Shown: positions 1-64,000 of the stretch, one piece after another | How the letters are laid out: each line of letters starts with the position of its first letter | Position numbering within the stretch: the first letter of the stretch is position 1 | From: Octopus vulgaris | Lineage: Eukaryota | Direction: 5' to 3' | Length of the DNA stretch: 64,000 nucleotides | Assembly (NCBI GenBank): GCA_951406725.2 | Contig: OX597820.1 | Coordinates: forward strand, 94,736,001-94,800,000 | Notes under the pieces: model-generated | Told to the model about the DNA's origin: nothing | Database searches by the model: none | Seen by the model: the letters and a program-made list of their open reading frames with translations, nothing else | Translations under genes and position numbers: made by a program

Positions 1-519
1 CTCCACAAAGTCTGCATCGGCTGTCACATTTTACAGCTTTTCCTGCGTCTCTATCCCTTTTGTGCATCAGGTACTTGGTTGATATTTCCTGTTCCTGGAT
101 TGCAAACGCATACCCTTCAAAGTGGGAGGTAGTAATCCGGCTATTCGTCCATAATCAACTGCTTTCATGATCGATGTTAGTATCATCCCGGAGCTTTCTA
201 CTAACATATCCATGCGTAGTTTGCTCGTCCTTTCATCTGATGATATGTTGCAGTAGAGTCGTGCGACTTCTTTGGGCTTGTATTCTAGGTTATCAGACAA
301 AGAATGTTGCTCAAGGAGCTGCCTTCCAAGTTTTATGATGTTATCAGCCTCATGTATGCAAACTTCGACACTTGGTAGTTAAATGATGTTGTCTAGGGAA
401 TATGATATGACATTCAAAGGCATTTTGGATCGATGTTAAACCTCTACCGCCCTGTTTTCGCTTTAGGTAGAAGTGGCCTACAACACTGTTTAAGTAGAAT
501 TTATGTATGCTTATTAGTA

Positions 520-1000
520 TTTTTCAGGTTTTCACATCAATGACTCGGATCTCATCAAGCAGGTCATGATGCATGATGAAGAAAAATTGCAGGCGATTTT
601 CGATGTCCATTCTTTGCTTATAATGAAAGCTAACAGGGCAAGAAACATTGGAATGAGCGAGAGAATTTGAATAGGCGAGAGAAATTTTAAAAGGAGAGCG
701 TTTAGTCGCTATGGGAGGGGCAAGGAAAAATTATATTAGAAATAGGCTGTACATGAAAAGTTCTGGAAAGGGATGAAATTGGCGGACCCCAAAAGCTTGG
801 CTCCGAAACGGGATCAACTATATCCTGGTTGACAAATTTAGCATACTGCAAGACGTCTCAGTCGTAGCGCCATTCAACAACATCGATCACTATTTGCTAC
901 AGACAACATTCGTCATCGATAGGAAGTCAGAGAAAGTAGCATTGCACATCTCTATGAAGAACCAATGAATCAAGATCTTCGACGTGACGCAATTACAGGA
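520..1000 (+). mobile_element. Decayed RTE-like LINE endonuclease fragment
   Basis: Translates to INYILVDKFSILQDVSVVAPFNNIDHYLL, matching the APE endonuclease IDYIL...SDH motif. Confidence 0.55.
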
Positions 1001-3500
1001 TACTTGATTGGTGCTTATTTTATTGACCCGAGAATTATGAAATTAAGAAGTTGACTTGGACAGGATTAGAACTTAGGTTAGAAAGAGCCGTGATAAATAT
1101 TAGTTACAAATTTTGCCAGCAAGTTTGAGGCAAGGAGCAAGTCAATGTAATTGACTTACTCCCTCTCATAAAATTGCTGGCAAAATTTGACTTTCTTTCG
1201 GAGTCAATAAGTATCAGCTGAGCACTGGTGTAATCGGCTTACCCACTCACCCTGTTCACTGGAGAATGTTTTGAGAACTTTGTACGTAGAATCAGAATAG
1301 GTTTGATGCAAGCTCTTTACTTTATAAAGAGTAAGAGTAACATCATCTGTGTAAAAGCGGTATTGAAGGTGATTAGAGTGCAAGGGACATAATCGGTTGT
1401 CAGGAAATGAAATTATGCGTCAGAAACTGTAGATTTCAGCTGTCGCTGTCGTGTGTGAGGATGTCAATCAATTTTATTCTATAATCTAATTCTATGTTAT
1501 TTTAATTAACACGAAAAATATTTTTATTGTTGTGGTTTATGGGTTTGTTTGTTCTTTTTTTTTTTGGTAGCGCTATTCTCCTACAACTTTTATCATTTTC
1601 TAAATTTGAATAAATATTATTACTTTTCCGATATATCACGATGGAGTACCAAAAAAGAAAAAAAAAGCAGGGAATTTATCTGACAACCTTATAGTAATTT
1701 TAAAACGTGATGCTATAAATATGAAATGTGTATTTAAAGTGTTTTGGAGAAGCTGCACGATTTGCAAGGGAGGTAATTCTGAACAATTGTCTGAAAATTT
1801 GAAAACGAATATAATTTGCAATAATAAAGTTTTCTGGTGTAACCATAAAGTTTACATGAATGGAGTGGGTTAGTCGATGCCCTCAACAAGTATTTCACAA
1901 GTAATTTATTTTACCGACCTCGAAAGGATGAAAATCAAAGCTGACCTCAGCAGGATTTGAGCACAACGTAAAGGGACAGAACAAATTTTGTCCGATTGCC
2001 TAACAATTCTGCTAGACCACCAAGATTAATAACAATGATTTAATTCTTTTGTTTTGTTATGTTTTTGTCAAGAACAGCCATTCTTGGGATTAGTCGATAT
2101 CATCACCCATGTACTTGGCAGGTACTATATTTTCTTGTTGACCCTGGTGGGATGAAATGGAACTCAGCGGGATTTGAGCTAACATTCTCAGTTTAAAATT
2201 GCTGACCTTATGCCTACATCGGAAACAATTACTATTATTAGTGCTATTATTAACTCATTAACAGCCAAATTTTTGTTATTCATATATTTGGCTTTGCCAA
2301 GTGTCTTGGGAGTTAAAATAATATATAGTATTTAAATTTTCTTGATATGTGAATTATTTTGGAAATTATGATAAATTTTTTGAAAAGTCTCAAATGGGTA
2401 TCGCTGAGAAAAAGCATATTTATTCTTTTCTGTTCAATTGCAATAATAAACATTTGCGTTTTTTTTAAAACTATAATATCAAATGTGAATGTGTATAAAA
2501 TGTCAATGAATGATATAGACTGGAAATGCAGGGGAAAAAAAGGTTTTCAAAATATTATTGTAGTTCAAAAATTGTGACTTATGACAAGACCTGAAATTTT
2601 GTGGGAAGAGACTTGTCGATTACACTGACCCCGGGAACTTAACTGATACTTATCTTATTGGCCCCGAAAGAATGAAATTCAACCTCGGCGGAATTTGAAC
2701 TCAGAATATAAAGACGAACGAAATACCGCGAATTATTTTATCCGGCATACTATCGTTTCTGTTTCTTTATTGCCCACAAGGGGCTAAACATAGAGGGGAC
2801 AAACAAGGACAGACAAACGGATTAAGTCGATTACATCGACCCCAGTGCGTATCTGGTACTTAATTTATCGACCCCCGAAAGGATGAAAGGCAAAGTCAAC
2901 CTCGGCGGAATTTGAACTCAGAATGTAAAGACGAACGAAATACCGCGAATTATTTTATCCGGCATACTATCGTTTCTGCTAGCTCACCGCCTTTGATTCA
3001 AATTTTGGCAAGAGGGCAGTTCACTGCCTTAATTGTAATTCTTTCTTAATACAGGCACGATGCCTGAACATTTGAGAGAGGTATCAACTAGTACTTTGTT
3101 TTATCGAAAGGATGAAAAGCAAACTTGACTTCAAAATGATTTCAGCTGAGCACGCAAGGAGCAGAAAGAAATGCCGTCGAGTATTTCGTCCTACGTGCTA
3201 ATGATTATGTTAGGTCACCATAATAATAATAATCTTTTGTTCTATAGGCACAGGGATTAAAAGTTTTGGACAGGGAGCTAGCCTATTACATGGCTCCCAG
3301 TGTCCAACAGGTACTTATTATATCGACTCTGAAATAATGAAACGTTATTTTGACCCAGGTGAGAGAAAAAATACTGCAAAACATTTTTGTCCGACACGTT
3401 ATTGATTCAGCTGAGCAAGGGATAAGCGGATATCATCTATCCCAGTATTTTATTTTCTCGACCCCCGAGGATAAAGGCATAGCTGATTCAGACGCAGTAA
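1000..3500 (-). mobile_element. Cluster of tRNA-derived SINE fragments (family B: ...gaaaggatgaaaggcaaagtcaacctcggcggaatttgaactcagaa...)
   Basis: About eight diverged copies, mostly minus strand. Best copy 2761-2992. Further copies near 5800, 8160, 19610, 26425, 34810, 48740, 59575. Confidence 0.75.
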
Positions 3501-3646
3501 AATATTATACTTCTTTAAAAACGATTTATTAACTTCATTATGAAATAAAGTCAATAATTTCTACAATTCTCATTAGCTCTCTAATCTGAGGGCAAAATCT
3601 TACCACAAAATGAAAGTGTAATATGAGGGAAATTTGAATGCTATTT

Positions 3647-4061
3647 GGATCTTTTCTGTTTGAACGGCAGTTTTTTAAAATAACTTCCACGTAACCAAAC
3701 ACTTTTAAACTTCGTATACTGGTAGAATGTGTTTATAAAACATCTTTTCTCTTGGCTTTATTGAGAAAATTCTATAGTTTGTAAGATATCTGTTGTTTTT
3801 TTTCTTCAATTTCTGCAATTTCAACCAATCAATGACGTCTATTGGGGTAAAAAAAAACTTTCTGTGCCGTATGAATATGTCCCTCAATTAAGGAACTGAT
3901 TGGGTTTATTTACATTTGTGAAGAAAAAAATGATACACTTCCTCCCATTCCTAACCCTAAAACAGATTGAAATGCAACAGATTGATACTAGGGTCGTAAT
4001 TATGGGTGACAATTTCATATGACACCGCTAGAAAAAACTGCCGTTCAAACCGAAAAGATCC
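3647..4061. mobile_element. MITE with ~30-bp TIRs (Merlin-like)
   Basis: GGATCTTTTCTGTTTGAACGGCAGTTTTTT ... AAAAAACTGCCGTTCAAACCGAAAAGATCC; imperfect 8-bp TSD tgctattt/tgcaattt. Confidence 0.75.
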
Positions 4062-4654
4062 TGCAATTTCTCACTAGTTGCGCCAATGTGTAAATGCTTC
4101 TTCGATGTTTTAGCCCTTATCAAAAATCTTTCCAGTGTCATGCAACCGTTACTGTGTAAATCTAATATCAAAGACTCCAACCGTAACCATTCCATCTACG
4201 ACTGCATTATCCTACTGTCACATTTCGTGACAGTAGGATGCAAAGGCAATCTTTCGAACTTTGTACATGTATTATGGTGAAGAAAGTGACAAAAACTACC
4301 CCGAATGAAGGTTGAGCAAATAATCATAGAATGTGACTGATTAATCTAAACATTTTTGGACAATCATTCGATATTAGTACACATCGTCATACACTCACAC
4401 AACATTTTCCCTTATGAAACAAAAAGAGGCTGGGCTCAAAAAGACACAGAATGACATGATCTACTAATACCGAAAGGCTACCATTTTTTTCTAATTATTA
4501 AAACGAATGTATTGACAGTAAAAGTATAAAGCATTGCAAAAGCACACACTCACGTACACACGGTTATATACACACCGAATATAGGTACACATACACACAC
4601 GCTGACATTGTCTTCCATTCAGTTTGTGTCACTTTGTGCGCCATATTATATATA

Positions 4655-5042
4655 CTCCTTTACTTGTTTCAGTCATTTGACTGCGGCCATGCTGGAGCAC
4701 CACCTTTAGTCGAGCAAATCGACCCAGGGACTTATTCTTTGTAAGCCCAGTACTTATTCTATCGGTCTCTTTTGCCGAACCGCTAAGTAACGGGGACATA
4801 AACACACCAGCATCGGTTGTCAAGCAATGCTAGGGGGACAAACACAGACACACACATATATATATATATATACATATATACGACAGGCTTCTTTCAGTTT
4901 CCGTCTACCAAATCCACTCACAAGGCATTGGTCGGCTCGGGGTTATAGCAGAAGACACTTGCCCAAGATGCCACGCAGTGGACTGAACCCGGAACCATGT
5001 GGCTGGTAAACAAGCTACTTACCACACAGCCACTCCTGCGCC
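4655..5042 (-). mobile_element. tRNA-derived SINE family A with internal (TA)n/(CA)n
   Basis: Minus-strand head GGCGCAGGAGTGGCTGTGTGG (A box) ... GGTTCAGTCC (B box). Other copies: ~11630-12012(-), 13070-13443(-), 15755-15978(-), 23850-24263(-), 36857-37250(-), 41557-41935(+), 52015-52445(-), 55843-56226(+), 56755-57133(+). Confidence 0.85.
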
Positions 5043-5099
5043 TATGTTCAAAATACTAAAAGTTTTCTGGATGTAAATGAAGGGTGTTTAGCCACTATT

Positions 5100-5240
5100 T
5101 CTAGTATGCCGAACAAAAACAAGCGAAACATCGTCGCGAATAGTGAGAACGGAAGCAAATAGCGAAAGCGGAAGTTGATTTATTTACATTCTGGCCTCGT
5201 CATGGGCGGTGTTATATGAAAGAGGCGGCTGTTGACAACG
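5100..5240 (+). promoter_or_regulatory. CpG-rich TATA-less promoter candidate
   Basis: Local CpG cluster, TCGCGA (~5135), two CGGAAG ETS-type sites (~5150, ~5169) and GGGCGG (~5204), all upstream of the ATG at 5421. Confidence 0.55.
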
Positions 5241-5420
5241 TAACAGTAACTTACTTTTATTTATTTTTTTTTCGGCCTCTTCTTTCTACCACCTGTCCTT
5301 TCAGTTCTGCTTTTTGCTTCCTTTCAATTCTTATTCACCTTTTATTCATAATTCCAGATCCTAGTGTTCTGGTTCTTCATGTTAAAAAAACAGACTATTT
5401 TTATTTCTATATGACTCGCT

Positions 5421-5514
5421 ATGTCTCTTAACGAAATCACTGAAGGTTTACGAAAGGCCGTTGAATCTGGACGGACGGATATAGTGCGAAGTGTGATTTC
5501 AACTTTACAAAAAA
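5421..5514 (+). CDS. Coding exon 1 (MSLNEITEGLRKAVESGRTDIVRSVISTLQK), degenerate ankyrin-like
   Basis: ATG at 5421; donor a|gtaagt at 5515, phase 1; lies just downstream of a CpG-rich promoter-like patch. Confidence 0.8.
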
Positions 5515-8500
5515 GTAAGTTATTCTTATTGTTTATTTATTTGCCTTTTTCTAATTTTAATGTAATTAACGTTCATTCAATACTGAATACAAACGACCAC
5601 TATTTGATAAAATAACCAACCTTCCTTTTAAAATTTTCGTTCTTTTTCCTACTATTCTTGCACAATCAAAGTGATCGCTTGCATTTGCAGTGACTAGGCT
5701 CTGTAATTTAGAAAACAAATATAATTTAGTGATATGCCACGAAGAGAATGCCGGCTTCTTCGTCTCATATGCCAATTACTTACGACGGTTAATCAACATT
5801 ATCTTTAGAGTTCAAACTCTGCCGAAGTCGACTTTGCCTTTCGTCTTCCTGGGTTCGATAAAATAAGTACTAGTCAAGATCTTGGGTCCACTTATTCGAC
5901 GACCCATTCTCAAATTTTTGTCTTTGTGCCTCTGCAAGAAATACGATTTATCTTCGTTATGTTGGGTTCGAGAAGACTGTTTGTTTTATTGAGTTCTTAA
6001 CCTATAAATAATGGGCTATTGCATATTTAAGTGAAGGGGGAAATGTATTTTTTTGAAAAAAGAAAAGAAAAACTCTTTGTAATTGTATACGTTGTCACAT
6101 AAACATTCTATCACGGTTGTATTGTTATTGGAGAGAGGGAGGGAAGCTGACTTGTACAATGTTACTTCGATACACATTCGACGCTGCTAAGGAAACTGCC
6201 GTATTATTGATTTCTCTGAGTTTTGACTAGTAGTAGCAATAGTTTAATCCCAGTCAGCCCTAACAGAGCAAACTTGTGATCAGAGGTATTCTCATGTGTC
6301 CCTTACGTCCTAATTAGTGTTACGTAGGACTTCATCATCTGGTGTTCCCTACTTTCTCTTCTTTTGTTTTTTTTAAGATGACGGTGTGAGTTTAGAGGAT
6401 TTAGCTTCGTAGAGACTTCCTCGTTTGATAGTAAAACCTTGCGTCGAGTGAGATTACCTCGCGGTTTTAACCTTACCCTCATTAATAACATACCACAATA
6501 CAACACGGAAAAAATGCACTATCTCGTTTCCTCATTTATTTTAATGAATCTTAAAATCCCAAGTGTTTGTAAGCAAGTATATATTCTCTCTGATTGTTTT
6601 CATGTTGACAGGATTTGGAAGAACGAAATATTACGATTATCGAACTTGGATTTAAATTTCCCTACACGCAAACGTTTTTGGTAAACGAAGATTTGGACAC
6701 AATTGGACTCAAGGAAATGTTATATAAACGTTCAGCTAAGAATATTACTGTTATGCAGTCATTCACCCCGCCCAGTATTAATAAAATAGAAAGTTTCAAT
6801 GCTATAAATTGGAACGGCCTTTTACAATGTCGGCTCACGCCGCTTGCTGCAGTCAGACGTCAACCCCTTGGCGACGCTCAACTTTCATAACATATTCCTG
6901 TCTTCAGCTTTCTTTTCCTGCGGGTTCTTTTAATGTGAATTGTCTTGGACCTTCGTTACCCATCCACATCACAGTAATAAAATGATTTCTAAAACTGATC
7001 GATTTTATCAACCCCAAGATGATAAAAGACAAATGTGACCCTAGATGGACCGAAACTCAAACCAGGAAAGAATTTAACTATTCAGGGCTTCATCAGGACA
7101 TTTATTATATTAGAGTGTTTACCGTTTTACAAAATTAAATTAGAAAATTGGACAAAACAGAGAGAACACACTTGAAAAAATGAAAAAGAAAAAGATCACA
7201 ACAATTCACCACCTTGGGTTGAAAAGGTGGGGCGCTGGGAAACCTCTCTAATGGCTATTGAGGCACACTTGCAGCGTTGCCACGGGTGATGGCGAGGCTG
7301 ATGTGCTGGAACAGCCAAGTTCCCTCACAACCCTCACCAGTTACCTCTACGAGGCTAATTGCCAGTGGAGACAGGAATCTCACTGTTAGTGGTCCGACAC
7401 CCACCAAAAGTCTCAAATGCCACAGGATGGAAAATGTAGTTGGCCAACAAATCATGGTATTTCAGGATTTTGTTCTGCTTGGTCACAGAAGCTATGGATC
7501 TCACCCTGACCACAGCATCCAGGATGTGAGAAGAAGCTAAGAGTTGCTAACTGTGACATTCCAGGCAAGGCATCTGCCTTGCGACCAGGAGCACAAGGTG
7601 AGGCCGTCAGGTCTCTTCCCATCACATCTGGACAATCCAGATGGTTCCAAGATGGAGAGGATGTTTGCCTAGGCCAAGCTCCTCTTGGGTATCAGGTTCA
7701 ACTTCGTATGATGCACAAAGCAACCAGCATTCAGACAGCAAGAAAGGCCATGAAGGCATGTGGAGTTGAGGAGCCTGCAACAACAACAGATTAGACCTGT
7801 GCATATGTAAGCTCCCACTCTGAGGGTAATGGAGACACAAAGTTCAACCAAGCTGAGTAGGCCACCAACATTAGTCACAGGGATGGCATCAATCCAGTCA
7901 CCTGAGTATTTGGCACTAGCAGACAGTAAGCAACATCTTGAAAACTGGTCCGATTGGAGGAAGAGGGAGTTGAAGGTGGCCTTCGAAATTATGCCATCCC
8001 AAGCTCTCTGACTCCGACAGTCCTCCACGTTCTCAGGAGAAGACAAGCCCAATTCCCTCCAGTATTGGAGAGCTTCGTCCAAAAATATCTAAAACCATTT
8101 TGTACACCACAATAATTTTGTTATCTCTTGTTCCAAAATAATAGGAATGATTAAGTTTTCAAAATTTGGTACAAGGCCAGCAATTTTGGAAGAGGGGCTA
8201 AGTCGATTACATCAACCTCAGTGCTCAACTGGTACTTATCTTTTCAACTCGAGAAGGATGAAAGGCAAAGTCAACTTATGTGGAATTTGAACTCAGAACG
8301 TAAAAGTCAGATAAAATGTCGGTAAGCATTTTGCCTGGTGTTCTAACAATTCTGCCAGCTCTGTAATAATTGTTTCAAATTTAGGTACATGATCTGCAAT
8401 TTAGAGAGGAAGGTTTAGTCGATTATGTCAGCCTCATTACTTGACTGGTGTTTTCAGCATCATCATTTCAACATCCACTTTTCTGTACTTGCAGGAGTTT

Positions 8501-10680
8501 GATAGAATTTTTTGAGACAAATTTTCTAAGCTGGATGCTCTTCCTTTCACTGACACTCACCTAAGTAGGGTAATATTTTCCCTATGACCAGACATTTGAA
8601 ATTGGTAACAAAGGATACCACTTGCATGACACCAGCACTCATTTACAACTCCCACACAATATCAAGGCATGGAGATAGTAACACTAATACACACAGATTG
8701 TTATATTTTGGGATGGTCATTTTTTTTTCTTGCCAAATAAACACATTCACACGTTATATATAAACTTCACACGTTTATTATTGTTCTTATTTTATCTTTT
8801 GTCCATTGTCTGGAAATCTTTCGTCACACACCTGTGACCTGTTCCCACGTGTCTCCTGTTCTGTTTAGTCATATATCTGGATAAATTTTTTTTATTTAGC
8901 TCCTTCATTTCTTTTAAGGATTCATCATGAATATTTTTTTTTTTTTTAAATTCATATTCTTTATATGTGAATTAGTTGAAAAAATTTGAATTTGTTTTAT
9001 TGAGTTTTGAAAAGCGGGTGTTTTGGGAAAGGTTATTTGAAATGTTCTTTGTCATCTAAAATCTGTGTGTTGTGAGTTTTTAAGCTAAGAAAAGATTGGA
9101 AAAGAGGAAGAAAGACAAAGGGATGTTTTTATTACTTGGTTGGTTGAAATTGATGACTAATCAAAGAGGTCAAATTTTTTTATCAATTGCAATAATCTTT
9201 TTTTTTCAGTTATTGTGTGACTGACAAAATTGTTTTTGGTCAGTTGTCATATTACTTTTAATAAGCATTTCCCCTGTTTTTATAGATATATTTTTTACAC
9301 ATTTAGTTTAGGTAAAAACAAATTTTATAAAATGTAATTCTGTTGCCTTCTGGTATTTTGAATCATCCCTTGGGCATTTGTAGAAAAGAAAAGTCTTGAA
9401 TCTGTTGTTTCCACATATTTCCAGGTGCTTGCTCAGTGGAATATTACATAGTAGTTTTTGTCTCTGTTTATGGATTCTTGTATGTTCGCAAAAGAAATTG
9501 TTGGTTTTGCTAAATTAATTCTCTTTGCCATTGAGACAGGTTATGCAATATAGTAGATTCTGTGTGGGCAGTCCATATTTGCATTTACTTGGAAGGAGAA
9601 TCCACTTTAAATTTTGTATGGGAGCCTGTGTCTAGATATTTTAGGTTGTTGTTGTTGTTACATATTCCACATCTATTGTTTCCACAGTCCTTCCTGAAGA
9701 ATTTTCAAGTATCATCTGATGTGAGTTTTGTCCTCTTCAGATGTTTTTTTTAAGATTTGTTTGATGAGATTTTCATCAACCAGTGAAGCCTGGTGCAGTT
9801 TTCTGGTTTGCCAGTTCCTATCAAACCGTCCAGCCCATATCAGCATGGAAAACAGACTTTATATGATGATGTATGTATGTGTGTAGCATGGAAGGTGAAC
9901 GTTAAACGACAATGATATATATTACAGTTCTATATTTAAAAGATGAGGAATTATGTACATTATTTACATTTGACAGATATTTGTCCTCATCTTGTTTGTT
10001 GTTAGAACAACATTTTGGCTGATATACCCTCCAGCCTTCATCAGGTTTCTTGGGGAAGTTTCGAACTTGGTTTCTCATTCCTAAGGTATTTTTTGATGTT
10101 ATTATTATTGTATATATATATATATATCATCATCATCGTTTAACGTCCACTTTACATGCTAGAATGGGTTGGACAATTTGATTGAGGACTGGCGAACCAG
10201 ATGGCTGCACCAGGCTCCAATCTGAACTAGCAGAGTTTCTACAGCTGAATGCCCTTCCTAATGCTAACCACTCCAAGAGTGTAGTGGGTGCTTTTACGTG
10301 CCACCAGCACGAGGGCCAGTTATATCCATCCAGTGTACTGTTTCACTGCTTGATTACCTTCAGTCATGACTGACTGTGGGATTGCACCTAGAAAGTTACC
10401 CTCCCAGGCACAAGTCCGGGCAAGGTTGTTTATGGAAGACCAGCAGTCGCCCATGCATACCGGCCTCCCTTCTCCATGCCACCAGTGTTATCCAAGGGAA
10501 AGGCAAAGGCTGATACAGCTTGGCACCTGTGATGTCGCAACTCATTTCTATGGCTGAGTGAACTGGAGCAACGGGAAATAAAGTATCTTGCTCAAGAACA
10601 CAACATGCAGCCCGATCCGGGATTCAAACTCACAACCTCACGATCATAAGCTCAACGCTATACCACTGAGCCATGCGCCT

Positions 10681-10711
<31 letters not shown>

Positions 10712-13700
10712 TGTGTGTGTATGTGTGCATTTGTGTGTGTTTGACCCCTACCACCACTTGGCAACTAGTGCTAGTGTGTTTATGTTCTGGTAGCTTAGCA
10801 GTTCAGCAAAAGAGACTGATATAATAAGTACTGGGGGCCGATTTGCTCAACTAAAATTCTTCAAGGCAGTGCTCTCTGACATGGTTGCAGTCTAATGACT
10901 GAAACAAGTAAAAAACGAAAAGGATATGCTAACTTTTTGTATAGAATCAACTGCCATTGAAGATTCAATATGAGCACTGTTTATATTGGGTTTATTTCTG
11001 ATAAATTTTTATTTCAAAGCGACTTCATCATTTTGCACCTACTTTCCATGCTGACTTGGATTAGACTTATCAACAGGATCTTACAAGTTGAATGACTAAA
11101 GTCTTGCTGAAATATCAATTTTGGCATGGTTTATGACTTGATGCCCTTCCTAACACCATCCACTTTTTAGAGTGCACTGGATGTATTTTCTCATAGCATG
11201 AACAAAACAACAATTGTTTCTACTATGAAAATGCTTGTCGAGACCTCTCTTTTTAAATCTACCACATTTAGATGGGCAAAGTAATATTTTATCTAAAGAG
11301 AAAGTTTATATACATACATTGGCTTACTGTGGACCTTCTCAAAGCAAATTCTTACTATCTAATAAGCAAACATGATTTCAACAAAGAATACATACAAACA
11401 GATGAATAATGTGTATCCATGCTTCTGATCGAGTGTGATACATCTCATTAGGAAACAAGTGAAGTAAAGTGTGTATCATAAATCAATAAAACATCTGTAT
11501 ATATCGTTGGTTGTGAAGTGAAAGAAAAAGCCACTTGGATAAATGGCTCAGTAGAAAGGCCATTGTTTTTATCAAGGAAATATTGAAAGAAATATTAGAA
11601 ATGTAAGCATTCATGAAGCTATTTTTTATTCTTTTACTTGTTTCAGTCATTTGACTGCAGCCATGCTAGAGCACAACCCTTAGTTGAACAAATCAACCTC
11701 AAGGCTTATTCTTTGTAAGCCTAGTACTTATTCTATTGGTCTCTTTTACCGAACCACTAAGTTATGGGGACGAAAACACACCAACATCAATTGTCGAGAG
11801 ATGGTGGGGGGACAAACACAGACACACAAATATATACACACACACACACATATATACGCAACAGGCTTCTTTCAGTTTCTTCCTACCAAATTCACTCACA
11901 AGACTTAGGTCAGCCCAAGGGTATTGAAGACACTTGCCCAAGGTGCCATGCAGTGGGACTGAACCCAGAACTGTGTGGTTGAGAAGCAAACTTCTTACTA
12001 CACAGCTTGCCCTGAAGTATATGGTTGATTTGATGTTGGTGTTCACTAATGTTATAATGACTTTTTGTTATTTCTGACAATCATTGGACTATGATTATAC
12101 TGGGATATCCTCTTGAAGAGTTTTAATCATTTTACTTAGATTATTTTTTAAGTCTGGTACTTACTCTGTTAGAGTTCTACTGTGACATTTTAAAGCATTT
12201 GAGGGAGGGTATTTGGTGAAATCAGCTGGATCTGTGGAGCGTGAAGAATTGGGTTCTTCACCAAGCTCTCCTCACTCAGGAATTTCTCTCCAAAAACAAC
12301 ATATCACTTCCGCACCCACCCTGTTCACCAGATTTAGCGCCTGTAGACTTCCATCTCTTCCCCAAGATGAAAATGCAGCTAAAAGATCACTGTTTTCACA
12401 CTGTTGTCAAGATCTAGAGTGAATCACAGAAGGTCTTCACTCACTTATGGAAAATGACTTCCTGGTCAGATTCCAAAAGTAGCTGGAACACTGGGATCGG
12501 TGTAAGGAGATGATATTCAAAACTTAGGTAAATAAGCTATAAGTTATTTTTTTATTGATAAATCTCAGAGCGAGTTATAAACAGTAGCAGCAACACTTCG
12601 TGACGTATATTTGCCATTTGAATATGGCTAACCCCTAAGGGTGGATGCTACTGTAGTTTGTAGCCCCAGGAGGACACCTCCTCCAGCTGGCTATAGACAC
12701 ACTTTCTGTGCCCTGAAGGATGGCTTCCCTTCGCAAATACTGATAGGGCACAGAAAGTGTGTCTATAGCCAGCTGGAGGAGGTGTCCTCCTGGGGCTACA
12801 AACTACAGTAGCATCCACCCTTAGGGGTTAGCCATATTCAAATGGCAAATATACGTCACAATATTTTTATTATTCATAGCTATAACTAATCTAGGAATCT
12901 TTTGATATCACCTTGCAGTTGAACTGAACTTGGAACCATGTGACTGCAATGCAACCTTCTTAGCCACATGGCTGTGACATTTATGTTCATTATTATTACC
13001 ACTTTTTTTTCTTCTTGTGTCCAAATTTAGTGCCTTTTTTATGTTGAAATAATATTTTTTTTTTCCTACATGTTTCAGTCATTAGAATGCAGCCATGCTA
13101 GGGCACTGCTTTGAAGAATTTTTAGTCAAATGAGTTGACCCCATTACTTATTTTTAAGCCTGGTACTTATTGTATCAGTCTCTTCTGCTGAACCACTAAG
13201 TTATGGGAATGTAAACACACCAACACTGGTTGTCAAATGCTGGTGGGGAGGACAAAGTCACACAAACATATATATGTATATATATGTATACACACATATA
13301 TATTATATAATATACAATGGGCATCTTTGTTTCCATCTACCAGATCCACTCACAAGGCTTTGGTCAGCCCAAGGTGCCACACTGTGGGATTGAACCAGGA
13401 ACCATGTGGTTGGGAAGCAAGCTTCTTAACACACACCCATGCTTGTTTAAATTTATTTAATTTTGTGTGTGTGTGTGTGTGTATTTCTAATACAGTGTTT
13501 TTGTTAAAGTTGATATGAATGAGTGGCTGGCTGTAGGTTATGAGTCATATACCAATGAAGAACGATAATATTGATTATCGCTGACAGCTGTTTGATCAAA
13601 TTGACATTTACAATTCATTAAAACCATGGGTTTTTATTTATTTCTTCATGAATCGATTTGTTTTGTGTCCCATCACATTCAGTTTCAACCATATAGATAC

Positions 13701-13714
13701 TTGCATTTTAACCA

Positions 13715-13765
<51 letters not shown>

Positions 13766-15054
13766 CTGTCTATCTATCCCTTACTCTCACTCTTTGTTTC
13801 TCCTTCCCTCCCTTTTCTAATCACCGTCTTTTGTTCCTACTTACTCTCTTTTTCCCCCTCTTTCTCTCTCTCTCTATCTATCTGTCTATCTATCCCTTAC
13901 TCTCACTCTTTGTTTCTCCTTCCCTCCCTTTTCTAACCACCGCCTTGTCTTTTGTTCCTACTTACTCTCTTTTTCCCCCTCTTTCTCTCTCTCTCTCTCC
14001 TTCTTCCTACTTATCTCCCCTTTTTTCTCCCTCTTTCAAGTTTCACATCTTCATTCTTTATTTCATTCTTTCTTTTACAGCCATTTGCGTCTCCCTCTCT
14101 CTCTCCCCCTCTCTCTCCCCCTCTCTCTCTCCCCCTCTCTCTCCCCCTCTCTCTCTCCCCCTCTCTCTCCCCCCCTCTCTCTCTCTCTCTTCTCTCTCTC
14201 TCTTCTCTCTCTCACTATCTCTCATTCCTGCCTCTATATACTTCACATTCCCTCTATCTCTCATTCTCTCCCACTAAATTTCACTCCTTTATCCTTTATA
14301 CTTCAAATTATTCTCTCCTTCATTACTCTCCCTTTCTCTTGCACCCTCCCATTTTATTCTTCTTACCTCTGTACACTTCCTCTTTCTTCTCCTACTCCTG
14401 TCTCCAACCCAAGCCACTCCCTCCCACTATCTCTTTTTCTTCTTGACTCATTTTATAATTTCTTTTCGGATTCCCTCTGCCTCACCCTCTCACACTTTCT
14501 TATACTTTTTCTTTCTCTCTTGTTTTTGCTTTACTGTGTTATTTTCTCTTTCTTCATACCTGCCTCATTCTCTTACATTTTTTCCATGTTCTGTATTTTA
14601 TCATTAAATATATATATATATATAGTGTAGGAAGAGATGGAGCTGAACGAAGATTTAACAAAATTCCTTTATATTATTTTCTACATATGTTTCGAAGGCT
14701 GCAAAGTCCCTAATTCGGATTGAATAAGGAGTTCATTTTGCAGCCTTCTCTTCAGGAAAATCCAGGAACTTAATTCTCCAACAAAATGCACAACAAGCTT
14801 TTCGACAAACACTCACGAGGAGCCCATGAAATAAATGACCTATGTAGAAAATAATATAAAGGAATTTTGTTAAATCTTCGTTCAGCTCCATTTCTTCCCA
14901 CACTTAATATATAAAACTTCAAATTTCCGCACTAAGGCACGGTTTTTATGCCCCATGGTCGTAACTTCAACTGTGCGTTTTCTGTTGTGATTTTTGCTAC
15001 CCACGTATCGGTTATCATTTGAATTATCCGTAATAAGATAATTCATTTATCTAC

Positions 15055-15109
<55 letters not shown>

Positions 15110-15792
15110 GAAAAGAGTGAAAAACTACAGAAGGCTTGTGTTACAAGGTTAAAGAATATATTTAAGTCGTTATGTTAGAAAAATGTTAGAAAATTTTGTG
15201 TATAGTAACATAGTTTTTGGAGAAATAGCCAGTTTCATATATACTTTTCAAATTTCTCAAATTTCTTTACCTACATCGTGTCATGTCTTCGTTATGAAGT
15301 GAAAAGAAGAGTTCCCTTTACTTCATAATGAAGACATGACACGATGTAGATAAAGAAATTTGAGAAAGTTGAAAAGTATATACGAAACCAGTTATTTCTC
15401 CAAAAACTATGTTACTATACACAAAATTTTATAACATTTTTCTAACGTAACGACTTAAATATATTCTTTAACCTTATAACACCAGCCTCCTGTAGTTTTT
15501 TCACTCTTTTCTATATTTTATACATCCAACCACATACTTTCACACACATCAACTTTCTCACCTATATATATATATATATATATATATATTCCCTTTTACC
15601 CAGTAAAATTTCTATTGGTCAAATAACTGGAGTCTCATCAGGAAATCTACCATAATGTGTCAACTAACTTAGTCATTCTCTTAAGACTGCTTAGCTACCA
15701 TCATCATCATCATCACCGAGTGGTTGTAGCGGGTGTGATTGTATATTCTCTTATTCTTTTACATGTTTCAGTCATTTGATACGCACACACAA

Positions 15793-15827
<35 letters not shown>

Positions 15828-16791
15828 CGATGGGCTTCTTTCAGTTTTTGTCTACCAAATCCATTCATATGGCTTTGGTCAGCCCAAGGTTATAGTAGAA
15901 GGTGCCATGCAATGGGACTGAACCTGGAAGTATGTTGTTGGGAAGCAAGCATCTTACCACACAGTCAATGCCTGTACCTATATATAACTTTTGTTTTTTA
16001 TATTTCTCTTCTTCTTTTCTGAATACTTTATGCAATCAGTATTAACAGTTTAAATTTGTTGTAACTGTTGCAGATTGGAAGATGATGATGATTATATAAC
16101 CTGTAATAGCTAGGTTTGTGGATAAATTTTAAATAGATTATAAGGCTTATCCATAACCAGGTGAACTCACAGCAAAGCACCCTTTACTTGTATGTTTAAT
16201 TTGTAACAGAAAATAGTGATGTCCATATGTATAATGAGTCAGTCTAAGGCTCATCATTGTTCCTAATGTAATATCACTAATGTTTGCCTGATAAACAGGC
16301 TGGCTGTTGTTTAATTTCCTTTGAGTAAGTTCATTGCATTCTTTATTTCCAAATTGTATTGTTAAGTAATGATGTTTGACATTTAATGTGTTTGAGGTTT
16401 GTGATTCATTGGCACTGCGTTTGTAGAAGTAAAGGATTTTAACTTTGGTTGAACTAAATAGAACAAACAGCTTTGTGTTTGAGGCACTGAATTTGTTAAT
16501 CAACATCCAGTGCATTCTGTAAAGTGCTTGACATTAGGAATGGCATCCAGTTGTAGAAACCATGCCAAAAACCGACCATAGAACCTGGTGTGGCTTCTGG
16601 CCTTGCCAACTCCTGTCAAACTGTCCAGCATGGAAAACAGACATTTAATGATGATGAGGATGTTTTTGAATGTTTTATTTTAGTTTTGTTTTCTTTTTTT
16701 TACAACAGGTACAGAAGTGAAAGATTTGCAAACAGTTTTAAATGAAGCATGTTCTGATGATGGGACACTTCTTCACCTTGCTACAATGGTA

Positions 16792-16843
<52 letters not shown>

Positions 16844-19800
16844 TATGCATGTATGGTGTGTGTGCAGTGTCATCTAAATGCATGGGTGCAGGGATCTCAT
16901 GGATCAAGGCAGACCAATTCTGATCTGTTTATGCTGTGGTTTGCTGTCAGTGAATATATACTATAGTGCCCAGGGGCCTACAATGCTGCCGAAGGCAGCT
17001 GTGTGTGTGTGTTTAACTATGTATTGATTTTGATTATGTATAACCCACCCAAAATGTTATCAGCTGAAATGTTCTCAATGACCTCTCCTCCCACCATGAT
17101 TTTGTTTTGTTGTGGAGCAATCCCATGCCAAAGAACTTATTGGGTAGTTAAAAAGTTGGCTTCCCAACCACATAGTTTTAGGTTCAGTCCCACTCTGGCA
17201 CCTTTGGCAAGTGACTTCTACTATGTCTCTAGGCCATCCAAAGATGTGTAAGTGGATTTGCTAGACAGGAACTGAAAAAAGTCCATGGTTTATGTATCAA
17301 TGTATGTATGTGTTTGTATGCGTGAATATGTGTATGTTTGCATCTTGTTTTGACACTGCATGACAATGAGCAGCACTGTCATACAAGCAGTTTCTGTCAT
17401 TTCTAATATTCTACATAAACATGTCCTGGAGAAATTTTGCCTTGCTTGGAAACAATTGAGGGTCGATGACAGGAAGGGCATCCAGCTAGAGAAAATCTAC
17501 CTCAGATAACTCTGTCTAACTCATGCAAACATAGAAAAGTGAACAGTGATGATGATATATATCACAATTAGTGGACAGATTTTCAGTGGGCTTCTCACTG
17601 TATTTTTGAAAGTGAGAGTTGACAAGAGGGTGTCTGTAAAATGGTTCAGAACAAATATCATAGAATTAATATTGTAGCTTATCTTTAACTTACTGAGTTT
17701 GGAAGAAGGGGAGGTGCCCGTGATCTTCACAGGTTCTCCAAGACTAGTGAGCTTGATGTTGATTATGTCCCACTTAAACTATTGCAGGTCAACACCTGCT
17801 GAAAAGACATGAATAGGAAGATTCCTGAGAGCCAGTGCTTTGGGAGAAAATAACTGGACATAATGGTTAGTGCAGGACTACAGTAGGAGGGTTAGAATTT
17901 TGTAGATGAGGTCAGAACAGTACTGGGAGAGTTTTTTTTTTCTTTTTTGTCACGGACAAGTGAATTTTGAAAGAGGGGCCTTGCAAGTCTACCAGATAGA
18001 TGGAAGAGCATTGAAGAAGATGAAGAATACATTTTAGATTACAAAAAAACTTTATCTTAGTTTTGAAAAATAAAAGAAATATAAAAAACTGGATTATTCA
18101 TAGGATGACCCAGTATATATATAAAATAGTGAAGGCACATGACTCAGTGGTTAGAGCATTGGGCTTACAATGATGAGGGTGTGAGTTCAGTTCCCAATCC
18201 AGGCTGTGTGTTGTATTCTTACACAAAGCGCCTTATTTCCCGTTACTCCAGAGGATATGACCAAAAACTGCGTGAACTCCATCCCATGCAGCTGTGGTAG
18301 GTTATACAAAGGCGAAACATGTTGCCCCCTCAAAATAAGGGTAGAGGAACATTGCAAAGCTGTGACACGAGGAGATATTGATAAATCAGGTATAGCTGAT
18401 CATGTATGGAAAAATGGAGACCACCTCCCCCTGTAGGATGAAGTTAAAATAATTGACAGAGAACACCACTGGAAAATATGAAAACTAAAAGAAGCAGCAT
18501 ATATGCTAGGACACAACATCCTCCTAAGCAGGCCGAGTGCAGATATGAATAGCATATGGGAACCGGTATTAAGGAAGGATAGGAGAATATTAGATTTATA
18601 AGCCCCAAAATTCACTCCATAATTGTCCATGGGTATATGGCATAGTGGTTAAGAGCGCAAGTTATTAGCCCCAAGATTCCAAGTTCTATTCCAGGCAGTG
18701 ACCTGAATAATAATAATAATAACAACATCGAAAAATACCTTAAGAATGAGAACCCAAGTTCAAAATTTCCCCCAAGACACCTGATGAAGGCTGGAGGGTA
18801 TATCAGCTGAAACATTGTATTAACAACAGACAACATGAGGATAAATATCCGTCAAATGTAAATAATGTACATAATTCCACATCTCTTAAATATAGAAAAG
18901 AATATATATTACTGATACTTATTGTAGCAGCCCTGGAAGGATGTAAAAACTCTGAAATATTTAAGGAAATAGCTAAATAAAACCCTTTTCTTTTTTAAAA
19001 AAATCACTTCTGTTTCTGTCAAATTCACAGCCATAGCTCACTCTTATAAATAATTAGTTTCTTATAACAGGCTTCTTCTTTTCGATTATAGCTGGGAGAG
19101 GCTGACATTGTACGCACTTTGCTCTCTGCTGGTGCAGATCCAGGCATACACAACAAAAATCAACGAATTCCTCTGGACCTTGCTATGTCAGAAAATGTGA
19201 GAATTGTCTTCAATGAAGAACTTCTGCAAGCCACTGCACATTCCAAGTTAGTTACAATATTCTCACATCTTTGATTTCATTTTCTCTTGTCTAGCAGTAA
19301 CCATGTGTAAGCTGTGCCAGTGATTCTCAAAGTGCTCCAAACTGCTAAGGTCCCATAAATGTATCTGTCGTCTTTAACCCCATACATCCATCAATCACCT
19401 TTATATATTCCATATTGTTTATCATAGAGGTTGGTATTGTATGCATTTGCTCTCATCAGTCACGGACATACACTAAAAAAATTAGCAAATTCTTCTGAAC
19501 TTTGCTCAGTCAGATAAAGTGAAAATCATCTCCAATGAAGAACTTCTGCATGCAACTGAACATCTCTGTAGAAATGATTACATAATAACAGCAATATTAT
19601 AATTCATTGTAAGGCAGCGAGTTGGCAGAATTGTTACCATGCCAGGTAAAATGCATAGTGGCAATTCATCCACCTTCATGTTCTGAGTTCAAATTCTGCC
19701 CAAAGTCATTTTTACCTTTTATCCTTTCGGAGTCAATAAAATAAGTACCAGCTGAGCACTGGGGTCAATGTGTAATCGACCTACTCCCTCCACTGAAGTT

Positions 19801-22800
19801 GCTGCCTGGTGTCAAAATTTGAAACCTATATTACAATTTATTGTAACCAATGTACTACATGTGAAGAACATATTACAGTAGAAACAGATTAGATAAATCA
19901 CTTCAAATGATCTGCTAGAAATAGTGACAAAATCTTACTGAACCCTTTAACATTTAAACTGGCCTGACCTGGTCTCTTACACCTACCCCACAACGTCATT
20001 CTAAAAATAAACAATCGCATCATTGAAATCTCAAAAGCTACAAGATAATACCTGATTATTTCAAAACAATAAAAATAGATAGGTATTACAGTTGACAAAG
20101 TAATTTGAATGCTAAAGGTTTAAATCACAATCTGCTGCGTTACAAAAGAAGACCACATTGAATAATGCATTCTTAGGTGGAATATACCTGACTAGGGGAA
20201 AGACAGGATGCTTGTGGCTGGAGTGTTTTTGATTATGTGTATGCTGGATCACAACTGATCTGGAACTGAACAACACATAATGCTTCGTAATTTTGAGAGT
20301 TTCTAAAATTCTGCTGCAAATTTCATTTTGTGGTCCATATTTATCATTACACTATGATTCTAAATGTATTATACCATACCTCCATATGATCAAGTCACCC
20401 TTTACCAGCTCTTAATATCTTAGCTTCTTAGACCTCCACTTTCTACTCTTCATTCTGCTGTCAGCCAATTTTTTTACCCTCAGGGTGTGACACTACCCAC
20501 TTTGGAAATCACTGGTCAACACACACTTGTTTCATCCCATTTTATTTTGTTTTAATTTTTTTTAAGCTGTTTTACCATGGCATAAATGAGAAGGGTTTGT
20601 TTTCCTACATATGAACATTTACCAACCTTTGTATTGCAGGAGCCAGTATTTTTATGTAAATTTCATAAGTTTATATAGAATAGTGCTTATGTTTCTTAGT
20701 ATGAAGCAGATATGAGTCAACTATCACCTGGATAAGATGCCAGTTTATCTCAAACTGTGTTCTCGTATGATATAGTATTTGTTTCCAATGGTTGGTTGAA
20801 CTGTTGTATGTAAAACTAGCAGTGTCGCCTGGCGTTGCTCGGGTTTGTAAGGGAAATAACTATATAAGCATTTTTAGAGAGTTATAGCCAAAAAGTAGCA
20901 AAAAAATGCATTAAAAATGGACAAAAAATGATGGTAATTTTTTTTTTTAAATCGTTGACTCATCGTAGACATTTTTAGAGAGTTACTTCCCTTATATAAT
21001 ATCGAAAAAAATGCATTAAAATGGAAAAAAATGATGGTAAATTATTTTTAAAATCGTAGACTCATCGTAGACGCACGCTAATACACAGAAGGGCTCGATA
21101 TGAATGACAACTATAAGATTTGGATAAACTGCACCGCAAAATGTGGGAGTAGTTAGGAATCTAAATCATAGGAGACAGACACACAACCTTACTTTTATAT
21201 AGAAAGATTACAAATACTGCTCAAATACCAAAAAACAAAAACAGGCTGAATACCAAGACAATAGCAGTTGCATCAAAGAAACTGTGAATCAGGAGTATGT
21301 GAACCATGAACCATGAATGGAGTAGTACTAACTGGACACAATACAGAGTTTGATCAACCCTAAATGAGCAGCCCAAGTGAAAGTACCCGATTTTTAAAAG
21401 ACCTGAAGCACTGATATAGCCATCTGTAAAAGGGAATTAAAACTGTTATGCTGGTGACTTAATAGCAAGACATATTTATTCTACTACTAATACTAATACT
21501 ACTACTACTAATAATAATAATAATAATAATAATAATGATAATATTAATAATAATAATATTAATAATAATAATAATAATATTAATAATAATAATGATAATA
21601 ATATTAATATTAATAATAATAATATTAATAATAATAATAATCTTTCAAGCACATCTATCTTTTACAGAGGATTCTGCATGAAACTTTTCTTCTTTCTCAC
21701 AGCATAAAACACATTCCACTGTTTGAACTATTAATATTACTTTCTACTAAAGCAGGACATAACTAGTTTTGTGGCGGATTCTACTGATTAATGCATGTCT
21801 ACTTCAGGCAGACTGGACTATAGTGCACTGTGGATAAATGTTACTCCATAAGATTTCTCTTTGAGAACCAAGCATTTGTTTGATAAAGTTATTCTTCATT
21901 GTTATATGTATTGCTAAAAAGGAAAAAAGCTATTTATTCCATCAATTTTACAAATGTCAAAATTATCCAAATCATCTGAGTTTTATAATCAGCTCTGAGA
22001 AAAATATCAGTTTTTAAATACTTAAGAAAGGCAGTGTTCTTTATTTGACAAGCCAACAGGCACCGGCAATCAAGACCCCTTGCGCTCTCCTGTCCTGTAT
22101 ACAACTTGGCATATTACTGCATCAGTTATTCTGATTCTAGCTAGTAAGACCATTGAGTATCTTCTTTCTCTGTCTTCCCCAACTTCTTCCTTGTAGTTTT
22201 TCTGTTGTCTTCAAGTGCTCAAGGTTGTCTCTTCTTATCGGGTTGCCAATGAATTGAGCCTGTTGTCACCTTATGTCATTGAGAAGCTTCCTGTGGAACT
22301 TTGTTCATCTAAGGCCCTCAATATTTGTCACTCTTTCTGCATAAGACACCTTCAACATGCCTGCCTTTAAAGAACTAAATCCCTACAACATTGATAGCTT
22401 TTCCACTTGTCTGTTGATATTCCAGGTGACACAACTATATGTGGATGGAAGCACTCCGTCGGTTACGACAACGAGGGTTCCGGTTGATCCGATCAACGGA
22501 ACAGCCTGCTCGTGAAATTAACGTGTAAGTGGCTGAGCACTCCACAGACACATGCACCCTTAACGTAGTTCTCGGGGATATTCAGCGTGACACAGAGAGT
22601 GACAAGGCCGGCCCTTTGAAATACAGGTACAACAGAAACAGGAAGTAAGAATGAGAGAAAGTTGTGGAGAAAGAGTACAGCAGGGATCACCACCATCCCT
22701 GCCGGAGCCTCGTGGAGCTTTAGGTGTTTTCGCTCAATAAACACTCACAACGCCCGGTCTGGGAATCGAAACCGCGATCCTATGACCGCGAGTTCGCTGC

Positions 22801-23210
22801 CCTAACCACTGGGCCATTGCGCCTCCACACAACTATATGTAAGAATAGGGTCTATGTATGCCCTTGACATTCTTTTTGCTCACACTTCTTTACAGCTGTG
22901 TATATGACAATATATCTTTGATCTCGCCAAAAGCAATATTAAAATGAATATTAATATTTTATTTCACTGAGACATTTTAAAGAAAATACCTATTAGCATT
23001 GTAATCCTAATTACACTGTTTGATTTTTCTTCAGTATGGGGCGTGTATGCCAGCTCTTGGCTTCTGGACTTGATGTAAACCTGAAGGACAGCAGTGAAAG
23101 CCAAAACACACCTTTACATTGGGCTTCTTGTTATGCCTCACGTGACATGGTACAATGTCTCTGCTGTAAGATTTTGCTGATGATAACATACTTATTTTTA
23201 TTTGCTCTCT

Positions 23211-23245
<35 letters not shown>

Positions 23246-23456
23246 CTCTCTCTTCCTTCTCCATCTCTCTCTCATTCTGTTTTTATGTATCTAGTGAATC
23301 CCTCTACTATCTGTCTGTATCTATCACAGTGATGACTTCATATGCTTTTTTCTTTTTTACTCTCTCACTGTATTTGTATGCTTGTATCTATCTTAAGTAA
23401 ATCTCTATTATTAGACTACATATCTAACCCACTGACCACTTTATGCTTGCTCTCTT

Positions 23457-23504
<48 letters not shown>

Positions 23505-24053
23505 ATGAATGACTCAAAGCACTAACTCTTTGCTGTATATCATTTCCCTTCAGTATGCTACTCTTGACTCATTTCCATTATGTAATTTCTAGTGCGTGGT
23601 GCTGATGTTAACGCAGTCAACATGGATGGTTGCACTCCACTTCATGAGGCTGTCTCAAGAGGGAACATTGAGATTGTGGAAGAACTGCTAATCCATAAAG
23701 CTGACCCAACACTAAAGATTAAAAGAGGGTAAGAACATATCTTATTCAAACATAAAAACTTTCTAAAGTGTAAATAAATTAGTTTTTCAGAAAAATAATT
23801 TATTCCTACTTTGTGAACTATCTGAATTAATTACACTCTTTTACTTTTTACTCTTTTACTTGTTTCAGTCATTTGACTGTGGCGATGCTGGAGCACCGCC
23901 TTTAGTCGAGCAAATCGACCCCGGGACTTATTCTTTGTAAGCCCAGTACTTATTCTATTGGTCTCTTTTGCCGAACCGCTGACGGGGACGTAAACACACC
24001 AGCATCAGTTGTCAAGCAATGCTAGGGGAACAAACACAGACACACAAACATAT

Positions 24054-24103
<50 letters not shown>

Positions 24104-25075
24104 GACAGGCTTCTTTCAGTTTCCGTCTACCAAATCCACTCATAAGGCATTGGTCGGCCCGGGGCTATAGCAGAAGACACTTGCCCAAGATGCCACACAG
24201 TGGGACTGAACCCGGAACCATGTGGTTGGTTAGCAAGCTACTTACCACAGCCACTCCTTCGCCTATTATGTGTAACATAATTTTTGTCCTTGGGTAGCAA
24301 CTGTTATTTCCTATTTGATTACCTCGAGAAATTATGAAAAATGGCTAATATTTCCTTCAAACTTTGCTTTTGTTACATTTATTCAAACCCCAAAGAATCC
24401 CTCTTAATACATTGCTGTGATGCTCCCCCACTACTCCTGCTCATGATCAGAGATGCACATATTGTCAGCCACTAAGACTGACCACATGCTCAAGTGGTTA
24501 AGGTTAAGCAACTGACAAGCAAATCTGTGGTATTGAGCAGAATATTAGCTATAGCAATATTTCTGCTTCAGCAACTCAGTGCTGAATCTGTCTGAAATGC
24601 AATAGAAAATAGATTAGTTTCAAAACATTGATGTCCTGGTCACAAAAGTAAAGTTTAAAAGGGATAGTAATAGTTTTCTTTGATTTCTAGATAGAAGTGT
24701 AAATAGGAAATAACACTTAGTAGCCAAAGACAAAAAAAAAATGTTATTTTGTTACAGTGTTATTTGCAGGCAGAGGCTAGCGCTAGTTTCTACACATTCT
24801 GTTGTGCCACTTATTTAATTGTGTAATTATGAAGTTCACATCACAACCATATGGTTTCAAACATACCCACATACACATACCCACACGGCCACCCACACAC
24901 ACATATACGTATATTTGCACACAAATTCATCCTCATATACACATAGGTATATGCTTACATATATATGAGACATTTGTGCATATAAATATATGCATATCTA
25001 TCTATCTATCTATCTATCTATCTCTCTCTCTATATATATATACACATCCTCATATTATTATTATTATTATTATTA

Positions 25076-25145
<70 letters not shown>

Positions 25146-28100
25146 GATATATGTTGCTGCTGCTGTTCTTGTTGTTAATCAACTCTGATTAAGCTGAGTT
25201 TGTGTCCATAAATTTTCTCTTTCTTCTGTGTGGTTTTGGACAAGTTCATAAAAGTTTGCAGTCTTCTTAAATTTTATCAAACAGAAGTGCAAGCATGGCT
25301 GTGTTTTGAGAAGTTTGTTTCCCAGCCACATTATTGCAAGTTCAGTCCCACTGCATGGCACCTTGGGCAAATTTGTTCCACTATAGATGCAGTCTGACCA
25401 AAATCTTGTGAGTGGTTTTGATAGACCGAAGCTAGATATACATTTGTGCGTGTGTGTCTGTGTATGTCTTAGATGATATGTCTGAAGCTTACTTAAACAA
25501 GGCTGTCCTGGTGCTAAAAAACAGTAACCACATACATATAGGGAGGAAGATTCAACATGCTCACTCACATTATTGAAAATAGTTGCCAAAAATCTTTCTC
25601 AAATAACACTTCTCTGTCTTTAAAAGATACCTTGAATAATATAGTCCTAAATACACTAATGTCTGAAAGAGTGGGATGGCCATGGCTGGAGTGTTTTTGA
25701 TCATAGGTCCACTCCATCAGAGCTGACTTGCTGTTCAACAACTAGATATTTATACATAAACTGAGCCGCACAAAACCCATATGCACGTAACCACACACTT
25801 ACACCTAGCTACACATGCATATTCATTCAGCCAACCATACACATACACCCAACCACACTTGCATGCACACATGCATCCAACCACTCATGCACATGCATTC
25901 TGCTGCACATTTGCACCCAGCCATGCACTTACATCCAACCACACTTGCATGCACACATGCATCCAACCACTCGTACACATGCATTCTGCTGCACATTTGC
26001 ATCCAGCCATGCATGCACTTACATCCAACCATACAGATATATATACATCTAGCCATTCACATACCTACACTCGCACCCAGCCATATGTACACCCACACAA
26101 CCACATAATTCATTAACTGCAACAGTGTTTATTTATCTATGTACTTTCCTGCCCTTTTTATTCCTTACAGAGACAATATAGGCAAATCCGCTCTTGATCT
26201 TGCAGATCGTAGTGCAATTCTACTCAGCCTCTTGCAGAACCCTCCAACTAAACATAGTAAAAAGCAATTCCAAGATATTCTTAGTAAGTCCAGATTTGGT
26301 AATTTTTCTCTCTCTCTCTTTCAGGCTATTTGTCTGTCTCTCTCCCTTTTCTCTCTGTTTCTCTTTCTCTCTCTTCCTCCTATTTAAGTCTATTTATCTG
26401 TCTATGTAACTAACTGTTTCTTATTTCTTTATTGCCCACAAGGGGCTAAACATAGAGGGGACGAACAAGGACAGACAAATGGATTAAGTCGATTACATCG
26501 ACCCCCAGTGCATAACTGGTACTTTATTTATCGACCCCCAAAAGGATGAAAAGCAAAATCGACCTCGGCAGAATTTGAACTCAGAACATAACGGCAGACC
26601 TAACAGTTTCTATCTAATAGTTATCTATTTACCTATCTTTTTTTTTCTGTCATTCTATTTCATTGACTATCCTACTCACTCTTACTTGCATGTCTGCCTA
26701 TCTGCCAGCGTATCTACTCGAGGTAAGATGAAGAGGATCTTCATGCAGACTCTTCACTGGCAAATACATATACATGTTGATAGGTAACAGTACTGCTATG
26801 GTGGGGTAGGTATGTTTTTGGTAGAGAAATGGCTTAGCCCAGTGGTCCAAAACATTTTTACTCTTGAGGAGTCTTTGAAATAAACTACATCATCATCATC
26901 ATCATCATCATCAATTATTATTGTAGCATCTTTCCCTTTCATAAAGTCCACTGTGCAACACTTTGAGCAAGTACCTTTTATTCTACCCTTGATGCCTTAT
27001 GAGTAAATGATGATTATATATATATATATATAATATATTCAAGCGTATCAGTGCCAAGCAGTGTTTAGGCATAAACAAACTTTCAGTTAGTTAAACTATG
27101 TTTGTAACATATTCCAACTTTTTAAAGGCAAATTCATTGCAGTTACCATGGTGAAAATATTTTCTCTTATAGTAAAGGGTGTAAAAACACCATGTCTGTC
27201 CAGTGCTGACTTCTGTTGGATTCCCAAATGTAGTATTTCTATCTCTTTAACTATTATCAAAGGGAAATACCTAAGAGAGGCAACTCTGAGCAGACTTAAA
27301 GCCATAGCTCTAACAAAATCACTGTTAATAACATTGACTGAGTTTTGCTATTAGACTGCCAGACCGGGAGAAATTCAGCAGTATCAGTGTCAAGCCTTGT
27401 TTAGGCATAAGCAAACTTTAGGTTTGTTAAAATATGTTAATTGTATGGCTTTAAATCTGCCCACAGTTTGCTCCCTTTCGTATTTTGCATTGATAACAAC
27501 CAAAGGGCTAGAAATGCTGTCTGGGAATCCAACTGGAACCAACACTGATAGATATGGTGTTTTTGCACCTTTTACCATAACAGAGAATATTTTCTCCTCA
27601 GTAACTGCAGTGAATTTGACTTTAGCAGTTTCAGTTGTGCCAATCAACAGAACAACCTGCTTGTGAAATTAATGTGCAAGTGGCTGAACACTCCACAGAC
27701 ATGCATATATAGTTATCAGGGAGATTCAGCATGACACAGAATGTGTCAAGGCTGGCCCTTTGAATTACAGACACAACCCACTTTTGCCAGCTGAGTGAAT
27801 TGGAGTAAAGTGAAATAAGGTGTCTTACTCAAGGATACAACATGCCACCAGGTATTGAACTCACAACCTTATGATCATGAGCTGAATACTTTAACTACTA
27901 AACCACATGCCTATATTTGAATGTGTGTGTATTCATCTTAAGAGAGTATCAAGTAATATATTGATGATAGAAAAATGTCAATAAAATTTGAAAGTTAGCA
28001 GTCCAGTCTTCTTTCACCACTTTAAGAATGATATTTATTTTTCAGCTTTGTTGATGTAAAATAATGAAAAATAAACTTAACCTGATTAGTGAGTCCCTAA

Positions 28101-31100
28101 TGACTTGTTCAGATCATAAGATGTTTTGTTTTTTTTTAAAAGCACAGTAAGCTTTACTCTGAGGGTTTTCTAACTGCAATGTATATGTCTTGCCATGATG
28201 TTTAAGTTAAATTCACCATAACTGCTTTTTTTTAAAATCTATTTATCTTTTTCTGATTTTTTTCTTGTTCAGCTGAGGACTTTGCCTTATCAGAATCAGT
28301 CATTCAAAATAGTGTGATAAATACAGCAGAACTGATTGATTCAGTAACTGACTCTCCCATATTAGAATATCCTTCTGTCAAGTTACCTCCTGCATCTTCA
28401 GGAAGTAAAATACAAGAACTATCCAGCCAAGTTGTAAGTTCTCTTTGATATTCTGGTCAAACACCAAACATTTTCTTTTCAATTTTTCTGAAAATAAAAC
28501 AAAATAATGTAGAATTTATTGAAACATATACACTGTGTATTTTGTTAGAATTATGATTATAAAACGGTTAAAACTGATGACAATAGAGAACTAAGTGTAT
28601 CACCAAAAAACATTACAGATCATCTACATTAAACATAGACCCACAGTCCATCTATATTACATCTGCACCTTTTTTTTTTGTGACCCTTGTTCTAATATGT
28701 TGTTCAGAGAAGTTTCCTTTCTGTAACCTCTAAGATTCAGTTCCATTGCTTAACTTCAGCTGTTACAGTATTAAATAGATGAGCTACAATTACTTCAGAT
28801 GACTTTCCTTTAACAAGTTCTTGTCTGTTCTACATGGCTTCCTACATAGACTGATGTGTACAGTGTGAAGTGTCATGGCTGGATTGAAAGCAAAACTGGA
28901 GCTGTTGATTTGAACTCATAAATCCATATGATATTGTCATACTCATTATCCTTTAACATCCATTTTCCATGCTGGCATAGGTTGGACTAAATATCAGTGC
29001 CCTAAGTGAAGTACAAACTCTGCCTTTCTCATCTATGACTTGCACAGTGAAGGTACTGTCTATAAGTACAGTACACTAACCAATTGTGCTACTAGTTCAA
29101 TATCTTTGTTAGTCTGTATTTTCACCTCATAATAAACTAAGCTCTCAAAAGTTGATCTTGCATATCCTTATATTTTATCCATTAACACTTTAGACCAGCC
29201 TTACTTAGTTTTGTTGATTTATTTATTAAAGTATCCTGAGGAATTTCTTATACCAACATATTAAAAGGGCAAAAGAATTGAACATATCTCAACTCAGGAT
29301 ACCAAAACGAAAAATAGTCAAGAAAGATATTATTCTGTTTGTCCACACTCATGATTCAGAAGTCCAAAATAGGTTTAACCACTTAGCATTTAAACTGGCC
29401 ATATCTAGCCCATATATCTTACCTGTTTTATATAAAAACTGACCAGGTTTGGCCTCTCACATCTACCTTACAAAATCATTCTAAAAATAAAATTTTTAAG
29501 GTACAACATAATACATAATTAATTCAAAACAGTGTGAATAAATAAGCATTTCTGATCCTAGAGTAATTTGAATACTAAATGATTAATACCAGTTAGACAA
29601 ACTACTAATCCTGTTCCAAAGCACAAAAGTTAAAGATTTAGTCAAAGAAAGCTGTGTCATCAACATCAAACATCACCAAAAGAATCTTAATAAACACTTC
29701 AGAAGGGCAAACTTCACAGCTTGAAATAATTCTGAATTTCCTGTTAAAACTTGTAGAGAATGTAGGTATGGAACATGAAGTACAGATAATGCTATCTATT
29801 TGGTAAATAGTTCTAAGATCTTGTTCATGTCACCTGCTGGTTCAACAGCTATCCACAAAGGATACATATGAATGGATGAGTTGGAAAACTTCTGGAGAAG
29901 GTTGTTGTTGGTTAGAGTTAGAGATAAAGTTAGGGTTCCAAAAGTGTGGAGAAGAGTGATTTTTAAAAAAAATGAATTTTAGGAAAACATTTTTTTCAGA
30001 ATTCTGATCTTTGTATTTTTTAAACATTGGAATTCAAAATAAATGTTTTAAGAAAAATTGAGAAAAAAAAAAATAGAGTTTGTGATGAGTGAAAGAGCGA
30101 TTCAAATTTTGAAAAGCTGTTTTGGATGGGAAAACCACAATTTCCATTGCTGGAAACATAGAAGGTTTTGAAAGAAATTTTTTGTAGAAGGAAAATGCTC
30201 AATAAACTTTGATTATATCTTCCTATGCTTTACTTCCTACAGAAAGAATTAGAATGTCTACCAATGTTTTCAAAGACTGTGGTGACAGAGGAACAACTGT
30301 CCCTATTGTGGCCTCGACCACAGTCTATTGTCCAGAAGGAAGGGAACCATTTTGTCCCAGATGAGGTCCTCCACATATATCTGTCGACTATGTCAGATAT
30401 TAGTAAGTTGTTTGCTCTTCCTTCACATTTACCACTCTTGGTGTTATCATCATCATCATTAATATTATTATTATTATCATTGTTGTTTTAGTATTGTCAT
30501 TCTATATATCACTTGATATATCGTCATTCTCGTTATTGTTGTTATCATCTTGATTGTTGTCATTGTTATCATTTTCATCAACTTTTCAAACATGTACATG
30601 TCCTTACGTGCATTATTTAAGTTAGTTTCTAAGTTCGAGTTCCATGAAGGTCAGTTTTTACCCTTTCGGTTTTCCAGAGTCAATAAAACAAATTACCTAT
30701 CAAATACTCTTCTTTTTCTATTCACTACAGCTCATACTCCACCCAGGGTCACCTGACATACCTACCTCTCTACCTCACATCACCCTTACTGTTTCACTGT
30801 CCTTCTCCAGGCCCTACACTAGCCATTAAACCCAATGTCCCCTCCTTCAATTCAGCTTTAATCTTCTGGAACTTTCTCACAGCAGATGGTGACTTAAAAC
30901 GATGTTCAAACTGAACAGCGATTATATAGGTGTCACCAGTCTCACATGACCTGTGAAGAACATAGCTTCCATCTCTCTTTCCCTCTCCAAATAAACCATG
31001 GTGATGGAGGAATACTCAAAATGAATTGTCTCACCCCACCTCACCTATTTTGTCTTTTGTTATTCACTAATTTTTTTCTTTTTTTAAACAGGCATACATT

Positions 31101-34100
31101 CTGTGGCTCAAGTGTGGAACTGTCGAAAGTTCATGTTCACATCTATGGGCATCACAACAATCATTAATTTACAGTCACCTGCATATGAGTACAACACCAC
31201 CTGTATCCTGTGTCATGTTAGCAGTCGACTGTGTGTGGAGAAAGCCAGCTACAAAATCATCATCCAGTCTTTTCAGGTAAACAGTTTCTTGCTAAATTGA
31301 TTCTCTAGTTTGTAGGGTTCTTTTACTTTTATTCCTGAGTTGAAGCAGTAATTTTCATCAGTTTCAACAATGAGTATTCATTGGTTTGATCAACAGCTTG
31401 TTGAATTAGTGCCTGAACATTCCACAAACACATCTTTCTGCTTAATGAATCCTTAATGTAATTCTTGGGCAGAATCAGTATGACAGACAGTAACAAGGCT
31501 GTCTTTCTAGCCATTGATTTTCTTGATTGTGCTTTTGACTTGTCAGTTTCAGTGGTTGGTCCCTCAGATGGATCTGTGTTAAGAAGATCTGCTTTCTCTC
31601 ATGAATTCTCCTCATACAGCAACCTCTCACACTTCTTTCTTTTCAATATCATTGAGCGCTAGTGTGCCCCTATCATTCCATACACACTATTCCCCATGAC
31701 ATCTCAATTCTCTCTAGTTCACTGCCCTACAATCCAGAACATTTCACATCTCCAATTCTCATGTCATGTAGCATGTGCAAACCTCTTGTTTTCTGCTTTT
31801 CTCCTCGATAAGTACACCTGATGTGTAGCTTCTTTTAGGTACTTTGTATAGTTATCTGCTTCTTTCTTAGTTCCAGTCTTTCCAGATCTATCTGTTAGCT
31901 TTAATAACCTTATCTACAGTACTATTCCATTATTATATCAACTTATCTCTGGCTGAAAACTTGCCCCAGCTACACATCTGCTCTCTGGTTTGCAGAAAGT
32001 AGTGACATGGGAACCTACTGATGTCCTTTATAAGCTTCCACCTCCTCTTTCTTGTCAAATTTATGACTGTTCAATGGTTCTTTAAGCTTCCGTATCTTTC
32101 TGCTCTAAATGATCTTGTGTGATTAAGTCCATCTAGCTCTTACTCTGAAGTCACTAATCACTTAAGTTATGTTGTATGTTACATTCCATAACAAGAAATT
32201 ACCTTTCATTCAGTAAATAAAGAATATCTGGTTTATGTGTTTACTTGACTGGTAGATAATCTTGTGAAGGGCTGATTTTGTAGTTGTTACTTGTAGAGTT
32301 ACAAAACTCCAGTCCTCTGTTCTAGATAAGTACCTGTTCATTGCTATTGTGGAGGTCTTATAGCACTGTTCTACCTGCATCATTCCTCTTCCCCCATTAC
32401 TTCTAGGTAGGTACAGACGATCAACATTTGCTTTTGGGTGGTGCATGTTCTTAAAAATTAGTATTTTTCTTGTCTTCGTGTCCAGACATTGGAGCTCTGT
32501 AAAATTCCAGTTAATGGTGTTACAACTATATTGGACTTCTGGAAGTGCCAGGGTATTAATGGCTTTGACGCGAATTTTAGAGTAGAGTTCAGTTTTTAGT
32601 ACGAGTCTTATTCTCCTTTAATATTCTTTTCTTATTTTTTCCTTCATATATCACAAGGTATTTATAATTTTCCTGTGGGTCAAGCTCCTTGATGGTAGTG
32701 TCAGTATCTAATTTATTGAAAGCTGTTTGCCTGAGCTTGACTCTTACAAAAGTTGCTTTAGCACACTTATCAAGGCCAAAGTCTATCTCAGTGTCATTGT
32801 TGAATTCTTAAACACTTATTAGCAGCTGTATTAGCTCTTCGTCATTTCTAGCAAACAGCTTCAGATCATCCATATAGAACAGATGGTTTATTGTCATATT
32901 GTAAACTTTGAACCCATGCCTGGTGTTATTTAGTTCGTTTGAGAGTGGGATCAGTGCCATGCAAAAGAACAATGGGGAGAGGGAGTCACCTTGAAAGATG
33001 TCTCGTTTGATGTTGATGTTGTTAGTTTGACTCATCCCATTACTATGGCTTAGAAGGAGACGTGTGTTCCACTTGGCCATGATACCTTGTAAGAATTTGG
33101 AGATGACAAGAGAGATCTTATATATTTCAAGGGCCTTGAGTATCCAGTTATGTGGGACAATATCAAAAGCTTTCCTGTAGTCTATCCATGTCATACTCAG
33201 GTTTTTCTTTTTGCTTCACCAATTCTCTACAATCATTTTACTTTTGAGTAATTTATCTTTGCACCCATAAGAATTCCTTTTCCAGCCTTTTTGAGCTTGT
33301 GGATAGATCTGTCAGTTAATATGGATGTGAGGATCCTGTAGGTGGTGTTGAGACATGTTATTGGTTGGTAGTTCTTTGGATTTTTTGTGTCTTCAGTTTT
33401 TGGTCGGTCAGGCAGGTATTTGCTCTGGGTTCTGGTTGACATCAGTCAGAGATGCAGCTAAAGTTTGGTGTACTTCTGTCAGACAATTTAGCCAGAAGTT
33501 AGGAATTTGGTCCAGTCCTGGAGTTTTCCATTTGTGAGACTTCTGAAGGACACATCTTAGCTCTTATATTCCTATTGCCTTCCATCTCTGCTCTTCAACT
33601 TCATCCAGTCTCACTTTCTCACGGTCTATCCAGTCAGCTTTAGCATTATATTCTTTTTTGTTGCTCCATATCTTCTTCCAGAACTCTTCCATTTCCTCAG
33701 TCTTATGTGGTTCCTTTACTTCTATCTTCCTTTTGCCAGTTTCCCTATAAAATTTCTTTGCATCCCTCTTGAATATCTTATTTTGTTGATAAAATTTGAT
33801 TCGTTTGTCATTCCTTCTGAGCCTTTGGGCTTTCAGTTGTATTCGTTGTCTCAATTGTTCCTCGGTTGCAGGGAGGTTTATAAAATCAAAGATTTTATAT
33901 TTTTGCTTAATTTTTCTAGCTCATTTCTTCTTAACATTTACTCCTCTAGCAAGTTCATCGAAAACTGATACATCTACCCACAGAGATTCGATCCCTTTTT
34001 GTACTGCTACTTTCCACTTAGGAGGTCTATTGACATGGTTGGTCCTTTTCTGTGTTGTCCTGATACCTAATTGAGTAATTACAACTTTAGCAGTGGAATA

Positions 34101-37100
34101 GATGAGGTTATTTAAGGCCGTTAGGTCATTTCCCTTATTACTTAAGATCTGTCTAAAAGCAACATTATATATAATGATTATGTTGTTTTTTATGCTGTTT
34201 GAGAATTTTGCCAGTTGTTCTCTAATGATGATGTCAGTAGTTCTCTGATAATATCTTCTTTTGCTTCTATGATTTTCTCTTTATTATTCACCTCAAATTC
34301 TGTGTCATACCATTTCTGGTGTTCCTGAGGTAGGTCTACTTCCTCCTCTTTTTCCACATATCTGTTCTTCACTATTCTTTCTTTAGCTTTCTTGTTAAGA
34401 TATACTCCTCATACACTGGGTTCTGTGCATCTGTTACCTATTTCATCTGCATTGTTGCTGTTTTCATTTGGTGCACCATGAGATATTTGTATTCTAATTT
34501 GGTTAATTTCAGCACCAGTCAATCTTTTATTCTTAATAATGTCTCTACTACATACATTACATAGTTTATTTGCATCTATATATCTGTGTATTTCATTGCC
34601 TACTAAGTTTCTCCAGGAAATATAAGTTTGTACTGAGAGGTTATTTTTTGGATATAGTTGGGCTGTATAGAAAGCCTTCAACACATCTCTATAATCCTCT
34701 CTAGTCCATTTCATGTATTTTGCTTTAGGTAAGGTTTTTGGTGGTATTACTACAGACCTGGGTTTAGTGTTATCATGGATTTGGTTACCTAGTATTTCGT
34801 CCATCTTTATGTTCTGAGTTCAAATTCCTCTGAAGTCAACTATGCCTTTATCCTTTCTGGAGGAATTAAATAAGTACCAGTTGAGACATGGAGTTGATCT
34901 AATCAACTAACCCCTGCCCCCTGAAATTGCTGGCCTTGTGCCAAAATTTGAAACCATTATTATTATTTCAATTTTAATAATTAATAATTATCAAAGAGGC
35001 AATTGCCTCACAGAGGCAATGACCAAGGCCTTTGGTATTATGTTGTGCTTGAGAAGAAGACCCATCAAGCCAAGCAAAATCACAGTCATGGTAGATACCA
35101 CTGTCACGGAAATGGCACCTGTGCTGGTGGCACATAAAAGCACCCATTACACCCTCAGAGTGGTTGGCATTAGGAAGGGCATCCTGCTGTAGAAAATGAT
35201 GCCAAATCAGACTGGAGCCTGGTGCTTGCTTTTACATGCCTTCCAGCATGCCAGCCCACTCAAACTGCCCAACCCATGCTAGCATGGACAACGGATGTTA
35301 AATGATGATGATGATGATGATGACATGTTCAGCTTTCTCTTTTCTTTTGTAGGTCAAAATCCTGGCTCATGATATCCAAAGTCTTTCTTATGCAATTATT
35401 ACATTAAGCCAGTTGTTCAATTTATACAAAACAGAATCAGGCATCAGTATCCCATTATTAGAAGTAAGTTTCTGCTTTTTACTCTTTTCACAGTAAAATT
35501 TTGGCTCGATCTGTAAGTGCTGAAATAGTGTTGTTTTCAAGGAACCAAGTTTATGTCACCAATTTGCCAATGAATGTAATTATTTTCTATGAATTAATTG
35601 TTAATTTATTGTTTTAGTTAATTACATGTGTCTGTGTGAGTCCCCTACTTGTATGTGCCCCATTTGCTGATTTCTATTATGCCTCTGGTATATACTTACT
35701 GCCCCCACCCCACTCAGTCAAGTGGGCTTGTCTTGTGAGTTACTTGGTGACCCCAATAATGCTAATTCCATGAAAAAGGGACCCAGTATACACTATAAAG
35801 TGTTTGGCATTAGGATGGGCATCCAGCTATAGGAACTATGTAAAAGCAAGTATTGAAGACCAACACAGCCCCTGTTTCATCAGATCCTATTTAACTGTCT
35901 GACCCATGTCAGCATGGAAGCTGGACATTTAATGATGATGATAGTCGTGATTATGATATACAGATAAGTTACTTAATTATCCCTTCTGAAATGTGTAGTA
36001 TATTAACTGTATTGATTTCATGTATTCTAACAAGCAAGGTGATATTTATGCAGTTACTCAACCTGCTAGAAACAGTGCCCACAGCTACTTGAAGCCATAT
36101 CCTAGTTAAAAGAAAGAAGGGCATGTGTTGCAAAATTACAGAAAGTCAAAATGATTTGGGTCAGAATGCTTTTGATCGTTGATCTGATTTATCATAGATG
36201 ATGTGGGGTAAACAACAACAACAACCAGAGCAACAGCAGCAATATCCTGTATCAAATTTCAGTACATTGATAGATATAATTCTCCATGAGGCGGTGCTCC
36301 AGCATGGCCACAGTCAAATGACTGAAACAAATAAAAGAGTATTAAGTAGATTAACACTAACTTAACTATTGGTTTTTCATACAGATAGCATCTAAAAGTA
36401 ATTCATTTTTTTTTCCTGTTCCCATACCAACAAGTATATGTTTTTATGCATTTGCTGAGAGATTTTCTTATAACTTCTGCACTGAAGAGGTCATAATTAT
36501 TTGAAACACAGGGCATTTGTTTTTGATTACAGTCAGTTAATCAAGTCAAGCAATTTCTGTCCTAGAAATCCCAGTTCAGAAATGAAGCAGGAACATCTGG
36601 TGTGGGTTTTAGTCACATTGGTCTTTCACTAGTTAAAATAACACATCTACTCATGCCATGACCACAGACGATAGCAGTAGTTTGCTAACTGAACTAGTTG
36701 ATCCTGACAGTTGACAGTTTGTTGTCTGTTCATCCACTCAGCATCAGTGATATTCACCATTGATTTGGTATGTTTATCTGCCAAAATAATTCATGTCCAC
36801 CATGCTGCATCCCATGATTTCAACATACCCTGGCTCAAGTGGTTACATGCTCTTGTACTCTTTTACTTGCTTCAGTCATTTGACTGTGGTCATGCTAGAG
36901 CACTGCCTTTAGTCGAGCAAATTGACCCCAGGACTTATTCTTTGTAAGCTTAGTACTTATTGTATCAGTCTCTTTTGCCAAACCGCTAAGTTACGGGGAC
37001 GTAAACACACCAGCATCGGTTGTCAAGCGATGTTGGGGGGACAAACACACACACAAATATATATATATATATATATATACATATATATGACGGGCTTCTT

Positions 37101-40100
37101 TCAGTTTCCGTCTACCAAATCCACTCACAAGGCTTTGGTCGGCCCGAGGCTACAGTAGAAGACACTTGCCCAAGGTGCCACACAGTGGGACTGAACCTGG
37201 AACCATGTGGCTGGTAAGCAAGCTACTTACCACACAGCCACTCCTACGCCTATTTAACTTATAGTTGGGACCCAGACAGATGCTACTACTCCAAGTCAGA
37301 GCAGACTTAGAAACAATAGTGGCTGAGAAGTGGTCACACTCCTCAAAACCTTACAACTCCCAAACTAATGTCCAACTACCAAATGTAGTTTAAAGTCATA
37401 CCCAGGACAGAATAGTGAAACAAACCCATTCCCAGATTTGCTACCATTAATGTTTAATTTCATTTTATATAGAAAATCTTAATTCACAGATGCAGTTAAT
37501 TTATTTGTTGTAAAAAAAAACCCAGCAATATCACATATTATGAAGGGAAGTATTCCAACATGGTCATAGCCACAATGGCTAAAACAAACTAATCAATATA
37601 TGTAATTGCTCTGAATATAGTCATTATCTTTGCTTAGATTACAGATTCACCATCGCTGCCTTACAGAGGAGTTCTACTTGATGTATCTAAAGGACGTGTA
37701 CCTAATATAGTAAGTTTCAATTCATCTCTCTCTCTCTCTTTAATTATCTAACTGAATATATCACATGACCAACCAGACTATCAGATGTTATTACATGTCA
37801 CTGGGCACCATCCTGCTGGTGCATCTCAGCAGAGACAAAGAAACCAGCAATAATAGCACAGGCAGATATTGAAGCTGTACTGAGATGTATTAGGGATGAT
37901 ACCAAGTACATAGCAAACGGCAGACAATACGGCACCATTTCAGTGCTTTTCAAGTCAGAAACCTTCGCTATGAAGCACTCAGTGGCCCCTTGCAAAACCA
38001 GCAAGATCATTATGTATTCATCCCATTTGGGAAAAAGAATAGTGCATATCCACATTCTCAGGATTCCACCAGGACTTGACATGGTGGCTTCTGGGATGTG
38101 TAATCAAGCAAGGGTCAGATACCATCCCGATAGAGGTGACAGAAACTGCCAGGGTGGATCTGGAGATACTTCTCCAGATCAAGTCCAAAGACTTCACAAG
38201 AATCCCAGACCACATCCATCTCCAAAACAGGATGGTATTGCACATAATGACTGAGAGCAGAAAGCCGCATTGTTTCATTTGTGGAGAAACTACTCATTTG
38301 TGAGCTTTCTGCCCTCAACTGATAAAAAGTGCAAGGGATCGATGGCCTCCATTGCTGCCTATGTCAGGACAAGGATCACAAGCAACACCAGCACCAGCTG
38401 ATAACTTCAGGCCCATAACTCTGCTGAACACAGAGTTTAAGATTTTGGCAAAGGTCTTAGTGAAGAGGTCGGCACTTGGCATCGAAGATTTAGCTGAGGA
38501 GGTGCAACATGACAACCTCTACTTCATGCAATACATCATAGAAAGGGTAGGGTGTAAACCTGGATTCAGTGGCACTGTTGCCAGGCACTCACTGCCCTCT
38601 AATAGGTGGCAAAATCGGTCAGTAGAACATCCACTCTTGAATTTTAATAGAGGGTTAGTGGTGGAAAAGTGTGATGATGCACTCCGAGAGGCTCTGTTCT
38701 GGAGGACTTTTGAGCCTGGGATGATGGATAACTTCCAGAAATCCCTTGCTTGGCAGTGCTAACAGGGGGCACTCTGTCAATGTCAAATACCAAAGAAGCA
38801 AATAGTTCTCTTTCTTTTTCTTTTTTTTATTATTTTGGTTTGTTTTAAAAAAAACAAATGTCTAGTATATATATTGTACACAATTTTGTTTATTCTGATG
38901 AATTATTTAGTCCCCCCCCACCACCACCACCACTAAAATAAGACAACTTTGGACAATATGTTCTTTTGTCTGTTACAGGAAACTCTGAAAAACATGCTTG
39001 ACAATATTGCTTACATGAAGTTTAATCAGGTACTATGAATTATTCATTTTCATAAACTTTTTCTTGTTATTTCTGTTTATCTTGCATACCAGAACTTGCT
39101 GACATTGCTTCAATTTTTCATCTATTTGCACATTTGATTGACTGATTGATATCTCTTAAAGATTATAGATAGGAACAGGTTTATATTTTGTTGTTGTCAA
39201 CGTCGGCAGCATCTTGGTTCCATAACATCTAAGCCCTGCATCTCCATCCAGACACCATGCATTCAGTTTCTATATTTTCCTATGAGCTTCCCTTCACCAT
39301 CAATGGGTCTGCTCAAAAAATAGCATACCCATGACCTGTTGGGTCACCAGGGAAGTCTGAGTTTCCCAGCAACAGAGTTTTGTTATGTAGGTTTTTTTTT
39401 TTCTTTTCCATGTTGTTTTGCATGCTTTCAACAAATATGACATCAAAATCATGCATAACTGGCTCCTTTCCCCAGAAAAGAAAAGATTTGGCTGCTATTT
39501 CTTGCACACCCTGCTACAACATAACAGTTCAAGTCCTTTATTGCAAATAACTGTTACATGGTAGCAGGGCGTGCTAGAAATAGCAGCCAAAGTTTTGGAG
39601 GTGAGATATGTTGAACGCACTCGAAAGAAACCTATGGAAAAAGACTATTTCACACTAAGGTTATGAACAGGTCTTTTTCAAATTATTTACCTTATTTTAA
39701 AAGTCATTTTCACTTCAAAATATTTTACCTATCATAATGTGTCTAATGGAAAAGTTAGGGTTCTTTCCCTTTCAGAATGAAGTTATTTTCGGAATATTTT
39801 CCCATTGTGCACCATTTTGGGTATTTATACCCCAAAACCCCAAATATCTCAATAACTACTGGTCCGATTTACGCGAAACTTGTTTTATTCCATTCATATT
39901 CACATTTCAGGGGCACTTTACTTTCAAAGTATTTTCCCATTATGCACCAGTTTGGCTGTGTAACATTGCAAGCAAGCAAGATTAAACTTCACTTTTAAGA
40001 GTATATATAGATGGCAGCTATATTCATTGCTTTAGACAATCTCCTTCTGGCAGCTGTATAGTGATTATAGTGATAACTGGGCCTAGTGCTGTTCACCCAC

Positions 40101-43100
40101 AGGACACATGCCAGTTGAGAGTCCATCACCTGAAGTTCTATCCTTATTTAGGCTGTTGTTTGTATTAATTCTTTTATTCATTAATCTCATACTGAAGAAA
40201 GTGGTAAGGTGTCATGGCCATCAGTATTTTTATCAAAACACCATTTTTTGAGGGGTTTGCCCCAAAAGACTCAAAGGCACCTCTCTACCCTTAAAAGAAT
40301 AAGTTAGCTACAAGTAGTAGTAGTAGCCGTGCTACTGTTGTTACTTTCTCTTCCATATTCCTTTTTCTCTTCAGATACATTTGTACACTCGATTCCGGTA
40401 TCAAACCAGTTCAGCATGGCAGTTGTGCTACAGCTGTAGGTATGTATCTACTATAATAATATTCTTGTGTGTTTCTCCGTCACAACATATTAATGAGAAA
40501 GGAAGGGGTGATGGCAAATTTGGTAGTGGGATGGTGGAAGTTCTACAGTGGAAAAAAAATCGAACAGCGTTTCAACTCTGCATGAGTATGTATGTGTGTA
40601 TGTAAAAGGAAGTCGTGTGTGTGCGTGCATGCGTGCAATGGAAGTAAGATGGTGAACATTCAACACTGAAAACAAACATCAAACAGCATTTCAACTCTGT
40701 GAGTATATGTGTGTACATGTACAAGGGAAGTATGTGAATGTTTGTATCTGTGATAATTTTGTACCTTATATATAATACAATTAGCCATCATTTTTGACGG
40801 CATGGGGCCAGCTAGTATAATACAATAATCTTTACAACATCCCCCCACCATCTTACATGCTTCTACCAAATACAATATGAACCAATAAGAGAGCCTTTTT
40901 TTGGTTGCCAAACTTGCTAGAAATAGCAGCCAAACCTCGTTACGGCAACACCATAGTAATCTTAAGAGAAGAACATTGAATAATGCAGATTTGAACGCCC
41001 ACTGACTGAACAAAAGACAGTAATGGCCACAGTTTAAATGTCTTTGATCATGTGTCTGCTTAATTAGGACTTAAAAGGGATTCAAGATTGAACCTAAGTT
41101 CTTAGTACTTCACGATATCTATTCTGACTTTCTGCACTGTGATTTTAAATCCCACCTAGATCAACTTTGCCTTTCATCCCTTCAGGATTGATAAGAAAGA
41201 AGTACCAGTTGAGTGCTGTGTGGCAGAAATGTAAGAATATCAGACTAGATGTCTTGTGCTATTCGTTAAGGTTCTTTGCAGTCAGTGTTCAAATCCTGTC
41301 ATGGTGCTCTTGCATGGTAGATTTAATCAGTCACTTGGTTTAGCACAACCAGTTTATAGCCTTAGGTGCTTTTAGTAGAGTCAACTTTGCTGCAAGCACT
41401 CAAGACAGGTCTCCTGTTCGTGAATACCTTCTTCCTTCCTTCCTAGCAGCTTCAGAAACCCTGTACAGAGTTACGAGTACTGCCTTCACTTTTGATAACT
41501 GGCAATCTGTTGGTTACAATGGTGAGTTTTCCAGTTGATCCAATCAACAGGAGTGCCTATGTGGTAAGTAGCTTGCTTACCAACCACATGGTTCCGGGTT
41601 CAGTCCCACTGCGTGGCACCTTGGGCAAGTGTCTTCTACTGTAGCCTCGGGCCAACCAAAGCCTTGTGAGTGGATTTGGTAGATAGAAACTGAAAGACAT
41701 TCATCGTATATATATATGTATGTATGTATATGTTTGTGTGTCTGTGTTTGTCCCCCCAACATCGCTTGACAACCGATGCTGATGTGTTTACGTCCCCGTA
41801 ACTTAGTGGTTCGGCAAAAGAGACCGATAGAATAAGTACTGGGCTTACAAAGAATAAGTCCTGGGATCAATTTGCTCGACTAAAGGCGGTGCTCTAGCAT
41901 GACCACAGTCAAACGACTGAAACAAGTAAAAGAGTATGCAAATAGCCGAGCATGCCACAGACACACATACCCTTAACTCATTTTTGCCAACTTAGTAGAC
42001 TTGAGCAACATGAAATAAAGTGCCTTGCTCAAGGACATGATGCACTGCAGGAAATTAAGTAGTAAATTTCTGTTTTGCTTATACTTTTGTGTCTTTCCTT
42101 CAGAAAGATGTTGTACATAATATCAATGTTTATAACATGAATTGTTACCTATTGCAGTGAGCTGTTGGAGATTGATAAGTTCTGCATGGATCGAGGCATG
42201 CAGTTGATTCCAGCAGTTGATGTTCATCCGTCTGTCCAATTTGAAGATTTGCCATTCTTGCAATGTGTATTTTACGACTATATCTCACATTTTACTAATT
42301 CAGAGTAAGTAACCACATTTCATTAAAGTTTACACATTCGTTTAACTGTTTTATGTTCATAGTTCTCTTGCTCTTTCCTACTTTCTCTCTTCTCTCCGAC
42401 CTCTCTCTCTGCCTCACTCACTCTCTCTTCCCATCTATTTCTCCTTCTCTATCTGTTTATCAGAAGTAGAGAGCTTACTCTGAGCCCATTCATTATCATT
42501 ACATATTTTTTCCTCATTTTAGTTTTTTTTCTCTTCAGTTAAGCAAGGAACTATAAAACCCTATGATGCAAAGTTTGGCTTTCTTTCAGACAAATCTAAA
42601 ATTGTCGTAAACAATGCAGCAGCCTCATTATTGTTTCTTCTTTTTCTCATAATTATTATAGTTATTAATTTAATTACTAATAGCAGTGGATGCCAGAAAC
42701 AGACTGACTTACAGTATCGGGTTAGTTCTCTTTACATAGGGGTGGTTGAAAGCTTCTCTTCACAACCACATGGTTTCACATGTTATTCTACTGTGTGCCA
42801 CTTTGATTCAGCTAAAACTAATAATAACAAATATGGTTATAGCTTAGAAGATATTTCCTTCTACACATGCGAAAGAATTTTAAAGAAACTGCCTACTTTT
42901 TTCACAACCATCTCACGAATACACATTCATGAGATGGTTGTGATCTCTAAACAGTTTTGAGTTGGAAATGGAAAGAGATGTATGAACATGCAACACGCAT
43001 GTGCACACTGGATTTATAAAAAAGAAGAGAAGAATAAAAACACAACACAAATGTCAAACCAAGTTATATGATAGTCTGCAGGTCATGTCTGGCACCACTA

Positions 43101-44046
43101 TCATGCAGCTTTGCAATATGGACTGTTTAACCAATTTCACTCATTTCATGGGAAAATATATAGATCAGTGGTTCTCAACCATTTCTTTTTTGCCTATGGA
43201 TTCCTTTGATTCATATTTTGCTCAGATGGACCCCTATTGCTATTCAATGTTTAAAAAATCCTATTATATTTTTAGAATTAAAATATTGTCAGCAGTTCAT
43301 CATCATCATCGTTTAGTGTCCGCTTTCCATGCTGGCATGGGTTGGATGGTTCAACTGGGGTCTGGGAAGCCAGAAGGCTGCACCAAGCCCAGTCTGATCT
43401 GGCAATGTTTCTACGGCTGGATGCCCTCCCTAACACCAACCACTCCGTGAGTGTAGTGGGTACTTTTTACATGCCACCAGCACAGGTGCCAGACGAGGCT
43501 GGCAAACGGTCACGATCGGATGGTGCTTTTTACGTGCCACCGGCACGGAGGCCGGTTGTATAAAGAATTGTTAAAATATTTTGTTTATGGTTGAAGTATA
43601 GCTAATTTATTGCATATAAACTTTAACAGCAAAATCTTATATGAACCCTGGTTGAGAACCTCGTACATAGATGTAAACAAGATTATTTTTTTTGTTTACA
43701 AGTAAAATATGGTGAGTAGGTATGGAGTGCTTGTATGAGAAAGAAAAGCATTATCCTACATCTTACCTTAATCTTTGTTCTTTGTCTCAGTCATTGGTAT
43801 AAGTTTATTATTGGGATATGATAGAATTTAATATGTATTTGAAACTCATTTTCATTTGGAATTTTAAGTTTCACATGGCAAACTCTAGTTGAATAAGCTG
43901 TCAATTGAAACTTAAATTCCAGTCAAAATGAATTTTTTTATATATTTAATTCTGTTTTCAGTATTGAGTTTCCTCATTCATAAATGTTGTTATTCTTAAA
44001 CTTGCTTTAAACTAATAACTTTGATTTATGTATGTAAGTATGTATG

Positions 44047-44082
<36 letters not shown>

Positions 44083-46440
44083 CATCTATGCTTGTGTTCC
44101 TGTGTACATCTGAATATGTGTATGTGTGCTTCCATAAAATATACTCTTTGTAACTTTGATACTTGAAAGGTAACATAAGAAATCCTTGTGAGTCTTAAGA
44201 ATGATGAAATTAATCAAATTATTCTTATTCTCAGCTGCCAAAGATTTTGTGGTTTCTCCATATACTATATATTCTTAATGAGACTGAATATAGGTTTATT
44301 AAACATATTTTCAATGTTATCTATGTACGCATATATTCATGTTATAACAAAAGCATGATATACATGTGTGTGTGTATACACACACATTTGTGGGCATCAG
44401 CTATAACATGTTGCAAGTCCATTGTAGGACAGTGCCAGTGGTGACTAAACCATCAGTCTCGAGTTCACTCCTCAGGAGTGTTTGAGGGATCCCAATAGCT
44501 CTAAAAGTAAGAACTGTTAAAGTGGAAGCACAAGTTGTCATTGCCATTCAGACACTAAAAGAAAGCATGAAGGCAAATCCACCATGACAGTCTGCAGCAC
44601 TGGCATCTCTCTGTTATTGGACAGGCCTCCTATCATCTCAGTGCAGTTGTACTGTGGATATAGAGGCCCTAAAGTCCAAGCATTGTGGAAATCAAACTCA
44701 AGACTCTTTCTCTGTTCTAATCAAACTTGCTAGCAAGTGACCATTGGGTTTCAATTCACCTGCTAATGTCTAATGGTGATCATGTTCAGTTACAACTAGA
44801 TACTTTGGCATTGAAAGTTGTGAAGGTTGTCTTTAAGATGAATTGGGGAGAACACCTGAATTTGGCAGCTGCTTTCATGATGGAGTAGGCATATTTAAAG
44901 AAGGGGCTCCCACTCCCCACTAGAGATGGATCTAGAAAGGATGGTCTAAAATCATCTTGTGCCTACCTCCTATAACTAGACAGCCATATTTGGTAGGTTA
45001 TCCATTTCCATATCACAACAACCATTCAAAAGATTGAATTGTTCCTTTGATCACTTTAACATGGAACATTCAAACTCTGCAAGACAAGAGAATCATCAAC
45101 AGACAGGAACACTGAACTGCTCTGTTTGCCCGACAGCTGACAAGGTTCACCGTTGATGTCGCTGCAATTGCTGAAACCAGATTAGCAAACAAAGTTTAAA
45201 TAGCAGAAATACTCTCTTCTGGAAAGATATATCTCAAGAGGACTGACATATCCATGGAGTGGAATTTATAAAAAGGAAAAAAAAACAAACCTCTTTAAAT
45301 TACTATAATTGGCAAACTAGTTTTATCACTCCCCTCTCAGCATCTTGTCCAACTTCTACTCCCTCGAAGTTGACATCACCAAGCAACAGCAAGTAGCCTA
45401 CAAATCTTTTGGACATTTCTCACAAAGTATCTCTCAGTCATAACTTGAGATATGAAGCAAAAGTTATTATCTGTCAGGCTGTTGTGCACTCCAGACGTTT
45501 CTGTTGTTGTGAGACTTGGACAGTGTATAAATACTCAACACTATGACATAAGTGATTTCATCTAGCAAAGTTGCAACTGATCCCAAGCATCAAATGGGAT
45601 GACTATGTCACAAACAACTATCTACTTACTAGAACAAAATTAACGAGAAACCTAACCATCACTGAATAACATTCACTTCAATGGTTCAGGCATGTATAAA
45701 GGCTGCCATGCACAAGTATCCCAAACAAATGATCCTTTACTCTGAAATTATTGAAGGCCACTGCTCAATGAGTGCATCAAGATCTGTCTTTTATTTTAAT
45801 ATCCAACCTAACAACTGGGAAAAGATTGCTGACAGCTATAAGAACTGCAGATAAGCATGTGGAAAAGGAGCTATTGCTGCAGGTCACATTTATGTTAAGA
45901 AGCTGAAGAGCCAGAAGAAGAGAAAGAGTTCATTGATGAATTCTGAGACAAGGATTATCTTTGATGATTTAGTAACCGATTATTCATCTCACGATAAAAG
46001 AGTAAGCATCAACAACATGAATGAAGAGACTTTGAAAATAACAGTGAGGAAATGCAAGATATATTTAACTATATATGCATTATGTGTACATGTGTGTGTG
46101 TGCAAATTTATATAATGCTTCTCTTTATATATATATATATATGTGTGTGTGTAGGGAAGGAGTGAGAAATATATTACACAAATGTAATTCTTTTTCCCAA
46201 ATAATTTTTACTTCTTATTCAAGATTGATGAAGCTATAGGATGTTATTCAGGCACTCAGCTATGAGTCCACTGCATCTTATAGCTGTAAGCTAATGTATT
46301 TCATAACATGACTGTTTTTTTTTTTCTTTGTCATCTTATTTTCTTATTAACATTCTATATTTGTCTAACACTTCATTCTGAAGCATATATATATTGAGTT
46401 CTACACCAAGTTATTAGTCTCTCAATGCCTAAGTGAAATC

Positions 46441-46479
<39 letters not shown>

Positions 46480-49400
46480 TACAGGGTACGGTGAATAAAC
46501 TGTCGTCTAAATTACGCAAAAACGAAAATAACGGTGACATCTCATTTTAACAAATATATTTACCAAAATTACATGAAAATATTTTGAAATACTAAAGAGT
46601 AAATCTATTCAATAAAATCGCCCTTGGCTTCAACCACAACTGCCAGATGACTTTGGAATCTCCTGCAACTCCTCTGGACAGTCATCTTGTTTAAGTTGGT
46701 GAATGCTGCCATAATCTTTACCTTCTTTGGTGTCACAAGTAGTTTTGTTGGTCTCTCGCTCAACTGTACCCCACACATAATAATCAAGGGGGTTGCAGTC
46801 TGGGGAGTTAGGTGGCCAGATGTTAGAGGTGATGTGGTCACAGAAATTGTCTGACAGCCATGACTGGGCTCTCTTGCTGGTGTGGCATGGTTCAGAGTCC
46901 TGTTGCCAGACATAGGGTCCAGCATCCACCCTCTTGATCTAGGGCAGCACTACCTCCTCCAGGCACTTGATGTAGGCCTCCATGTTGAGTCTGAGGCCAT
47001 GTGGTAAAATGAATAGAGGCATAACATCGCTATCACTCTTGATACATGTTTTGAGGACACAGCAAGCCAATGGTTGTTCTGTGTGTTCACCATTTGATCC
47101 TGGCAGAAATTTTTCTCATCTGAGAAAAACAAAACATGTACAGTTGGTGGGGATGCTTGAGTTTGTTCAAAATCTTCATAGCATGATCTTTCCTCTTATC
47201 TTTAATGGCTTGGAATAAAAATTGGCCCTTTCTCATCTTGTATGAGGAATACCAAATGTCTTCAAGCACTGTCTGCCTAATAAGAAACTCAGACATTCCC
47301 ATGTCCCTGGCAATGGACCTGATTGACTTGGAGGGATCATTGTCAATCATGGTCTGGATCTCACCGACAAATTCGGAAGTTCTTTTCTTATCAGAATGAT
47401 CAGAGTGAGATTTCCAAGCTGCCATACCTTCATCATTACCATTCTGTACCTTCATCACCAACTCTTTCCAAATCCTCTGTACTGACCTCATATTGACATC
47501 CAAACACTCTGAAATGTTCATTTTGGAGCTTCTGGCACAAATGCCAAGCAGTACAGCATGTCATTTCCAAATTTCTGGCAGAGTGAATTGCATCATGGCA
47601 CTATTTTTCTCACAGATGGTGCCCAACTGATCCTACTATACTGTGTAGTTGACAAAATCAAAAACAATGCACATGTGCAAAATTAAAAATATAAAATGGT
47701 GACAATTTACCCATCGCACCCTGTATATATACAGAGAGAGAGAGAGTGAGAGAGAGAAAGAAAGAGAGTAATGAAATGGATTTAACATAACATTTGTAAT
47801 CTTTATCTCATCTACAGCTTTATTAATGTAGGATCCCGTCTTACTAGTTTTCTCTTGGAATATCCTGATGATGACACTTTGAGCATCGCAGATGCTAGCA
47901 AATTTCTTCCAATAAAAGACAAGACTTTGTTAATAAGTGGCTCATCTCTCCATGATATAAAACAGCGTTTGATACAACGACTACCACCACACTTAATGTT
48001 TGGTGAGTATGGAACACAGGTAAGACAGCTAAATGGATTTTATTTAGTTTCTGTAAGCCCCTATGAGTTGACAGGGACAGTTGAGTGCCAGGGTAAATAT
48101 TTCAGTCTTGGCCCCTTATATTCGCAGTTCAGATCCTTCTAAGGTAGACTCATCTTTCTATCATGCAAGAGTTGATAAACTGTGTACCAGTCATACACTG
48201 GTACAGTTCAACTGTATGTCAGGTTTTATTTGATTTAATAATGCATTTTGTGAACAATAGTATCATTGGTGGCAGGTTTCCATTTGGTCTATTATTGTTC
48301 ACTATATTTACAATGTTGTGTAACAAGGATCATCTTTATCTTTTACTTGTTTCGGTCATTAGACTGTGACCATGCTGGGACTCCACCTTGAGGAAATTTT
48401 AGTCTAACTAATTGACACCAAGATTTATATAAAAATTTGTTTTTGTTTGTTTTTTCCAAACCTGGTACTTTATCATTGGTTGAATTTACCAAGCCGCTAA
48501 GTTACATGGACATAAACACACCAACACTGCTTGTCAAGCAGCAGTGGGGAACAAACACTGGCACAAAGACACACACATATTTTATACAGATTCTCTGTCA
48601 TTGCCTTTATGTGATTCAACCTCCTGAGATGAGTCTTCACCACATCTCATGTCATCTTCAATCTTCTTCTTGAACAAGGCATCACATGATAAGAGATCAA
48701 ACCAATTGAAATGTTGTATAGATGTAAATATTGCTTTCAAATTTTGGCACAAGGCCAGCAATTCCAGGATAGGGTTAAGTTGATTAGATCAACCCCATTG
48801 CTTATTTCATCGACCCCATGTACTTATTTCATTGACCCCGCAAAAGGATGAATGGCAAAGTAGACCTCAAACATAAAGACAGACTAAATGACACTAAACA
48901 TTTTATTTGGTGTGCTAATTATTCTGTCAGCTCACCTCCTTGTATACATGCAAATATTGAAAATTATTTCATCTATAAAGCTAATATAAAAATCCCCAAA
49001 GTTTTGATTGTGTTCCTGTGTAATTTTTACAATATGAAAATTAATTTCTTCCGGGTAATAAACAACAACAAAAAAAGCAATTATTTTCTTCTTTCATAGG
49101 CCACCTATAATTTTGTGCCCCACTGCAAGCGTCTTTCTGAATATGGGTAAGTTCTATATTCATATAATTTTACCTTTGTTCTGGTATTTCACAGGTTTGA
49201 GATGTCAAAAATTTCTGTGTAAATTAAACACGAATTAGTAATTGTGATCTGCTTGTGGTCTGTCAACAATGCATTGGTTGGTTCAAATGTCACACCTTGG
49301 CTATCTCTTCTCTAGGCACACACATCATAACAGTTTACTACTATTTTAACCTTCTACTTAAAGTCTCTCGTTTTCCATTTAGTAATAATTAAACAAGGAA

Positions 49401-52230
49401 TATCAAACACAGCAGTTTTTCTTTTTCTCTATTCACCTAAGGTTACTTTCATTATTTTTCTTCATTTATATTTAAATAACAAATTTCGTTATTAGCATTG
49501 TCATAGCAGTGAAAACTGGTTCTTTTGACTCACTTGTGCCACAATCTTCACAATAGCACATACACACACAGAGATAAACATGAATTTGTTTGCATTATTT
49601 TATATTATATTCTAGGTGTATCTGAAGTTTCGTATGCTTGTGTGGGTACTCTGGAAAAATCAGAATGAATCTGAGGGAAACAGTTAGAGGGGACTCCATC
49701 AAGACCTATGTCCTTGAGTGGGCAGGAACTATTACTAAAATGGAGTTCAGATGCATTTGAATGTCCACTTTTCCATGCTTGCATAAATTGGACTTTATTT
49801 ATATGTGTATATATATATATATGTGTGTGTGTGTATGTTTGTGTTGAACCATTAATCCTGACACGTTTTTTCTTCCTCTGTTTTTCTCCTCTCAACCCTT
49901 TCTGTCAAAGAGCGTAGGCTCAAATTGTCAAAGACTTCCATTCTTCCCAAGCAGCCAACTAATACACCAGCTTGGTGTTTCCTCACCAGTTTTCATCTTT
50001 AGTTTTCTGTAAATTTAAACTATATATATATATATATATATATATTTAAGTGCATATATATATATACATAAGTGTGTGTGTGTGTGTGTACACATTGGAC
50101 TTAAAGTCACAAGCATACACATTTTCCAATTCCATTTTGATTTTAGGTTTGGTTTCTTTGTCTGTCCAGGCACTGCAGCTTGGAACAGTCTGGCTGGCTT
50201 CCCAGAGGCAGCTGTTGCCAATATATTTAATGCTGCAAAGTGTGCCTCAACTCAGTCAGGCCTTGGTCTATTGGTATGCCATTGGGCTGGTAGCAGCTTT
50301 CTCACTCACTCACCATTCTGTTGGCCTGGTTTTGTCATCACTGCTGGCCTCGCCTGGAACAAGGATATACACTGGGTAAGTTAATGGTAATATAAAACAC
50401 ATCTAAGACCCTTTTTTTTATCTTCTCCATATATTCTGATTCTTACTACCTAAAAATTTTAGAGATATCATAACAGCTTCTCCAAGGCATTCACTGTGGC
50501 ACTTGATCTTATTTGATTTATTTTTAGCTTTGTTTTGACATCTGTTTTATTTGATTTATTGTAGATTTGTTATTGTTTAGCTCAAGATTATCCTTGATTG
50601 AGCAAAACTGCTACACTGTGAAAATTTTTTTTCTTCTTTTTTGTCTTTGGTTACTAAGTGTTATTTCCTATTTACTTCTATTTAGAAATCAAAGGAAGGA
50701 AATAACTATCATTCCCTTCAAACTTTGCTTTTGTGACTGGACATCAATGTTTTGAAACTGACCTATTTTCCATTACATTTCAGACAGATTCAGTGCTGAG
50801 TTGCTGAAGCAGAAATATTGTTATAGCAAATATTCTGCTCTATACCATAGATCTGATTGTCAATCACTTGACCATAACCACTTGAGCATGTCCCTTAGTG
50901 GCTGACAATATGTGCATCTCTGATCATAAGCAGGAGTAGTGGGGGAGCATCACAACCATGTGGTGAGAGGGTTTTTTTGGGGTTTGAATAGATAAATGTA
51001 ACAAGAGCAAAGTATGAAGAAGTATTAATCATTTCTCATACTTTCTGGGGGCAAGCAAATAGGAAATAACAGCTGCTACCTAAGGACAAAACTCATGTTA
51101 CACAGTGTTATCAAAGGTATTCCAACAGTGATCATTCCATCTTTTTTCTCAGACATAGTGTATCAGTGTTTACTTAGTGTATTATTCCATTTCTAAGTTA
51201 GTAGGGATGATATAAGGGCAATTTGGCTTCTTTTTCTAGTAGCTTGAATAGCCATGTAAAACACTTTTGTTGGCTCATTAATGTAGAGAAAATTAATGTA
51301 GGTTCTACCTTCTCATTTATTCTATCTCTCTGCATTTTGTGCATGTATCTCTTTAAAAACACAACTATTTTGTTTTGTTTTTCGGGGCTTTTTTGCTTTA
51401 CACTTTGACAAAAGTATTTTGTGTCAAATATTAGAATATTTAATTATTCTAAGTCTCTAAATGAATCAATGTTTTAAGATGTTCATCACCTCCAGATTAA
51501 GGTGGTGGGTTGGCAGAATCATAAGAGCTTTAGGCAAAATGTCTCATAGTATTTACTCTGGTTCTTTATGTTCTGAGTTCAAATCCTGCCTAGGTCGTCT
51601 TCTTGTTTCATCCGTCCAGTGTCACTAAAATTAAGTATTAATCCAGTGTAATGCATTAGTGATATTTTTAAACATGGTAGCAAATACCATGCTGTATTTA
51701 TTGTGACTCCTTACAATCTGAATTCACCTGCCGTGACAATGGTGCTTTGTTATAGTAGCCCTTACCATTCCCTTGGATAACATACATTGCTAACCTTGAC
51801 CGAGTGAGGCCATTGAATTGATCTAGATCAGTGGTTCTCAACCATATTTTTACCTATGGATCCCTTTGATTCCTATTCTATTCAATGGAGGGGGACCCTC
51901 AACATCTAAAACTCCTGTTATATTCTTGTGACTAAATATTATTAGGAATTGTATAAAAAAATTGTTTGAATATTTTGTGTATTGTAGAAGTACAACCATT
52001 TTATTATCTCTTATCTTTTACTTGTTTCAATCATTTGACTGCAGCCATGCTGGGGCTCCACCTTGAAGTGTTTTAGTCAAACAAATCGACCCCTGGACTT
52101 ATTTTAGTTAAGCCTGGTACTTATTTTATCGGTCTGTTTTGCTGAACCACTAAGTTACAGAAACATAAACACACCAACTTTGGATCTCAAGCAGTGGTGA
52201 TGGGAAGGGACAAAAACAGACATGAACACA

Positions 52231-52283
<53 letters not shown>

Positions 52284-55200
52284 GATGAGTTTCTTTCTGT
52301 TTCTGTCTACTAAATCCACTCACAAGGGTTTGGTCAGCCCAAGACTATAGTAGAAAACACTTGTCCAAGGTGCCATGCAGTAAGACTGAACCTAAAACCA
52401 TATATTTCAGAAGCAAGCTTCTCACTGCACAGCCATGCCTGTGCCTATTACAGGCTATATAGACACCAGTTGAAAACCACTGATCTAGATTATATATATA
52501 TATGCTAGGATATAATGTGAAATTAATAATTATTTCTAGCATAGGTACATGCTCATATGTTATAGGAGTACACAGTTGATGCAGTCAACACCAATATTTC
52601 ACATGATTTGATGTTAACAACCCCAGAAGGATAGAAAGCTAACTCCAACCTCAACCAAATTTGAACTTGAAACATAAAAGGCCATAACTAAACATGCTAA
52701 TACAGCCGTCTACTGATTCTACCAAAGATATAATAAGATTAAGAGACTACAATTTGAAATCATAAAATGGGAGGTTTTTAATAATAGATTTTACTCCCAA
52801 ATATTTAATTTCTCATTATTATCAATGACTCTCTTACTCTGCTAAATCTTTTATCAATTGAATTTAAACTTCATTAGCAGCAATGTTGTTATTAATATGT
52901 TCTCCTTAAGGGAAAATTTCCGCTTTCCATGCTAGCATGGGTTGGACGGTTCAACTGGGGTCTGATCTGGCAGTGTTTCTACGGCTGGATGCCCTTCCTA
53001 ACGCCAACCACTCCGTGAGTGTAGTGGGTGCTTTTTACGTGCCACCCGCACAGGTGCCAGGCAAGGCTGGCAAACGGCCACGGACGGATGGTACTTTTTA
53101 CGTGCCATCGGCACAGGGGCCAGGCAAGGCACCATCCGATCGTGGCCATTGCCAGCCTTGCCTGGCCCCTGTGCCGATGGCACGTAAAAAGCACCATCCG
53201 TCCGTGGCTGTTTGCCAGCCCTGTCTGCCAGATCAGACCCCAGTTGAACCGTCCAACCCATGCTAGCATGGAAAGCGGACGCTAAATGATGATGATGATG
53301 ATGTCTGCTGTTTCCATGGTGGCATGAGTTGGGCAAGAGTTATTGGTTTTCTAGGTTAGATGGAAACTGAGAAAGCCTGTCATATATGTGTATGTGTGTT
53401 AGTATTGTGTTTATCCACTATTTCACAGCTAGTGTTGGTTTATTTATGTTCCTGTAACTTAGCTGCTCAGCAAAAGTGAGACATACCAGGCTTTAAAAAA
53501 TAAGTACTCGTGGAGTGGTAGGGGGTTATTTATCTGACTAAACCCTTCAAGATAATGAGATAGTGCCTCAATATAGCTGTAGTTCAGTGACTGACACAAG
53601 TATAAGGTAAAAGATATACAATGGGCTTCCATACAGTTTCCATCTGTGTTACAAGCTCCATGTTAGAAGTAGAGCCTGTGAGATAACATGCTGTTGAATG
53701 CATGATGTTGGCAACATTTATGTTTACAATTAAATTTACATACCGTAAATCCTCGAGTATAGTCCGCCCTTCAGTATAATACGCAGGGGATTTTTAGGGG
53801 GCTGTACCTCTGAAAAACCTAAACTTTGTATATAATACACACCCCTTCTTTAACTTGAGTCGCGCTTAATTAAGCCAGCAGCACCAAGTCGAACAAACTG
53901 CATGCGTAATACAATAATGGTGATGTTCTTAACTGTTATATGGGAATGTAAATATGTTTGCAAATTGTTTTTGCTACATGTTATTCTGTGTTCTGAATAC
54001 TTTTATTTTAATAAATGTTGCTTACTGCAAGTTATGGATGATTCTTTTATGACTTCATTGCTTTCAGGCTTAGCTTAAGGTATTTTCCCACCCGACATCA
54101 CAAAATGCGTTTGAATAAATATTGCCGGACAGCAAATAGAGACTCGGACATTACTTAGAAAATATTTTTCATTTTTAACCTCGTATATAGTACGAACTAG
54201 GGTTTTTGACCTTTAAATTTTGGGAAAGAAATGCGGATTATACTCGAGGATTTACAGTACATCATTAGTCATTTGCAATATATTTGTCTGCCTTCCAAAG
54301 GTTGCAGATTGTTGTTTAGCCTTTGGTCAGCTTTTTTCATGCAAACTTTACAACCAAAGATGTTCCAAACATGATTTTGTATATTCAGAATTATCTTATT
54401 CAGTGTACCTTTTCTATTATTGAGACAGTACTGTGTGATTTGAGAGATATTTGACTGTTATCTTTAGCAGGTCAAGGAACTATCTATTGGCTCAATTATA
54501 GTTAGCTGTTTAACAGGAATCCATTAAATAAATTAGGCAATTAGAGTTTATGTTTCTTCCATAAGAACACAACATACTGGCTATAGTAATAAATCATACA
54601 TTGATGATCATAGCACCCAGTTGTCCAGCACTCTTAACCATTGTAATGTAGGGTCAAAGTGGGGAGGGATCCTTAGCTTCTGTCTAAATATAATGATAAT
54701 TCTATCAGATCTCATTCTTATTTCAGGAGTTTCTTCAGAGCAATCTGGCAGACCTTATGAACAAACATATATTTCGTGATGATTCTTCTGTTTTTGGACA
54801 AGTTATCATTGAGTTGGGAAGAATTGAGACCTACGTCTATCGATGTTCCCAAAAGAAACAAGGTAGGAAGCTAGTTCCTGTCAAAGATAATGGTGTGTGA
54901 TTTTTAGTTCCTGTTTCGTTGATGCTATTAAATTCTATTATTGAAACAAAAATATTTTATGGTGACCACAAGTGACAATCATCATCATCATCATCGTTTA
55001 GCATCCGTTTTCCATGCTAGCATGGGTTGGACGGTTCTACTGGGGTCTGTGAAGCCAGAAGGCTTCATCAGGCCCAGTCAAATCTGGCAGTGTTTCTACG
55101 GCTGGATGCCCTTCCTAACGCCAACCACTCTGTGAGTGTAGTGGGTGCTTTTTACGTGCCACCCGCACTGGTGCCAGACAGAGCTGGCAAACGGCCACGA

Positions 55201-58200
55201 ACGGATGGTGCTTTTTATGTGCCACCGGCACGAGGGCCAGGCAAGGCTGGCAACGGCTGGCAACAAATGAGTATTAATTTCTTATTCCCTCCATGGAAAG
55301 GAAAATCATCATTATAATGTCTTGATGTGTTGTCAACACACTGTTTTCATCAATACAGTGTCACCAATTGTATTAAGTTTATTACATTTCTTTTTTGCTT
55401 TTGTTATTTGTCTGCTGCTGCTGTTCTTGAAAATTGTTTGGTAGTTTTATTTCTGATTCTAATACTCTTAATTATTCCCTTTTTTCTTTTTCTTTTTTCT
55501 TCTTTTTTGTGCAACAGGTTTGTTAGAGCTTTGACAAAGAACTACTTGTGGTGGATAGTAGTTTTATGTAAGGGTAGTCTTACACACACACACACACACA
55601 CTTTACTGTGCGCGTGCACACACACATACACACACACACACTTTACTAGGATATCTGAATTTACTTAACAAAGTTGTCATACTGAAAATATTTTTTATTT
55701 TACTAAGATATTGAAAACAACAAATCTTGCTTGTTTTTTTTTTCTTTACAACTTCAGCAGTCCTCAAAATTTTTATTTGGCCTAGTTTCTGCTTTTTTTC
55801 CAATGTATCCCAAAGAGAAATATCACTGCTCTCTCCTTAAGCATAGGAGTGGCTGTGTGGTTGCTTAACATCCACATGGTTCCGGGTTCAGTCCCACTGC
55901 GTGGCACCTTGGGCAAGTGTCTTCAACTATAGCCTCGGGTTGACCAAAGCCTTGTGAGTGGATTTGGTAGACGGAAACTGAAAGAAGCCCGTCATATATT
56001 ATATATATGTGTGTGTGTATATGTTTGTGTGTCTGTGTTTGTCTCCCTAACATCACTTGACAACCGATGCTGGTGTGTTTACATTGCCGTAACTTAGTGG
56101 TTCGGCAAAAGAGACCGATAGAATAAGTACTAGGCTTACAAAGAATAAGTCCTGTGGTCGATTTGCTCGACTAAAGGCAGTGCTCCAGCATGGCCACAGT
56201 CAAATCACTGAAACAAGTAAAAAGAGTTATGTACAATTATTCAACTGTAACTCCACTGTGGTCGATTATGCTCGACTATCTCCTCTTTTTTAGATGATGA
56301 CCAAACCTCTCTTCCTTGTGAAAATGGGTCCACTCTTACTAATTTCCTTGTGCGACCTGATGAAACAAGATTAGAAGACTTAACAGCAGATATTCTACAG
56401 GTAAGGGATTAGTTCAACATTTCAGTCTTTTTATGCTGTCCTGTGGCATCAGCAACCTTTATATTATCTCAAGTCCTTACCCTCTGACTCATGTATATAG
56501 GTACATTCACTACTCGTCCTTCCTTGATATTCTCACATACCGGTATACCCAGACACTAACATATTGATAGTGCTGTACTCAGAAATCACAAACCTACATA
56601 CATATCCATTTCCTTCCTCCATAACTACCATGAAGTCTGTATAATAGCAAACAGAACTTTTCCTGTCTATTTCTTGATAAAGAGCCTCTGCTTGAAACAC
56701 CTTTAGAGTTCCTTTCCTCATTGCAACAGCATTTAATTTTAGCTATTACCACATAGGCGCAGGAGTGGCTATGTGGTAAGTAGCTTGCTAACCAACCACA
56801 TGGTTTTGGGTTCAGTCCCACTGCGTGACATCTTGGGCAAGTGTCTTCTGCTATAGCCCCGGGCCGACCAATGCCTTGTGAGTGGATTTGGTAGACGGAA
56901 ACTGAAAGAAGCCTGTCGTATATATATATATATGTATGTGTGTTTGTCCCCCTAGCATTGCTTGACAACCGATGCTGGTGTGTTTACATCCCCGTCACTT
57001 AGCGGTTCAACAAAAGAGACCGATAGGATAAGTACTGGGCTTACAAAGAATAAGTCCCGGGGTCGATTTGCTCGACTAAAGGCGGTACTCCAGCATGGCC
57101 GCAGTCAAATGACTGAAACAAGTAAAAGAGTAAAGAGTACTTCCTTTGTATTACTTGTTGCCAACACAGACCCATATCAGATTCCTGTGATTTTAGATTT
57201 TACATTCAGTCTTTATGTATTGCTGTCATCATATATAGTCTTTATCAAATCTATTTTAATTGACCTATGGCATAACAAAATCTGAAATAAGCTAAATAAA
57301 GCATACGATGAACACTTCTTGCTGCGGCTGTCCTGTCTAAGAAATAATGTTGCTTTAGTTATCTATGTACAATACCTAATAGATTTTGATGTTTATATAC
57401 AAGCACAGACATGGTTCTGTGGTTTAGAAGTTCACTGCTCTACCATATTGTTCCTGGTTTGATCCAGTGCATGACTTGATCAAGTCATCATGAAGCAATA
57501 GTCTGTCTTCAGGTGCCCTTCTTCACATAACACTACTGAATGGAATATTTTGTTAATGAGGGATGTAACCTAATATCGCTGTGCCCACATGGTGACAATG
57601 TGAAGACAATAACAACATACAGGAAGTTTGCTTCCCAGCCATGTGATATGGGGTTCAATCCCATTGCAGGGTGCATTGAGCAAACACACTCTACTTTAAC
57701 TCCAATGTCAACCAAAGCCTTCTGAGTGAATTTGGTACATCAAAACTGAAAAAAAAAACTCATTTTATATATCTTTTTATTTTTTTTCTTGTTTCAGTCA
57801 TTAGACTGTGACCATGCTGGGACACCAGCTTGAAGAATTTTAGCCTTCTATTGTTGTCAACCAAAGCCTTGTGTGGTTGGAAAGCAAACATCTTACCATA
57901 CAATCATGCCTGCACCTATATAATTGTTCACATTTTCCCTTTTAAATAAATAGACGTGCTTCAGCATATACAAGATTATGTTTCAATTTCTTTGTCCACT
58001 AATTGTATTCAGTTATCCACTTCTATGTATGTTATATATAGACAAATACACACACATATAATAAGTTTTGTGTCTCTTAATTCAAAACTGTTTCAGTACT
58101 ATAATACAATTTGTTTTCTGTTATCTAATTGAAGCGAGCCAACCGCCTTCTACGGAAGCACCAGTCTGATGTAACAAGCATCCAGTTGAATTGTCCACAA

Positions 58201-61200
58201 TCAAAGGAAATCATCTCTGAGGTGCTTCTCACAACAGACATGATGATCCTGGCAGTACGGCAAGTATCATAACAGTTCATAATTTAAGAAATGTGTCTGA
58301 GTATACTCGTCTGGTTCTAAAAAGATACATTTGCGATGCACAAATAAACTCGGGATAATCCATTAAGGGGTTAACAAATAATGATTGTAATAAATCAATG
58401 TAAGATCTGTATGTGGCCATCTGACATGCTAGAAATAGTAACCAAATATTCCTTAAATTGTATCCTACCAATAGTTTCATTATGAATCATAGCAGAATCT
58501 ACATACAGAGGTCACATCAGATTAGATTAATTTTGTCATGATAGTTTGATAGCTTAAATCAAAATCATTATCATCATCATTGTTTTATGAACAGTTTCCA
58601 TGCTGGTATGGGTTGGAGATGTAACAATCTGAGTCCTTTTATAACAAAAGCTACTACTCTCAGAGTGGTGTCCATGCCTGTCATTTTAGCTTACCTTCTA
58701 AGGCTAAGTACCTTTCCTGTCGCCAACCACTTTAGAGAGTTCACTGGATGCATTTTCTTGTGACACCAGCACTAAAGAGGTTAGTAAGTTCTCAGCAAGA
58801 TAGAACTTAATGGGCCTATAATCCTGCACTTCCTTTACGTATTTGTTTCCCCATTTTACAGTGTGTACTGGGTGCATTTTTAGTGGTACCAGTACTAAGG
58901 AGATTGTCAAGTTCTTGATGAGACAAGGTTAAAGGGACCTCTTAATCTTTAAGGTAGTACATTACCTCTGCTCCCTTACCAGTCATTCTACAGAGTGTGC
59001 AAGGGAGCTTGGAGGAAGCACTTTCCATCAAAGTCTCAACATACAGGGTGTGGAAGATATGGTGGCAGCACAGATCCACCACCATCACCTTATTGTAGTG
59101 TCTATTAATGCCTAGCAGTTGTTGCAGATTTTTTCTCCTTTTCTTTCTTGTTATCATTCCTTTTACATAGATAAGTTGAATTTGAGAGGTTTTTACTTAT
59201 TTTACTTTTTATTGACAAAATAAACTACAAAATAGAAACTGAAATATGATACTAACGTTCTTGAAACTTAAACGAAGTTCATCTGCATTAATTTCACCTT
59301 GTTATCTTTATCTACCTATCTAAAACATTTGTGAGCACTTGCCCCCCACCCACCCACACACACACACACACTCTTCTCTTCTCAGACTATCTGATAAATG
59401 AAAATATGGTGGCAAATATTAGGGAGAAAATGCAAAGTCAGCTCTGGCAGTATTTGAACTGATAAGGAGGGTTTACTATGGCAATTGTTCTACTACCTTT
59501 AATATCCTCAATTTCCTTTGATGGGCTTATCTCTGTTTACATTGCTTTCTTGTGCCTTGTATTATCATTATGTTTAAGGTGGCAAGCTAGTAGAATCGTT
59601 AGCAAGCAGGGAGAAATGTTTAGCAGCATTTCGTCTGTCTTCACATTCTGAGTTTAAATTCTGCTGAGCTCAGCTTAGCCTTTCATCCTTTCAGGGTTGA
59701 TAAAATAAGTACTGGAGTTGATGTAATCGACTCCCCCCCCGCCGCCCCAAAATTGCTAGCCTTGTGCCAAAATTTGAAATCATCATTATTATTATTATGT
59801 TTTTGTTTCATAATGTTTTAATCAAAAGAAAAGAAATTATGCTCAATGTCTGTTAGTGGCTTTCTGAATCTGGTGACACTGTCAGAGTTGATGTGCATTT
59901 TGAACATCTGCATGTAAACATCTGTAGGAAAAAAATCATGTGAAAGAACTTCCAGAAGGTTGATGTTCTGAAAAGTAAGAAGTAGGGAGAAGTGATTAGT
60001 CCAAGACCTGATAGGAAAGGGGGAAATGCACACTAATGTAGTGTGACAAGAGAAAGAGTGGTACAACTGGTATACATGTAGCTAATTTTCAGGGTAGCAC
60101 AGCAGTGATAAAATAGACACAGACAGAGCAAATCAGCTTATCTGTTGAGCCAGAGGTTGTACAATGAATGAGTAAGAATCAATTGGAAAACCTTTTGGAA
60201 GCTTTTTGTGTATGGGAGCAGTATCCCCCCACCCCAGCATGGTTCTTCCTAATTCAACTACTTATAATTGTTGAAAGCTGGTGATTGCTTTCCAAACAGC
60301 AATTAGTTACACATTCTATAGTTTGTAGAAGTACCTTCATGAATAAGACACTGAAATATCACACATTGGTCTCATTTTTCAAATTCGCTGTAGAAATTTT
60401 GTTTTGTTTTTAGGTAGCATACATAATTTTAAAAAAACTTCAGTTAGCCTAATTATTACCAGCATTATACAGCAGATTGTTTGTCAGTATTCATCATCAT
60501 CATCATCATTTAGCGTCCGTTTTCCATGCTTGCATGGGTTGGACGGTTCAACTGGAGTCCGTGAAGCCAGAAGGCCGCATCAGGCCCAGTCAGATCTGGC
60601 AGTATTTCTACAGCTAGATGCCCTTCCTAACGCCAACCACTCCATGAGTGTAGTGGGTGCTTTTTACGTGCCAGCCGAAATAAACATGTTTTCTATTTAG
60701 TGGGAGATTTATCTCTCATCCACTTAACACCTTGAAACTAGAGCTAAGCTTCAGCAATTATGAACCTAGTACTGTTGGCATGGCTGTGTGTTAAGAAGTT
60801 TTCTTCCCAGCCACAAGGTTCCAGGTTCAGGCCCATTATGTAGCACATTGGGTAAGTGTCTTCTACTATAGTCCAGGCCAACCAAAGTCTTGTGAGTGGA
60901 TTTAATAGAGAGAAACTGAAAGAAGGCCATTGTATGTGTGTGTAACATATGTGTGGTGCGTGATACAGTGTCATTGCTTTGACATTACATGATAGTTGTA
61001 AATAAGTGTCACTGGAATACAAGTGCTGCCCTTCATTTCTAATATTCTGTTTAAACATGTCTGGTCATGGGAAAAAATTTTACCTTGGAATCAGGTGACA
61101 GTTGGCAACAGGAAGGGTATCCAATTGTTGAAAATCTGCCCTGACAAATTCTGTTCAATCCATGTGAAAATGGAACAGTGGATTTTAAAATGATGTGCCG

Positions 61201-63011
61201 GTGGCACGTAAAATGCACCAATCCGACCGTGGCCATTGCCAGCCTCGCCTGGCACCTGTGCGGGTGGCACGTAAAAAGCACCCACTACACTCACGGAGTG
61301 GTTGGCGTTAGGAAGGGCATCCAGCTGTAGAAACATTGCCAGATAAGACTGGAGCCTGGTGCAGCCTTCTGGCTTCCCAGATCTCCGGTTGAACCATCCA
61401 ACCCATGCTAGCATGGAGAATGGACGTTAAATGATGATGATGATGATGATGATGACACCACCAATGACAATGACAACAAAAACAAGTACTGTACTGTGTT
61501 ACATAATGTTTTCATCTGTTGTTTTATATTGGGCTAATCTATTTATCTTGTACTATAACACATTTCCTGCTTGTCATTGTTAATTTCTGTTTCTCAAAAC
61601 ATAACAGGATTGGACGTGCTATGGTGACTGCTGGTCGCAACCCTGATCCCTTATCTGGCCTGCGTATAGTAAATCTTGGAATCACAAACTTGACTGCTAC
61701 TGGAAAAACAGATCTTGCTAACAGGTTTTTACATGTTTTTATGTACTATTTTGTTGTAGAGAATAAGGAGCCCCTATTCCATGTGAAAGTTTGCTAATAT
61801 TTTAAGAGTTGTACTCAACTGGCATAATTGTTAGAGCAAGAGATAATATATCTTATCATGTTTAGGTTCTGGGTTCATATCCTACTGATGTTAACTTTGC
61901 TTTCATCTTACTGGGATTGATAAAATAAATTATTAGTTAAGTTCTGGGGTTTCCAAAATTTGTGGCCTTATGCTAATATAAGAAATTGCCATTTCTTGGC
62001 TTGAATTGAAGAAGATTGGTCTAATTACTTTGCAAGTAGTTAGCCACATGTCCTTACATTCTGAGTTCAAACCCTACAGAAGTGGATTCAGTTATAGCCC
62101 AGTGTTGATCAAATAAGTACCAGTAATAGTACTGGATTCAACTCAGCTGAATATATCTCTCCTACAAATGGTGTGACTTTGTCCAAATGTAAGAAATTAT
62201 TGTTGCTGTTCAACCCCAAGTTTCTAATTTGTTAAAGGAAACTTGTGTGAAAGCCCATTGGAGGGATGGTTTCTATTTCTGAGTGGTAGACTTAACCTGT
62301 AACCAGCTTTAATATGGATATTTGGTCCTTAAGTGTAAACATTTGGGCAAGTTTCTGATCTGAAAATAATTTTATGTTTTCTTCTCTTCCTCCCAATTTT
62401 TTTGGAGCCTTTAAGTGGGTATCATAACCTCTGCCTTTCTTCCTCTGATTAAGTCAAAAAAAATTTTTTGGAACAATAGGCAGAAAATTATCTCAGAGAG
62501 CATGATATTGCTGATGAACACACTAACCCTTTTGTTACCAAATTCCTTTTGAAATGTGCTACTTTTGTTTTAATTAATTTTGGAAATAATTAAGATTTTA
62601 GTAAAACAACTTTGTCATTATGAATCTGGCTTTTAGAACATAAATTAACATGAAAGTTTGATGAAAGGTTTTAATTTTGATCACTTTCAAACAGGAAGTT
62701 TATATTGTAGGACCAAGGCCAGTTTCGGGCAGGTTGGTACCAAAAGGGCCAAAAAATTTTCTGAGTCTAGAGACCTTATCTATAAAATCTTCATCATGGG
62801 AATCTTTCCAGTAAGGAACAGTATTATGCCTCTCAATTTCCTTTATCTTTGCAGACTTCTGGAGCTGATTGAGAACTTTCGTGTGAGTTGGAAACGAAGA
62901 TATATTGCAAAATTAGGTTTACTGGAAGCCACAAATTGCTTACAGAATGTGCTGACGCAATTAGTACCAAATGAAGATGCAGAGAAATTTTCTTCTTCTA
63001 TTATAGGGTAA
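5421..63011 (+). CDS. Spliced gene, 22 coding exons, ~926 aa: ankyrin repeats + GH20 (beta-N-acetylhexosaminidase)-like domains, probably catalytically inactive
   Basis: All exons join in frame with matching phases across 20 GT-AG introns and 1 GC-AG intron. Ankyrin motifs: [29 protein letters not shown]. GH20 motifs: LWPRPQSI, ITDSPSLPYRGVLLDVSKGRVP, LKNMLDNIAYMKFNQ, YSCSELLEIDKFCMDRGMQLIP, FFVCPGTAAWNS. Confidence 0.9.
7200..8085 (-). mobile_element. CRE-like non-LTR retrotransposon 3' fragment (REL endonuclease)
   Basis: Translates to SGDWIDAIP...LRVG...HGLSC...H, GKRPDGLT-like and LFQHISLAITRGNAASV motifs; contains stops and frameshifts. Confidence 0.75.
8700..9780 (-). mobile_element. 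Penelope-like element remnant (GIY-YIG endonuclease end + 3' tail)
   Basis: Minus strand translates to CGNNRCGIC, NLLYCITC...RIHKQ and CNIPLSKHLEICG. Confidence 0.65.
9925..10105 (-). mobile_element. Penelope pseudo-LTR copy with degenerate hammerhead
   Basis: Reverse complement of 18720-18896; reads CTGATGA-AGGCTG..CAGCC-AAAA, with GAAA mutated. Confidence 0.65.
10128..10320 (-). mobile_element. SINE/LINE 3'-tail repeat family C ending in (ATG)n/(CAT)n
   Basis: catcatcatcgtttaacgtcc...ggatgcccttcctaa... motif. Other copies near 16520, 35110, 43298, 52919, 54980, 60492, 61195. Confidence 0.75.
12285..12525 (+). mobile_element. Mariner transposase C-terminal remnant
   Basis: Translates to LPHPPCSPDLAPVDFHLFPKMKMQLK...HWDRC, matching the mariner HPPYSPDLAPxDF motif; contains stops. 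Confidence 0.8.
12600..12859. repeat. Perfect 115-bp inverted repeat with 30-bp spacer (fold-back/MITE)
   Basis: 12600-12714 equals the reverse complement of 12745-12859. Confidence 0.92.
13715..14560. repeat. Long CT-rich polypyrimidine tract with internal direct duplication
   Basis: (CT)n, (CTAT)n and CCCCCTCTCT repeats; ~13750-13870 is repeated at ~13865-13995. Confidence 0.9.
14624..14904. mobile_element. Penelope-like pseudo-LTR remnant with 64-bp inverted arms, inserted in (TA)n
   Basis: 14624-14687 is the near-perfect reverse complement of 14841-14904; carries the hammerhead; (TA)n on both sides. Confidence 0.65.
14676..14761 (-). ncRNA. Minimal type I hammerhead ribozyme (Penelope-type)
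   Basis: Minus strand reads AUUUUC-CUGAAGA-GAAGGCUGCAAA..UUUGCAGCCUUC-GAAA-CAUAUG-UA-GAAAAU: stem I 6 bp, stem II 12 bp or more, palindromic stem III, GUA cleavage triplet. Confidence 0.8.
15101..15522. repeat. Near-perfect inverted repeat with ~200-bp arms, flanked by (TA)n
   Basis: ~15101-15303 pairs with ~15316-15522 around a loop of about 12 nt. Confidence 0.9.
16709..16788 (+). CDS. Exon 2 (STEVKDLQTVLNEACSDDGTLLHLATM), ankyrin
   Basis: Polypyrimidine tract + cag acceptor; donor atg|gtaggt; phase 1 to 0. Confidence 0.88.
18241..18900 (+). mobile_element. Penelope-like element 3' part: GIY-YIG endonuclease + pseudo-LTR with degenerate hammerhead
   Basis: Translates to CVNSIPCSCGRLYKGETCCPLKIRVEEH...SGIADHVW...KEA; at 18777-18820 ACAC-CTGATGA-AGGCTG..CAGCT-GAAAC. 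Confidence 0.8.
19092..19246 (+). CDS. Exon 3 (LGEADIVRTLLSAGADPGIHNKNQRIPLDLA...LLQATAHS), ankyrin
   Basis: tag acceptor; donor aa|gttagt; phase 0 to 2; ankyrin IVxxLLxxGAD motif. Confidence 0.92.
19426..19567 (+). pseudogene. Decayed tandem duplicate of exon 3 (pseudo-exon)
   Basis: Translates to LNFAQSDKVKIISNEELLHATEH versus exon 3 LDLAMSENVRIVFNEELLQATAH; its 5' part has indels and in-frame stops. Confidence 0.8.
19940..20123. mobile_element. piggyBac-like MITE; related copy at ~29375-29586
   Basis: Termini aaccctttaacattt ... gaatgctaaaggtttaa in a TTAA-type context. Confidence 0.5.
20816..21207 (-). mobile_element. Non-autonomous Helitron
   Basis: Minus strand 5' TC ... subterminal GC hairpin ... 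CTAG 3', inserted between A and T; internal ~100-bp duplication. Confidence 0.7.
21480..21641. repeat. (TAA)n/(TAC)n microsatellite
   Basis: Direct reading; a similar (TAT)n tract lies at 25054-25142. Confidence 0.95.
22443..22826 (-). mobile_element. Young tRNA-derived SINE with 14-bp target site duplication
   Basis: TSD acacaactatatgt at 22429-22442 and 22827-22840; A box TGGCCCAGTGG, B box GGTTTCGATTCCC; CpGs retained. Confidence 0.88.
23035..23165 (+). CDS. Exon 4 (MGRVCQLLASGLDVNLKDSSESQNTPLHWASCYASRDMVQCLC), ankyrin
   Basis: cag acceptor; donor t|gtaaga; phase 2 to 1; TPLHWA. Confidence 0.93.
23593..23728 (+). CDS. Exon 5 ([44 protein letters not shown]), ankyrin
   Basis: tag acceptor; donor gg|gtaaga; phase 1 to 2; canonical ankyrin repeat. 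Confidence 0.95.
24268..24600. mobile_element. Dispersed repeat; inverted copy at ~50690-51104
   Basis: The two regions align as reverse complements (tgtgtaacat...gtagcaactgttatttcctatttg...). Confidence 0.7.
25849..26030. repeat. ~86-bp tandem duplication in CA-rich low-complexity DNA
   Basis: Units start at 25849 and 25935. Confidence 0.8.
26171..26283 (+). CDS. Exon 6 ([25 protein letters not shown]...), end of ankyrin stack
   Basis: cag acceptor; donor a|gtaagt; phase 2 to 1. Confidence 0.9.
27045..27625. repeat. Old diverged inverted duplication (~190-bp arms) plus ~55-bp direct repeat
   Basis: ~27123-27313 matches the reverse complement of ~27436-27624; 27045-27100 is directly repeated at 27381-27436. 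Confidence 0.75.
28273..28433 (+). CDS. Exon 7, Ser/Pro-rich linker (EDFALSESVIQN...KIQELSSQV)
   Basis: cag acceptor; donor gtt|gtaagt; phase 1 to 0 bridges exons 6 and 8. Confidence 0.8.
30243..30402 (+). CDS. Exon 8 (KELECLP...LSLLWPRPQSIVQKEGNHF...), start of GH20 domain-2-like region
   Basis: cag acceptor; donor a|gtaagt; phase 0 to 1; LWPxP motif typical of the start of hexosaminidase domain 2. Confidence 0.9.
31092..31276 (+). CDS. Exon 9 (IHSVAQVWNCRKF...ASYKIIIQSFQ)
   Basis: cag acceptor; donor cag|gtaaac; phase 1 to 0; SYxIxI strand of GH20 domain 2. Confidence 0.88.
31690..34805 (-). mobile_element. R4/Dong-like non-LTR retrotransposon, decayed
   Basis: RT motifs YQPITCLNTTYRILT, WIDYRKAFDIVPH, IFQGDSLSP, HLFYMDDLKL; also HHPKANVDRLYLPRSNGGRG; frameshifts present. 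Confidence 0.88.
35353..35463 (+). CDS. Exon 10 (VKILAHDIQSLSYAIITLSQLFNLYKTESGISIPLLE)
   Basis: tag acceptor; donor gaa|gtaagt; phase 0 to 0; matches the GH20 domain-2 pattern IxA...LxYAxxTLxQL. Confidence 0.92.
37638..37709 (+). CDS. Exon 11 (ITDSPSLPYRGVLLDVSKGRVPNI), GH20 barrel start
   Basis: tag acceptor; donor ata|gtaagt; GH20 IxDxP...RGxxLDxSR signature with R changed to K. Confidence 0.95.
37800..38780 (+). mobile_element. Internally deleted L1/Tx1-like LINE
   Basis: ORF1-like zinc knuckle CFICGETTHL followed by RT start NFRPITLLNTEFKILAKVL. Confidence 0.7.
38979..39029 (+). CDS. Exon 12 (ETLKNMLDNIAYMKFNQ)
   Basis: cag acceptor; donor cag|gtacta; GH20 LKxxxDxxAxxKxN helix. Confidence 0.92.
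39590..40011 (-). mobile_element. Probable Helitron 5' fragment
   Basis: Ends in tatatatagat (minus-strand ATCTATATATA), like the 20816-21207 element; internal short duplications. Confidence 0.4.
40375..40439 (+). CDS. Exon 13 (IHLYTRFRYQTSSAWQLCYSC)
   Basis: Strong pyrimidine tract + cag acceptor; donor ag|gtatgt; phase 0 to 2. Confidence 0.9.
42158..42304 (+). CDS. Exon 14 (ELLEIDKFCMDRGMQLIPAVDVHP...YISHFTNS)
   Basis: cag acceptor; donor ga|gtaagt; phase 2 to 2; GH20 ExxxxxxRGxxxIP motif. Confidence 0.92.
44500..45930 (+). mobile_element. Internally deleted RTE-like LINE
   Basis: Translates to TWNIQTLQD, LTRFTVDVAAIAETRL (APE), CETWTV and WFRHV; many disruptions. Confidence 0.7.
46482..47723 (-). 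mobile_element. Near full-length maT (DD37D) Tc1/mariner transposon, decayed
   Basis: TIRs CAGGGTACGGTGAATAAACTGTC / CAGGGTGCGATGGGTAAATTGTC with TA flanks; motifs FFSDEKNF, WQQD and WPPNSPDCNPLD, with 37 residues between the 2nd and 3rd D. Confidence 0.9.
47818..48019 (+). CDS. Exon 15 (FINVGSRLTSFLLEYPDD...LPPHLMFGEYGTQ), contains the degenerate catalytic strand
   Basis: cag acceptor; donor cag|gtaaga; phase 2 to 0. Confidence 0.9.
49100..49146 (+). CDS. Exon 16 (ATYNFVPHCKRLSEY)
   Basis: tag acceptor after a pyrimidine tract; donor gg|gtaagt; phase 0 to 2. Confidence 0.88.
50147..50375 (+). CDS. Exon 17 (FGFFVCPGTAAWNSLAGFPEAAVANI...GLAWNKDIHW)
   Basis: tag acceptor; donor tgg|gtaagt; phase 2 to 0; VCPGTxxWNS and A-x-x-AWN motifs. 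Confidence 0.93.
51829..52482. mobile_element. hAT-type MITE with nested SINE; related copy at ~43166-43663
   Basis: TIRs CAGTGGTTCTCAAC / GTTGAAAACCACTG; perfect 8-bp TSD ATCTAGAT. Confidence 0.85.
52919..53279. repeat. Nested fold-back of repeat family C
   Basis: Outer arms 52919-52973 / 53225-53279; inner arms 53065-53130 / 53155-53220. Confidence 0.88.
53743..54257. mobile_element. pogo/Tigger-like MITE
   Basis: TA-CCGTAAATCCTCGAGTATAGTCCGC ... GCGGATTATACTCGAGGATTTACAG-TA. Confidence 0.8.
54727..54862 (+). CDS. Exon 18 (EFLQSNLADLMNKHIFRDDSSVFGQVIIELGRIETYVYRCSQKKQ)
   Basis: cag acceptor; donor g|gtagga; phase 0 to 1. Confidence 0.9.
56294..56400 (+). CDS. Exon 19 (DDDQTSLPCENGSTLTNFLVRPDETRLEDLTADILQ)
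   Basis: tag acceptor; donor cag|gtaagg; phase 1 to 0. Confidence 0.9.
58135..58259 (+). CDS. Exon 20 (RANRLLRKHQSDV...EIISEVLLTTDMMILAV), followed by a GC donor
   Basis: Weaker aag acceptor; only the cg|gcaagt donor (phase 2) keeps frame with exon 21. Confidence 0.8.
61608..61724 (+). CDS. Exon 21 (IGRAMVTAGRNPDPLSGLRIVNLGITNLTATGKTDLAN)
   Basis: cag acceptor; donor ag|gttttt; phase 2 to 2. Confidence 0.85.
62855..63011 (+). CDS. Exon 22, terminal (LLELIENFRVSWKRRYIAKLGLLEAT...SSSIIG*)
   Basis: cag acceptor; TAA at 63009-63011; candidate polyA signals ATTAAA at 63394 and AATAAA at 63451. Confidence 0.88.
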
Positions 63012-64000
63012 AGGATTGATTGAGAAGACTCTAAATTATTGCTGGGACCAATACTTTATATTTTTGTCTTTGTATCTCTTTCCTTATTTCTATCATCCTA
63101 CACTTATAGCTAGGGACTTTTGGATCTATAAATCTCACATTTTTGTGTTTCTATCTAAACTATATTTCTATCACAACTGTCACTAAAATATATAGGCTAG
63201 TGACAGACTGGCTACATTGGTATAAAGTGGATCAGAAATGCCTGTGTTGACGTGTTGAGAGATAAAGTAATGATCAACACTTCTCTGTTAAGCCTCACCA
63301 TCATTAATCTCTTATATTTATATTTCCAAAAACATTTTGATCAGTCTCTCTATTGAATGAGCTGATAGTAATGTGATATGAAATGTAGCACAGATTAAAA
63401 GAATGTGAGAAAAAAAAAAAGCTTCATACAACTTTTAATTCATCTCAAAAAATAAATTTTAGTTTTTGAATATCATTTATTAATGGGGGTTTCATATGGG
63501 ACAATTGTTATTTGCAGAGATTCGTTCTTATTTATTATTTTCATTTTGGGAAATATCTTAAGATTATTTTGTTATAATTTTCAGATTGTTTTTCTTTTAA
63601 AGTTTATTTATTTTTCTGTGATGCATTCTTGTAATTATACGTCCATGACCACAAGCTTTATATTTTTATTTTTGCTCACATATATATTTCTGTGATCTGC
63701 TGTTTTATTTGGTTGGTTAAATACAAAGGTTTATTTTTAAATTATTTATTCATTTTCATTTTTATCATTTGGATGCTGCTACTTTTTTTTTTGTTTTTTG
63801 TTTTAGAGGTGCTACAATATTTGTAGAGATTGGTGACATAATGTGTATACTCTCTCTGGGTATTGCTATAATATATATATAGTCACTACTGCAGTATATG
63901 TAATCACTAATGACTTAGTGTATAGACTCTATTACTACTGTAATATATTTAGGTACTGGTGACATCTGGTGAACAGTGGGAATATCTAATGGATAACTGC

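Follow-up and report, generated by a model that had tools for sequence, protein, structure and literature searches.

A putative cytosolic ankyrin–GH20 pseudo-glycosidase of Octopus vulgaris and the likely decay of its active site on the animal stem

A gene of Octopus vulgaris appears to join ankyrin repeats to a GH20 hexosaminidase fold, which raises the question of whether this is one real protein and, if so, whether it acts as an enzyme, a sugar-binding module or a protein-binding scaffold. The gene lies in a window of 64,000 nucleotides (assembly GCA_951406725.2, contig OX597820.1, positions 94,736,001 to 94,800,000), the whole stretch of DNA analysed here, which is repeat-rich animal DNA with 37% GC. 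All coordinates below are positions in this window.

A splice-aware walk of the window found one unique 22-exon path, from the ATG at 5421 to the TAA at 63011, that spells the 926-residue product P0001 (Table 1); its introns comprise 20 of the GT-AG and one of the GC-AG type. P0001 equals the uncharacterised Octopus sinensis record XP_029638897.1 (926 aa), which was retrieved at 100% identity with one candidate exon as the query, and an O. vulgaris record is identical to it over 926/926 residues. The 22 exons of the original prediction thus do encode one protein. A search of the octopus genome with exon 17 returned one genomic match, indicating a single copy. Furthermore, within the region 19000–38999, contigs lacking introns connect neighbouring exons where the model places the boundaries in three of four runs (three studies), namely exons 3–9 in X1, 3–10 in X2 and 5–10 in X6; in run X13, exons 3–6 and exons 7–8 are found in separate pieces among those listed. 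The RNA status of the four runs is assumed; the contigs skip introns, however, and their support spans exons 3–10, the basis for exons 11–22 being the splice model together with records of the protein. The single transcript across exons 6, 7 and 8, on which the predicted fusion depended, is borne out by the intron-free contigs of X1, X2 and X6.

Intron 20 (58260–61607) is the sole non-GT intron of the gene, with the GC donor gcaagt following a terminal ACG in the splice model. At the level of annotation only, the O. vulgaris isoform P0049 lacks residues 111–199, corresponding exactly and in frame to exons 4–5 (23035–23728), whereby most of ankyrin unit 2 is gone, and the record P0048 begins at M58. 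Intron 9 contains a broken LINE-type retrotransposon on the minus strand (32592–34280; reverse transcriptase match at 32811–33215, E 1e-13), and intron 14 a DDE transposase remnant, also on the minus strand (46608–47195; Pfam DDE_3, E 0.0025, below the cut-off). A suspected upstream neighbour gene (70–378, minus strand) was rejected, as it has no Pfam match and an adjacent frame resembles a LINE remnant.

Table 1. Coding exons and selected features of the ankyrin–GH20 gene; positions refer to the window.
Feature	Position	Strand	Residues	Content	Basis
Whole gene	5421..63011	+	926 aa (P0001)	22 coding exons, 2781 nt	splice-aware walk
Exon 1	5421..5514	+	1-31	N-cap helices, family signature G-R18-T-D20, no signal peptide	splice walk, row conservation, leader test
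Exon 2	16709..16788	+	32-58	start of ankyrin unit 1	splice walk, AlphaFold model
Exon 3	19092..19246	+	59-109	ankyrin repeat with D63/R66, internal C-cap-like motif, predicted long helix 92-107 linking two ankyrin units	
Exon 4	23035..23165	+	110-153	ankyrin unit 2 (LHWA repeat)	splice walk
Exon 5	23593..23728	+	154-198	canonical ankyrin repeat	splice walk
Exon 6	26171..26283	+	199-236	ankyrin C-cap, linker start	splice walk, contigs, AlphaFold model
Exon 7	28273..28433	+	237-290	linker, disordered and unconserved	contigs, alignment, AlphaFold model
Exon 8	30243..30402	+	291-343	linker end, start of GH20 domain 2	Pfam, splice walk, contigs
Exon 9	31092..31276	+	344-405	GH20 domain 2	Pfam, splice walk, contigs
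Exon 10	35353..35463	+	406-442	GH20 domain 2	Pfam, splice walk, contigs
Exon 11	37638..37709	+	443-466	barrel strand 1; K460 where intact relatives have Arg	
Exon 12	38979..39029	+	467-483	barrel helix 1	splice walk, AlphaFold model
Exon 13	40375..40439	+	484-504	strand 2; R489 in place of Glu of intact relatives	
Exon 14	42158..42304	+	505-553	strand 3; His lost, loop about 30 aa shorter than in intact relatives	
Exon 15	47818..48019	+	554-621	strands 4-6; Trp lost (S594), Tyr lost (T620)	
Codons replacing catalytic G-x-D-E	47831..47842	+	G559-S560-R561-L562		alignments; coordinates from splice walk
Exon 16	49100..49146	+	622-636	barrel helix 6	splice walk
Exon 17	50147..50375	+	637-713	strands 7-8; W649 and W683 kept, Asp lost (G685)	
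Exon 18	54727..54862	+	714-758	helical domain	splice walk, AlphaFold model
Exon 19	56294..56400	+	759-794	helical domain	splice walk, AlphaFold model
Exon 20	58135..58259	+	795-835	helix bundle; GC donor follows	splice walk
Exon 21	61608..61724	+	836-874	fusion-specific insert and helix T870-D871-L-A-N874 (61708-61722)	
Exon 22	62855..63011	+	875-926 and stop		splice walk

Pfam identifies three canonical ankyrin stretches in P0001, far above the cut-off (Ank, E 1e-23), and a GH20 domain 2 at residues 312–445 that falls slightly below it (E 1.4e-4), the orthologues P0005 and P0009 scoring above it. The Pfam model of the GH20 catalytic domain is matched over its first 37 positions only; profile matches of P0001 to GH20 chains reach E 1e-16. 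An AlphaFold model (43-row alignment, mean pLDDT 87, pTM 0.69) arranges the chain as about six helix pairs (residues 1–221), a disordered linker (229–302), domain 2, an eight-strand barrel and a helical C-terminus. The tandem 33-residue helix-turn-helix units that define ankyrin repeats are seen both in Pfam and in the helix pairs of this model, while the GH20 fold, a (beta/alpha)8 barrel after domain 2, is recognised from the AlphaFold strands, the profile matches and Foldseek, whose top matches are GcnA and GH20C (E 4e-17). The proposed order of N-terminal ankyrin repeats, domain 2, barrel and helical C-terminus therefore holds. In the model, two ankyrin units are suggested by a long helix that comes after the C-cap-like motif of exon 3, and the pTM of 0.69 fits undocked ankyrin and GH20 halves without proving that they are undocked. 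The linker, described earlier as Ser/Pro-rich, is present, but its Ser enrichment is modest (13 Ser and 5 Pro in 77 aa).

With respect to location, a crude test for an uncharged hydrophobic leader (a 10-mer near the N-terminus with KD >= 2; not SignalP) flagged none of the 46 fusions, in agreement with the leaderless N-terminus originally described, while flagging 6 of 22 non-ankyrin relatives. P0001 also has no strong 19-mer hydrophobic segment (maximum 1.54), and the signal peptide or anchor of secreted and lysosomal hexosaminidases was not found in the fusions. Since all 46 fusions are leaderless in the crude test, the protein is predicted to be cytosolic.

Streptococcus gordonii GcnA and S. 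pneumoniae GH20C (2epn, 2epk, 5a6k, 5ac4) present domain 2, barrel and helical domain in the same order as the octopus protein (Foldseek target TM 0.63–0.66, identity 11–13%). Unlike the octopus protein, these are active enzymes without ankyrin repeats, possessing D222-E223 and a full −1 subsite according to the available text of PMC11308363. The sequences closest to the GH20 part as a whole form an uncharacterised prokaryote-type subfamily (P0026, P0027, P0042 and P0043; 22–27% identity over about 80%), and the closest non-animal relatives come from bacterial genomes and metagenomes. When P0042 is searched against the octopus genome, the ankyrin–GH20 gene is its best match, ranking above the ordinary octopus GH20 genes. 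In contrast to the octopus protein, the subfamily has an intact site, no ankyrin repeats and no TDLAN motif (0/80), and some members carry leaders. This subfamily is large (CPGTxxWNS, TDWGDxGH; intact sites), extends to the amoebozoan Ceratiomyxa (P0188) and is without a close solved structure, the best PDB sequence match (E 3e-13) covering mostly domain 2.

The GH20 fold named in the original prediction stands, although its subfamily, the prokaryote-type, GcnA/GH20C-like one rather than that of HEXA/HEXB, had gone unnoticed there. HEXA/HEXB and insect FDL/Hex (subfamily 2) do match domain 2 and barrel strands 1–3 (E 1e-10 to 1e-8); however, they are secretory or lysosomal and active, and the match ends at strand 3 and includes no helical domain III. 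The animal GH20 subfamily 1 (human HEXD, nematode HEX-2 to HEX-5; T. suis HEX-2, 8QK1) likewise has a barrel followed by a helix bundle, and HEXD has been reported to be nucleocytoplasmic (PMC11308363). According to the available descriptions, its members differ from the octopus protein in being active and free of ankyrin repeats, and HEX-2 has no domain 2 before the barrel, HEXD having been compared by description rather than by alignment. The word ankyrin does not occur in the available text of PMC11308363. On the ankyrin side, tankyrase resembles the octopus protein in having capped repeat units joined by a long helix, and 5jhq is among the best-scoring natural matches. A tankyrase identity was nevertheless rejected, because no scanned member contains a SAM or PARP domain and the ankyrin part covers only about 220 residues, not five clusters; given the missing SAM and PARP domains, the database name tankyrase has been carried over from the match to its ankyrin repeats. 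Glycosidase folds kept for binding after the loss of catalytic acids are known from the chitinase-like proteins (GH18) and the SLC3A2/4F2hc ectodomain (GH13), which differ from the predicted cytosolic, ankyrin-fused GH20 of the octopus in being extracellular and belonging to other families. No description of an ankyrin–GH20 fusion was found in the literature searched, also by gene identifiers, with subscription papers and supplements lying outside that search, and none appears in the available text of PMC10138644 (octopus mucus proteome), PMC8998872 or PMC2492878. With uncharacterised records and orthologues across bilaterians, this agrees with the earlier expectation of an uncharacterised protein with invertebrate orthologues.

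It has been reported that GH20 enzymes carry the motif H/N-x-G-x-D-E and that GH20C holds its sugar by R94, D222, E223, W266, W306, Y308, W373, D375 and W339, with R94, D222, W266, Y308 and D375 contacting O3/O4, the acetamido group and O4/O6 (PMC11308363, available text). The catalytic column was anchored by a phmmer alignment of NVGCDE in P0026 to HVGGDE/HLGGDE of the solved GH20s 6q63 and 6je8. In this column, after strand 4, the octopus protein reads N-V-G-S-R-L (557–562) against N-V-G-x-D-E in the closest non-animal relatives, so that the catalytic Asp-Glu pair is replaced by Arg561-Leu562; the animal version is G-P/S-R-L. The pair occurs in 0/37 animal rows of alignment A4 versus 6/6 prokaryote-type relatives, as read by pattern and re-aligned because MAFFT had misplaced this motif in the bacterial rows. 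The strand-5 Trp, strand-6 Tyr and strand-8 Asp are likewise present in all six prokaryote-type rows of A4 and in none of the 37 animal rows. With the GH20C residues other than D-E mapped by motif and strand order rather than by structural superposition, the aromatic cage of the octopus protein is broken, the strand-5 Trp being S594 (Cys in 35/37 rows), the strand-6 Trp Y618 and the Tyr T620; the strand-1 Arg is K460 (Arg in 2/37) and the strand-8 Asp G685 (Asp in 0/37), while W649 and W683 are retained. The octopus protein keeps about 2 of 11 scored sites. The span from strand 3 to strand 4 is 34–36 residues long in 31 of the 36 bilaterian-type rows versus 59–77 in 21 prokaryote-type rows. 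Judged from its sequence, the octopus protein is a GH20 by fold and descent that lacks the catalytic residues, and we regard its site as dead. Six GH20 loci are listed in the octopus genome, of which all four fetched keep H-x-G-x-D-E, and a GH84 locus is also present; the ankyrin–GH20 gene is thus not needed as an enzyme. The bacterial P0042 finds its second-best match in an octopus GH20 locus (G000:C18:67382608-67392263) that contains a large exon and retains an unaltered H-F-G-G-D-E.

The fusion is not specific to the octopus. A profile search against 1.84 billion representatives was carried out, with the best 150 matches listed, and the same ankyrin–GH20 architecture was found in at least 46 proteins, from choanoflagellates to insects. 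The names of 30 clusters cover molluscs, insects, shrimp, a sea spider, nematodes (Loa, Cylicocyclus, Trichinella), a nematomorph, echinoderms, amphioxus, corals, jellyfish, two sponges and four choanoflagellates, and separate searches added annelid and nemertean members; none of the 30 named clusters is from Drosophila, C. elegans or vertebrates, which is no proof that the family is missing in them. The Trichinella models (P0269 cluster) are named eIF3K and the Batillaria model P0019 has a dynein light chain domain, both probably reflecting gene-model joins with neighbours.

Eleven site positions were then scored across the family. Among 21 prokaryote-type rows, which were picked, 20 keep 11/11 and one keeps 10, and all 36 bilaterian-type rows keep 0–4, with D or E kept in 0/36; some of these two labels were assigned by tree position and domain content. 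Nematode copies keep 1–3 sites. P0190 keeps 11/11. In the choanoflagellates, Salpingoeca kvevrii P0187 keeps 11/11, followed by Monosiga with 10/11 (gap), Barroeca with 9/11 (truncation) and Diaphanoeca with 5/11. The Asp-Glu pair is present in three of four choanoflagellates (P0187, P0197 and P0215) and lost in P0184, and, judged by sequence, the intact orthologues carry the catalytic motif and site residues expected of active GH20 enzymes. Non-bilaterian animals keep 4 (coral), 3 (Sycon), 1 (Rhopilema) and 0 (Oscarella) of the 11 sites, and across five such rows the Glu is kept in none and the Asp in three.

From P0190 and the choanoflagellates through to the octopus, the ankyrin modules can be aligned as a single orthologous unit. 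Trees of the GH20 part (69 rows, quick; 32 rows, careful) agree with the species tree; the careful one supports choanoflagellates plus animals at 97/97, animals at 100/100 and bilaterians at 99/96, under LG+G4, which is not a mixture model, and with long branches. The fusion thus likely arose before animals with an intact site, which would have decayed on the animal stem. Site loss is not unique to animals, because Diaphanoeca decayed too: its P0184 and the sister sequence P0193 have lost different catalytic residues (Asp and Glu, respectively), a second decay outside animals. A horizontal transfer from bacteria to Holozoa is not claimed, as P0190 and the Ceratiomyxa enzyme sit without resolution among the prokaryote-type rows; the tree fits either an old eukaryotic origin of the domain or its transfer.

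If catalysis is gone, conservation may indicate what has been kept instead. Identity between the octopus and five distant animals is 31–44% in the barrel versus 4–10% in the linker, which indicates that the dead GH20 domain is still under constraint. In 71 bilaterian-type rows, R18, D20, D63 and R66 of ankyrin unit 1 are among the most conserved polar residues, D20 occurring in 64/64, and T870, D871 and N874, which lie on one helix, are invariant in 70/70 rows with a residue there. The motif [RK][TS]D[LVIF]AN[RK] is found in 36 of 46 fusions, choanoflagellates included, versus none of 80 intact non-ankyrin relatives, suggesting that the TDLAN helix arose with the fusion. Mean conservation is 0.57 in the strand 7–8 half, 0.59 in ankyrin unit 2 and 0.45 in strands 4–6. 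Because several of the most conserved polar residues are situated outside the old pocket, we infer a protein-binding surface, although this conservation could instead be structural. Our preferred reading, to which we assign a probability of about 0.68, is that the octopus protein would be a cytosolic pseudo-glycosidase working as a protein-binding scaffold. Its ancestor may have been a cytosolic hexosaminidase that the ankyrin units guided to its substrates. Catalysis would then have decayed on the animal stem, with the Glu lost in the sponge and cnidarian copies and, by the bilaterians, the Asp, a Trp and a loop lost as well. Selection would have kept the fold for the conserved surface of ankyrin unit 1 (R18, D20, D63, R66) and the TDLAN helix, which may either bind a partner protein or clamp the two halves together.

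The alternatives differ mainly in the role they give to the pocket. A dead lectin or metabolite sensor, whose remodelled pocket would bind either a HexNAc, such as the O-GlcNAc of proteins, or an anionic sugar or a phosphate, and whose ankyrin repeats would relay the signal, seems to us unlikely, yet it is the alternative to be taken most seriously. Two Trp and one Tyr are kept in the octopus pocket while the polar contacts are lost, as seen by sequence alignment; W683 is present in 90% and W649 in 81% of bilaterian-type rows, and an aromatic residue at 618 in most. Together with the conservation of strands 7–8, these residues leave room for a small-ligand site. In the near set, moreover, two acids are replaced by Arg at pocket-facing strand ends (R489 in 34/37, R561 in 32/37), R462 is found in 35/35 rows with a residue there, and chitinase-like proteins provide a precedent for dead glycosidases acting as lectins. 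However, R561 falls to 58% and R489 to 70% in the wider set and the nematode copies keep only the few sites given above, so the pocket is not uniformly constrained. An anion-binding pocket formed by R462, R489 and R561, strong in the 37 close sequences and weaker in the wider set, was accordingly retained only within this sensor alternative. The counterparts of the five GH20C sugar-contact residues (R94, D222, W266, Y308 and D375; PMC11308363, available text) are also lost. The adaptor originally proposed was to couple protein interaction to a HexNAc-glycan-fold module; the cytosolic adaptor is likely, but the catalytic D-E and most HexNAc-holding residues are gone, and since only 2/11 are kept, glycan binding is the weaker option.

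An enzyme that is still active by a new mechanism or on a new substrate is very improbable. The barrel and the overall fold have stayed intact and conserved, E617 (75%) and H688 (60%) near the pocket are moderately conserved, and some database entries are named beta-N-acetylhexosaminidase; those names are automatic, though, no acid pair stands at or near the catalytic position in any of 37 rows, and the pocket has no invariant set of replacements. The suspicion that gene prediction merged two neighbour genes or a decaying pseudogene, which the unconserved linker exons 6–8 and the long, repeat-rich introns might raise, can be practically dismissed, as intron-free contigs span exons 5–9 in three of four runs, the frame is open over 926 codons and the same architecture recurs in the other fusions. 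The scaffold reading remains the one we favour.

OGA has been reported as specific to animals, and the possibility has been raised that protists lose their O-GlcNAc to an enzyme still to be discovered (Selvan et al. 2015, PMC4424335). The choanoflagellate fusion, by its residues, is a candidate for such an enzyme. In a far-reaching version, which we consider a long shot, the intact choanoflagellate ankyrin–GH20 would be a pre-animal O-GlcNAc eraser that died on the animal stem as the GH84 OGA arrived; in invertebrates it would since have lasted over 600 million years by reading or scaffolding O-GlcNAc signalling.

Combined, these results describe a real, ancient and uncharacterised family that is kept in molluscs, annelids, arthropods, nematodes, echinoderms, amphioxus, cnidarians and sponges and is present as a single copy in the octopus. 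The family also corrects the names tankyrase, VAPYRIN and beta-N-acetylhexosaminidase, which are misleading for surveys of chitin and glycan genes in pests, shrimp and parasitic nematodes. Living species appear to document every step by which the enzyme became a pseudoenzyme, the break coinciding with the origin of animals: the site seems intact in Salpingoeca, partly dead in coral and sponge, and dead in the octopus.
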